Part shown: piece after piece, positions 1 through 64,000 of the stretch
Numbering within the stretch: the stretch's first letter is position 1
Layout: the number at the start of each line of letters is the position of its first letter
Source of the DNA: Antedon mediterranea
Taxonomy: Eukaryota; Animalia; Echinodermata
DNA length: 64,000 nucleotides
NCBI RefSeq assembly: GCF_964355755.1
Contig: NC_092671.1
Span: 15,128,001-15,192,000, forward strand
Direction of reading: 5' to 3'
Position numbers and translations under genes: made by a program
Notes under the pieces: generated by a model
Seen by the model: the letters and a program-made list of their open reading frames with translations, nothing else
What the model was told of the DNA's origin: nothing
Databases searched by the model: none

Positions 1-2960
1 TCAATCTCAATTAAGTAGCTATTCCAGTAATATGTTTATTTTTCAGATAATGATCCCTGCACTTCAAATCCTTGTGGCACCAATGGAGACTGCAATTCTG
101 ATCAATGCTCATTTACTTGTGGATGTGATCCTTGTTACTCTGGTGCTGCTTGTCAGACATGTAAGTTTACTGACTTAACAGTCTTTCAATTCCATTTGAA
201 AACAGTTTAACATCAAAGCCAAATAGGTCAACAGACAGTAGTTACGCTTCAGATAAATTACTGCCAATAACCAGATAGTCAATCTCAATTAAGTAGCTAT
301 TCCAGTAATTTGTTTTTTATTTTTTAGATAATGATCCCTGCACTTCAAATCCTTGTGGCGCCAATGGAGACTGCAATTCTGATCAATGCTCATTTACTTG
401 TGCATGTGATCCTTGTTACTCTGGTGCTGCTTGTCAGACATGTAAGTTTACTGACTTAACGGTCCTTCAATTCCATTTGAAAACAGTTTGACATCAATGC
501 CAAATAGGTCAACAGACAATAGTTACACTTCAGATAACTTACTGCCAATAACCAGATAGTCAATCTCAATTAAGTAGCTATTCCAATATTTTGTTTGTTT
601 TTCAGATAATGATCCCTGCACTTCAAATCCTTGTGGCACCAATGGAGACTGCAATTCTGATCAATGCTCATTTACTTGTGCATGTGATCCTTGTTACTCT
701 GGTGCTGCTTGTCAGACATGTAAGTTTACTGACTTAACGGTCCTTCAATTCCATTTGAAAACAGTCTGACATCAAAGCCAAATAGATCAACAGACAATAG
801 TTATGCTTCAGATAAACTACTTCCAATAACCAGACAGTCAATCTCAATTAAGTAGCTATTCCAGTATTTTTTTTGTTTTTCAGATAATGATCCCTGCACT
901 TCAAATCCTTGTGGCGCCAATGGAGACTGCAATTCTGATCAATGCTCATTTACTTGTGCATGTGATCCTTGTTACTCTGGTGCTGCTTGTCAGACATGTA
1001 AGTTTACTGACTTAACGGTCTTTCAATTCCATTTGAAAACAGTTTGACATCAATGCCAAATAGGTCAACAGACAATAGTTACGCTACAAATAATTTACTG
1101 CCAATAACCAGATAGTCAATCTCAATTAAGTAGCTATTCCAGTAATATGTTTATTTTTCAGATAATGATCCCTGCACTTCAAATCCTTGTGGCACCAATG
1201 GAGACTGCAATTCTGATCAATGCTCATTTACTTGTGCATGTGATCCTTGTTACTCTGGTGCTGCTTGTCAGACATGTAAGTTTACTGACTTTACGGTCCT
1301 TCAATTCCATTTGAAAACTGTCTTGACATCAAAGCCAAATAGATCAACAGACAATAGTTATGCTTCAGATAAATTACTGCCAATAATCAGATAGTCAATC
1401 TCAATTAAGTATGTAATCCAGTAATTTGTTTATTTTTTAGATAATGATCCCTGCACTTCAAATCCTTGTGGCACCAATGGAGACTGCAATTCTGATCAAT
1501 GCTCATTTACTTGTGCATGTGATCCTTGTTACTCTGGTGCTGCTTGTCAGACATGTAAGTTTACTGACTTAACGGTCCTTCAATTCCATTTGAAAACAGT
1601 CTGACATCAAAGCCAAATAGATCAACAGACAATAGTTATGCTTCAGATAAACTACTTCCAATAATCAGATAGTCAATCTCAATTAAGTAGCTATTCCAAT
1701 ATTTTGTTTGTTTTTCAGATAATGATCCCTGCACTTCAAATCCTTGTGGCACCAATGGAGACTGCAATTCTGATCAATGCTCATTTACTTGTGCATGTGA
1801 TCCTTGTTACTCTGGTGCTGCTTGTCAGACATGTAAGTTTACTGACTTAACGGTCCTTCAATTCCATTTGAAAACCGTTTAACATCAAAGGCAAATAGGT
1901 CAACAGACAATAGTTTCGCTTCAGATAATTTACTGCCAATAATCAGATAGTCAATCTCAATTAAGTATGTAATCCAGTAATTTGTTTATTTTTTAGATAA
2001 TGATCCCTGCACTTCAAATCCTTGTGGCACCAATGGAGACTGCAATTCTGATCAATGCTCATTTACTTGTGCATGTGATCCTTGTTACTCTGGTGCTGCT
2101 TGTCAGACATGTAAGTTTACTGACTTAACGGTCTTTCAATTCCATTTGAAAACAGTTTGACATCAATGCCAAATAGGTCAACAGACAATAGTTACACTTC
2201 AGATAACTTACTGCCAATAACCAGATAGTCAATCTCAATTAAGTAGCTATTCCAGTAATTTCCTTGTTACTCTAGTGCTGCTTGTCAGACATGTAAGTTT
2301 ACTGTCTTTACTTGATAATACTTTACTTAATAATATTTAAAAACATTACGATATATTCTATACAGTATATGAATATTTAGTTGGCATGGGATGTGAGTGA
2401 TCTATAAATAAATACAAAAATATAAATTCAATTTGAATAGAGTTTTACAGATGCTCAGGATTGTTCTACACCATAGCATTGTACTTTATCTTTTTTTCAG
2501 ATAATTCAGATAATTTACTGCCAATAACCAGATAACTTACTGCCAATAACCAGATAGTCAATATCCAGGAGCTATTTCAGTAATTTGTTTGTTTTTCAGA
2601 TAATGATCCCTGCACTTCAAATCCTTGTGGCACCAATGGAGACTGCAATTCTGATCAATGCTCATTTACTTGTGCATGTGATCCTTGTTACTCTGGTGCT
2701 GCTTGTCAGACATGTAAGTTTACTGGCTTAACGGTCTTTCAATTCCATTTGAAAACAGTTTAACATCAAAGCCAAATAGGTCAACAGACAATAGTTACGC
2801 TTCAGATAATTTACTGCCAATAACCAGATTGTTTGTTTTTCAGATAATGATCCCTGCACTTCAAATCCTTGTGGCGCCAATGGAGACTGTAGTTCTGATC
2901 AATGCTCATTTACTTGTGCATGTGATGCTTGTTACTCTGGTGACACTTGTCAGACATGTA
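1..2960 (+). repeat. Intragenic tandem array of a ~278-bp exon+intron unit (gene A)
   Basis: Exon starts at 47, 328, 606, 884, 1162, 1441, 1719 and 1997 (spacing 278-281). Introns are nearly as similar between copies as the exons. Confidence 0.95.
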
Positions 2961-4882
2961 AGTTTACTGTCTTTACTTGATAATACTTTACTTAATAATA
3001 TTAAAAATTATTACGATATATTCTATATATGAATATTTAGTTGGCCAGAGATTAGTGAGTGATCTATGAATAGATACAAAAATATAAATTCAATTTGAAT
3101 AAAGTTTTACAGATGCTCAGGATTGTTCTACACCATAGCATTGTACTTTACCTTGTCAATTTCTTTAAGCATGTTTTCCAGTCGACATTGTGTTGCCTTG
3201 AATTTTCAAATTGTTAAAGTTGAAAATAAATACCAATAACCGAGCCAGACCGCTAATATTTACGCATTTTTATGTGATCGTTCATGGTTTTCTTGGTTCT
3301 ATCGAGCATTGCTGGGACACTCTCACGTGAAGTGTTGCAGACCGCGGGCCAGCTACACGCAGCCGGGACCACATACGAATTTGAAAAAGTCTGAAGTTCT
3401 TGATACTCAGCTGCAACCTGTTTATGCTGATATCTTAATCTATGTTTACAATAAGAAAAAAATGTATTTCATTGTGTTTGTATTATAATTAAGTTTGACT
3501 TACACTTGTTATTTTGAAATATATATAATATATATAAACATTGTCGCGTTTTAAAAATTCAAGAATTGTCAGTGCAAACTTATTTTTTTACAAACTATGA
3601 CGTAATTTGGGAACCATTTGATTGGTTAGTTTTAACTATCAATGAAGTTGAACTCGGTTCCTGTAAAAATGTTGAATCCAGTTATTTAAACTTTTCTGGA
3701 AAACAGGCTTTACCAAATAAGAATACAGTATTATTTATAGCCATTATCATCAGCAGATTTAAGTTAACACACTCTTCTTTCATGTATGTTTTATTTAGTG
3801 TAAGCCTAAACCTAAAAATTATAATACATTTCTGTATTTGTTTTTGGATTGTCATTTTTAGATACTGATCCATGTGATTCAAGTCCTTGTAATGCGTTTC
3901 AAGAATGTTCCATTGCCATTAGTGGAAATCAATGTGGTTATGATTGTGACTGTCTTCCCTGCTATTGGGGATCAAATTGTCAAAATGGTATGTTTTAGTA
4001 TCGTTCTGCTACTAAAAATGCATTTGCGAGTTTTTGAAAGCGTGTCACTGCATAGACCCATACACAGACACTCAAACATACATGAACTAGTACACCAGGT
4101 TTTATCACTCACTCATCTTAAAAGATGCCCGTCCACCAAAATCATTAAAAACATTCTGGTAAGCGAAAAACAAACATTTTTAATCTTTTATTTCTTATGA
4201 CCATTTACACAAAACAGATTGTACGGGGAATACTATATGCTTTTTTGCTTACATTACTGCTCGTCGTGTAAATTGGCCTTAAGAAACATACTTAAACAAA
4301 CTTGACCTCTCCCAGAGTTTTCTTAAGGCACCGGACCAAATGCGCGCTTAATGTGAATGTAGCTTGTTGCTAAATGGCAAAGAATAAGTGCGAAGTAGTA
4401 GATGAAACGAGAATGGATACTTTGACAGAGGTGAGCTGTAAAGTTGACAAGATAACCACCATAACTTTTTTTTTTATTGTTAGTGAGAGGTGGATGCAAT
4501 GGCACACCTTGTCAAAATGGAGGAACATGTGTACCAGTCCCATTTTCTGAAAATATCTGTTTTTATAGATGCGAATGTGAAGAGGGGCATTTTGGCAACA
4601 ACTGTCAATTTGATGGTAAATGTTTAAAACAATTCACATTCAAATGATGATTGATCACCAACTAGCTTAATTTTCACATAGCTCACCTACCGTGAAGTAG
4701 GAAAAATTCTGATCGCCACTCTGCTTAATATAAGCTTTCCATATAAAACCTCTAAAATAATTTTGTTTCCTGTACCATTTTTATATGTCATTTATGTGTT
4801 TGAACCAAATAAACCAAATCAAATCAGGTATTCAAGCAATTGTCTGCATAATAATTAAAATATTATTTTTCTTTCAGAATAA
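47..4882 (+). CDS. Gene A, 3' portion of a multi-EGF (fibropellin/Notch-repeat-like) protein; 5' end lies upstream of the window
   Basis: AG/GT-bounded phase-1 exons at 47-160, 328-441, 606-719, 884-997, 1162-1275, 1441-1554, 1719-1832, 1997-2110, 2600-2713 and 2844-2957 (114 nt each, YNDPCTSNPCGTNGDCNSDQCSFTCACDPCYSGAACQT). Then 3862-3987 (TDPCDSSPCNAFQECSIAISGNQCGYDCDCLPCYWGSNCQN), 4484-4615 (VRGGCNGTPCQNGGTC...CECEEGHFGNNCQFD) and a likely last exon from 4878 giving E-stop (TAA 4880-4882). AATAAA near 4943. The terminal exon is less certain than the EGF exons. Confidence 0.85.
2261..2292 (+). pseudogene. 5'-deleted EGF exon remnant (donor kept, acceptor lost)
   Basis: The intron sequence ...tccagtaatt joins directly to tccttgttactctagtgctgcttgtcagacat|gtaag. 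The polypyrimidine tract, the AG and the first ~80 nt of the exon are missing. Confidence 0.8.
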
Positions 4883-5099
4883 TCCTGTATGAAAGTAAGT
4901 AAGTACTAAATATTATTATTTTATTTCCTTTAGTTTCAGTTCAATAAAAAAAAAGTATTAAGTGATAGAAACCACAGCTTGAAATGAATAGGCTCCTTAA
5001 ATAAACACATTGCAATATAAATTAGGAATGCCAAAATATATAAATAATAAAGATACATAAACTTCTTTTAATTTGTTTTAAACTTAATAATAATAATAA

Positions 5100-6322
5100 T
5101 CTATATATAAATTTACGCAAGGACAAAATTCGGTAAATCGCGAGTTAATTCTAAAATGTTTACTCGATGGTATCTAAAGTTGGTTAGAATCTCGGTACTG
5201 ATTTTAACCACCTGATGTAACCCTATTTACTAATTAAATTGAGTTAGATAATTAGTTATTGACAATTAAAACGAATTTAGGTTTGCGATTTGCCCCGCAT
5301 GTTTTCCGATTGTGGTATACACTGTCTAATGGATGTCCTCTTGAAAAATACCTCAACACAATAATACGAGGATGCTACACATTTTCCTATCTCCTCCTAC
5401 GATAATTGTTTTTAATAGCTGAAAACTGGTTGAACAGCTCGAGTACAGTATCATAATGTTGAAGACAGGCCGATTTTCTTTAAAAAAATACTATTTTGAT
5501 AGATTTAATATACGTTTATACAAATGTATTAATTTGCGATGAATGGAACATTCCAATCTCTCAGACTCCCAGTTTGTAGGTAAATTTATGAGGCTTTGGA
5601 TTCACACAAGTATGTACATTTATGGGCCCTGGAAGAATAAACTTACAACTGAGATATAGTATTGCAATACTTCGACACTATTGTAAATACGTATTAACCA
5701 TTTTTGGTCGCCATTTGAAATTTTCTTACTGGAATGTGGTTACTGTTAGATATATAAACACATATAAATATACATATACAAATAAAATACTCTATTACTG
5801 ACAGTTGCTTCTCAACGTTTGAATTTTAATTAATGCTTATACAAAATATAAACGTTGTAGTGGTGTATCGCTACATGTACTTTACTATTTCAATCGACTA
5901 TTGGGGACAGTTTTAACAAAGTATTAAATCGTAAATGTTTTACTGTGTTTAGTGTTATATTATTGATAGCCCTATAAAACATTTAAAACAATATTTCGTT
6001 ACTGAGTGGATAAAGAATATATTTAAAAATTGTTCTTCCCATCCTCTTCCCCATCCCTCAACTTGAATGTTATATACAAAACACAAATTGGGTTTGTTTA
6101 AATGAGTTCAAATAAAAAATTTTGACTCATTTTTAAGACAAGTTTCTCCGTCGGAAGTAGGCCTAATTCCTATCTCTAATTCCTAATTAGTTGACTATAT
6201 TAATCATCGTGTTTATTTATTTGTTTCTGAAAACGACAATGTATTTATAGTCCTGCGGTACGTACATTTGAAATCGCCAGTTTTTTTACACTGAAATTAC
6301 TGTGTATTCGAGAACCATCTAG
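5100..6322 (+). mobile_element. Non-autonomous Helitron, copy 1 (3' hairpin deleted)
   Basis: Starts TCTATATATAAA and ends CCATCTAG. It sits between host A and T inside a (TAA)n tract with no TSD. It is the reverse-complement homologue of 35618-36947 along its length. Confidence 0.88.
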
Positions 6323-6642
6323 TAATGATAATAATAATAAAGTTTTCTAGTTACAAATAAGTAACAACCAAATAGCAAACATACTAACTAACAAACAGCA
6401 CATCCTGCCATACATATTTTTAAAATAATACCAATAATAATAATAATTGAATATAGTATTTATAAATGTTAATTAAATTAAATGTTTGCATTTGTTTATT
6501 GAATTGTTCTTTCTTGCTTCTGTAGTATGTGAAAAGACTGCACATCAACCAAGCATATATACCTACGAACAGCATAGATCAAGGCAGATGTAGTGAATAT
6601 AAATTTAATCACTTAATAAATAATCATAATTTTACAGCTTAA

Positions 6643-7065
6643 AGGCCAGGTGCGGGCAAAACATTTCTATTGATCATACATTCCAATAATTATCGATCTA
6701 TAGTTTCCCCTATGTTTCATAATTTTTGGGATTTTATTTGTGTTACACAAGCTTGTTGAAAATAAGCACTTATCAGTGGGGGATAGTTAAAATTACACAG
6801 TAAAATCAGATTTTTATTTTCATGCTATAGCAAAAATTATCAGTAGTATATCCACCATCTTTTTTCACCTTTTAGGGAGTCACCAGACATGTTATTACAT
6901 AACATGAAAAAGTCTTCCTGGTTTTTATAGCAGAATATTGCCAAATTATGTATTTGACCATATTAATGGAAATTCATGTTTTTTGTCTTGATTTCTGTTA
7001 CAAATATTTGATTTATGTACAATTAACCAGATATTATATTTAAAATTCATGCCTGTACCTGAGCT
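6643..7065. mobile_element. Non-autonomous TIR element with TTAA target duplication (Kolobok-like)
   Basis: ttaa|AGGCCAGGTGCGGGCA ... TGCCTGTACCTGAGCT|ttaa. The terminal inverted repeat matches at 12/16 positions, and AG...CT ends with TTAA flanks fit Kolobok rather than piggyBac (CC...GG). Confidence 0.55.
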
Positions 7066-9445
7066 TTAAGATTTAGTATATAAGTACTTCTAAGATTATA
7101 AAAGGCCTGTTTTAACTTTCCCGAATCATTCTTAAGGGACAACTGTCTAATTCCATTCAATAATAAACAAAATAAATAAAATAACCCTACGAAATTTTGT
7201 TTTTATTTTTTTGTTACCTCCATTTTCTTGCTTTAGTAACGGGAAATTTCCACTTCTTAGTGACGCTTTTCAACCATGACTATACTTTATATAATAGATA
7301 TTTTTATATTCAGTGTTTTATAAATAAAATATAATTAACTAAACTAAAACAGATATAGAGATATTTTAATGTTTTTATTTTATTTTTTAATAAACGATGT
7401 TACAATACTATTTTTGTAACTATTATTATATTATTCTTAAACAATTATTTATAGATATAAACATATATATAATATTTACAAATTTATAAAAATACTGTAC
7501 TATATATTAATAGTAATTTTCTATTAGTTGTTTTTATACATGTAATATATAATCTATTTTATTGAAAATAATTATTTGTATTTGTTATTTTATTATTGTA
7601 GAATAAAAAATGCGTTAATAAATATTTCTTTGTTTTTATCTTGTTTATCGATCTATGACTTAATGCTTTCAATTTGTTTGGTCCAATTTAAATTTTATAT
7701 AAAATAAAATTTCACATTGAACATGAGACAAGTAGTTTGGGAAGAATGCAGAATAGTTCAGTCAGAATGAAATACTATAATAATAAAATAATCATTGAAA
7801 TATGACATACAGTGTGAAAAAAAAAACATTTTCTTGTTCTGGTTTGAAAAAAATTTCAAGTACTTGAAGGTAGTGGTTTTCGTGATTAAGAAACGGACGA
7901 TATTGGTTAATCAATAGATCAATTAAATGCTACTTTCCTTTTCATAAATCAACAGGCTTATCAAAGTGACCTTGAAATACCAACACCAAAGTAACTGGTT
8001 ATTGTTAAACTGTCCTACATTGATGAGTATGATCTATACACTAACTAAAAATGTGTAGTTTATAGTTTTAGTTTACACAGAAAAAACCACAATCAACTTC
8101 CTTTGAGACACCCATATTAGAACACTTTGAAATCAATGTATCTTGTAAAAAGAATAAGGGGAAATTTATATAACACTATGGCCGACCATGGATTAAAGAA
8201 TAATTCTTTACTCCATGGGCCAACCTATTAATTAATAGAAGGTCTACTGTAGTTTTTAATTTAATTAATTATGCTTGATGGTTAATTAGTCCAGGATGTA
8301 ATATAAGCTCTCTGTAATAATTGTTTCCCAGACAAAATTCAATTTCAAATTTACCCCACATTGGGAAACTGCAGGACAGAACTTAAAAGTTAGTACTTCA
8401 CAACATCAAAACCAGTTATTTGTGCCTTACCTAATCCTTAAAAATTGGTTACTATAGAGATACCAACGCCAGAATTATTGTAAAGCCACATTCAATGCAA
8501 AATAAACTAAGATGCGGCTAAGTACATATATCATGCTTGTAGCGAGAGGTTTTTAAGTTTTAAATAAACCACCCTGTTTCATGAAATGCCATTTGCAAAC
8601 TAGACCAGGATAAGAAGTGATGATAAATAAGCCTAACTTGTCTAGATAGGATGATTTTGCCATTTTTTGGAGGGAAAATGACCTTTTGTGAAAAAAAGTT
8701 TCTGTATATACTTTTTATCATTTTTAAATGAGTTTTTGTTTATTTGGAAATCATGGACGCTTATTCATTATTATGCGGTATTGCTTTGTACTGTAAGCAT
8801 GCTCACATCATAGTTGTTATTGATAACATCGATTCTCGGTTCGTTGCTATTTAATTTACTAATTTTAAATCTGTGAATCATTTTCATAATTAGGTAAATT
8901 GTTCTTACCAGTTGTAATGTTTATAAATAATAATATATACGTTATGTTTTTGGATTATAACTGATTATATTATTTGTTGTAACGATAAACTATTAATTCA
9001 TATCCTGTATAAATTAATGTCAATATTGTGTAAACAGACATATAGTTAAGAAACACATCACAAAGTTATTTAATTTCAACATCTGACTTCCTAACCACTA
9101 CATGCTCTCAACATATTTTTATTGGTATATACTGTTGCTATGACTTTCGTAGAATTCATGGTGGTTATATCACCACAATTTGACTTACTTTCCAGAATTA
9201 ATATTTACTTTTAAAAAACTTATAAGCGCCCCATAACCACTACCTTCCTACAAGTACTTGAAACTAATGATGCATTCTTGGTAAACACATCTTAAAGAGG
9301 TCGGCTTAACTGAAGCACTCTCTATTTGAACGATTTTCAACCACTTAATGGCTTAAAAAAAAAGGAATTAAGTTTAAGTTATAGAAATCTGAATTAAGGA
9401 ATGGTAAAGGAGTGTTATGATATTATCTTTATTATGATTAGTCCA

Positions 9446-9453
9446 TATATAAA
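9446..9453 (+). promoter_or_regulatory. Putative TATA box of gene B
   Basis: TATATAAA about 52 nt upstream of ATG 9505. A similarly spaced TATA precedes gene C. Weak on its own in AT-rich DNA. Confidence 0.45.
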
Positions 9454-9504
9454 TGATCAACTTTCACTTAATATGTAATATTTCATCCTCCGATACTAAC
9501 GACC

Positions 9505-12500
9505 ATGGAGCTACAAATTACTTTAATTGTTTTGAGCATATTTAATTTTGCAAATGCTGGTAAGTCTTTATCTTATCTATTTCATATTTGTGTAGATGGT
9601 TAATGCTGTAGAAATTAAATTTAGTAAATTATTAAAATTGTTAAAATAAAAAATAGTATAACAAATTTAGTGTAGTTAATACTATAAAAAAGTGTGTTAA
9701 TTTAAAATTTTTTTTTGTGAAAACAAATTACCAATGTTATTCATTAATAAGTTATAAAATACCTGAGATTGTAAGAATTTTGTAAAAAAAATACTACAAA
9801 ATGAATGAAAAAATAAATGTTCACACAATAATTAATTAATTGTTTTGACTGAAGAAGATAATAGGAAACAAATACACTCGAATACATAGTGTTGATTGAA
9901 ATGTTACTACCCCACTGATTTCTTATAGGCTATATACCAGTAGGGGATCCATGTTTAAATCACAGATGTAGCGAGTATGGAGAATGTGTAGCCAATGCGT
10001 GGGGTACAGGCTACTACTGTCGGTGCACAGAGTCATGCTATAGTGGCCCCTATTGTACTACCTGTAAGTATCATTACTTTCATGAATATAATTATGTATA
10101 CTAAAAAAAAATACTAAGATACAGGAAAACATGTATAACAGGCAATATTATACAAATAAAAAAAGTACTATTAAATGTTCGTTCATTAGTGCATACTATT
10201 GCATGCCATGTGATCCACAATCATCCAATCAAATGAAATGAATTTATTTATGTTTTATATAATATGTGTTATTGGGTAGGAATGCTGGATATACTCACAA
10301 GGATTATAATGGAAAAATACTTTCCAATGTGATTTTTAGACGGTAGTATTAGTAATAAATTATTATAAAGCCAATGTTATGTTACTCTATTGTTTAATCT
10401 TATTTTCAGATAACAATCCATGTGGAAGTATATGGTGCAAGAATGGTGGACTTTGTGAATCCGATGGATGTGATGCTAGTTGTAAATGTGAAGGGTGTTA
10501 CAGTGGGCAGGTTTGCCAAACATGTAAGTTGACTTTTTTTATTCAATGAGTAAAATTACTTGGTGTAATTACTATATAGTATAATTTCACACCCTAATTA
10601 AAATGTACTTTACTGTTATATTGTATATAGTAGGCCTATACCTACTATACTGTAGTTGAGTACTGTCTTAGTGTAATTTCACTTTGCCCTGCTATTATAT
10701 CTATATACAATAAAAGAAACAAAAATAATTCTTGTGTTATTAACATATGACCTACCACTCCATTCACAATCATTTGTATAATTTTCGATTTAAACATGAT
10801 GAACTATTGAGCCAACATATCAACAGTTTTGTTGATGTTGATAATTTTCCTTCAATTGTTTTCTATTTTTGTGTTTCTTGAAGATTCCGATCCATGTAAC
10901 GAGGTTAACTGTAATGGCGGTGAGTGTGAAGTCATCTCAACAGATTCTGAATGTTCATATAGATGCAGAAATTGCCCCCAATATTATTATGGAAGTCATT
11001 GCGAACTCAGTAAGTTGATAATATAGCATGTTATGTTAATATAGCATGAAGCCATTGATAAATTTAATCATTGTAGGCCTAGTTTGATGTTCTTACTACA
11101 GTTGAAATATTTTCTAAAATATTATGTTAAAAGTGAAATAAATATTTGTGTGAACATACTGTAACTTTGTGTTTTATTACATTTTTTAGAAAGAAATCCA
11201 TGTGACTCAGTTGACTGTAAAAATAGTGGAAATTGTTACATTGATTCTTATTACCAAGTATATTGCGAATGTCAAGATTGTTATTCTGGAACATACTGTG
11301 AAAAATGTAAGTTTGTTGAATTTCGAATCCAAAATTATTTTTTCTTATCTTAATTACAATTAATTAATATTATTTTATTAATTTAAATATAATGAAATTA
11401 TATACTTTTTTCTTACAGATAATGATCCTTGTTATAATGATGATAATCCATGTGAAAATTCTGGTCTCTGTATTTCTGAGGGTTGTAATTTTTGGTGTAA
11501 ATGTCCACCATGCTATACTGGTGACAGTTGTGAAAATGGTAAATCTTACATATTACATTTTCAGTGTTGTACTGTACCTAGTAAACAAAAATCCACAGCT
11601 AAAATTTTATTTCATTTGATAAATTTTTACTTTATCGTTTTACAGAAATTGATCCTTGCAGTGATATTGACTGTAATGGTGGCAAATGTGACGTAATCTC
11701 AACAGATTCAGTGTGTTCATACCAATGTATTAACTGTCCTGCTCACTATTCTGGAGATAACTGTGAAATATGTAAGTTTACTTAATTATACATTCATTAA
11801 TCATTATCAAATATATTCCATATAAAATCATTTGCTTTAATCATCTCTATTCTATTCTTCAGATACCAATCCATGTGACTCAGTTGATTGTAAAAATGGT
11901 GGAAATTGTTACATTAATTCTTATTACCAAGTTTATTGCGAGTGTCAAGATTGTTATTCTGGAACATACTGTGAAAAATGTAAGTTTGTTGAATTTCGAA
12001 TCCAAAATTTCTTATCTTAGTTCATTGAAATAAAAATAACAATTTATACACATTTTTCTTACAGATAATGATCCTTGTAATCATTATAGTAATCCATGTG
12101 AAAACTCTGGTCTCTGTATTTCTGAGGGTTGTAATTTTTGGTGTAAATGTCCAGCATGCTATACTGGTGAAAGTTGTGAAAATGGTAAAACACTGTCTAA
12201 TATTACATATATTACATGAACCTCTTTGTTAGAAAATGAGTAAAAATTTATGGCTAAATAAAACTTATGATATGTTTTTCAGTGTTGTAACTAGTAAACA
12301 AAAATTAACAGCTAAAACATTATTTCATTTGATGACATTTTACTTTATTGTTTTACAGAAATTGATCCTTGCAGTGATATTGACTGTAATGGTGGTAAAT
12401 GTGACGTAATCTCAACAGATTCAGTGTGTTCATACCAATGTATTAACTGTCCTGCTCACTATTCTGGAGATAACTGTGAAATATGTAAGTTACTTAATTA

Positions 12501-15500
12501 TACATCCATTAATCATTATCAAATAATATTCCATATAAAATCATTTTTGCTTTAATCATCTCTATTCTATTCTTCAGATACCAATCCATGTGACTCAGTT
12601 GATTGTAAAAATGGTGGAAATTGTTACATTAATTCTTATTATCAAGTTTATTGTGAATGTCAAGATTGTTATTCTGGAACATACTGTGAAAAATGTAAGT
12701 TTGTTGAATTTTGATCAACAATTATTATTTTTTCTATCTTAGTTACAATTACTAAAGTTATTTGAAATAAAACTAACAATTTATTAATTTAAATATAATG
12801 GAATTATACACTTTTTTCTTACAGATAATGATCCTTGTAGTGATGATAGTAATCCATGTGAAAACTCTGGTCTCTGTATTTCTGAGGGTTGTAATTTTTG
12901 GTGTAAATGTCCAGCATGCTATACTGGTGAAAGTTGTGAAAATGGTAAAACACTGTCTAATATTACATATATTACATTAACCTCTTTGTTAGAAAATGAG
13001 TAAAAATGTATGCCTAAATAAAACTTATGATATGTTTTTCAGTGTTGTAACTAGTAAACAAAAATTAACAGCTAAAACATTATTTCATTTGATGAATTTT
13101 TACTTTATTGTTTTACAGAAATTGATCCTTGCAGTGATATTGACTGTAATGGTGGCAAATGTGACGTAATCTCAACTAATTCAGTGTGTTCATACCAATG
13201 TATTAACTGTCCTGCTCACTATTCTGGAGATAACTGTGAAATATGTAAGTTACTTAATTATACATTCATTAATCATTATCAAATAATATTCCATATAAAA
13301 TCATTTGCTTTAATCATCTCTATTCTATTCTTCAGATACCAATCCATGTGACTCAGTTGATTGTAAAAATGGTGGAAATTGTTACATTAATTCTTATTAC
13401 CAAGTTTATTGCGAGTGTCAAGATTGTTATTCTGGAACATACTGTGAAAAATGTAAGTTTGTTGAATTTCGAATCCAAAATTTCTTATCTTAGTTCATTG
13501 AAATAAAAATAACAATTTATACACATTTTTCTTACAGATAATGATCCTTGTAATAATTATAGTAATCCATGTGAAAACTCTGGTCTCTGTATTTCTGAGG
13601 GTTGTAATTTTTGGTGTAAATGTCCAGCATGCTATACTGGTGAAAGTTGTGAAAATGGTAAAACACTGTCTAATATTACATATATTACATGAACCTCTTT
13701 GTTAGAAAATGAGTAAAAATTTATGGCTAAATAAAACTTATGATATGTTTTTCAGTGTTGTAACTAGTAAACAAAAATTAACAGCTAAAACATTATTTCA
13801 TTTGATGACATTTTACTTTATTGTTTTACAGAAATTGATCCTTGCAGTGATATTGACTGTAATGGTGGTAAATGTGACGTAATCTCAACAGATTCAGTGT
13901 GTTCATACCAATGTATTAACTGTCCTGCTCACTATTCTGGAGATAACTGTGAAATATGTAAGTTACTTAATTATACATCCATTAATCATTATCAAATAAT
14001 ATTCCATATAAAATCATTTTTGCTTTAATCATCTCTATTCTATTCTTCAGATACCAATCCATGTGACTCAGTTGATTGTAAAAATGGTGGAAATTGTTAC
14101 ATTAATTCTTATTATCAAGTTTATTGTGAATGTCAAGATTGTTATTCTGGAACATACTGTGAAAAATGTAAGTTTGTTGAATTTTGATCAACAATTATTA
14201 TTTTTTCTATCTTAGTTACAATTACTAAAGTTATTTGAAATAAAACTAACAATTTATTAATTTAAATATAATGGAATTATACACTTTTTTCTTACAGATA
14301 ATGATCCTTGTAGTGATGATAGTAATCCATGTGAAAACTCTGGTCTCTGTATTTCTGAGGGTTGTAATTTTTGGTGTAAATGTCCAGCATGCTATACTGG
14401 TGAAAGTTGTGAAAATGGTAAAACACTGTCTAATATTACATATATTACATTAACCTCTTTGTTAGAAAATGAGTAAAAATGTATGCCTAAATAAAACTTA
14501 TGATATGTTTTTCAGTGTTGTAACTAGTAAACAAAAATTAACAGCTAAAACATTATTTCATTTGATGAATTTTTACTTTATTGTTTTACAGAAATTGATC
14601 CTTGCAGTGATATTGACTGTAATGGTGGCAAATGTGACGTAATCTCAACTAATTCAGTGTGTTCATACCAATGTATTAACTGTCCTGCTCACTATTCTGG
14701 AGATAACTGTGAAATATGTAAGTTACTTAATTATACATTCATTAATCATTATCAAATAATATTCCATATAAAATCATTTGCTTTAATCATCTCTATTCTA
14801 TTCTTCAGATACCAATCCATGTGACTCAGTTGATTGTAAAAATGGTGGAAATTGTTACATTAATTCTTATTACCAAGTTTATTGCGAGTGTCAAGATTGT
14901 TATTCTGGAACATACTGTGAAAAATGTAAGTTTGTTGAATTTTGAATCCAAAATTTCTTATCTTAGTTCATTGAAATAAGAATAACAATTTATACACATT
15001 TTTCTTACAGATAATGATCCTTGTAATAATTATAGTAATCCATGTGAAAACTCTGGTCTCTGTATTTCTGAGGGTTGTAATTTTTGGTGTAAATGTCCCG
15101 CATGCTATACTGGTGACAGTTGTGAAAATGGTAAGACACTGTCTAACATCTTACATATATTTAATGAACCTTTTTGTTAGAAATGAGTACAAATCAACTA
15201 ATTTGAAAATGTAATGCCTAAATACAATTTATGATAGGTTGTAACTAGTAAACAAAAATCAAGAGCAAAAACATTATTTAATTTGATGACATTTTACTTT
15301 ATTGTTTTACAGAAATTGATCCTTGCAGTGATATTGACTGTAATGGTGGCAAATGTGATGTAATCTCAACTGATTCAGTGTGTTCATACCAATGTATTAA
15401 CTGTCCTGCTCACTATTCTGGAGATAACTGTGAAATATGTAAATTAACTTATTATACATTCATAATCATTATCAAGTATGCCTTATAACATCATTTGTGC

Positions 15501-18500
15501 TTTAATCATCTTTATTCTATTCTTCAGATACCAATCCATGTGACTCAGTTGATTGTAAAAATGGTGGAAATTGTTACATTAATTCTTATTATCAAGTTTA
15601 TTGCACGTGTCAAGATTGTTATTCTGGAACATACTGTGAAAAATGTAAGTTTGTTGAATTTTGATCAACAATTATTATTTTTTCTATCTTAGTTAAAATT
15701 ACTAAAGTTATTTGAAAAAAAACTAACAATTTATTAATTTAAATATAATGGAATTATACACTTTTTTCTTACAGATAATGATCCTTGTAGTGATGATAGT
15801 AATCCATGTGAAAACTCTGGTCTCTGTATTTCTGAGGGTTGTAATTTTTGGTGTAAATGTCCAGCATGCTATACTGGTGAAAGTTGTGAAAATGGTAAAA
15901 CACTCTGTCTAATATTACATATATTACATGAACCTCTTTGTTAGAAAATGAGTAAAAATTTATGGCTAAATAAAACTTATGATATGTTTTTCAGTGTTGT
16001 AACTAGTAAACAAAAATTAACAGCTAAAACATTATTTCATTTGATGACATTTTACTTTATTGTTTTACAGAAATTGATCCTTGCAGTGATATTGACTGTA
16101 ATGGTGGCAAATGTGACGTAATCTCAACAGATTCAGTGTGTTCATACCAATGCATTAATTGTCCTGCTCACTATTCTGGAGATAACTGTGAAATATGTAA
16201 GTTACTTAATTCTACATTCATTAATCATTATCAAATAATATTCCATATAAAATCATTTGTGCTTTAATCATCTCTATTCTATTCTTCAGATACCAATCCA
16301 TGTGACTCAGTTGATTGTAAAAATGGTGGAAATTGTTACATTAATTCTTATTACCAAGTTTATTGCGCGTGTCAAGATTGTTATTCTGGAACATACTGTG
16401 AAAAATGTAAGTTTGTTGAATTTTGAATTCAAAATTATTTACTGCAATTACTTAAGTTATTTGAATTATAATTAACAATTTATACCCATTTTTGTTACAG
16501 ATAATGATCCTTGTAATGATGATAGTAATCCATGTCAAAACTCTGGTCTCTGTATTTCTGAGGGTTGTAATTTTTGGTGTAAATGTCCAGCATGCTATAC
16601 TGGTGACAGTTGTGAATATTGTAAGAATCCTATCTACATACATACAAAGTTCTTATATTAATTATAATTTTACAATTATTATACATTTTTCTTATAAAAT
16701 AATAATTAATCATTTCAGCATTATTTTCAAATCATTTTGAAAGGTCTTACTTTCCATCCTCCTATCTGTTGTAATTGTAATTTTAATTGTGTTTGTATGA
16801 ATTTATTTCACTAAATTTTAATAAATTATTTTCTACTTAGACATTAACCCTTGTGAAGATGTGAATTGTAATGGCGGGCAATGTGTAGTTATTTCAAACA
16901 TCAGTCAGTGCACATATGAATGTACCAACTGTCCATATGGCTATACTGGAAACAATTGTGAAACTTGTAAGTACAGTATTCAATTACTTGTTAAAGCATT
17001 CCATTTGGTTATAAATTCCCTGAAATCATAACTTTTAGATGTCATTTATTACCTCCACCAGAATTGCAGGAGGTTATGAGGTAAATCGGGTGTGTTTGTT
17101 TCTGTCTATATTTGTTGGTTAGCAGGATATATTATGTTTTATTTGTGTTATAATGGTTATACTTTATATTTGTGGGTAAATAAAAGAAAGTAGAAAACTG
17201 TATTGCCTCATTTTCATAAGATTTTAAAGGATGGTTTCATAGCTGTATGGAAACATGCGATTTAATTTTCATATGCCTAGGCAGAGCTTTTAGTTATGTG
17301 TATGTTATGTTTTTTTCATTTCAGAATGAAAAAAAAAAAACTGGCCAACATAAATTTTCAAAACTACACTGTTTCTATTCAAGTTATTCCTTCTTCTTGT
17401 TATTTTGAGACAAATAAATTATTACTAATAACTTTTTTCCCTTCTTTTTAGATATTGACCCTTGTCAATACACTGATTGTGAAAATAATGGAACTTGTGT
17501 AGTTAAACCAGACCACACTACTGAATGTAAATGTAAAGAGTGTTATTCTGGCACTCTATGTCAAGACTGTGAGTAAAATCTAAAGCTCTGTCTACACTAT
17601 TAAAATTGATGTGACAAAAAAATGTAATATGCCCATATATGGATAGACACGATGATGTCATATCACTACCATATTTGGCCACATCACACTTTTTTATCAA
17701 ACTAGTTTGATAGTGTAGACAAAGCTTAATAACATTATTCTTATTCCATGTATATTAATATATGTAATATTTTAAACATTTAGCTTTGTATATAGAAAAG
17801 ACTGATTAAAGAATTTTTCTTGTTAGAAACTCATAAACCGTTGCTAATAATTAACTTTAAAGTACATGAATGAAGATATATTCTAGTTGCGCATAAAATA
17901 TGTTGAAATTTAGAGTCAAAAGAGGATAACCGTATTATGGTGTTTTAAAAATATTTAATAACTATGTTATGTTTTTTTTTACTAGATGTAAGCAGTGCAT
18001 GCGATAGTCATAAATGTGGTAATGGTGGCGTGTGTGAATCAACTGGATGTAATACGTACAAGTGTGTTTGTCCCATGTGTTACACTGGACGATACTGTGC
18101 CTCCCGTAAGACTTCACTCTCTTTTAAATACAAATTTGTCTGCACATCAGTACATTCATATTGCTTATGTATATATATTATTAGGCTAATAGAAATCCAA
18201 AGACAAATTACTGAAATAAAATAAGCAAAAAGCTAAATCAAAATGATAAATTAAAACAACCAGAAAAATTTGCAGAGCTTTTGGGTAACAGTAACCCTTC
18301 ATCAGTATAAGGAGTACCTAATTATTTAGGTTTTTAAGATCTTCTGTAATCTCTAACTGTAATTACTGTTTGTTTCAATATCATATTTTTATACACTAAC
18401 AGGAGTTGATCCATGTGAAAATCATGGGTGCCAAAACAATGGAGTTTGTATTCCACTTGTACCATCGTGTGAACGCTACAGGTGTTGGTGCCGTCGTGGA

Positions 18501-18799
18501 ACTACTGGCAATAGATGTCAATGTAAGTATGAACACGGATTACAAAATGTATGTGTTTATGCGTTTGTTACCTAATTAACAATGCCTCTCGGAGTACAGT
18601 GATTTATTTGTTACTAACAAGACTCCTATGTCATAATTAACAATGCCTCTCGGTCTACAGTGATTTATTTGTTACTAACAAGACTCCTATGTCATAATTA
18701 ACAATGCCTCTCGGAGTACAGTGATTTATGTGATAAGACTAACATTTTACAATTTTACTTGCAGATACTTCTGGTTACTACGCCCCATACGGAGGATAA
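9505..18799 (+). CDS. Gene B: secreted protein with signal peptide, 30 tandem EGF-like modules and Tyr-rich tail (~1241 aa, 32 coding exons)
   Basis: Signal exon 9505-9559 (MELQITLIVLSIFNFANA). EGF exons: 9929-10063, 10410-10523, 10884-11009, 11190-11306, 11419-11538, 11646-11771, 11863-11979, 12065-12184, 12359-12484, 12578-12694, 12825-12944, 13119-13244, 13336-13452, 13538-13657, 13832-13957, 14051-14167, 14298-14417, 14592-14717, 14809-14925, 15011-15130, 15313-15438, 15528-15644, 15775-15894, 16071-16196, 16290-16406, 16501-16620, 16841-16966, 17452-17568, 17986-18105, 18403-18522. Last exon 18765-18799 (YTSGYYAPYGG*). All introns are GT-AG and phase 1, and all EGF exon lengths are divisible by 3. 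No TM segment seen. Confidence 0.92.
11190..16620 (+). repeat. Intragenic tandem array of a three-exon unit (~700-760 bp) with a 1473-bp six-exon higher-order duplication
   Basis: Exon types NPCDSVDCKNGGNC / DPC..NPCENSGLC / DPCSDIDCNGGKC cycle in strict order. The offsets 11863->13336->14809 and 12825->14298 are all 1473 bp, and identical ORF-track entries appear at 12798 and 14271. Confidence 0.95.
17046..17130 (+). mobile_element. Decayed 5' end of a Helentron/HINE (DINE-1-like) element
   Basis: ttattACCTCCaccagaattgcaGGAGGTtat short palindrome followed by a degenerate GTTT/GTCT microsatellite and ttagcaggat. This resembles the left end of HINE-type elements, recognised from memory only. 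Confidence 0.4.
17584..17726. mobile_element. 143-bp MITE with TAA target duplication (PIF/Harbinger, Tourist-like)
   Basis: taa|AGCTCTGTCTACACTAT ... ATAGTGTAGACAAAGCT|taa (16/17 TIR match). The internal arms are also imperfectly self-complementary. Confidence 0.8.
18573..18729. repeat. 61-bp minisatellite, ~2.6 copies, last intron of gene B
   Basis: taattaacaatgcctctcgg... starts at 18573, 18634 and 18695. Confidence 0.9.
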
Positions 18800-21700
18800 T
18801 ATGAAATAAATATTATATAAATAAGCAGGAATTGTGTGAAAACAATGTTTAACACGATTCTATTTCTATCACATCTCCAATAATCATTCAGTAAGATATT
18901 TCTAATATTTGTGAATTTATTTATATTATATAATATATTTGGTAATTTTAATACTGTTTTATAAGAATTTATATTAATAAATGAATAAATATGTAAAAGT
19001 TAATTTATCTTCATTAAGATAATAATAATAGGGCCTAATAATAATACATTTTTAGAGCGCATACAGGGTAAAGCCTCTTTGCGATTAACAATAGAAAATA
19101 ACAAGTTTCCAATAAAATAAAACTGGAACTAAATATTAAATAATATAATATAAGCATTAATATAACTTTTAGTTTGATAGAATTTGTAGCTAGGGACGTA
19201 CTGTATTTTGAATTTAATGTTACAGTATAATTAATTTGTTACAATGAAATTCATGGGTTTTTGTAAAACCAGAAAAAAATTATTATAATTTATTTATATA
19301 AACGGTGTTCAATTTGAACTAAAATATAAAATAATATGATATTTGATTTGTTTTGTATTTGTTTAGTAGGACATTTACTTTCTACATTTTAATAAACGTA
19401 CTTTTAAAATTAAAATTGTGATTACTTCGTTATTTTTGTTACTCCATAATCAAATAACTTTAAATTAGATAATAGCAAATCTAACAATTATTAAAAGTTG
19501 TGAACGTCTAATTAATTATAGCATTTCTAATGTGAAATGTATTTCATCGATCAGAGTTTAAAGATGTATTGTCTCTCAAAAACATGACGGAAAAATGAAG
19601 ATTAATAAAATCAGACATTGAATAGGCCATTGTGTATTTTTAATTAAGCTGTAGAAAAATGAAAAAAATAATGGTTTCACTTATAAGAAGCCAAATTAAC
19701 TAATTGTCTGAGACAATTTGAGTATTTTTTGCTTTTCAGGTAAATAATTTTTTTTTCGATCCAATTTTTGGTTAAAGTTTAATATTTAAAGTTACATTAA
19801 AATGGCATATTCAACAAAAACATGTTATATATAGTCAACTGATTCATATCTAATGCAAAGTAAACAATGGAATTCACGAAATCACCACTACAATACCACA
19901 AAGCTAAAGAAGTCCTTTTACTTACATTAAATCTTGTGTACAAAACAATTCATTCGAGTTACTACGATACCAACCAATTGTTGCTGTTCTTACCTCGTGT
20001 CTAATATCATTGGTCTTTATGATTCATATTAATCTTTATTGGTCTAATCATAAAAAAAAATGTAATACGAAAATGTTTATAAACTGCAAATAAAATGTAA
20101 AAATATACATAAATATGGTTAATAACATCTCATTAAATTGGTGGTATATTATTGTAAAATGCTTCACTAAAAGTAACATAAACATAATCACTTTACGATT
20201 GTCATTTCTATGACATTCATGACAGACTACAATTTATATTGTCACGTCATTTTCGCCATGACCATAGTCTTTATTGTCATCACCATTGAATCACCATGAC
20301 TACGATCATTATCATTATTTGTTATCATAATCATGGTTACAGTCATTGTCATTTATGTTATGTTATCATCACTGTCAAAACGGTCCAACATGTCTAGCTC
20401 ATCTGTCATCTTTTGTATGATTAGTCCTAGTAATCGTTATTAATGCATATTTTAATATTAAAGTTGATCATCTTAATAGGCCTAATTCGCTTCTATACCC
20501 GGACCCGGATGTGGTTTTTGATATTGGTAACCATAGCATTTATCACTTAGATTTTCTTTTTTCCTATCAAATATTCGTTATTAATCCAGCGTTTTAAAGA
20601 TATTACTTTGCTTCTCTCGTGATCCACTTCTCTCAATCTTCACCCAGGTTAATTGATACTGGTTTCAAAAGAATTTCGGTTGCTATAGTAAGTGCTGGGC
20701 CGAAGATACAACGTGGTGCCGCCTAATGAAAGTAATTCTCAATAAATACTACACAGGTCAAAGGTGTACTAGGCCTATTTAAATAAGGTGTGATTTGCAT
20801 ATTGAGTATACGTTCATCGTGTGGACCACCACCAACCGATACTGTCTCGAGATTCTACAGTACCCTCTCGAGATTCTAACCTTACCATAGATTCTAACCG
20901 TCCAACATTTTTAAACGAGTTTTTAGATTTTATGAAACGTTACAAAAGAATTTTTCAAAGAAAATCCAATCGGTAAGCTTTAGATGTGGAATCCAGGTCA
21001 AGATGTTGGCACAGTTGTGTAGTTATTAGGAACTATACTGTAACGGTTTATAGTCTTTGTTATCACAAAGTTTAATATTGTGGAATCATATTTTGCTTTT
21101 TAAATTTCTCTTTTTATCAACTGTTGGACGACAGCTCAAAGGCTGACCGATATTTGTTATGTTTTTTTTGGTCGTAGTTCTCATTACATTCTTAACTGTG
21201 CGTGTGTACCGAATCACAAATTAAGGTTGCCTCTAATTCAACTTCCTCGACCTTTGTATTTGACATATGTGATAAATATAATGTTTATGCGGCATTTAGT
21301 CTAACCAAGCCCGTAGTCAGAGGTTCGTGCCCTTTTCAAACTTGAGACCACCATTGAAAATGCTATGTGAATGTACAAATCCTAGTCTAGAGTAAGCCTA
21401 AATCTATCTTTCATTCAGTTGGTAACGGTACCCTTTTTGCTAAAAAATACCCCCTCCCTATCCCCCTAACCCCCTAAATCGAACCCTAACCCACCACCCT
21501 CCCCCATGCTTGGTATGCCGTAACTAAAATAATTGTACAGCACTAGACAGTGACCGAGTTATTAACTTAGGAGTTCATGTCTTAAGATGGTTACTAAGGA
21601 ATATGAAAGAATTCCTGTATTGTATACATTGTAGTTATCACCTCGCGTCGGGATTGTCAAGAAGGGATTATTAAAATACTTAATACACTATTTACTTACT

Positions 21701-21891
21701 TCAAGTATTTCGTAAAGAAAAAAATTACTATAAACAGGATCAACATAAATTGTATTCGAACGATTTCAGCTTACTGACGACAAGGACAGTATTGAGTGTT
21801 TAAACAATTGAAATTGTATTGTAGCGAACTAACAGAATGAATGTAAAATATGGTTAAATAGATTAAATGAAGATTAACATATTTAGGCATG

Positions 21892-21904
21892 TATATATAT
21901 AAAA
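21892..21904 (+). promoter_or_regulatory. Putative TATA box of gene C
   Basis: TATATATATAAAA about 50 nt upstream of ATG 21954, matching the spacing seen in gene B. Confidence 0.4.
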
Positions 21905-21953
21905 AAAAATTTTTGTGCAAAATATTTATTATTGGGTCAAGCATACAAGGAAG

Positions 21954-24900
21954 ATGGAACTCCAGTTGTTAATTGTAATTGTAGGGACATTTAGTTTTTC
22001 AAGTGCTGGTAAGTCAATACTCATTCTGTAATTAAATTGTAGTAGTGAATATGTAAATAAATATATGTATTATCAATTAATGGTTATTCAACATAAATGT
22101 GAATAAATGTGTTCTACTTGTAAATAGTATTTAATCAAACTCAAACTTTGTCCGCCGACACATAAACCAGCATCTAATGTTGAAAAATTATTTTCATACC
22201 TTAGTATGTTTTATTGATAGTAGATATACATACCATTAGAACTTGTAGAAGATATTTTTACTTAACGCTAATGCAATAAATATAAACTCACTCATCATTC
22301 TGCAGTTTATTTCATTTAAATAGGTTTTAATCAACCTAATGACCTATTCCGACACAGGCTAGCATATTATGTTGAAGAATTATTTTGTACTAGCTTAGTA
22401 TTTAGTTTTACTTAACGCTAATACTAGAAATATAAATTAACTTTATTTTAGGCTATATACCCGTTGGTGATCCTTGTCTAAATCACCGATGTGGTGACAA
22501 CGGAATATGCGTTGCAAATGCGTGGGGAACAGGATATTACTGTCAATGTGTGGGATCGTGCTACAGTGGTGCATACTGTGATATATGTAAGTTTATTCTT
22601 TTCATTACTAGTTAATTATTGATAATGTTACAGTATAAACAACTCACTCACTGTCATCCTGATCAAAGATCTGTCAGCAAGCAGCTTTATTTAATTGTTT
22701 TCATATTTATGTTATGTTTAACATCACCATATCCAATATGAAAGTAGCTTTTACCAACTTTATCAACGTCTTACATAGAACTATCATCACATACCATAAC
22801 TGAACAAACCTAACCTATAGCTCTAATTATTAATTATCGAACATTGTCCAATTCTAGATTCCAATCCCTGTTCTGGTGTAACTTGTGGCGATTATGGTTA
22901 TTGTGAAGAGGATGGATGCAGCTTTAACTGCAGATGTGCAAGCTGTTTTACTGGGAGTCAGTGCCAAACATGTAAGACTGTCAAATACAGACAGTAACTA
23001 AAAACAATGTATAACAACAAACTCTTTATTTCCACACGATTGGCAATGTATTATAATTTCTAATATAAAGTATTGTTTCCATATTAATGTGTGGTTTTAT
23101 ACTATTTTTATATTATTTTAAGAATGCGTACTGTTCATAGTAAAGATGTACAGCAATATAATATATTTAAGTTGATAGAAAGTGGGGGCATTTGTCAGTT
23201 TAACATGCTTATAAAATGGTTGCTTCTGCAATGAATAATATCAAAACTAATGATAATACCAGCTTCTAGCTTCGGTATTCATTCAATGGCTTGTACTTCT
23301 TCATATCTGTTGAATTTTCTTCTTTTTTAACACAGCCATTCTTTATATTCATATATTTATTTAATTTTTAAAGGAAATGGTGTAAAGTGAATTGTATTTT
23401 TCAAACGTATAGGTCATCTATCAAATTTGAAACTGTTCAATTGTTTTCATTTGTAGTTAACAATCCTTGCAACGGAGTTAACTGTAACAACGGTCAGTGT
23501 AATACTATTTCAACTTTCAATGACTGTTCTTACCAATGTATTTGTCCACCTTTATATTATGGTACAAATTGTGAAATAGGTGAGTAGATATAATTTGTCT
23601 CCTTATTCATAGCACTCCTATTGTGATCAATAAATTAGAAACTCGACATAAAATTTTACCAAAATGCGGTATCTTCCCCTTAGGCTAATCTTATACCGCC
23701 ATGGTCTAAATATAATGACGACTAGACGAGTTTATTTAACATAATTACAATATAATTGTTTAGAGAAAAACCCATGTGAAACGTTTCATTGTAAAAATGA
23801 CGGAACTTGCATCGTCAACTCTGAATTTGAAGCTGAATGCATATGCCGAGTGTGCTACTCTGGTCACTACTGTGAACAAGGTACGTGTAGTCCTAAGTTA
23901 TTATTAATTCAATATTTTACACTTATGGTAAACCACAAATTTAAAAATGTTTACAGCCTACTGTATGCCTGTACCATATAATGTTTTCTTGGAGGAAACC
24001 AGTCTTTTAAAGCATTCAATAGAGATAAATACAATTTTAATTTTTCTAAATACACAACAAACAAGAAACTATAATATTATAAACAGTCGTCAATTATCTT
24101 CATTGATCTAAAATATGAATCCTGTTTCAGAAGCACCATCTAAATAATTTCAGATAACATAACACTCTACTTATATTATCAAATTTAGCTTGAATCGAAA
24201 GGGAGGTACTGCCAAAAGAAAATATCTCGCTATCTGTCCCTCTATGGGATTCAAACATTAGCCAAAATGATGGAGAATGTCTAAAATGATTATGAATATT
24301 TTAGAAAGTTTATCATAGTAGGCATGTACCTCTTTTTAATTTGTGTGACAATAGTTTAAAAGCAAAATGGTAAAAGACACCAATTCAATTTTATCCTAAC
24401 AAAATTATTTCTTGAACGACTATTATCCGAAGTTATGAACTAGACAAGATAAAGTGAGTGTTTTATCTCCATTTAGCAATTAATCCATGTGCCGGTATAA
24501 ACTGCAATGGTGGAAGATGTGTCGTCGTTCAAACATCCACTGAATGTGGTTACCAATGTACAGATTGTCCACCTTGGTACAGTGGAATTTACTGTCAAAC
24601 ATGTAAGTATTGCCGTCCATAACAATTCTACAGAAACGGTACTATTTTTGTCTGAACTTTTCTTTCTGAGAAACGATCAATTGAAAATTATATAAAATTC
24701 TTCAAAATGATGGCAATTCGAAAGCTTAAATAAATTGTAGTCTTTGATCACAGATCAACTGGTATTATATTGATAATCTACCGACTTAAGTAGTTTGTTA
24801 TTTCTTTACCACTGATTTTCAATAAAATACAAATAAATTAAATTCCTAAAGCAAAGAATTTAGTTTAAATATTTGAGTATGTGTTTACCGCATAATTACA

Positions 24901-27900
24901 TGCTGTCAAAGCGTAACTCCAAACAACCGAGTCGAATTCAATTGTTAGAATATTCATTTATAAAGAAGTTGAAAAGTGTAACAATGTAAGTAGATTTAAA
25001 AGCTTATATTGAACAAATAAATTCGTTTAAATCCTGATTTTCATTTGTTCAATTGTCCATCATACTCAAGGTAATACTAGACTAATAATTATCTTTAAAT
25101 TTTATTTGTTGATCCAATGTATCAATATTTAATTTCTAAATATATTAAAATTTAATATATTAAACATTAAAACATATATGGTTTATATACTATGTTACAA
25201 TAATACTATTCATATTTCTAATGTACTCACAAGTTAGTCGATACAAAAAATGTTGAATTATTTAAATGTTATTGTTTTTTTTACCAGATACCAATCCCTG
25301 CCAGTTTGTGAATTGTCGTAATAATGGAACTTGCCTGGCTTCATCAATTAGTCACTCAGCTGTGTGTAACTGTTTAAGCTGTTACTCTGGGACTCTATGT
25401 GAACAATGTGAGTTCATTCAGAAAGCTGCCATTAGTATTAGTATACATTCGATCCACTTGCACCAGCAATGAACAATAAGTTCTGTTTTTCTACATATTA
25501 TACTGAATTACGTCATTCTATAAATTATTCATTGATAATCGTTGACATTATGCATGCTTGTCTTACTGTATAATCATTTAAAAAACTGGATTCGAATCAT
25601 GTATCTGCTGGACAATCAGTATTATCTTGCTGTGATCAAAGCATGCCCACTTTAATCGTTATTAAATCGGATCCGATTGAGCACAATTTATAAAGCATTA
25701 TGTATTTCGGCCTATAAAATATAATACCTTTTTTTCAGACAACAATCCTTGTGCTGTGCTACCTTGTGAAAATGGAGGCGTGTGTTCCGCACAGGCCTGT
25801 GGCTATTCTTGCTCATGTCCAGCTTGTTATTCTGGAAACAGATGTCAAACATGTAAGTTACTATTTTATGTTACTACTTCACTATTATTATATATACTTC
25901 ATGAAAGTACTCAGTACCTTGTATTACAATCTCGAACTTACTCAAACCTAAAGCAAGTGATCTGGAGAACACATGCCACACGTTGTTAAGTTTAGTCAAA
26001 TCTAGTATTTAAAAAATAATAATAATAAATTATCTTTGTATTAATTATAATATTTTCTTTCTTTAGATAACAATCCGTGTATTGGCGCTAACTGCAATAG
26101 TGGTCAGTGTGTTATTGTATCAACTTTTAGTGAATGTAGCTATGAATGCGATTGTCCTCCAAATTTTTCTGGAACTGATTGCGAAATATGTAATTACACA
26201 TTTATTACAAATTTATGATTAGTAAATGTTGCAAATAATCCTTTTACTTAGGACCACTTCAGACTTATTTACCCGGGTAAGAGGAGGACCAACCCGCCAA
26301 AGTTAGCGATAAATGTAGGCATAGGCCTACCCATGAAAACAACTTGCCCAGGTAAATAAAACTTGAACGGACACATAGTCACAACCTCATGACTAAGTAT
26401 CTATAGCATGGGTAAAGTAAGTATCTATAGTATTATTCTTTTGAAATTAAATCCAGTACAAATTACATTATAGTTGTTGATCCATGCGAGGATATATTAT
26501 GTCAAAATGAAGGTACTTGTTGTGTAGATGATACAAATGCAGCATCGTGCAAGTGCTTGTCCTGTTATGAAGGGGCATTCTGTGAAATATGTAAGTATTT
26601 TTAATATTTGTAATTTTAAGCATTTTAATTTGTTCTTCCTAATGTAACCAACATTTTTTAATGGATTACCTATATAATTAAGGTGTATACATTTCTGTAC
26701 GTCGACATTTATGGATATATTTTGTTTTATATTTCTCTTCAATTCGCCTATTGTCGTTAACATAACCCTTTCTCTATAAGAATAGTCTTACAGTATAGAG
26801 CTTGGCCGTGTGTTAACTTGTTGACACTTTTCCTTCTTCAGATAACAACCCATGTAACTTGAATCCGTGTGGTGAAAACGGTATTTGTATTGCACAAGGA
26901 TGTGCCTTCCAGTGTATTTGTGATCCATGTTACGCTGGGGCCCTGTGTACAGATCGTAAGTTGTTTTTTGGATATTGATGCTGCACAAAGTAACATGTAT
27001 ATTACAATATATTCCATACCAGATAGTAAGTAATAGAAATACACATTTTTCTACCTTATGATACATAAGATATGATTTTTTTTTCACAGTGACAAATCCA
27101 TGTAGCAGTGTTAATTGCGACCCAGGGGTATGTGAAATTGTCGCAACGCCGACAGAATGTAACAGTCAATGTAACTGTCCAGAATGTTATTCCGGAGACT
27201 TTTGTCAAACATGTAAGAAAACAATTAAATACTTGAATAAAAACTCTATTAGTATGTCATAATCATTTGCTTACCCCACCGCTGAACTCACCCTTGACAA
27301 AATGCTGACTACCGTCCTAGTCTAATACAGTAAAACAAAACTCTTGCTTACCTATATTTCCAATAGATCTAATATTATACAGTATAATCAAGAAGCATAT
27401 TTCAATATAATATTTTTGTTACTTTATACAGTTACAAATCCCTGTGATGACATTACTTGTGAAAATGGCGGTGTTTGTGAAATTTCAGTGGGCACAGAAG
27501 ATGCTTCTTGCACAGGTATATGTCAGTGTCAAGGGTCATGCTACACCGGTGACAACTGTCAAATTTGTAAGTGAAAAACTGAACACATTGACATGATTTC
27601 TAGGGAGGAAAGTGTCATCATCATCATCACATAAACCTTTATTAAATTCAAGTTGGTATAATTTTTTCACGCACAAGAAAACATACATAGAGGATTCATA
27701 TTTATTTATTTTTATTTATTCCACATTTATTTAGTCATCAATTACAGTACATCATAATTACAGTACAACTGAAAACAGGGATCCTGCATAAAAAAGCTGT
27801 AGCTTCGTTTTTTTGTAGGACCCTTTTACATAAGAACAAGTATATAGAACTTAAATAAAACAAAGGTGTTGCTAATTAGCATATAGTGATAAAAAGTATT

Positions 27901-30900
27901 TTTTGACCTGTTTTTTTATACATTTATTTTGTTTCTTTAAAATAACCGGTTTATTACCACCATTACAAGTGAATTCTTTCCACAATTTTGGTCCATGTGT
28001 ATAAACTGTTGACTGCAAGTTAGTCTTGTGAAGGGAATTTTGAATTCAGTTTCTGTTCTGAGGTTATGAGTAGGCCTAAATACTGTCACAGTAATTAAAA
28101 ATATTTAAAATGTGATGTGGTAATTCATTGAATTTTACGTTTGCCATAAATCCTATGACGTTTACTTTGTAAATATCATAAACGTTTGTTTTAACTCAGT
28201 CAAAAACCTTGCGAACGATTTTAAATTTCCTGTAACATTAAATAGATACTGTCACAATATATTCAACTTTATTAAGTATTCAATTCAATATATATTTATT
28301 AGTAAAGTATCAGTTATTTAATATGTATTCTATATTTATAATAATACTTTTGTAAACAGACTCTAATCCATGCGACGATTCTCCGTGTCTCAATAATGGT
28401 GTTTGTGTACCAAATGGTTGCAGTTACCAGTGTCAATGTACAGCATGCTACAGTGGAAACTTTTGTGAAACATGTAAGTCCATAAAACAGCTAGGTCTAC
28501 AGTGAATTCAAATTGTATGATCATTATGTTTCATTAATCGGTTTCATTAATCAGTATCAAGCATGGACAATGCAGGTTGCTCATCCTCTTTGAGTGTTGA
28601 AATGTGACTTGTTGCAGTTTTACTGCTATATAGTTTGGTGACTTTTTGCGGTCATTTCAATTCAATCATATCTATTCTGTCATTAAAAGTGTACTTGTAG
28701 CAAGCACATTCCATGTTTTTAGCATAGACACTTCGTCATTGTAGACTAGGCTTAAGACTCTAAAATTGCATTCCTACAGCTAACGATCCATGCAACGCAT
28801 TCGAATGTTTGAATGGAGGTGTTTGTCAAGTTGTGGAAAATGGAGGTTCCTGTTCTGCCAGATGTTTATGTCTATCCTGCTATGAAGGCTTTCTCTGTCA
28901 AAATTGTAAGATTTGTCAATTAGCTCTTTAATATATGATGTATATAAAGTACTATGTCGTCATTGCAGCTGGCCTAATTAAAACTCATGTAAATCTGGTA
29001 ATTTAAGTACCACTTTTAAATACGAATGTAGCCGTCATTGTCTTAATCTAAATAAATGTTTATACGGTTTTTCGTATCAGATAATGATCCTTGTGATGCT
29101 GATCCCTGTGGTAATTTTGGAACTTGTACGTCGACTGGTTGCTCGTTTACATGTACCTGTGATCCATGTTACTATGGAACCCTCTGCAATGCAGGTAAAG
29201 CAGCTTTTACACTACAGAATAATTAGAAAGAAGTGGTTTAGTTAAGAACTGTATTTCCCAAGTAAATTGTTTCCTCAAACTATGAAATGGAAACCCTCAT
29301 CAAGCTCTCTGACTTGAAATTATTATCTATAAAAGTAATCGTATATGATATATGTGCTACCTTTAGGATATATGGAGAAACAAATACATACATACTCCAT
29401 ACCCTTGGTTAATATTTATTTGTTATTGCTAATTTATTCAATTTGTAAAGGATCCTTCGTTGCCTTTTAATTTTAGACAAAAGTTCCACTTATTCTTCTC
29501 CTGTATGTTACAACCTATGTTGAACCAGGGAAGATTGAAGGTTGAACATACAAATACAGATATATAATAAAGATAATTACAAACACAAAAACCAAACATG
29601 TTTCCCCTCTCTGACTACATTGTTTCATAATTGTAGCTTTTAACCCATGTGATGCGCATGACTGCCAAGGCAACGGTCAATGTGAAACGATTACAGATGG
29701 AGGAACCTGCCTTGCAAAGTGTCGATGTGAAAGCTGTTATCAGGGAGATAGCTGCGAAACATGTAAGTGTACAAATATGTATTCAAGTAATGAAATCTTT
29801 GCGGAATGGTCGGTGTTACAAACGGAATAGTACTAATGTATTTTGTATCATATACAGATATTGATCCTTGTATCGGAGATCCGTGCAGCACAACTGGAAC
29901 TTGCATGTCTGACAGATGTGTGCTCTGGTGCCATTGTGACCTCTGTTATACAGGAACCACGTGTGAAACATGTTCGTATAAGACTTGTTTACAGTTTTTT
30001 GCACCTGACTATAATCATACCTACTATACAAATGTCGGTTATTCCATATTAAGTGATTCCATATTTCCAGCAACAACGTATAAAGGTTCAGTACTGCGGT
30101 TCCTTTATTATTGTATTATTCTAAATTAAGATTTTTAACGTGTTCATTAATTTCAATAATGTTTAGTTGAAAATCCATGCGTCGGTGTGTTGTGTCAATT
30201 TGGTGGTACTTGTCAAGTAACAACAGCAAATGGACAATGTGAATTCCAATGTCAATGTCCAACGTGCTATTCTGGAACATTCTGTGAAAACTGTAAGTAT
30301 TGATAATATTTGCAGCCAATGTTTTAGTATTAGTACAGTGCAGTACGAGTATGATATTTCTGTTACAATTTAAAATTACAATTTATGTTTCATTAGTTCA
30401 AAACCCATGCTCTGCAGTCCAATGTCAATTTGGTGGTATTTGCCAGACAACAACCAATAATCAATGTGGATTTCAATGTCAGTGTCCACCATGTTATTCT
30501 GGAACTTTCTGTCAAAATTGTAAGTATAGCAACCGGCAACAATAGAAATATAATATAATTTTACCCTTCTGAGTTTTATTACTGTTGAAAGTCTTGTAGA
30601 TTTTTATTTGTGAAAGCCAGTATGTATGAACCGATCCTATTCCGATAATATACATTTTGTTACTTTTTAGATCAAAACCAATGTGACGGTATTACGTGTC
30701 AATTCGGTGGGACTTGTCAAGTGACATCAACCAATGGACAATGTGGATTTCAATGTCAATGTCCAACGTGCTATTCTGGAGTATTGTGCCAAAATGGTAA
30801 TCATACAACAGCTATTCTTTTATACCACTTTTATAGTTAAATAAATATTTTGTTGGAGAACTAAGTTAAAGTTATAGTCTACTGTTTCTAATTATGTTTA

Positions 30901-33900
30901 GTTATCTTTAGTTCAAAATCCATGTTCTGGTGTCGTGTGTCAATTTGGTGGAACTTGTCAAGTAACGACAGCTAATGGACAATGTGGATTCCAATGTCAA
31001 TGTCCAACGTGCTATTTTGGAACATTCTGTGAAAATGGTAAAATTACTTTGGAAATAATATAGCATATTACACAAATTATCTTCCACAAGGCCGTCGTAA
31101 TACTTTGTCTTGTTTATTATTAGTTCAAAATCCATGTTCTGGTGTCTTGTGTCAATTTGATGGAAGTTGTCAAGTAACCACAACCAATGGACAATGTGAA
31201 TTCCAATGTCAATGTCCAACGTGCCATTCTGGAACATTCTGTGAAAATGGTAAAATTACTTTTATAATTATAATATAGTACATTTATGCTTTAATAAACA
31301 CAAATTATCTTCTACAGGGTCGTCGTAATATGTTGTTTCTTCTGTTTATCTTTAGTTCAAAATCCATGTTCTGGTGTCCTGTGTCAATTTGGTGGAACTT
31401 GTCAAGTAACGACAGCTAATGGACAATGTGGATTCCAATGTCAATGTCCAACCTGCTATTTTGGAACATTCTGTGAAAATGGTAAAATTACTTTGGAAAT
31501 AATATAGCATATTTATGGTTTCAGAAACACCAATATTCTCTTTCACAAGGTCGTCGTAATACTTTGTCTTGTTTATCTTTAGTTCAAAATCCATGTTCTG
31601 GTGCCCTGTGTCAATTTGGTGGAACTTGTCAAGTAACGGCAGCTAATGGACAATGTGGATTCCAATGTCAATGTCCAACGTGCTATTTTGGAACATTCTG
31701 TGAAAATGGTAAAATTACTTTGGAAATAATATAGCATATTTATTGTTTCAGAAACACCAATATTCTCTTTCACAAGGTCGTCGTAATACTTTGTCTTGTG
31801 TATTATTAGTTCAAAATACATGTTCTGTGGTCTTGTGTCAATTTGGTGGAACTTGTCAAGTAACGACAACCAATGGACAATGTGAATTCCAATGTCAATG
31901 TCCAACGTGCCATTCTGGAGTATTATGTGAAAATGGTAATAAAACAACAGCTTTATTGTTTTATTCCATAACGAGTTTCTGCTGGAAGGAGAAGTCATTT
32001 GAATTCGATTAAAGTTTTGTTTTTTATATCCCTACACTTCATACTACTATATTGTGTTTATCTTTAGTTCAAAATCCATGTTCTGGTGTCGAGTGCCAAT
32101 TTGGTGGAACTTGTCAAGTAACGACAACCAATGGACAATGTGAATTCCAATGTCAATGTCCAACGTGCCATTCTGGAGTATTATGTCAAAATAGTAATAA
32201 AACAACAGCTTTATTGTTTTATTCCATAACGAGTTTCTGCTAGAAGGAGAAGTCATTTGAATTCGATTAAAGTTTTGTTTTTTATATCCCTACACTTCAT
32301 ACTACTATATTGTGTTTATCTTTAGTTCAAAATCCATGTTCTGGTGTCGAGTGCCAATTTGGTGGAACTTGTCAAGTAACAACAACCAATGGACAATGTG
32401 GATTCCAATGTCAATGTCCAACGTGCCATTCTGGAACATTCTGTGAAAATGGTAAAATTACTTTCATAATTATAATATAGTACATTTATGCTTTAATAAA
32501 CACGAATTATCTTCTACAGGGTCGTCGTAAAACTTTGTTTCTTGTGTTTATCTTTAGTTCAAAATCCATGTTCTGGTGTCGTGTGTCAATTTGGTGGAAT
32601 TTGTCAAGTAACGACAGCTGATGGACAATGTGGATTCCAATGTCAATGTCCAACGTGCCATTCTGGAACATTCTGTGAAAATGGTAAAATTACTTTCATA
32701 ATTATAATATAGTACATTTATGCTTTAATAAACACAAATTATCTTCTACAAGGTCGTCGTAATACTTTGTCTTGTTTATTATTAGTTCAAAATCCATGTT
32801 CTGGTGTCCTGTGTCAATTTGGTGGAACTTGTCAAGTAACGGCAGCTAATGGACAATGTGCATTCCAATGTCAATGTCCAACGTGCCATTCTGGAACATT
32901 CTGTGAAAATGGTAAAATTACTTTCATAATTATAATATAGTACATTTATGCTTTAATAAACACAAATTATCTTCTACAAGGTCGTCGTAATACTTTGTCT
33001 TGTTTATTATTAGTTCAAAATCCATGTTCTGGTGTCCTGTGTCAATTTGGTGGAACTTGTCAAGTAACGACAGCTAATGGACAATGTGAATTCCAATGTC
33101 AATGTCCAACGTGCCATTCTGGAAGATTCTGTCAAAATGGTAATATTATAATACAACAGCTTTATTGTTTTATACCATAACGAGTTTCTTACAAGAAGGA
33201 GAAGTCATTTGAATTCGATTAAAGTTTCATTTTTTATATCCCTACACTTCATACTACTATGTTGTGTTTATCTTTAGTTCAAAATCCATGTTCTGGTGTC
33301 GAGTGCCAATTTGGTGGAACTTGTCAAGTAACGACAACCAATGGACAATGTGAATTCCAATGTCAATGTCCAACGTGCCATTCTGGAGTATTATGTCAAA
33401 ATGGTAATAAAACAACAGCTTTATTGTTTTATTCCATAACGAGTTTCTGCTAGAAGGAGAAGTCATTTGAATTCGATTAAAGTTTTGTTTTTTATATCCC
33501 TACACTTCATACTACTATATTGTGTTTATCTTTAGTTCAAAATTCATGTTCTGGTGTCGAGTGCCAATTTGGTGGAACTTGTCAAGTAACAACAATCAAT
33601 GGACAATGTGGATTCCAATGTCAATGTCCAACGTGCCATTCTGGAACATTCTGTGAAAATGGTAAAATTACTTTCATAATTATAATATAGTACATTTATG
33701 CTTTAATAAACACGAATTATCTTCTACAGGGTCGTCGTAAAACTTTGTTTCTTGTGTTTATCTTTAGTTCAAAATCCATGTTCTGGTGTCGTGTGTCAAT
33801 TTGGTGGAATTTGTCAAGTAACGACAGCTGATGGACAATGTGGATTCCAATGTCAATGTCCAACGTGCCATTCTGGAACTTTCTGTGAAAATGGTAAAAT

Positions 33901-36900
33901 TACTTTCATAATTATAATATAGTACATTTATGCTTTAATAAACACAAATTATCTTCTACAAGGTCGTTGTAATACTTTGTCTTGTTTATTATTAGTTCAA
34001 AATCCATGTTCTGGTGTCCTGTGTCAATTTGGTGGAACTTGTCAAGTAACGGCAGCTAATGGACAATGTGGATTCCAATGTCAATGTCCAACGTGCCATT
34101 CTGGAACATTCTGTGAAAATGGTAAAATTACTTTCATAATTATAATATAGTACATGTATGCTTTAATAAACACAAATTATCTTCTACAAGGTCGTCGTAA
34201 TACGTTGTCTTGTTTATTATTAGTTCAAAATCCATGTTCTGGTGTCCTGTGTCAATTTGGTGGAACTTGTCAAGTAACGACAGCTAATGGACAATGTGAA
34301 TTCCAATGTCAATGTCCAACGTGCCATTCTGGAAGATTCTGTCAAAATGGTAATATTATAATACAACAGATTATTGTTTTATACCATAACGAGTTTCTTA
34401 CAAGAAGGAGAAGTCATTTGAATTCGATTAAAGTTTCATTTTTTATATCCCTACACTTCATACTACTATGTTGTGTTTATCTTTAGTTCAAAATCCATGT
34501 TCTGGTGTCGAGTGCCAATTTGGTGGAACTTGTCAAGTAACTACAGCTAACGGACAATGTGGATTCCAATGTCAATGTCCAACGTGCCATTCTGGAACAT
34601 TCTGTGAAAACGGTTAGACATCTTAACATGAATTGCCAATAAAATTATTTTCAGTAACTGTACTAGTCGATCATACTATTTAGATATTACTTCGCTAAAT
34701 TGTTTTACTGGTAACACACTGTAGATGCGCAATTCAAATAGTTCAACATGGATAGTTGTTTGGTCCATAATATATTGAAACATTTTATTCTCATTCTATA
34801 GGTTAAAATAATTGTACAGTTATTCAAATCATTATACCAATAATAGCACGTTTCTTTTTTTTTAGTCCAAACTCCATGCTCTGTTATTCAATGCCAATTT
34901 GGTGGCATTTGCCAGGTAACGACGACCAATAATCAATGTGGATATCGATGCCAATGCCCACCATGTTATTCTGGAACATTCTGTCAAAACTGTAAGTAAA
35001 ACTCACTATAATTCGATTCTTACTTTTGAGTTTCTCTATTTTCAATTTTAAACGAACAAGATGCTTCTTTACCATCAAACGTGTTTGTGTTTACTAGATC
35101 AAAATCAATGTGACGGCGTTACATGTCAGTTTGGTGGTACTTGTCAAGTAACAACAACCAATGGACAATGTGGATTCCAATGTCAATGTCCAACATGCTA
35201 TTCTGGAATCTTATGTCAAAATGGCAAGTTTCATTATTATGTATTATACTTAATCGAGATTTGTATTAATATCATTTGGATTTTCTTTTCATTGAAGAAA
35301 GTTGGAAACAATTAGTCGTAAAAAAGAAATATAACGATAGTAAGCAAATAGATCTATGCAAACCGTTTCTTATTTTTTATCAACAGTTCAAAATCCTTGT
35401 TCTGGTGTTGTGTGCCAATCAGGTGGAACTTGTCAAGTAGTAACAACCAATGGACAATGTGACTTCCAATGTCAATGTCCAACGTGCTATTCTGGAAGAT
35501 TCTGTGAAAGTGGTGAGATAATTCTTAATTTGTTTTTCTAAATAATCTGCAGATAGTAACACGACTTTTAAAATTTATAATTTAAGTTATTAAAGATTCA
35601 TGAACAATTTAATATTACTAGATGGTACGCTCGCTTCGCTCGCGTACCATCTAGGTCGTACCCACAGATGGTTCTCGAATACACAGTAATTTCAGCGTAA
35701 CAAAACTGGCGATTTCAAATGTACGTACCGCAGGACTATAATACATTGTCGTTTACAGAAACGAATAAATAGACACGATGATTTATGTAGTCAACTAAAA
35801 TTAGCACCCTGGGAATTACTTCCGAAGGAGAAACTTATCACAAAATGAGTCCAAATGTTTGATTTGGACTTATTTAAAGAAACCCAATTTGTGTTTTGTA
35901 TGTAACATTAGGGTTGAGGGATGGGAAAGCGGATAGGTACAAAGAAGAACAATTTTTAAATATATTCTTTATCCACTCAGTAACGAAATATTTCTTTCAT
36001 GTTTTATAGACCTATAAATAATATAGGCCTACATCTAAATACAGTAAAACATTTGCGATTTAATACTTTGTTAAAACTGTCACTGTCATAATCGATTGAA
36101 ATATTAAAGTACATGATATACACCACTACGACGTTTATATTTTTGGTAATTATTAATTAATACAAACGTTGAGAAGGAACTGTCAGTATAAAGTTTATTT
36201 GTATATAATAATGTGTTTATATATCTAACAGTAGAGCCTATCCACAATCTCAGTAATAAAGTTTATTTGTATATATTTTTATATTACATTTAACAGTATG
36301 AACATTCACAGTTAGAAATGTTTGATTCAAATGTTGACCAACAATAGTTATTAATAGGTATTTACAGTATTGTCGAAGTATTGCAAGTTTATTCTCAAAG
36401 GGCCCATATATTTACCTACCGTATGTGTTAAACCAAGGGCTCATAAATTTACCTACTTGTGTTACACTCTGGCAGACTGAGAGATTGGGATGTTCCATTC
36501 ATCGCAAATCAATACATTTGTAGAATCGTATATTAAATCTATCAAAATAGTATTTTTTAAGAAAATCGGCCTGTCTTCAACATTATGATGCTGTACTCTA
36601 GCTGTTCAACGGGTTTTTAGCTATTAAAAACAATTATCGTAGGAGGAGATAGGAAAATGCAAAGCCTCCTCGCATTTTTGTGGCGGGTATTTTTCAAGAT
36701 AGACATCCATTAGACAGTGCATACCACGATCGGAAAACACCCCTCTTTGGGGCAAATCGTTGAACCTAAATTCGTTTTAATCGTCAATAACTAATTATCT
36801 AACTTAATTTAATTAGTAAATAGGGTTAAATCAGGTGGTTAAAATCAGTACCGAAAGTACGAACCAACTTTATATACCATCGAGTAAAAATTCTAAAAGT

Positions 36901-39900
36901 AAGGCGCGATTTACCTAATTTTGCCCTTACGTAAATTTATATATAGATAATTGGTATTTTGTTTAATAGTTCAAAACCCGTGTGCCAATGCCCCTTGCCA
37001 GTCAGGTGGAACTTGTCAAGTAGTAACAACCAATGGACAATGTGACTTCCAATGTCAATGTCCAACGTGCTATTCTGGAAGATTCTGTGAAAGTGGTGAG
37101 ATAATTCTTAATTTGTTTTTCTAAATAATCTGCAGATAGTAACACGACTTTTAACATTTATAATTTAAGTTATTAAAGATTCATGAACAATTTAATATTA
37201 TAATCGGTATTTTGTTTAATAGTTCAAAACCCATGTGCCAATGCCCCTTGCCAGTCAGGTGGAACTTGTCAAGTAGTAACAACCAATGGACAATGTGACT
37301 TCCAATGTCAATGTCCAACGTGCTATTCTGGAAGATTCTGTGAAAGTGGTGAGATAATTCTTAATTTGTTTTTCTAAATAATCTGCAGATAGTAACACGA
37401 CTTTTACAATTTATAATTTAAGTTATTTTAAATTCATTAAACATTTAATATTATAATTGGTATTTTGTTTAATAGTTCAAAACCCGTGTGCCAATGCCCC
37501 TTGTCAGTCAGGTGGTACTTGTCAAGTAGTAACAACTGATGGACAATGTGACTTCCAATGTCAATGTCCAACCTGCTATTCTGGAAGATTCTGTGAAAGT
37601 GGTGAGATAATTCTTAATTTGTTTTTCTAAATAATCTGCAGATAGTAACACGACTTTTACAATTTATAATTTAAGTTATTGTAAATTCATGAACAATTTA
37701 ATATTATAATTGGTATTTTGTTTAATAGTTCAAAACCCATGTGCCAATGCCCCTTGCCAGTCAGGTGGTACTTGTCAAGTAGTAACAACCAATGGACAAT
37801 GTGACTTCCAATGTCAATGTCCAACGTGCTATTCTGGAAGATTCTGTGAAAATGGTGAGATAATTCTTAATTTGTTTTTCTAAATAATCTGCAGATAGTA
37901 ACACGACTTCTACAATTTATAATTTAAGTTATTGTTAATTCATGAACAATTTAATATTATAATTGGTATTTTGTTTAATAGTTCAAAACCCATGTGCCAA
38001 TGCCCCTTGCCAGTCTGGTGGAACTTGTCAAGTAGTAACAACCAATGGACAATGTGACTTCCAATGTCAATGTCCAACGTGCTATTCTGGAAGATTCTGT
38101 GAAAGTGGTGAGATAATTCTTAATTTGTTTTTCTAAATAATCTGCAGATAGTAACACGACTTTTACAATTTATAATTTAAGTTATTGTAAATTCATGAAC
38201 AATTTAATATTATAATTGGTATTTTGTTTAATAGTTCAAAACCCATGTGCCAATGCCCCTTGCCAGTCAGGTGGAACTTGTCAAGTAGTAACAACTGGTG
38301 GACAATGTGACTTCGAATGTCAATGTCCAACGTGCTATTCTGGAAGATTCTGTGAAAGTGGTGAGATAATTCTTAATTTGTTTTTCTAAATAATCTGCAG
38401 ATAGTAACACGACTTTTAAAATGTATAATTTAAGTTATTGTTAATTCATGAACAGTTTAATATTATAATTGGTATTTTGTTTAATAGTTCAAAACCCCTG
38501 TGCCAATGCCCCTTGTCAGTCAGGTGGTACTTGTCAAGTAGTAACAACTGATGGACAATGTGACTTCCAATGTCAATGTCCAACCTGCTATTCTGGAAGA
38601 TTCTGTGAAAGTGGTGAGATAATTCTTAATTTGTTTTTCTAAATAATCTGCAGATAGTAACACGACTTTTACAATTTATAATTTAAGTTATTGTAAATTC
38701 ATGAACAATTTAATATTATAATTGGTATTTTGTTTAATAGTTCAAAACCCATGTGCCAATGCCCCTTGCCAGTCAGGTGGAACTTGTCAAGTAGTAACAA
38801 CTGGTGGACAATGTGACTTCGAATGTCAATGTCCAACGTGCTATTCTGGAAGATTCTGTGAAAGTGGTGAGATAATTCTTAATTTGTTTTTCTAAATAAT
38901 CTGCAGATAGTAACACGACTTTTAAAATGTATAATTTAAGTTATTGTTAATTCATGAACAATTTAATATTATAATTGGTATTTTGTTTAATAGTTCAAAA
39001 CCCCTGTGCCAATGCCCCTTGCCAGTCTGGTGGAACTTGTCAAGTAGTAACAACCAATGGACAATGTGACTTCCAATGTCAATGTCCAACGTGCTATTCT
39101 GGAAGATTCTGTGAAAGTGGTGAGATAATTCTTAATTTGTTTTTCTAAATAATCTGCAGATAGTAACACGACTTTTAAAATGTATAATTTAAGTTATTGT
39201 TAATTCATGAACAATTTAATATTATAATTGGTATTTTGTTTAATAGTTCAAAACCCCTGTGCCAATGCCCCTTGTCAGTCAGGTGGTACTTGTCAAGTAG
39301 TAACAACTGATGGACAATGTGACTTCCAATGTCAATGTCCAACGTGCTATTTTGGAAGATTCTGTGAAAGTGGTGAGATAATTCTTAATTTGTTTTTCTA
39401 AATAATCTGCATATAGTAACACGACTTTTACAATTTATAATTTAAGTTATTATAAATTCATTAAAAATCTAATATTATAATTGGTATTTTGTTTAATAGT
39501 TCAAAACCCATGTGCCAATGCACCTTGCCAGTCAGGTGGAACTTGTCAAGTAGTAACAACTGGTGGACAATGTGACTTCCAATGTCAATGTCCAACGTGC
39601 TATTCTGGAAGATTCTGTGAAAGTGGTGAGATAATTCTTAATTTGTTTTTCTAAATAATCTGCAGATAGTAACACGACTTTTACAATTTATAATTTAAGT
39701 TATTGTAAATTCATGAACAATTTATTATTATAATTGGTATTTTGTTTAATAGTTCAAAACCCGTGTGCCAATGCCCCTTGTCAGTCAGGTGGTACTTGTC
39801 AAATAGTAACAACTGATGGACAATGTGACTTCCAATGTCAATGTCCAACGTGCTATTCTGGGAGATTCTGTGAAAGTGGTGAGACTCTTTCATTTTAGTT

Positions 39901-42900
39901 CTAGTAAGAACATCCAAAGTAGCCTTATCAATGTTTGCTACTACAGTACTATATTGTACAGTAGTAATTAATTATATTTTATTTGTCAGTTCAAAATCCA
40001 TGTGCTGTTGATATTTGTCAATTCGGTGGAACCTGTCAAGTAACAACAACCGATAATGTATGCGGATTCCAGTGTCAATGTCCAACATGTTTATCAGGAA
40101 CTTTCTGTGAAGTCGGTAAGCATAGCTGTTATTTATAGAAAGTCTTATATCTAGTAATTAAATAAAATAAATTGGTGGTCTATGGTTTTTTTAAATTCTT
40201 CTACATTTCCTCTTTTATTACTGTAGTTGAAAATACTTGTGCTGTTGATACTTGTCAATCTGGTGGTACTTGTCTGGTAACAAAAACCAATGGACAATGT
40301 GGCTTCCAATGTCAATGTCCAACGTGCTATTTTGGAACATTCTGTGAAAATGGTATGTATGTCATAAAGTCTTCATTTTTCTAAAGAGAAAAGCTATAAT
40401 AAAACAACATAATATTTAAACGGTCGAGATGATCATATTTAATTTCTTTTATCTTAGTTCAAAATCTATGTGCAGATATTGTGTGTCAATTTGGTGGTAC
40501 TTGTCAAGTAACAACAACTGATGGACAATGTGACTTCCAAAAATAAATAATTTTTAATAGTTAAACAAATTTATATATATTTATTTTATAACAGTTCAAA
40601 ATCCATGTTCTGGTGTTGTGTGCCAGTCAGGTGGAACTTGTCAGGTGACGACAACCAATGGACAATGTGGATTCCAATGTCAGTGCCTTCCATGCTACAC
40701 TGGAGATGTCTGCCAGACTTGTAGGTTGTGTTATACATTATTTGATATTCGTTTTAGATCAAATGTTTATCAAATTTCACATCTTATAAACTCGAGTTAC
40801 CTGTATATTCAATATGAGCTGAAATATCAAATAGCACGCCTCTGTCGTTCTGCATTTTGCCAAGTGTTCCAGAGCGTTTAATTTATTTGTTTTATTTTCA
40901 GATAACGATCCCTGTAATGATGTGGATTGTAATGGTGGTATTTGTAACGTTATATCAACTACAACAGAATGCAAATACGAATGTGAATGCCTTCCAAACT
41001 TTACTGGCAACGATTGTGAAATAGGTAATTGCGAAATGTACCTTCTTAAGAATTGATTTCCTCAATTGTACACTTTTATTATATTTTCCTTACAAATATC
41101 TTCAGAATGTGCCCATAACTCATAATTCATGTATTATATAATACTCTGTTTTATTTTAGTTGTTGATCCATGCGAAGATATAATATGTCAAAATGAAGGT
41201 ACTTGTTGTGTTGATGATACAAATGCTGCGACTTGTAAATGTCTACAATGTTTTGAAGGAGCGTTTTGTGAATTATGTAAGTACAGAGACAAACACAAAT
41301 TAAGATTGAGAGTACTTAAATGTTTGTATTTTAGTTAATACGAATAATATAAAATGTTCCTACCTCTAGTGCACAGTAATCAAGAGAACAATAATAATAT
41401 AATAGTCTAAAACTGATGATTACAAACAACCGTTATCAAAATTATTGTCTTTTTTACTAGATAACAATCCTTGTGATAATTTTATCTGTCAAAATGGCGG
41501 CGTGTGTAGTATCACTACAGGAACCAATCAGTGTGTTCCAGAATGTACGTGTGCACCGTGTTACACTGGGGCATTGTGCGAAACAGGTAAACATAATAAT
41601 TAGGAGATTATTCAAAATTTGTGAAATTGTTTGATTTATATTAATTTAACATCTTAGAAACCGATGAAAATTCCTGTTCATTCATTGTGATCCGACTGGT
41701 TTGCAATATACATTCCTTTTTTCTAAAAAAAAATTCTGGAAAGAGTTAACTGATATCCCAGTTAAAATGGCAATTATTCAATAAATCTAGAAGGAAACCT
41801 AGCACAAATCATTTTATTCCAACGTCACTCCATCAATTAAAAATCTTGACATCTTGATGTGGTTATTTCATTCTCTTTTAATTTAGCTTCAGATCCATGT
41901 TCTGGCGTATTGTGCCAAGCTGGTGGAACTTGTACGACGAAAGTAATCGATGGACAATGTACATTCTGGTGCCAATGTCCAACGTGTTATTCTGGACCAT
42001 TCTGTGAAAATGGTAAAATAAACAATTCTATTATTTTACTCTTTATTCCATCAATATTGGAGTTACATGAAGATGATCTAAAGAATAGGAATACAAATTG
42101 GTAATGTAACTGTAAATATATGATTTGCCATAATGCTCTGTGGCCTCTGTATTATTCATAAACGTGGCAGAGTTGTTGAATTTACTAATATTTAAAAATA
42201 TTACACATTTTTTTTTTAAATGTAAGTTGCAAATCCATGCGCTCCAGACCAGTGTCAGTCTGGTGGTACGTGTCAAGTAACAACAGCTGATGATTATTGT
42301 GGATTTCAATGCCAATGCTTACCATGTTATTCTGGAACATTCTGTCAAAATTGTAAGTAAAACTTCTAAATTACCATTCACTTCACTCATCAACATAACC
42401 ACCAATATTAGGATATATATTGCAGGAAGTAGTTTGTATACCATATAATTATAAGGTGGACTATTCCTACTACTAATTACTATAATAATTTCAGATAATG
42501 ATCCATGTGAATACTGTGATTGTAAACATGGTGGCACCTGTAACACTGTCATAAATGTTGATAGCAATACTTGTGTTGCAGAATGTACATGTCAAGGTTG
42601 TTATTATGGAGAATTTTGTGAATTGTGTAAGTTAATTCAACATTGTTTGTTACATGCCACGAATCAAAGTAGAATTGTAGGAAGCATTTATTCAGAGTTA
42701 CTTAAATCTCTACAGTGATTGCCTGCCATCCAATATTGGACATAGGCAGTTAATTCAAATTGGCCAGCTTGGCTTTGCCTTTAAAAAAAAAAAAATCATT
42801 TGTTATTTATATTGATCCTGTATAATACTATATAGAATAATATACTATAATACTAATTACATAAACACTTTTTGTATAGATATAAACGATGCATGTAATG

Positions 42901-43744
42901 GTCACCAATGTTTAAATGGTGGTGAGTGCAAGGCAACATTGTGTAACCAGTACATTTGTAAATGTCAATCTTGTTACACTGGACCATTATGCGCAGAACG
43001 TAGGTTTCCATTTTTGTTACATTGTGTTTTGGGTGGTTCCTCTTTAATTATACTGGTTTCTGCAAAGTGATATATAAAGATCTTCTAACCATGAATACCT
43101 CATTAGGCCTATTGCTTTTATAAATGGAAAGATGATAGATCGATGAGAATGGAATGGTTCATTTGCCATAACCCCACTCTTCTCCTATCCTTCTAACCAT
43201 ACCTCAGATAGTACTGATGGAAAGATGATAGATCTGTGAGAATGGAATGGTTCATTTGCCATAACCCCACTCTTCTCCTATCCTTCTAACCATACCTCAG
43301 ATACTACTGATGGAAAGATAATAGATCGATGAGAATGGAATGGTTCATTTGCCATAACCCCACTCTTCGCCTATTCTTCTAATCATACCTCAGATACTAA
43401 TGCTTTTCTATGGAAAGATGATAGATCGATGAGAATGGAATGGTTCATTTCCACACTCTTCTTCTAATCTCATCTTAAAATATGTTTATTATTATTAGGT
43501 ATCGACCCGTGCAGCAATAACCCTTGTTTGAATGGTGGTGTTTGTTCTCCTATTTCATTCAACGTATGTGATGCGTATAGGTGTTCATGTCCACGTCACA
43601 CTACAGGTGACCGGTGTCAAAGTAAGTAAATATTTTCTTTTTTAATGGAGGGTGTTCAAATGGGAACGTACCCGTATAAAGATAAATTGAACAACTTATT
43701 TTATTTCTTTTTCAGCTATTACTGGCTACTATGGATACTACTAA
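21954..43744 (+). CDS. Gene C: secreted protein with signal peptide, 62 tandem EGF-like modules and Tyr-rich tail (~2596 aa if all exons are used)
   Basis: Signal exon 21954-22008 (MELQLLIVIVGTFSFSSA). EGF exons: 22452-22586, 22858-22971, 23457-23579, 23764-23880, 24477-24602, 25288-25407, 25739-25852, 26067-26189, 26474-26590, 26842-26955, 27090-27212, 27432-27566, 28360-28473, 28780-28905, 29081-29194, 29637-29762, 29858-29971, 30167-30292, 30397-30519, 30671-30796. Then 126-nt exons starting at 30912, 31124, 31356, 31583, 31810, 32068, 32326, 32558, 32786, 33014, 33278, 33536, 33768, 33996, 34224, 34487, 34866, 35098, 35387, at 36970 plus 11 more every 253 bp to 39753, and at 39990, 40227, 40595. 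Then 40902-41024, 41160-41276, 41461-41586, 41887-42012, 42227-42352, 42495-42626, 42880-42999, 43499-43621. Last exon 43716-43744 (TITGYYGYY*). First and last modules are clearly paralogous to those of gene B. Confidence 0.9.
27700..28230 (-). mobile_element. 5'-truncated, degenerate LINE (CR1/L2-group) 3' end in a gene C intron
   Basis: The minus strand translates (with frameshifts) to VYDIYKVNVIGFMANVKFNELPHHILNIF...HNLRT...YTHGPKLWKEF, which resembles the post-RT C-terminus of CR1/L2-group ORF2. It is followed by a 3' UTR stem-loop (~27779-27822) and an (AAAT)n-like tail at 27700-27720. Confidence 0.7.
30912..34612 (+). repeat. Gene C exon array 1 (VQNPCSGVxCQFGGTC type; 16 exons at 212-264 bp spacing, with a 1210-bp five-exon duplication)
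   Basis: The offsets 32068->33278, 32326->33536, 32558->33768, 32786->33996 and 33014->34224 are all 1210 bp. A few intron types are shuffled among the units. Confidence 0.93.
35618..36947 (-). mobile_element. Non-autonomous Helitron, copy 2 (1330 bp, intact termini)
   Basis: The minus strand reads 5'-TCTATATATAAA...CTAGATGGTACGC gagcgaagcga GCGTACCATCTAG-3'. It is inserted between A and T with no TSD. Sibling introns preserve the empty site aatatta|taattgg. Confidence 0.93.
36970..39878 (+). repeat. Gene C exon array 2: twelve 253-bp exon+intron units (VQNPCANAPCQSGGTCQVVTTxGQCDFQCQCPTCYSGRFCES)
   Basis: Exon starts run 36970, 37223, 37476 ... 39753 at exactly 253-bp spacing. Confidence 0.97.
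40458..40547 (+). pseudogene. 3'-truncated EGF exon (acceptor intact, donor lost, in-frame stop)
   Basis: cttag|TTCAAAATCTATGT... encodes VQNLCADIVCQFGGTCQVTTTDGQCDFQK* (TAA 40544-40546), which overlaps AATAAA at 40542-40547. Confidence 0.8.
43124..43455. repeat. 93-bp minisatellite, ~3.5 copies, penultimate intron of gene C
   Basis: atggaaagatgatagatc... starts at 43124, 43217, 43310 and 43410. Confidence 0.9.
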
Positions 43745-44139
43745 TGGATTTAACTGAAATACCTCAACATATTATTAAACGTGTGCTATTTATATGCAAT
43801 AATAATAATTAATTATATTAAAATACTATAAATTACAGATATAATTTCATGTAAAAACATACATGATTTAATGTAATTATATTATGTATCAAATAATATA
43901 TAATTTAAATCAGAAACCAGCTATGAATAATACACAATTTCATTTATATATTATTATATATTACTTTAAACATACTAGCGATATTAAATTAAAGTAAAAT
44001 TTTTAGGTAAAAACTAAATAATTTCGTTCATTGGTGTTCTAATGCAAGCTTTAGTTTATTCATTTACCTTATTTATATATATTATTTTATTAATTTCGAA
44101 AAAACACACAAATACAAACATACTGACAACAAGTGGAGA

Positions 44140-46044
44140 AGAGGTTAAAAATGGCCAAATTTCGACCTTTTTATATTTTGAAATAACTGGTTACTATATC
44201 ATGTGCAGAACACGTTATATGATTAATCAATTATGATATGTCAAAAAATAAAAGAGTCGACATAACTGGTTAGTATATCATAATTGACATGCGCAGAACA
44301 CGTTATATGTTTAATTAGGATATAGTTACCAGTTATGTCAAAAAATAAAACATTCGAAATTTGGCAATTTTTCGAAAAAATTCCTGTACAATAGTACAGA
44401 GATTTTTTTTTTTTAATGGCCAAATTCCGACCTTCTTATTTTTTTGACATAAATGGTTACTTATACATCTATAAGATACTTATACATCTATAAGATGCTT
44501 ATAGCGCAATATATGCACATATATAGCATTATTATTGCATAATAACAGTATTTAAAAAAGTGCATATTTTGGCCATTTTTTCAAAAAAATTTCCAAATTT
44601 CGACCATTTTAGTTTTTGACATAAATGGTTACTATGCTTCTCTATAAGATGATTACCCAATATATGCACATATATAGTAATATTATTGCATAATAACAGT
44701 AGTTTTAAAAGTGCGTATTTTGTCCATTTTTCGAAAAAAATTGACATATTTCAACCTTTTTATTTTTTATGTAAATGGTTACTATACGTCTAAGATGCCT
44801 ATAACAACGCAATATATGCACATATATAGCAATATTATTGCATAATAATAGTATTTTAAAAAGTCCGTATTTTTGCCATTTTTCGAAAAAAAATCTCAAA
44901 AATCACTTTTTTAGCTTTTTGGGCTATTTAGGAAATGATACACCTTGTGGTATATTCAGATATTCACAATTTTAACTAGAAATATGAAATTTAAAAATCA
45001 AAATACCACTCAATTACAAGTGTGTGTTACTATTGTCACCAAAGACTAACTCAACTACAAATGCCATGAAAGACTCACTCAAATGACATATTAACACCTA
45101 TTATGTCATAGGAAACCCATTCAAGTGCACAGCAATTGTGTTAATTGCACAGCAAGCTGTGAATATTCTCCCTCTTAAATTAATACTTAAAACTAAAGTA
45201 AAAATACAAGAAACATGAAAAACAATATTTTAAACTTATTTTTAGTTACAAATCTATGTACACACTAAATATATACAGAAACTGATTTTCGACCCTTTTT
45301 TTTTTTGACATAAATGGTATTTTAAAAAGTCCGTATTTTTGCCATTTTTCGAAAAAAAAATCTCAAAAATCACTTTTTTAGCTTTTTGGGCTATTTAGGG
45401 AATAATACACCTTATAAACACGCGAATAATTGGTTCTGCGCATGTCAATTGTGCTATAGTAACCACTTTTGACATAAATGGTTATTATAGTATAATAAAC
45501 ATGCGCAGAGGCGAATAATGGGTTCTGCGCATGTCAATTGTGCTATAGTAATCAGTTTTATCGAAAATAAAAAGGTCGAAAATGGCAATTTTTTTGAAAA
45601 AAATTCCTGTGCTATAGTACAGGGAAATTTTCGAAAAATGGCCGATTTTCGAGCCTTTCATATTTTGACATAAATGGTTACTATTGCAAAATAAACATGC
45701 TGTTTATTATACTATAGTAACCATTTATGTCAAAACTGGTTAACATAGCACAATTGACATGCACAGAACCCATTATTCGTCTCTGCGCATGTTTATTATG
45801 CAATAGTAACCATTTATGTCAAAAAATAAAAGGGTCAACATCGGCCATTTTTCAAAAAAATTGCTAATTTTCGACCTTTTTTATTTTTCAATAAAACTGG
45901 TTACTATAGCACAATTGACATGCGCAGAACCCATTATTCGTCTCTGCGCATGTTTATTATGCAATAGTAACCATTTATATCTAAAAATAAAAGGGTCGAA
46001 AATCGGCCACTTTTCGAAAATTTCCCTGTACTATAGTACAAGGA
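44140..46044. repeat. Older, diverged tandem/inverted repeat block (gacataaatggttact / catgcgcagaac motifs) with an orientation switch near 45700
   Basis: The units at 45420-45700 are reverse complements of the units at 45701-46044. 44851-44945 is duplicated at ~45317-45412. Palindromes such as cctgt(a/g)ctatagtacagg recur. Confidence 0.75.
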
Positions 46045-46200
46045 TTTTAAGTCGCGTGGACGCGACTCTATAGTTCACTATTTCGGTCGGTCGGCCTGTC
46101 GGTCTGTCGGTCTGGCTGTCAGTCGGTCGGTCTGTCTGTCGGTCCGGTATCACTATGCGATTTATCGCTTTCTGACCTTATCTTGATATCAGTTTAATCT
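46045..46200 (+). mobile_element. Left end of a Helentron-associated HINE / DINE-1-like element
   Basis: A T-run is followed by the palindrome AGTCGCGT-gg-ACGCGACT (46050-46067) and then a (GTCG/GTCT)n microsatellite at ~46083-46147. This is the usual layout of DINE-1/HINE left ends. Confidence 0.7.
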
Positions 46201-49200
46201 GTCAGCTGTGTGACTTAGGCAATTAAGAAGAGGAGACTCATGATTTTTTAATTCTTTCGCTTTTATTGCTACTTTCCTTTTCTAAAACCATCAGTGTTAA
46301 TTTTAATCTGAAGAGCTGATGCTATTAAATTGTGTTACTTAAAGGTAGCATTTTTTGTATATAGATGATATCGACAGCCTCATAACAAAAGTGTCTAAGT
46401 CATAATTTGTTTTTTGTTTTTCGATCTAACTCACTGCTTATATCAATATACTATATTTGTTGTGTTTCTGCCCAAGTCATCTGTGTGACTTAGGCAATTA
46501 AGGAGAGCTGACTTATGATCTGCCTAACTCACTGCTTATATCAATATACTATATTTTTTGTGTTTCTGCCTAAGTCAGCTGTGTGACTTAGGCAATTAAG
46601 GAGAGCTGACTTATGATCTGCCTAACTCACTGCTTATATCATTATACTACCCTCTGTACATTATCTGAGTGCTTTTATATACATTTGCACATGCTCAGAT
46701 CGTTTTTTTTGTGTTTCTGCCTAAGTCAGCTGTGTGACTTAGGCAATTAAGGAGAGGAGACTCATGATTTTTAAAATAAAATAAGAAATACATTTTTATA
46801 GTATATTTTTTAACCCATTTGTTACAAATTCTTTCTCTTTTATTGCTACTTTCCTTTTCTACAATCATCAGTGTTAATTTTAATCTGAAGAGCTGATGCT
46901 ATTAAATTTTGTTACTCAAAGGTAGCATTTTTTGTATATAGATGATATCGACAGCCTCATAACAAAAGTGTCTAAGTCATAATTTTTGTTTTGTTTTTCT
47001 GCCTAACTCACTGCTTATATCAATATACTATTTTTTTGTGTTTCTGCCTAAGTCAGCTATGTGACTTAGGCAATTAAGGAGAGCTGACTTATGATCTGCC
47101 TAACTCACTGCTTATATCAATATACTATATTTTTTGTGTTTCTGCCTAAGTCAGCTGTGTGACTTAGGCAATTAAGGAGAGCTGACGTATGATCTGCCTA
47201 ACTCACTGCTTATATCATTATACTGCCCTCTGTACATTATCTGAGTGCTTTTATATACATTTGCACATGCTCAGATTGTTTTTTTGTGTTTCTGCCTAAG
47301 TCAGCTGTGTGACTTAGGCAATTAAGGAGAGGAGACCCATGATTTTTTAAATAAAATAAGAAATACATTTTTATAGTATATTTTTTAACCCATTTGTTAC
47401 AAATTCTTTCTCTTTTATTGCTACTTTCCTTTTATAAAATCATCAGTGTTAATTTTAATCTGAAGAGCTGATGCTATTAAATTTTGTTACTTAAAGGTAG
47501 CATTTTTTGTATATAGATGATATCGACAGCCTCATAACAAAAGCGTCTAAGTCATTATTTGTTTTTTTCTGCCTAACTCACTGCTTATATCAATATACTA
47601 TATTTGTTGTGTTTCTGCCTAGGTCAGCTGTGTGACTTAGGCAATTAAGGAGAGCTGACTTATGATCTGCCTAACTCACTGCTTATATCATTATACTGCC
47701 CTCTGTACATTGTCTGAGTGCTTTTAAACATTTGCACATGCTCAGATTGTTTTTTGTGTTACTGCCTAAGTCAGCTGTGTGACTTAGGCAATTAAGGAGA
47801 GGAGACTCATAATTTTTAAAATAAAATAAGAAATGCATTTTTATAGTATATTTTTTAACCCATTTGTTACAAATTCTTTCGCTTTTATTGCTACTTTCCT
47901 TTTCTAAAGCCATCAGTGTTAATATTAATCTGAAGAGCTGATGCTATTAAATTGTGTTACTTAAAGATAGCATTTTTTGTATATAGATGATATCGACAGC
48001 CTCATAACAAAAGTGTCTAAGTCATAATTTGTTTTTTGTTTTTCTGTCTAACTCACTGCTTATATCAATATACTATATTTGTTGTGTTTCTGCCCAAGTC
48101 AGCTGTGTGACTTAGGCAATTAAGGAGAGCTGACTTATGATCTGCCTAACTCACTGCTTATATAAATATACTATATTTTTTGTGTTTTTGCCCAAGTCAG
48201 CTGTGTGACTTAGGCAATTAAGGAGAGCTGACTTATGATCTGCCTAACTCACTGCTTATATCATTATACTGCCCTCTGTAAATTATCTGAGTGCTTTTAT
48301 ATACATTTGCACATGCTCAGATCGTTTTTTTGTGTTTCTGCCTAAGTCAGCTGTGTGACTTAGGCAATTAAGGAAAGGAGACTCATGATTTTTTAAATAA
48401 AATAAGAAATACATTTTTATAGTATATTTTTTAACCCATTTGTTACAAATTCTTTCTCTTTTATTGCTACTTTCCTTTTCTAAAATCATCAGTGTTAATT
48501 TTAATCTGAAGAGCTGATGCTATTAAATTTTGTTACTCAAAGGTTGCATTTTTTGTATATAGATGATATCGACAGCCTCATAACAAAAGTGTCTAAGTCA
48601 TAATTTTGTTTTTGTTTTTCTGCCTAACTCACTGCTTATATCAATATACTATATTTGTTGTGTTTCTGCCCAAGTCAGCTGTGTGACTTAGGCAATTAAG
48701 GAGAGCTGACTTATGATCTGCCTAACTCACTGCTTATATCAATATACTATATTTGTTGTGTTTCTGCCCAAGTCATCTGTGTGACTTAGGCAATTAAGGA
48801 GAGCTGACTTATGATCTGCCTAACTCACTGCTTATATCAATATACTATTTTTTTGTGTTTCTGCCTAAGTCAGCTATGTGACTTAGGCAATTAAGGAGAG
48901 CTGACTTATGATCTGCCTAACTCACTGCTTATATCAATATACTATATTTTGTGTGTTTCTGCCTAAGTCAGCTGTGTGACTTAGGCAATTAAGGAGAGCT
49001 GACGTATGATCTGCCTAACTCACTGCTTATATCATTATACTGCCCTCTGTACATTATCTGAGTGCTTTTATATACATTTGCACATGCTCAGATTGTTTTT
49101 TTGTGTTTCTGCCTAAGTCAGCTGTGTGACTTAGGCAATTAAGGAGAGGAGACCCATGATTTTTTAAATAAAATAAGAAATACATTTTTATAGTATATTT

Positions 49201-52200
49201 TTTAACCCATTTGTTACAAATTCTTTCTCTTTTATTGCTACTTTCCTTTTATAAAATCATCAGTGTTAATTTTAATCTGAAGAGCTGATGCTATTAAATT
49301 TTGTTACTTAAAGGTAGCATTTTTTGTATATAGATGATATCGACAGCCTCATAACAAAAGCGTCTAAGTCATTATTTGTTTTTTTCTGCCTAACTCACTG
49401 CTTATATCAATATACTATATTTGTTGTGTTTCTGCCTAGGTCAGCTGTGTGACTTAGGCAATTAAGGAGAGCTGACTTATGATCTGCCTAACTCACTGCT
49501 TATATCATTATACTGCCCTCTGTACATTGTCTGAGTGCTTTTAAACATTTGCACATGCTCAGATTGTTTTTTGTGTTACTGCCTAAGTCAGCTGTGTGAC
49601 TTAGGCAATTAAGGAGAGGAGACTCATAATTTTTAAAATAAAATAAGAAATGCATTTTTATAGTATATTTTTTAACCCATTTGTTACAAATTCTTTCGCT
49701 TTTATTGCTACTTTCCTTTTCTAAAGCCATCAGTGTTAATATTAATCTGAAGAGCTGATGCTATTAAATTGTGTTACTTAAAGATAGCATTTTTTGTATA
49801 TAGATGATATCGACAGCCTCATAACAAAAGTGTCTAAGTCATAATTTGTTTTTTGTTTTTCTGTCTAACTCACTGCTTATATCAATATACTATATTTGTT
49901 GTGTTTCTGCCCAAGTCAGCTGTGTGACTTAGGCAATTAAGGAGAGCTGACTTATGATCTGCCTAACTCACTGCTTATATAAATATACTATATTTTTTGT
50001 GTTTTTGCCCAAGTCAGCTGTGTGACTTAGGCAATTAAGGAGAGCTGACTTATGATCTGCCTAACTCACTGCTTATATCATTATACTGCCCTCTGTAAAT
50101 TATCTGAGTGCTTTTATATACATTTGCACATGCTCAGATCGTTTTTTTGTGTTTCTGCCTAAGTCAGCTGTGTGACTTAGGCAATTAAGGAAAGGAGACT
50201 CATGATTTTTTAAATAAAATAAGAAATACATTTTTATAGTATATTTTTTAACCCATTTGTTACAAATTCTTTCTCTTTTATTGCTACTTTCCTTTTCTAA
50301 AATCATCAGTGTTAATTTTAATCTGAAGAGCTGATGCTATTAAATTTTGTTACTCAAAGGTTGCATTTTTTGTATATAGATGATATCGACAGCCTCATAA
50401 CAAAAGTGTCTAAGTCATAATTTTGTTTTTGTTTTTCTGCCTAACTCACTGCTTATATCAATATACTATATTTGTTGTGTTTCTGCCCAAGTCAGCTGTG
50501 TGACTTAGGCAATTAAGGAGAGCTGACTTATGATCTGCCTAACTCACTGCTTATATCAATATACTATATTTTTTGTGTTTCTGCCTAAGTCAGCTGTGTG
50601 ACTTAGGCAATTAAGGAGAGCTGACGTATGATCTGCCTAACTCACTGCTTATATCATTATACTGCCCTCTGTACATTATCTGAATGCTTTTATATACATT
50701 TGCACATGCTAAGATTGTTTTTTTGTGTTTCTGCCTAAGTCAGCTGTGTGACTTAGGCAATTAAGGAGAGGAGACCCATGATTTTTTAAATAAAATAAGA
50801 AATACATTTTTATAGTATATTTTTTAACCCATTTGTTACAAATTCTTTCTCTTTTATTGCTACTTTCCTTTTATAAAATCATCAGTGTTAATTTTAATCT
50901 GAAGAGCTGATGCTATTAAATTTTGTTACTTAAAGGTAGCATTTTTTGTATATAGATGATATCGACAGCCTCATAACAAAAGTGTCTAAGTCATAATTTG
51001 TTTTTTGTTTTTCTGTCTAACTCACTGCTTATATCAATATACTATATGTGTTGTGTTTCTGCCCAAGTCAGCTGTGTGACTTAGGCAATTAAGGAGAGCT
51101 GACTTATGATCTGCCTAACTCACTGCTTATATCAATATACTATATGTTTTGTGTTTCTGCCTAAGTCAGCTGTGTGACTTAGGCAATTAAGGAGAGGAGA
51201 CTCATGATTTTTTAAATAAAATAAGAAATACATTTTTATAGTATATTTTTTAACCCATTTGTTACAAATTCTTTCTCTTTTATTGCTACTTTCCTTTTCT
51301 AAAATCATCAGTGTTAATTTTAATCTGAAGAGCTGATGCTATTAAATTTTGTTACTCAAAGGTAGCATTTTTTGTATATAGATGATATCGACAGCCTCAT
51401 AACAAAAGTGTCTAAGTCATAATTTTGTTTTTGTTTTTCTGCCTAACTCACTGCTTATATCAATATACTATATTTGTTGTGTTTCTGCCCAAGTCAGCTG
51501 TGTGACTTAGGCAATTAAGGAGAGCTGACTTATGATCTGCCTAACTCACTGCTTATATCAATATACTATATTTTTTGTGTTTCTGCCTCAGTCAGCTGTG
51601 TGACTTAGGCAATTAAGGAGAGCTGACTTATGATCTGCCTAACTCACTGCTTATATCATTATACTGCCCTCTGCACATTATCCGAGTGCTTTTATATACA
51701 TTTGCACATGCTCAGATTGTTTTTTTGTGTTTCTGCTTAAGTCAGCTGTGTGACTTAGGCAATTAAGGAGAGGAGAACCATGATTTTTTAAATAAAATAA
51801 AAAATGCATTTTTATAGTATATTTTTTAACCCATTTGTTACAAATTCTTTCGCTTTTATTGCTACTTTCCTTTTCTAAAACCATCAGTGTTAATTTTAAT
51901 CTGAAGAGATGATGCTATTAAATTTTGTTACTTAAAGGTAGCATTTTTTGTATATAGATAATATTGACAGCCTCATAACAAAAGTATCTAAGTCATAATT
52001 TGTTTTTTGTTTTTCTGCCTAACTCACTGCTAATATCAATATACTATATTTTTTGTGTTTCTGCCTAAGTCAGCTGTGTGACTTAGGCAATTAAGGAGAG
52101 CTGACTTATGATCTGCCTATCTCACTGCTTATATCATTATAATGCCCTCTGTACATTATCTGAGTGCTTTTATATACATTTGCACATGCTCAGATTGTTT

Positions 52201-55200
52201 TTTTGTGTTTCTGCCTAAGTCAGCTGTGTGACTTAGGCAATTAAGGAGAGGAGACTCATGATTTTTTAAATACAATAAGAAATACATTTTTATAGTATAT
52301 TTTTTAACCCATTTGTTACAAATTCTTTCTCTTTTATTGCTACTTTCCTTTTCTAAATTCATCAGTGTTAATTTTAATCTGAAGAGCTGATGCTATTAAA
52401 TTTTGTTACTTAATAAAGGTAGCATTTTTTGTATATAGATGATATCGACAGCCTCATAAAAAAAGTGTCTAAGTCATAATTTTTTTTTCTGCCTAACTCA
52501 CTGCTTATATCAATATACTACATTTTGTGTGTTTCTGCCTAAGTCAGCTGTGTGACTTAGGCAATTAAGGAGAGGAGACCCATGATTTTTTAAATAAAAT
52601 AAGAAATGCATTTTTATAGTATATTTTTTAACCCATTTGTTACAAATTCTTTCACTTTTATTGCTACTTTCCTTTTCTAAAACCATCAGTGTTAATTCTA
52701 ATCCGAAGAGCTGATGCTATTAAATTGTGTTACTTAAAGGTAGCATTTTTTGTATATAGATGATATCGACAGCCTCATAACAAAAGTGTCTAAGTCATAA
52801 ATTGTTTTTTTGTTTTTCTGTCTAACTCACTGCTTATATCAATATACTATATTTGTTGTGTTTCTGCCCAAGTCAGCTGTGTGACTTAGGCAATTAAGGA
52901 GAGCTGACTTATGATCTGCCTAACTCACTGCTTATATCAATATACTATATTTTTTGTGTTTCTGCCTAAGTCAGCTGTGTGACTTAGGCAATTAAGGAGA
53001 GCTGACTTATGATCTGCCTAACTCACTGCTTATATCATTATACTGCCCTCTGCACATTATCTGAGTGCTTTTATATACATTTGCACATGCTCAGATTGTT
53101 TTTTTGTGTTTCTGCCTAAGTCAGCTGTGTGACTTAGGCAATTAAGAAGAGGAGACCCATGATTTTTTAAATAAAATAAAAAATGCATTTTTATAGTATA
53201 TTTTTTAACCCATTTGTTATAAATTCTTTCGCTTTTATTGCCACTTTCCTTTTCTAAAACCATAAGTGTTAATTTTAATCTGAAGAGCTGATGCTATTAA
53301 ATTTTGTTACTTAAAGGTAGCATTTTTTGTATATAGATAATATCGACAGCCTCATAACAAAAGTGTCTAAGTCATAATTTGTTTTTTGTTTTTCTGCCTA
53401 ACTCACTGCTAATATCAATATACTATATTTTTTGTGTTTCTGCCTAAGTCAGCTGTGTGACTTAGGCAATTAAGGAGAGCTGACTTATGATCTGCCTATC
53501 TCACTGCTTATATCATTATACTGCCCTCTGTACATTATCTGAGTGCTTTTATATACATTTGCACATGCTCAGATTGTTTTTTTGTGTTTCTGCCTAAGTC
53601 AGCTGTGTGACTTAGGCAATTAAGGAGAGGAGACTCATGATTTTTTAAATACAATAAGAAATACATTTTTATAGTATATTTTTTAACCCATTTGTTACAA
53701 ATTCTTTCTCTTTTATTGCTACTTTCCTTTTCTAAATTCATCAGTGTTAATTTTAATCTGAAGAGCTGATGCTATTAAATTTTGTTACTTAATAAAGGTA
53801 GCATTTTTTGTATATAGATGATATCGACAGCCTCATAACAAAAGTGTATAAGTCATAATTTTTTTTTTCTGCCTAACTCACTGCTTATATCAATATACTA
53901 CATTTTTTGTGTTTTTGCCTAAGTCAGCTGTGTGACTTAGGCAATTAAGGAGAGGAGACCCATGATTTTTTAAATAAAATAAGAAATGCATTTTTATAGT
54001 ATATTTTTTAACCCATTTGTTACAAATTCTTTCGGCTTTTATTGCTACTTTCCTTTTCTAAAACCATCAGTGTTAATTCTAATCTGAAGAGCTGATGCTA
54101 TTAAATTGTGTTACTTAAAGGTAGCATTTTTTGTATATAGATGATATCGACAGCCTCATAACAAAAGTGTCTAAGTCATAATTTGTTTTTTGTTTTTCTG
54201 CCTAACTCACTGCTAATATCAATATACTATATTTTTTGTGTTTCTGCCTAAGTCAGCTGTGTGACTTAGGCAATTAAGGAGAGCTGACTTATGATCTGCC
54301 TATCTCACTGCTTATATCATTATACTGCCCTCTGTACATTATCTGAGTGCTTTTATATACATTTGCACATGCTCAGATCGTTTTTTTGTGTTTCTGCCTA
54401 AGTCAGCTGTGTGACTTAGGCAATTAAAGAAAGGAGACTCATGATTTTTTAAATAACATAAGAAATACATTTTTATAGTATATTTTTTAACCCATTTGTT
54501 ACAAATTCTTTCTCTTTTATTGCTAATTTCCTTTTCTAAATTCATCAGTGTTAATTTTAATCTGAAGAGCTGATGCTATTAAATTTTGTTACTTAATAAA
54601 GGTAGCATTTTTTGTATATAGATGATATCGACAGCCTCATAACAAAAGTGTCTAAGTCATAATTTTTTTTTCCTGCCTAACTCACTGCTTATATCAATAT
54701 ACTACATTTTTTGTGTTTCTGCCTAAGTCAGCTGTGTGACTTAGGCAATTAAGGTGAGGAGACTCATGATTTTTAAAATAAAATAAGAAATGCATTTTTA
54801 TAGTATATTTTTTAACCCATTTGTTACAAATTCTTTTGCTTTTATTGCTACTTTCTTTTTCTAAAACCATCAGTGTTAATTCTAATCTGAAGAGCTGATG
54901 CTATTAAATTGTGTTACTTAAAGGTAGCATTTTTTGTATATAGATGATATCGACAGCCTCATAACAAAGTGTCTAAGTCATAATTTGTTTTTTGTTTTTC
55001 TGTCTAACTCACTGCTTATATCAATATACTATATTTGTTGTGTTTCTGCCCAAGTCAGCTGTTTGACTTAGGCAATTAAGGAGAGCTGACTTATGATCTG
55101 CCTAACTCACTGCTTATATCAATATACTATATTTTTTGTGTTTCTGCCTAAGTCAGCTGTGTGACTTAGGCAATTAAGGAGAGCTGACTTATGATCTGCC

Positions 55201-58200
55201 TAACTCACTGCTTATATCATTATACTGCCCTCTGTACATTTAAATCTGAGTGCTTTTATATACATTTGCACATGCTCAGATCGTTTTTTTGTGTTTCTGC
55301 CTAAGTCAGCTGTGTGACTTAGGCAATTAAGGAAAGGAGACTCATGATTTTTTAAATAAAATAAGAAATACATTTTTATAGTATATTTTTTAACCCATTT
55401 GTTACAAATTCTTTCTCTTTTATTGCTACTTTCCTTTTCTAAAATCATCAGTGTTAATTTTAATCTGAAGAGCTGATGCTATTAAATTTTGTTACTCAAA
55501 GGTTGCATTTTTTGTATATAGATGATATCGACAGCCTCATAACAAAAGTGTCTAAGTCATAATTTTGTTTTTGTTTTTCTGCCTAACTCACTGCTTATAT
55601 CAATATACTATATTTGTTGTGTTTCTGCCCAAGTCAGCTGTGTGACTTAGGCAATTAAGGAGAGCTGACTTATGATCTGCCTAACTCACTGCTTATATCA
55701 ATATACTATATTTTTTGTGTTTCTGCCTAAGTCAGCTGTGTGACTTAGGCAATTAAGGAGAGCTGACGTATGATCTGCCTAACTCACTGCTTATATCATT
55801 ATACTGCCCTCTGTACATTATCTGAATGCTTTTATATACATTTGCACATGCTAAGATTGTTTTTTTGTGTTTCTGCCTAAGTCAGCTGTGTGACTTAGGC
55901 AATTAAGGAGAGGAGACCCATGATTTTTTAAATAAAATAAGAAATACATTTTTATAGTATATTTTTTAACCCATTTGTTACAAATTCTTTCTCTTTTATT
56001 GCTACTTTCCTTTTATAAAATCATCAGTGTTAATTTTAATCTGAAGAGCTGATGCTATTAAATTTTGTTACTTAAAGGTAGCATTTTTTGTATATAGATG
56101 ATATCGACAGCCTCATAACAAAAGTGTCTAAGTCATAATTTGTTTTTTGTTTTTCTGTCTAACTCACTGCTTATATCAATATACTATATTTGTTGTGTTT
56201 CTGCCAAAGTCAGCTGTGTGACTTAGGCAATTAAGGAGAGCTGACTTATGATCTGCCTAACTCACTGCTTATATCAATATACTATATGTTTTGTGTTTCT
56301 GCCTAAGTCAGCTGTGTGACTTAGGCAATTAAGGAGAGGAGACTCATGATTTTTTAAATAAAATAAGAAATACATTTTTATAGTATATTTTTTAACCCAT
56401 TTGTTACAAATTCTTTCTCTTTTATTGCTACTTTCCTTTTCTAAAATCATCAGTGTTAATTTTAATCTGAAGAGCTGATGCTATTAAATTTTGTTACTCA
56501 AAGGTAGCATTTTTTGTATATAGATGATATCGACAGCCTCATAACAAAAGTGTCTAAGTCATAATTTTGTTTTTGTTTTTCTGCCTAACTCACTGCTTAT
56601 ATCAATATACTATATTTGTTGTGTTTCTGCCCAAGTCAGCTGTGTGACTTAGGCAATTAAGGAGAGGAGAACCATGATTTTTTAAATAAAATAAAAAATG
56701 CATTTTTATAGTATATTTTTTAACCCATTTGTTACAAATTCTTTCGCTTTTATTGCTACTTTCCTTTTCTAAAACCATCAGTGTTAATTTTAATCTGAAG
56801 AGATGATGCTATTAAATTTTGTTACTTAAAGGTAGCATTTTTTGTATATAGATAATATCGACAGCCTCATAACAAAAGTATCTAAGTCATAATTTGTTTT
56901 TTGTTTTTCTGCCTAACTCACTGCTAATATCAATATACTATATTTTTTGTGTTTCTGCCTAAGTCAGCTGTGTGACTTAGGCAATTAAGGAGAGCTGACT
57001 TATGATCTGCCTATCTCACTGCTTATATCATTATAATGCCCTCTGTACATTATCTGAGTGCTTTTATATACATTTGCACATGCTCAGATTGTTTTTTTGT
57101 GTTTCTGCCTAAGTCAGCTGTGTGACTTAGGCAATTAAGGAGAGGAGACTCATGATTTTTTAAATACAATAAGAAATACATTTTTATAGTATATTTTTTA
57201 ACCCATTTGTTACAAATTCTTTCTCTTTTATTGCTACTTTCCTTTTCTAAATTCATCAGTGTTAATTTTAATCTGAAGAGCTGATGCTATTAAATTTTGT
57301 TACTTAATAAAGGTAGCATTTTTTGTATATAGATGATATCGACAGCCTCATAACAAAAGTGTCTAAGTCATAATTTTTTTTTCTGCCTAACTCACTGCTT
57401 ATATCAATATACTACATTTTTTGTGTTTCTGCCTAAGTCAGCTGTGTGACTTAGGCAATTAAGGAGAGGAGACCCATGATTTTTTAAATAAAATAAGAAA
57501 TGCATTTTTATAGTATATTTTTTAACCCATTTGTTACAAATTCTTTCGCTTTTATTGCTACTTTCCTTTTCTAAAACCATCAGTGTTAATTCTAATCCGA
57601 AGAGCTGATGCTATTAAATTGTGTTACTTAAAGGTAGCATTTTTTGTATATAGATTATATCGACAGCCTCATAACAAAAGTGTCTAAGTCATAAATTGTT
57701 TTTTTGTTTTTCTGTCTAACTCACTGCTTATATCAATATACTATATTTGTTGTGTTTCTGCCCAAGTCAGCTGTGTGACTTAGGCAATTAAGGAGAGCTG
57801 ACTTATGATCTGCCTAACTCACTGCTTATATCAATATACTATATGTTTTGTGTTTCTGCCTAAGTCAGCTGTGTGACTTAGGCAATTAAGGAGAGGAGAC
57901 TCATGATTTTTTAAATAAAATAAGAAATACATTTTTATAGTATATTTTTTAACCCATTTGTTACAAATTCTTTCTCTTTTATTGCTACTTTCCTTTTCTA
58001 AAATCATCAGTGTTAAATTTAATCTGAAGAGCTGATGCTATTAAATTTTGTTACTCAAAGGTAGCATTTTTTGTATATAGATGATATCGACAGCCTCATA
58101 ACAAAAGTGTCTAAGTCATAATTTTGTTTTTGTTTTTCTGCCTAACTCACTGCTTATATCAATATACTATATTTGTTGTGTTTCTGCCCAAGTCAGCTGT

Positions 58201-61200
58201 GTGACTTAGGCAATTAAGGAGAGCTGACTTATGATCTGCCTAACTCACTGCTTATATCAATATACTATATTTTTTGTGTTTCTGCCTCAGTCAGCTGTGT
58301 GACTTAGGCAATTAAGGAGAGCTGACTTATGATCTGCCTAACTCACTGCTTATATCATTATACTGCCCTCTGCACATTATCCGAGTGCTTTTATATACAT
58401 TTGCACATGCTCAGATTGTTTTTTTGTGTTTCTGCTTAAGTCAGCTGTGTGACTTAGGCAATTAAGGAGAGGAGAACCATGATTTTTTAAATAAAATAAA
58501 AAATGCATTTTTATAGTATATTTTTTAACCCATTTGTTACAAATTCTTTCGCTTTTATTGCTAATTTCCTTTTCTAAAACCATCAGTGTTAATTTTAATC
58601 TGAAGAGCTGATGCTATTAAATTTTGTTACTTAAAGGTAGCATTTTTTGTATATAGATAATATCGACAGCCTCATAACAAAAGTATCTAAGTCATAATTT
58701 GTTTTTTGTTTTTCTGCCTAACTCACTGCTAATATCAATATACTATATTTTTTGTGTTTCTGCCTAAGTCAGCTGTGTGACTTAGGCAATTAAGGAGAGC
58801 TGACTTATGATCTGCCTATCTCACTGCTTATATCATTATAATGCCCTCTGTACATTATCTGAGTGCTTTTATATACATTTGCACATGCTCAGATTGTTTT
58901 TTTGTGTTTCTGCCTAAGTCAGCTGTGTGACTTAGGCAATTAAGGAGAGGAGACCCATAATTTTTAAAATAAAATAAGAAATGCATTTTTATAGTATATT
59001 TTTTAACCCATTTGTTACAAATTCTTTCGCTTTTATTGCTACTTTCCTTTTCTAAAACCATCAGTGTTAATTCTAATCTGAAGAGCTGATGCTATTAAAT
59101 TGTGTTACTTAAAGGTAGCATTTTTTGAATATAGATGATATCGACAGCCTCATAACAAAAGTGTCTAAGTCATAATTTGTTTTTTGTTTTTCTGTCTAAC
59201 TCACTGCTTATATCAATATACTATATTTGTTGTGTTTCTGCCCAAGTCAGCTGTGTGACTTAGGCAATTAAGGAGAGCTGACTTATGATCTGCCTAACTC
59301 ACTGCTTATATCAATATACTATATTTTTTGTGTTTCTGCCTCAGTCAGCTGTGTGACTTAGGCAATTAAGGAGAGCTGACTTATGATCTGCCTAACTCAC
59401 TGCTTATATCATTATACTGCCCTCTGCACATTATCCGAGTGCTTTTATATACATTTGCACATGCTCAGATTGTTTTTTTGTGTTTCTGCTTAAGTCAGCT
59501 GTGTGACTTAGGCAATTAAGGAGAGGAGAACCATGATTTTTTAAATAAAATAAAAAATGCATTTTTATAGTATATTTTTTAACCCATTTGTTACAAATTC
59601 TTTCGCTTTTATTGCTAATTTCCTTTTCTAAAACCATCAGTGTTAATTTTAATCTGAAGAGCTGATGCTATTAAATTTTGTTACTTAAAGGTAGCATTTT
59701 TTGTATATAGATAATATCGACAGCCTCATAACAAAAGTATCTAAGTCATAATTTGTTTTTTGTTTTTCTGCCTAACTCACTGCTAATATCAATATACTAT
59801 ATTTTTTGTGTTTCTGCCTAAGTCAGCTGTGTGACTTAGGCAATTAAGGAGAGCTGACTTATGATCTGCCTATCTCACTGCTTATATCATTATAATGCCC
59901 TCTGTACATTATCTGAGTGCTTTTATATACATTTGCACATGCTCAGATTGTTTTTTTGTGTTTCTGCCTAAGTCAGCTGTGTGACTTAGGCAATTAAGGA
60001 GAGGAGACTCATGATTTTTTAAATACAATAAGAAATACATTTTTATAGTATATTTTTTAACCCATTTGTTACAAATTCTTTCTCTTTTATTGCTACTTTC
60101 CTTTTCTAAATTCATCAGTGTTAATTTTAATCTGAAGAGCTGATGCTATTAAATTTTGTTACTTAATAAAGGTAGCATTTTTTGTATATAGATGATATCG
60201 ACAGCCTCATAACAAAAGTGTCTAAGTCATAATTTTTTTTTCTGCCTAACTCACTGCTTATATCAATATACTACATTTTTTGTGTTTCTGCCTAAGTCAG
60301 CTGTGTGACTTAGGCAATTAAGGAGAGGAGACCCATGATTTTTTAAATAAAATAAGAAATGCATTTTTATAGTATATTTTTTAACCCATTTGTTACAAAT
60401 TCTTTCGCTTTTATTGCTACTTTCCTTTTCTAAAACCATCAGTGTTAATTCTAATCTGAAGAGCTGATGCTATTAAATTGTGTTACTTAAAGGTAGCATT
60501 TTTTGTATATAGATGATATCGACAGCCTCATAACAAAAGTGTCTAAGTCATAATTTGTTTTTTGTTTTTCTGTCTAACTCACTGCTTATATCAATATACT
60601 ATATTTGTTGTGTTTCTGCCCAAGTCAGCTGTGTGACTTAGGCAATTAAGGAGAGCTGACTTATGATCTGCCTAACTCACTGCTTATATCAATATACTAT
60701 ATTTTTTGTGTTTCTGCCTAAGTCAGCTGTGTGACTTAGGCAATTAAGGAGAGCTGACTTATGATCTGCCTAACTCACTGCTTATATCATTATACTGCCC
60801 TCTGCACATTATCTGAGTGCTTTTATATACATTTGCACATGCTCAGATTGTTTTTTTGTGTTTCTGCCTAAGTCAGCTGTGTGACTTAGGCAATTAAGGA
60901 GAGGAGACCCATGATTTTTTAAATAAAATAAAAAATGCATTTTTATAGTATATTTTTTAACCCATTTGTTATAAATTCTTTCGCTTTTATTGCCACTTTC
61001 CTTTTCTAAAACCATCAGTGTTAATTTTAATCTGAAGAGCTGATGCTATTAAATTTTGTTACTTAAAGGTAGCATTTTTTGTATATAGATAATATCGACA
61101 GCCTCATAACAAAAGTGTCTAAGTCATAATTTGTTTTTTGTTTTTCTGCCTAACTCACTGCTAATATCAATATACTATATTTTTTGTGTTTCTGCCTAAG

Positions 61201-64000
61201 TCAGCTGTGTGACTTAGGCAATTAAGGAGAGCTGACTTATGATCTGCCTATCTCACTGCTTATATCATTATACTGCCCTCTGTACATTATCTGAGTGCTT
61301 TTATATACATTTGCACATGCTTAGATGGTTTTTTTGTGTTTCTGCCTAAGTCAGCTGTGTGACTTAGGCAATTAAGGAAAGGAGACTCATGATTTTTTAA
61401 ATAACATAAGAAATACATTTTTATAGTATATTTTTTAACCCATTTGTTACAAATTCTTTCTCTTTTATTGCTAATTTCCTTTTCTAAATTCATCAGTGTT
61501 AATTTTAATCTGAAGAGCTGATGCTATTAAATTTTGTTACTTAATAAAGATAGCATTTTTTGTATATAGATGATATCGACAGCCTCATAACAAAAGTGTC
61601 TAAGTCATAATTTTTTTTTCTGCCTAACTCACTGCTTATATCAATATACTACATTTTTTGTGTTTCTGCCTAAGTCAGCTGTGTGACTTAGGCAATTAAG
61701 GTGAGGAGACTCATGATTTTTAAAATAAAATAAGAAATGCATTTTTATAGTATATTTTTTAACCCATTTGTTACAAATTCTTTCGCTTTTATTGCTACTT
61801 TCTTTTTCTAAAACCATCAGTGTTAATTCTAATCTGAAGAGCTGATGCTATTAAATTGTGTTACTTAAAGGTAGCATTTTTTGTATATAGATGATATCGA
61901 CAGCCTCATAACAAAGTGTCTAAGTCATAATTTGTTTTTTGTTTTTCTGTCTAACTCACTGCTTATATCAATATACTATATTTGTTGTGTTTCTGCCCAA
62001 GTCAGCTGTTTGACTTAGGCAATTAAGGAGAGCTGACTTATGATCTGCCTAACTCACTGCTTATATCAATATACTATATTTTTTGTGTTTCTGCCTAAGT
62101 CAGCTGTGTGACTTAGGCAATTAAGGAGAGCTGACTTATGATCTGCCTAACTCACTGCTTATATCATTATACTGCCCTCTGTACATTTAAATCTGAGTGC
62201 TTTTATATACATTTGCACATGCTCAGATCGTTTTTTTGTGTTTCTGCCTAAGTCAACTGTGTGACTTAGGCAATTAAGGAGAGGAGACTCATGATTCTTT
62301 AAATAAAATAAGAAATACATTTTTATAGTATATTTTTTAACCCATTTGTTACAAATTCTTTCTCTTTTGTTGCTACTTTCCTTTTCTAAAATCATCAGTG
62401 TTAATTTTAATCTGAAGAGCTGATGCTATTAAATTTTGTTACTCAAAGGTAGCATTTTTTGTATATAGATGATATCGACAGCCTCATAACAAAAGTGTCT
62501 AAGTCATAATTTGTTTTTTGTTTTTCGATCTAACTCACTGCTTATATCAATATACTATATTTGTTGTGTTTCTGCCCAAGTCATCTGTGTGACTTAGGCA
62601 ATTAAGGAGAGCTGACTTATGATCTGCCTAACTCACTGCTTATATCAATATACTATATTTTTTGTGTTTCTGCCTAAGTCAGCTGTGTGACTTAGGCAAT
62701 TAAGGAGAGCTGACTTATGATCTGCCTAACTCACTGCTTATATCATTATACTACCCTCTGTACATTATCTGAGTGCTTTTATATACATTTGCACATGCTC
62801 AGATCGTTTTTTTTGTGTTTCTGCCTAAGTCAGCTGTGTGACTTAGGCAATTAAGGAGAGGAGACTCATGATTTTTAAAATAAAATAAGAAATACATTTT
62901 TATAGTATATTTTTTAACCCATTTGTTACAAATTCTTTCTCTTTTATTGCTACTTTCCTTTTCTACAATCATCTGTGTTAATTTTAATCTGAAGAGCTGA
63001 TGCTATTAAATTTTGTTACTCAAAGGTAGCATTTTTTGTATATAGATGATATCGACAGCCTCATAACAAAAGTGTCTAAGTCATAATTTTTGTTTTGTTT
63101 TTCTGCCTTACTCACTGCTTATATCAATATACTATTTTTTTGTGTTTCTGCCTAAGTCAGCTATGTGACTTAGGCAATTAAGGAGAGCTGACTTATGATC
63201 TGCCTAACTCACTGCTTATATCAATATACTATATTTTTTGTGTTTCTGCCTAAGTCAGCTGTGTGACTTAGGCAATTAAGGAGAGCTGACGTATGATCTG
63301 CCTAACTCACTGCTTATATCAATATACTATATTTTTTGTGTTTCTGCCTAAGTCAGCTGTGTGACTTAGGCAATTAAGGAGAGCTGACGTATGATCTGCC
63401 TAACTCACTGCTTATATCATTATACTGCCCTCTGTACATTATCTGAGTGCTTTTATATACATTTGCACATGCTCAGATTGTTTTTTTGTGTTTCTGCCTA
63501 AGTCAGCTGTGTGACTTAGGCAATTAAGGAGAGGAGACTCATGATTTTTTAAATAAAATAAGAAATGCATTTTTATAGTATATTTTTTAACCCATTTGTT
63601 ACAAATTCTTTTTCTTTTATTGCTACTTTCCTTTTCTAAATTCATCAGTGTTAATTTTAATCTGAAGAGCTGATGCTATTAAATTTTGTTACTTAATAAA
63701 GGTAGCATTTTTTGTATATAGATGATATCGACAGCCTCATAACAAAAGTGTCTAAGTCATAATTTTTTTTGTTCTGCCTAACTCACTGCTTATATCATTA
63801 TACTACATTTTTTTGTGTTTCTGCCTAGACAGCTGTGTGACTTAGGCAATTAAGGAGAGGAGACTCATGATTTTTAAAATAAAATAAGAAATGCATTTTT
63901 ATAGTATATTTTTTAACCCATTTGTTACAAATTCTTTCTCTTTTATTGCTACTTTCCTTTTCTAAAACCATCAGTGTTAATTCTAATCTGAAGAGCTGAT
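46201..64000. repeat. Composite satellite array (at least 17.8 kb, runs off the window) built from 98-bp and longer subunits sharing a dyad core
   Basis: The core TGCCTAAGTCA-gctgtg-TGACTTAGGCA recurs throughout. The 98-bp short unit starts at 48620, 48718 and 48816. Composite units are ~326, 478 and 576 bp. Larger periods (1054, 1379, 1817, ~7750 bp) are visible from offsets between near-identical ORF-track entries. Confidence 0.97.

Follow-up and report, generated by a model that had tools for sequence, protein, structure and literature searches.

Paired extra cysteines at EGF-EGF junctions in tandem genes of Antedon mediterranea predict inter-domain disulfide staples

The EGF modules of three tandem genes (A, B and C) from Antedon mediterranea bear one or both of two cysteines beyond the canonical six, namely a tail Cys three residues after C5 and a hairpin Cys four or five residues before C4. 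These genes lie in the window analyzed here, a 64,000 nt stretch of the forward strand whose positions serve as coordinates throughout. A splice-aware parse gave 101 junctions between consecutive modules (A 11, B 29, C 61). At 88 of them module n has the tail Cys and module n+1 the hairpin Cys, at 13 (B 9, C 4) both are absent, and none of the 101 is mixed, exactly as counted in the initial annotation of this DNA. The best explanation is that an intrachain disulfide joins the tail Cys of one module to the hairpin Cys of the next. We consider this predicted bond, which the initial annotation termed a staple, probable because the complementarity is exact, all cysteines of gene B are accounted for, the rule recurs in unrelated proteins and both residues fall on a known inter-module contact.

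Gene structure

The parse located 104 phase-1/phase-1 EGF exons on the plus strand from 47 to 43621 (12 in A, 30 in B and 62 in C), each encoding one module; all features given below are likewise on the plus strand. Two broken exon remnants, at about 2261-2292 and 40458-40545, were excluded from the module count. The gene models, and with them the predicted exon order, were built on splice signals, and RNA support for them consists of one weak contig. The donors are GT in 103 of the 104 EGF exons and GC in one (35098-35223).

Only the 3' part of gene A is visible, its 5' end lying upstream of the window. It comprises 12 EGF exons (47..4615) with 11 of 11 junctions stapled, followed by a predicted terminal exon with a near-immediate stop (4878..4882). 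A single one of its 95 visible cysteines is surplus. This is the hairpin Cys belonging to the first visible module, and its partner would sit upstream of the window. Gene B opens with an exon (9505..9559) that ends in a phase-1 donor and encodes 18 signal-peptide-like residues, judged by eye from a hydrophobic core and small residues at the end. Its 30 EGF exons (9929..18522), with 20 stapled and nine open junctions, form ten units of tail-only, both and hairpin-only modules, and the terminal exon (18765..18799) adds the short Tyr/Gly-rich tail TSGYYAPYGG and a stop. The predicted protein has 1241 aa and 220 Cys, equal to 30x6 + 20x2, leaving zero surplus under the staple model.

Gene C also begins with an exon for 18 signal-peptide-like residues (21954..22008). 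Modules 1-8 (22452..26189) form stapled units of 3, 2 and 3, each followed by an open junction, and this region is covered by runs X5 and X7 of a related organism at roughly 92-95% identity. Then come 47 modules in one unbroken run, all 46 junctions being stapled (26474..41024) and the exons largely recent tandem duplicates, and a final seven modules with six stapled junctions (41160..43621), the last one without a tail Cys; the terminal exon (43716..43744) encodes the Tyr/Gly-rich tail ITGYYGYY and a stop. The predicted protein has 2596 aa and 489 Cys, three of them surplus to the staple model. Cysteines outside the code occur immediately after C3 in the module at 26474..26590 and in its relative at 41160-41276, each preceded by an open junction, and between C1 and C2 in a nine-Cys module (42495..42626). 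None of the runs listed is recorded as RNA; a further one, X8, covers gene C patchily and is only guessed to be RNA, and no reads cover the 3' part of gene C. Taken at face value, the gene models predict that the three tandem genes encode secreted proteins built almost purely of non-calcium-binding EGF modules.

The cysteine pairing rule

Both extra cysteines occur in 73 of the 104 modules, the hairpin Cys alone in 16 and the tail Cys alone in 15; because both seven-Cys types exist, as had been noted, the two extras cannot simply pair inside one domain. The earlier observation that the hairpin Cys is missing from the opening modules of B and C, and the tail Cys from the final modules of A, B and C, is borne out. 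The linkers between modules contain no Cys. Control pairings break the rule: pairing the hairpin Cys of n with the tail Cys of n+1 leaves 29 of 101 junctions mixed, and pairing the tail Cys of n with the hairpin Cys of n+2 leaves 26 of 98. Over 20,000 shuffles of module order the mixed count averaged 22.6, with a minimum of 11, and never reached 0.

The initial annotation cautioned that many junctions are recent duplicates, and most indeed are. In trees of 39 columns, with most forks unresolved, all six types of internal tail-only module fall into a single clade (96/90), and six of the seven internal hairpin-only types into a second (91/94). The 13 open junctions thus probably descend from one ancestor, maybe through a single event, and in-window statistics therefore overstate independence. 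Dereplication at 65-75% identity left 31-42 stapled and seven open junction types that are still kin, with none mixed; Fisher's test gave p of about 1e-7 to 1e-8 on these types, which remain related by descent. Three recent arrays together carry 80 distinct non-synonymous codon variants, none of which changes a Cys. The recent kinship of most junctions, with the open junctions probably of one lineage, would fit a reading in which there were no coupling at all and the pattern were an accident of block duplication of a few module types. This explanation is, however, largely refuted already by the proteins outside the window, and we give it almost no credence.

The rule in database proteins

The initial annotation proposed extending the covariation count beyond the window. 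Among 8,381 junctions parsed from 465 fetched proteins, the tail Cys is followed by a hairpin Cys in the next module in 81 of 81 cases, spread over 23 proteins, against a background of 17 hairpin cysteines at the 8,300 junctions without a tail Cys (0.2%). Thirteen of these 17 bear a second Cys within the same hairpin, which leaves four orphan hairpin cysteines; three tail cysteines lack an intact EGF module after them (P0255, P0323, P0362). The 81 junctions are carried by echinoderm HYR-EGF proteins, by Seison and by further database records, unrelated marine-animal proteins included. The hairpin spacing is of four residues in 73 of the 81, mostly from one echinoderm family and retrieved with junction-aware queries, which favor double-Cys matches. 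A single-module profile search, blind to junctions, gave nine junctions with both cysteines, none with the tail Cys only, one with the hairpin Cys only and 4,115 with neither in 243 proteins. By eye, 12 of 16 pattern matches are real C5-C6 loops (in Amphiura XP_072051694.1, Seison KAI3383429.1 and KAI3382076.1, and P0188), and a hairpin Cys follows in all 12.

Outside the window, stapled stretches typically start with a tail-only module and end with a hairpin-only one, and stapled and plain modules alternate inside single proteins. Isolated single staples occur in mosaic or membrane-anchored proteins where the rest of the array is plain (P0122, P0124, P0188, P0384). With Cys masked, each of the seven isolated outside staples tested has an unstapled junction as its best match. 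This is the outcome predicted by separate gains and runs contrary to an accident of duplication, though these short sequences make the comparison weak. In nearest-neighbor scoring, the best match was itself stapled for four of 32 stapled queries, the share of stapled junctions in the pool being 5%, and the scores did not link window modules to the echinoderm stapled family. No close relative of the window genes was found among the matches listed, a weak negative given that long generic EGF arrays crowded the top of the lists, and a search of the ESM Atlas returned generic EGF clusters only.

Structural context

In an alignment with Notch1, the turn Gly at C4-4 corresponds to the hairpin Cys, and the Gly that precedes the aromatic residue corresponds to the tail Cys. 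In published EGF pairs the major hairpin of module n+1 is the surface against which the C5+4 aromatic of module n packs (PMC4826273), and aromatic-to-Gly packing is reported at the EGF-EGF contact (bioRxiv 2023.06.07.543655). The proposal that the extra cysteines lie at this known contact is thereby supported. The C5+4 residue is aromatic or His in 87 of 88 stapled modules, and the linker has six residues at 99 of 101 junctions. The calcium-binding consensus (D/N-x-D/N-E/Q before C1, D/N after C3, Y/F before C4) had been described as largely absent and occurs in none of the 101 modules with a preceding linker, of which 93 have Pro before C1. A survey of structure titles revealed no solved structure pointing to the staple. 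Human Notch1, as a further exception to the rule, has non-canonical cysteines in EGF25 and EGF27.

Eight-Cys EGF domains with other pairings are known, as in integrin (1-5, 2-4, 3-6, 7-8; PMC12383024), and only two of 12 window modules tested, both terminal and hairpin-only, reach the Pfam EGF cut-off. This could be taken to mean that the fold is re-phased in laminin or integrin style, with new pairings and a unit straddling the exon boundary. We regard such a fold as very improbable: the canonical six-Cys spacing is kept in 104 of 104 modules (C5-C6 loop of eight residues in 101 and nine in three), and stapled and plain modules alternate in single proteins. Against it also stands a homologous six-module stretch from Amphiura, modeled by AlphaFold2 with pLDDT 86.9 and pTM 0.38 from an alignment and pLDDT 50 from the single sequence. 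Three modules of this model superpose on Notch1 EGF11-13 at 2.4-2.6 A over 117-120 residues (Z 7.3), suggesting that the homologue folds as ordinary EGFs, with the qualification that the pTM is low and AlphaFold2 already knows Notch geometry. Sequence matches of window modules in the PDB are Notch and DLL EGFs.

The same covariation would arise if the tail Cys of module n bonded to the hairpin Cys of module n+1 in a neighboring chain lying near register, cross-linking a fiber. EGF-array proteins do form load-bearing fibers, for example octovafibrin (PMC10336842), and in 85 of 88 tail modules C5 together with the tail Cys makes up a CxxC motif, which could join thiol exchange during assembly. 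However, the positions of the extra cysteines match an intrachain EGF-EGF contact, and lone staples in mosaic or membrane-anchored proteins fit fiber cross-links poorly, so that we consider the interchain bond improbable. A two-chain complex prediction for the modules at 23766-23879 and 24479-24601 scored 0.03 and was weighed neither for nor against the interchain bond.

Proposed mechanism and significance

Under the preferred intrachain disulfide, the two extra cysteines would replace the Gly beside the C5+4 aromatic and the Gly of the hairpin turn of the next module, and the bond would fix covalently the usual near-linear interface, a task that falls to Ca2+ in Notch and fibrillin. This would make stapled runs stiff, stretch-resistant segments of 2, 3, 7 or 47 modules. 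With an EGF module length of ~3 nm, gene C might contain one locked rod of roughly 130-140 nm, and gene B could be pictured as ten locked trimers on softer joints. Open junctions would have non-covalent packing only and be the likeliest points of bending or yielding. The initial annotation called them hinges, which appears too strong: they need not be flexible because 13 of 13 keep the C5+4 aromatic, and non-calcium EGF interfaces may be rigid-bent or flexible, not foreseeable from sequence (PMC4826273). From the architecture we would guess, at about even odds, that the proteins serve as a load-bearing extracellular fiber, coat or adhesive. It is conceivable, if somewhat doubtful, that a recurrent two-Gly-to-Cys switch swaps the Ca2+ clamp for a covalent one, its presence or absence setting the length of stiff segments, and that it marks a general, overlooked junction class.

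The usual account attributes the shape of EGF arrays to Ca2+ and aromatic packing and calls non-calcium junctions unpredictable from sequence (PMC4826273). A two-Cys signature readable in sequence would add a further junction class and would explain eight- and seven-Cys modules that mostly fall below the Pfam cut-off. The authors of the initial annotation knew of no earlier description of the staple for fibropellin-like proteins, and our literature search, with most subscription papers outside its scope, likewise found none. Single interfaces in Notch-type proteins could be locked after the model of this natural staple to test whether their flexibility matters; if the switch is real, it would provide a design rule by which selected EGF interfaces could be fixed. 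For such tests the repeat unit of gene B is compact and complete in itself, and the staple might also be relevant to tough marine extracellular materials.

Comparison with known systems

The initial annotation called these proteins fibropellin-like. Fibropellins have a C1s-like (CUB) N-terminus and an avidin-like C-terminus; this identity fails for B and C, in which EGF exons follow directly on the signal exon, a tail of ~10 residues ends the frame, and neither domain is present. Laminin LE modules have eight cysteines, with a 7-8 disulfide after C6, and form calcium-independent rod-forming arrays. Identity with them is rejected: the window modules have no Cys pair after C6, 31 of 104 have one extra only, and none of 12 tested matches the laminin-EGF Pfam family. 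Wouters et al. (2005) reportedly described the additional disulfide in EGFs of laminin and integrin as inter-domain. Integrin beta I-EGFs are likewise eight-Cys variants, in which the partner Cys follows closely on C6, within the linker, rather than falling between C5 and C6. Their 1-5 pattern, in which a module-start Cys pairs with a hairpin Cys, is not seen in the window, where the extra Cys falls inside the C5-C6 loop, and the on/off pattern of staples along the array has no known equivalent in integrin. The EGF1-EGF2 disulfide of integrin beta3 is C473-C503, and that junction is a flexible knee (PMC12383024).

As a secreted tandem EGF array, octovafibrin resembles the window genes; it has 29 non-calcium EGFs with three disulfides per module and lectin ends and is load-bearing (PMC10336842), whereas B and C lack lectin ends and have extra Cys per module. 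EGF repeats are common in marine adhesives (PMC9382459). Echinoderm HYR-EGF proteins, automatically named "hyalin-like" (e.g. XP_072051694.1), share the tail/hairpin rule in runs of up to five junctions. They are mosaics with HYR repeats, which are absent among the exons of the closed gene B and C models, and their hairpin spacing is mostly 4, whereas the window genes are EGF-only with runs of up to 46 junctions. With Notch/fibrillin-type rods, represented by Notch1 EGF11-13, the window modules share the six-Cys fold, the six-residue linker and the C5+4 aromatic, and they differ in lacking the calcium-binding consensus and in having Cys at the two Gly positions of the interface.

Three tandem EGF-array genes

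On the + strand of bases 1-43.8 kb, a stretch of AT-rich eukaryotic DNA (GC 26-36%), lie short open reading frames rich in Cys. A splice-aware parse resolves these into 104 exons of 114-135 bases, each encoding one EGF module and flanked by phase-1 introns, which form three tandem genes, A, B and C; 10 of these modules, which have a two-residue C4-C5 spacing, were added by a profile scan. Gene A is represented by its 3' part only (12 modules). Gene B opens with a signal-like exon at 9505, followed by 30 modules and a short terminal exon, for a predicted length of 1241 aa; gene C opens with a signal-like exon at 21954 and continues with 62 modules, for a predicted length of 2596 aa. The exon at 35098-35223 is the sole one predicted with a GC donor.

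The DNA-like sequencing run X1 is identical to 21900-26280, 26251-27691 and 28158-30220, with zero differences, and most of 22.4-30.2 kb is matched at roughly 92-95% identity by runs X5 and X7 (second organism). Both matches make an assembly artefact in this region less likely, with the caveat that X1 may itself come from the source sample. A broken exon copy at 40458-40545, which keeps its acceptor and stops ahead of C4, and an exon 3' end at 2261-2292, with a donor and without an acceptor, point to unequal recombination within the arrays. An element of 1.2-1.3 kb, probably a transposon remnant, occurs as two copies in opposite orientation (79% identity), one in a gene C intron (35666-36958) and the other between A and B (5089-6320). 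The region 46400-64000 is a satellite-like array with a 98-base unit, higher-order repeats of 324-478 bases and strong AT skew.

A pairing rule for the extra cysteines

At 88 of the 101 junctions a tail Cys in the C5-C6 loop of one module (C5+3, or C5+4 in three modules) is followed by a hairpin Cys between C3 and C4 of the next (C4-4 or C4-5); these we call stapled. At 13 both are absent (open junctions), and none is mixed. This splice-aware count, which leaves out the two broken exon remnants, is identical to that of the initial annotation. Other offsets, used as controls, fail (mixed 29/101 and 26/98), and in 20,000 shuffles of module order the mixed count was never below 11. Accident is the least probable of the explanations we considered, and the in-window junctions are, as the initial annotation had cautioned, less independent than the raw count implies. 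When 55 dereplicated modules are placed on a tree built from 39 columns, the two diagnostic positions being masked (9/52 branches well supported), all six internal tail-only types group together (support 96/90), as do six of the seven internal hairpin-only types (91/94). As each type clusters, the open junction may, on these sequences, have a single origin. The module at 27090 is informative: its C2-C3 spacing is short, as in the hairpin-only type, yet it bears a tail Cys, and the module after it carries the hairpin Cys.

Gene B consists strictly of ten units of tail-only, both and hairpin-only modules, and its 220 Cys equal 30x6 + 20x2. The stapled units of gene C comprise 3, 2, 3, 47 and 7 modules. 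One Cys is left over in gene A, as expected because its upstream partner is missing from the window, and three in gene C: two (26474-26590 and 41160-41276) immediately follow C3 in modules that open a stapled run, and one (42495-42626) lies between C1 and C2. These three, which lie outside the code, are candidates for chain-to-chain links; as an explanation of the paired cysteines, interchain bonds appear unlikely.

The rule in other proteins

The pairing rule is real and general beyond the A-C locus. Two single-module profile searches, blind to junctions, yielded at least 243 proteins, whose junctions, among the matches listed, divide into 9 with both cysteines, 0 tail-only, 1 hairpin-only and 4,115 with neither. 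By eye, 12 of 16 tail-pattern matches are real C5-C6 loops (from Amphiura filiformis, two Seison nebaliae proteins and one ENA record), all 12 followed by a hairpin Cys; the remaining four are not EGF tails. Junction-aware searches added HYR-EGF proteins of Amphiura, Diadema, Lytechinus, Holothuria and Apostichopus, and the nearest proteins sharing the rule are mostly echinoderm, in each case among the matches listed, so that the taxonomic range is a lower bound. The 465 proteins together contain 8,381 parsed junctions: 81 with both (in 23 proteins, and not 81 separate events), 0 tail-only, 17 hairpin-only and 8,283 with neither. In thirteen of the hairpin-only cases (bdelloid proteins where named) the hairpin holds a further Cys; the other four are orphans. 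Seven tail motifs fell outside the parser: two obey the rule, three have no intact EGF next, one is no EGF tail, and the seventh precedes an apparently garbled module in which the hairpin Cys is present. In the bdelloid rotifer DOMON-EGF proteins P0075, P0092, P0104, P0286 and P0301 the C3-C4 hairpin itself contains two extra Cys, which probably represents a distinct variant with an intra-hairpin disulfide.

Geometry and mechanism

Aligned with Notch1, the hairpin Cys takes the place of the turn Gly at C4-4, and the tail Cys that of the Gly preceding the C5+4 aromatic. Among the fetched modules Gly occupies the tail position 3,943 times, far above any other residue, and C4-4 is mostly Asn or Gly. 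The packing of that aromatic on the hairpin of the following module is described for Notch-type EGF pairs in PMC4826273, and a CD93 preprint (bioRxiv 2023.06.07.543655) gives the contact as aromatic to Gly. An AlphaFold2 model of six Amphiura modules (8-sequence alignment; pLDDT 86.9, pTM 0.38) superposes over three modules on Notch1 EGF11-13 at 2.4-2.6 A (Z 7.3), and a re-phased fold seems distinctly improbable, somewhat more so than interchain bonds. The top structural match is Notch1 EGF20-24 (Z 10.8); its rmsd of 9.4 A leaves the long-range shape of the model undefined. The most likely mechanism, which we hold with good confidence, is an intrachain disulfide linking each module to its successor, a staple that would covalently fix the standard EGF-EGF interface. 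The Ca-binding consensus, as given in PMC12979247, occurs at 0/101 junctions in the window; the initial annotation had called it largely absent.

The initial annotation further saw stapled runs as rods and open junctions as hinges. That stapled runs would be stiff is reasonable; the hinges do not necessarily follow, since the C5+4 aromatic is retained in 13/13 open junctions and non-Ca interfaces in Notch may be rigid or flexible (PMC4826273).

Function and expression

A predicted signal peptide, a body made of EGF modules alone, Tyr/Gly-rich tails and three spare gene C cysteines suggest, as a guess, a secreted protein with a structural, coat or adhesive role. The short Tyr/Gly-rich C-terminal tails lie at 18765-18799 (gene B) and 43716-43744 (gene C), and Tyr accounts for 119 of the 1241 residues predicted for gene B; one might speculate that the tails are sites of Tyr cross-linking or modification. 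The O-fucose consensus is C2-x4-S/T-C3; 44/104 modules (47-43621) fit it, and 11/104 an O-glucose consensus. The suggested role is by analogy with octovafibrin (PMC10336842) and EGF-rich adhesives (PMC9382459).

Evidence for expression is slight: one contig of run X8 (depth 3.8, RNA status guessed) joins exon-end sequence directly to sequence matching the start of the exon at 42227, as a splice would give. Loose ends of X8 at 27209 and 28805 resemble spliced EGF-EGF junctions and differ from the local sequence, a hint of more family members elsewhere in the genome.

Comparison with known systems

By the features tested, the modules are EGF, yet not cbEGF, and are distinct from laminin LE and integrin I-EGF; the fibropellin-like identity suggested initially is likewise not borne out by the features of genes B and C. 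Four-disulfide EGFs are reportedly discussed by Wouters et al. 2005. The full-text literature searched, consisting of main articles with few subscription papers among them, contains no account of this staple or its on/off pattern. An inter-EGF disulfide is already known in integrin beta3 (reviewed in PMC12383024), and the staple is probably an undescribed variant of such inter-domain disulfide linking.

What the first reader, a model, noticed from the sequence alone, without database searches (positions are those of the whole stretch)
9929..18522. Gene B is exactly ten 7-8-7-Cys EGF trimers; the duplication unit equals the predicted stapled unit
Seen: all 30 modules fall into the repeating order tail-only / both / hairpin-only. 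This includes the divergent first trimer (9929-11009) and last trimer (17452-18522), which are outside the recent array. The amplified units contain 3 or 6 exons (1473 bp), never 1 or 2. By contrast, genes A and C amplified single exons of the self-compatible 8-Cys type. Inference: every exon is phase 1-1, so reading frame would allow any duplication. The constraint seen here fits selection for Cys pairing, giving a jointed chain of ten short rigid links.
Basis: partly seen in the sequence, partly recalled or inferred. Interest (0 to 1): 0.75.

Follow-up and report, generated by a model that had tools for sequence, protein, structure and literature searches.

The report
Disulfide-stapled EGF chain in repeating trimers
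This animal gene has a signal peptide and 30 EGF modules whose spare cysteines fall in a strict three-module rhythm that likely bonds each module to the next, a linkage we also found hinted at in other marine invertebrates; the three-exon duplication unit is real but is weak evidence of selection on its own.

Summary
Observation confirmed. Gene B has 30 phase-1 EGF exons in the exact order tail-Cys / both / hairpin-Cys, ten times. Its recent array repeats at 713/760 bp (3 exons) and 1473 bp (6 exons). The 'staple' reading is well supported but inferred. Tail Cys of module n and hairpin Cys of n+1 are both present or both absent at 101 of 101 junctions in the three genes here. In database proteins (brittle star, sea cucumber, acorn worm, Seison), 24 of 25 tail-Cys junctions have the partner Cys. 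The two positions sit at the known Notch EGF-EGF packing interface. The evolutionary inference is weaker. One-exon (both) and two-exon (hairpin+tail) changes are also Cys-neutral. The array stems from about one founding event in pre-existing period-3 homology, and its register is undetermined. Paralogue C has a two-module block where B has the amplified trimer. 'Kinks' are unproven: unstapled joints keep the packing Tyr and the same 6-residue linker. The more interesting result is a general T-B(n)-H staple grammar. Ten searches of the held library found no description of it. No disulfide was shown directly.

The parts
9505..9559 (+). Gene B signal-peptide exon (18 codons + 1 nt, phase-1 donor)
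   Evidence: translation; GTAAGT donor
9929..11009 (+). Trimer 1: T 9929-10063, B 10410-10523, H 10884-11009 (divergent; paralogous to gene C modules 1-3)
11190..16620 (+). Homogenised array T4..B26: 8 T, 8 B, 7 H exons; periods 713/760 bp (3 exons) and 1473 bp (6 exons)
   Evidence: no Cys codon varies among the 23 copies; spliced H-T-B contig in run X9
16841..16966 (+). H27, divergent hairpin-only exon closing trimer 9
17452..18522 (+). Trimer 10: T 17452-17568, B 17986-18105, H 18403-18522 (B29/H30 paralogous to C61/C62)
18765..18799 (+). Predicted last coding exon, short Tyr/Gly-rich tail and stop; no anchor
   Evidence: splice not confirmed by RNA
21954..43621 (+). Paralogue gene C: signal exon 21954-22008 and 62 EGF exons, pattern TBH TH TBH t*B(45)H t*BBBb*BH; 489 Cys (3 Cys outside the staple rule)
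47..4615 (+). 3' part of paralogue gene A: 11 B exons (278-bp single-exon array) ending in an H exon

Best explanation
Gene B encodes a predicted secreted 1241-residue chain of 30 EGF modules in which a spare cysteine in the C5-C6 loop of one module likely forms a fourth disulfide with a spare cysteine on the major hairpin of the next, so that the modules would be locked in ten covalently stapled trimers. The staple likely stands in for the Ca2+ site that stiffens Notch/fibrillin EGF pairs. The general rule is a grammar: a block starts with a tail-only module, runs through any number of 'both' modules and ends with a hairpin-only module (T-B(n)-H; n = 0, 1, 2, 4, 5, 45 seen). Selection probably removes rearrangements that leave an unpaired Cys. 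The 3-exon size of B's amplified unit is most simply inherited: the ancestral gene already had homologous TBH trimers in tandem, unequal crossing-over between like exons gives three-exon steps, and later steps inherit that period. The product is probably a structural extracellular protein (coat, matrix or adhesive scaffold). Shown: exon structure, Cys pattern, repeat periods, splicing of one H-T-B set. Inferred: the disulfide, rigidity, selection, function.
For: 101 of 101 junctions concordant in genes A, B and C. All three genes end with H, and B and C begin with T. Among 364 database proteins (redundant, mostly Notch/Crumbs/SNED1-like), 24 of 25 parsed junctions with an upstream tail Cys have a hairpin Cys downstream, against 7 of 5585 junctions without one. 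The 24 come from 8 proteins: Amphiura TBBBBH and TBBH, Holothuria TBBBBH and BH, Ptychodera T-B run, two Seison TH, one unnamed TH (names). The tail Cys replaces the usual Gly (5592 modules) beside the aromatic that in Notch packs on the next domain's major hairpin (PMC4826273 passages), and the hairpin Cys aligns to that hairpin turn. AlphaFold of the Ptychodera protein gives tandem EGF folds with block pLDDT 72-96; the best three-domain superpositions are to rod-like Notch EGF11-13 (rmsd 3.4-3.8 A) rather than bent EGF4-7 (13.6-15.2 A). A contig from another study of the same species label joins H, T and B exons without introns (GT..AG joint absent from the three other runs). T, B and H are sequence families by descent, shared with gene C.
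Against: No disulfide was observed: the fold tool returns no S-S distances, and the model's geometry may simply echo Notch training structures. Exceptions exist: one tail Cys without a partner (P0106, Notch4-like) and two hairpin Cys without an upstream tail (P0003, P0019); five further cases carry two loop Cys and may self-pair. Gene C has 3 Cys outside the rule, so intermolecular bonding occurs or is tolerated in this family. That no Cys-neutral 1- or 2-exon duplication is seen inside B's array leaves room for a real preference for trimers. Only 1 of 11 single modules tested passes Pfam's EGF cut-off. RNA status of run X9 is a guess by the tool.
Confidence: 0.7

Rival explanations
1. One reading: the trimer itself is the selected unit; selection on Cys pairing and link length fixed the 3-exon duplication unit, giving ten rigid links with flexible kinks.
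For: All 30 modules in TBH order and only 3n-exon periods. EGF repeats are usually duplicated one domain at a time (PMC1553488 passages), so a 3-exon cassette is atypical. In organism B, H and T array contigs have similar depth (334 vs 316 in X6; single-copy pieces 43-60) and a contig joins a B exon back to the intron before H (depth is not a copy number). Module N-termini lack the Ca2+ consensus, and non-Ca junctions in Notch can be bent or flexible.
Against: About one independent founding event. With equal priors on 1-6 exon units, Cys filtering raises P(3n) only from 0.33 to 0.6 (from one search counts). Paralogue C has a T-H dimer at the likely matching position and runs of 47 and 7 stapled modules. 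Unstapled joints keep the packing Tyr and 6-residue linker.
Confidence: 0.19
2. The spare cysteines pair between molecules (tail of one chain to hairpin of another), cross-linking a fibre or gel rather than stapling neighbours.
For: 17.7% Cys secreted protein with no other domain; gene C has an odd Cys count.
Against: Does not explain why presence is coupled strictly between adjacent modules in N-to-C direction in distant taxa, including isolated T-H pairs inside plain EGF arrays.
Confidence: 0.08
3. The two spare Cys of a 'both' module pair inside that module (as in other 8-Cys EGF types), and 7-Cys modules carry free thiols; the rhythm is only a duplication relic.
For: 8-Cys modules have an even count; the ten trimers share ancestry.
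Against: Leaves 20 free thiols in B; cannot explain T-first/H-last order or T-H dimers; by the EGF fold the two sites lie at opposite ends of a module (established knowledge, not measured here).
Confidence: 0.03

Closest known systems
Notch/fibrillin-type tandem EGF pairs (human Notch1 EGF4-13; PDB 9b3n, 2vj3, 5fma)
   Same: Six-Cys EGF spacing, 6-residue linkers, aromatic four residues after C5; best PDB sequence and fold matches.
   Different: Notch stiffens pairs by Ca2+ plus aromatic-hairpin packing (PMC4826273, passages). Here two extra Cys occupy that interface and the Ca2+ consensus is missing. None of the PDB alignments shown (3 + 2) has the extra Cys.
Uncharacterised ambulacrarian EGF proteins (Amphiura XP_072051694.1 = P0023, P0195; Holothuria P0220, P0252; Ptychodera P0260) and Seison P0002/P0003
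   Same: Same two extra Cys and the same T-B(n)-H order.
   Different: One or two stapled blocks inside multidomain or membrane proteins; none is an EGF-only chain of repeated trimers. Database names are automatic (Notch-like, fibropellin-like, uncharacterized).
Octovafibrin (octopus egg thread; PMC10336842, passages)
   Same: About 135 kDa secreted structural protein with 29 tandem non-Ca EGFs.
   Different: Three disulfides per EGF and terminal C-type lectins; no inter-module Cys described.
Drosophila Dumpy EGF-DPY-EGF triads and nebulin 7-domain super-repeats (PMC2930355, PMC10895422, PMC1553488, passages)
   Same: Multi-module repeat unit in a structural protein; the idea that selection for functional units favours their duplication is in print.
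   Different: No DPY or ZP domain here; the unit is defined by a predicted covalent link between EGFs.
Laminin-type and integrin-type 8-Cys EGF domains (recalled; review not held)
   Same: A fourth disulfide added to the EGF fold; integrin type also has a Cys in the major hairpin (recalled).
   Different: Their extra partner lies after C6 (laminin) or before C1 (integrin); here it lies between C5 and C6 of the preceding module and is optional junction by junction.

Membership tests
EGF-like domain (Pfam PF00008 clan) | Six Cys in C1-C6 spacing with G three before C6 | tested here: met
   30 of 30 modules parsed; invariant columns
EGF-like domain (Pfam PF00008 clan) | Pfam gathering score | tested here: inconclusive
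   1 of 11 single exons passes the cut-off; 6 of 11 hit an EGF family at E<=0.1
EGF-like domain (Pfam PF00008 clan) | EGF fold | tested here: inconclusive
   Shown for homologue P0260; the spliced gene B protein itself was not folded
Calcium-binding EGF | Acidic D/N-x-D/N-E/Q motif before C1 (consensus partly recalled) | tested here: not met
   28 of 29 linkers end in Pro and one in Ala before C1
Laminin-type EGF | Extra Cys pair C-terminal to C6 (recalled) | tested here: not met
   No Cys in any linker
Integrin I-EGF | Extra Cys N-terminal to C1 pairing with a hairpin Cys (recalled) | tested here: not met
   Hairpin Cys present but no Cys before C1; the partner candidate is in the previous module's C5-C6 loop
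Dumpy | DPY modules and ZP domain | tested here: not met
   Only EGF exons, signal exon and short tail found
Octovafibrin-like | Terminal C-type lectin domains | tested here: not met
   None in the predicted gene model; feature passages
Stapled EGF (proposed) | Disulfide between tail Cys(n) and hairpin Cys(n+1) | not testable with these tools
   Only co-occurrence and position were tested; no S-S distances are returned by the fold tool

The most novel reading that the evidence does not exclude
An undescribed class of EGF module: a Ca2+-independent inter-module disulfide staple, used from Seison to echinoderms and hemichordates, whose T-B(n)-H grammar programmes rod length and hinge position one exon at a time and filters which exon duplications survive. 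This gene cluster would be its extreme form: one paralogue of ten trimer links, others with rods of up to 47 stapled modules.
Probability: 0.45. Interest if true: 0.7.

Novelty: new variant of a known kind. Interest (0 to 1): 0.5.

Why it matters
Rigidity of EGF arrays is usually explained by Ca2+ binding and aromatic packing. A covalent staple at the same interface, readable from sequence, would be a second way to build stiff EGF rods and place hinges. It would give a simple design rule for EGF biomaterials and a countable constraint on exon duplication: every exon is frame-compatible, yet only Cys-neutral junctions are seen. The three paralogues give a natural series (dimer, trimer, long rod) for testing it.

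Tried and rejected
No genome held for the window, so no haplotype comparison. Single-exon homologue search found nothing. Single-sequence AlphaFold of P0220 failed (pLDDT 35) and was not used. ESM Atlas gave only generic EGF clusters. Three look-ups of earlier findings were empty. No RNA holder was listed; X9 was added by species label. X9 does not cover trimers 1 and 10, which proves nothing. Exon B2 (10410-10523) has no cover in organism B runs X5 and X6 while the other exons laid do; the only joints near it have sides of 24-28 letters and touch a high-copy repeat, so a one-exon loss is not established. No remnant of a B exon in the C4-C5 intron (scores within shuffled null). Register of the founding duplication: tested by H-exon ancestry and intron edges, unresolved. 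The module tree was mostly unresolved (9 of 42 branches starred); only nearest neighbours and starred pairs were used. My first classifier had an off-by-one for the tail Cys (labels), corrected. A recollection that fibulins or Dumpy have such inter-EGF bonds was not supported by the searches or passages read and is not claimed. Literature: ten searches found no description of this staple; subscription papers (Downing 1996, Wilkin 2000, Wouters 2005) were not seen and could mention it. No supplements were read.

Full report
Anatomy. The window holds three tandem + strand paralogues made of one-EGF-per-exon, phase 1-1 exons: the 3' end of gene A (12 exons), gene B (30) and gene C (62). Gene B has a signal exon at 9505-9559 and a short predicted last exon at 18765, giving 1241 residues, 220 Cys (17.7%), no anchor and no other domain. 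Beyond the six EGF cysteines each module has a 'tail' Cys six residues before C6 (T), a 'hairpin' Cys four or five before C4 (H), or both (B). B reads (TBH)x10 exactly; A reads B11-H; C reads TBH TH TBH t*B45H t*BBBb*BH, where * marks one further Cys. The organism was not determined; the closest stapled modules are from echinoderms and a hemichordate, so an ambulacrarian is likely (inference).

Expression. One 361-nt contig of run X9 (RNA by the tool's guess; another sample and study with the same species label) carries an H exon, a T exon and a B exon end to end. The T-B joint skips 112 nt with GT..AG ends and is absent from the three other runs laid (tables 5 and 8; table 8). This supports the splice model for the array. 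Trimers 1 and 10 were not covered.

The staple. Tail Cys of module n and hairpin Cys of n+1 are both present or both absent at 11 of 11, 29 of 29 and 61 of 61 junctions. After dropping array copies, shuffled orders reach full concordance in 3460 of 200,000 trials (9 B modules) and 3 of 200,000 (27 C modules); modules share ancestry, so these are not fully independent. Independent support comes from 364 database proteins collected by three searches and three cluster look-ups. Of 25 parsed junctions with an upstream tail Cys, 24 have a downstream hairpin Cys; of 5585 without, 7 do. The 24 lie in 8 proteins from Amphiura, Holothuria, Ptychodera, Seison and one unnamed record, always ordered T, B..., H where the block is complete. 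Exceptions: one Notch4-like tail Cys without a partner and two lone hairpin Cys; the other five discordant cases have two loop Cys. The tail Cys replaces the usual Gly next to the aromatic four residues after C5. In Notch1 that aromatic packs against the major hairpin of the next domain to give a rod (PMC4826273, passages), and the hairpin Cys aligns to that turn. An AlphaFold model of the Ptychodera protein (45-row alignment) folds the stapled run as tandem EGFs with high confidence and superposes best on Notch EGF11-13. It returns no S-S distances, so the bond remains inferred.

The duplication unit. Self-matches in the array fall at 713/760 bp (3 exons), 1473 bp (6 exons) and their sums, with none under 600 bp. 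Two trimer flavours alternate (T-B intron 85 or 130 bp), so the 6-exon unit is a higher-order repeat. The homogenised tract runs from T4 to B26. H27 and H3 are about equally distant from the array H (64% and 66% ungapped), so the breakpoints could fall at any of the three junction types. Enumeration shows all 3n-exon blocks are Cys-neutral but so are about a third of the others: B alone and H-T (8 of 23 for one exon, 7 of 22 for two). Since T, B and H are sequence families older than the B/C split, recombination between like exons of neighbouring trimers gives three-exon steps without selection on size. One founding event carries a likelihood ratio of only about 1.8 for Cys filtering under equal priors on 1-6 exons. 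Gene C likely has a T-H dimer where B has its amplified trimer (B4~C4, C5~B27, B28~C6), a 5-exon duplication of B-type exons, and an old duplicate pair of H-t* modules (C8-9, C55-56). All are Cys-neutral, and the first two are not three-exon changes. So the data fit 'junctions must be Cys-neutral' well and 'units must be trimers' poorly. None of 19 exonic variants I took from the displayed rows (40 of 97 and 40 of 122 rows shown) changes a Cys; one lies in a junction codon and was not translated.

Shape. Unstapled H-T joints lack both the staple and a Ca2+ site, so they may be the more mobile points; non-Ca junctions in Notch are bent or flexible. But they keep the packing Tyr and the same 6-residue linker, and the flexible Notch joint is one that lacks the aromatic. 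'Kinks every three EGFs' is a hypothesis, about even odds.

Comparison and novelty. Closest are Notch-type EGF arrays by fold, octovafibrin by overall design (PMC10336842, passages), and Dumpy or nebulin for multi-module repeat units (PMC2930355, PMC10895422, PMC1553488, passages; CREMP preprint 10.1101/2025.09.16.676614, passages). It fails the tests for cbEGF, laminin-type and integrin-type EGF (the last two definitions recalled). Ten searches of the held library and two PDB sequence searches (five alignments inspected) showed no description or structure of this staple; key subscription papers were not seen. Verdict: a new variant of a known kind. The finding as framed (unit equals trimer by selection) is only partly supported; the staple grammar beneath it is the stronger result. 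Interest 0.5.

Noticed in passing
window 26474-26590, 41160-41276, 42495-42626: Three gene C modules carry one Cys outside the staple rule (two with CC at C3, one near C1); total 489 is odd, suggesting interchain or long-range bonds in gene C but not in gene B.
   Followed up: partly
window 10398-10668 (exon B2): No contig cover in organism B runs X5 and X6 while neighbouring exons are covered; could be a Cys-neutral single-exon loss or a filter/repeat artefact.
   Followed up: partly
window 27090-27566 (C11, C12): C11 is a 'both' module whose nearest neighbours are H modules, and C12 has the longer C5-tail spacing of first modules B1/C1: possibly an unstapled joint that gained both Cys together (tree unresolved).
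   Followed up: partly
window 2261-2292 and 40457-40540: Partial exon remnants: 3' half with donor in gene A; 5' part with acceptor but no donor in gene C.
   Followed up: no
window 35098-35223: One gene C exon has a GC donor (GCAAGT); skipping it would be Cys-neutral.
   Followed up: no
window 18765-18799 and 43716-43745: Genes B and C end in short Tyr/Gly-rich tails, candidates for cross-linking or assembly.
   Followed up: no
window 10155-10265, 17580-17730, 18160-18335: High-copy interspersed repeats inside gene B introns (very high summed depth); 61-bp minisatellite at 18573-18729 in the last intron.
   Followed up: no
window 46400-63500: Complex satellite built from 98-bp units with 324-478-bp higher-order repeats.
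   Followed up: no
P0260 residues 361-402: The Ptychodera run ends with a B module followed by a lone Cys in the stalk, a possible partner for the last tail Cys.
   Followed up: no
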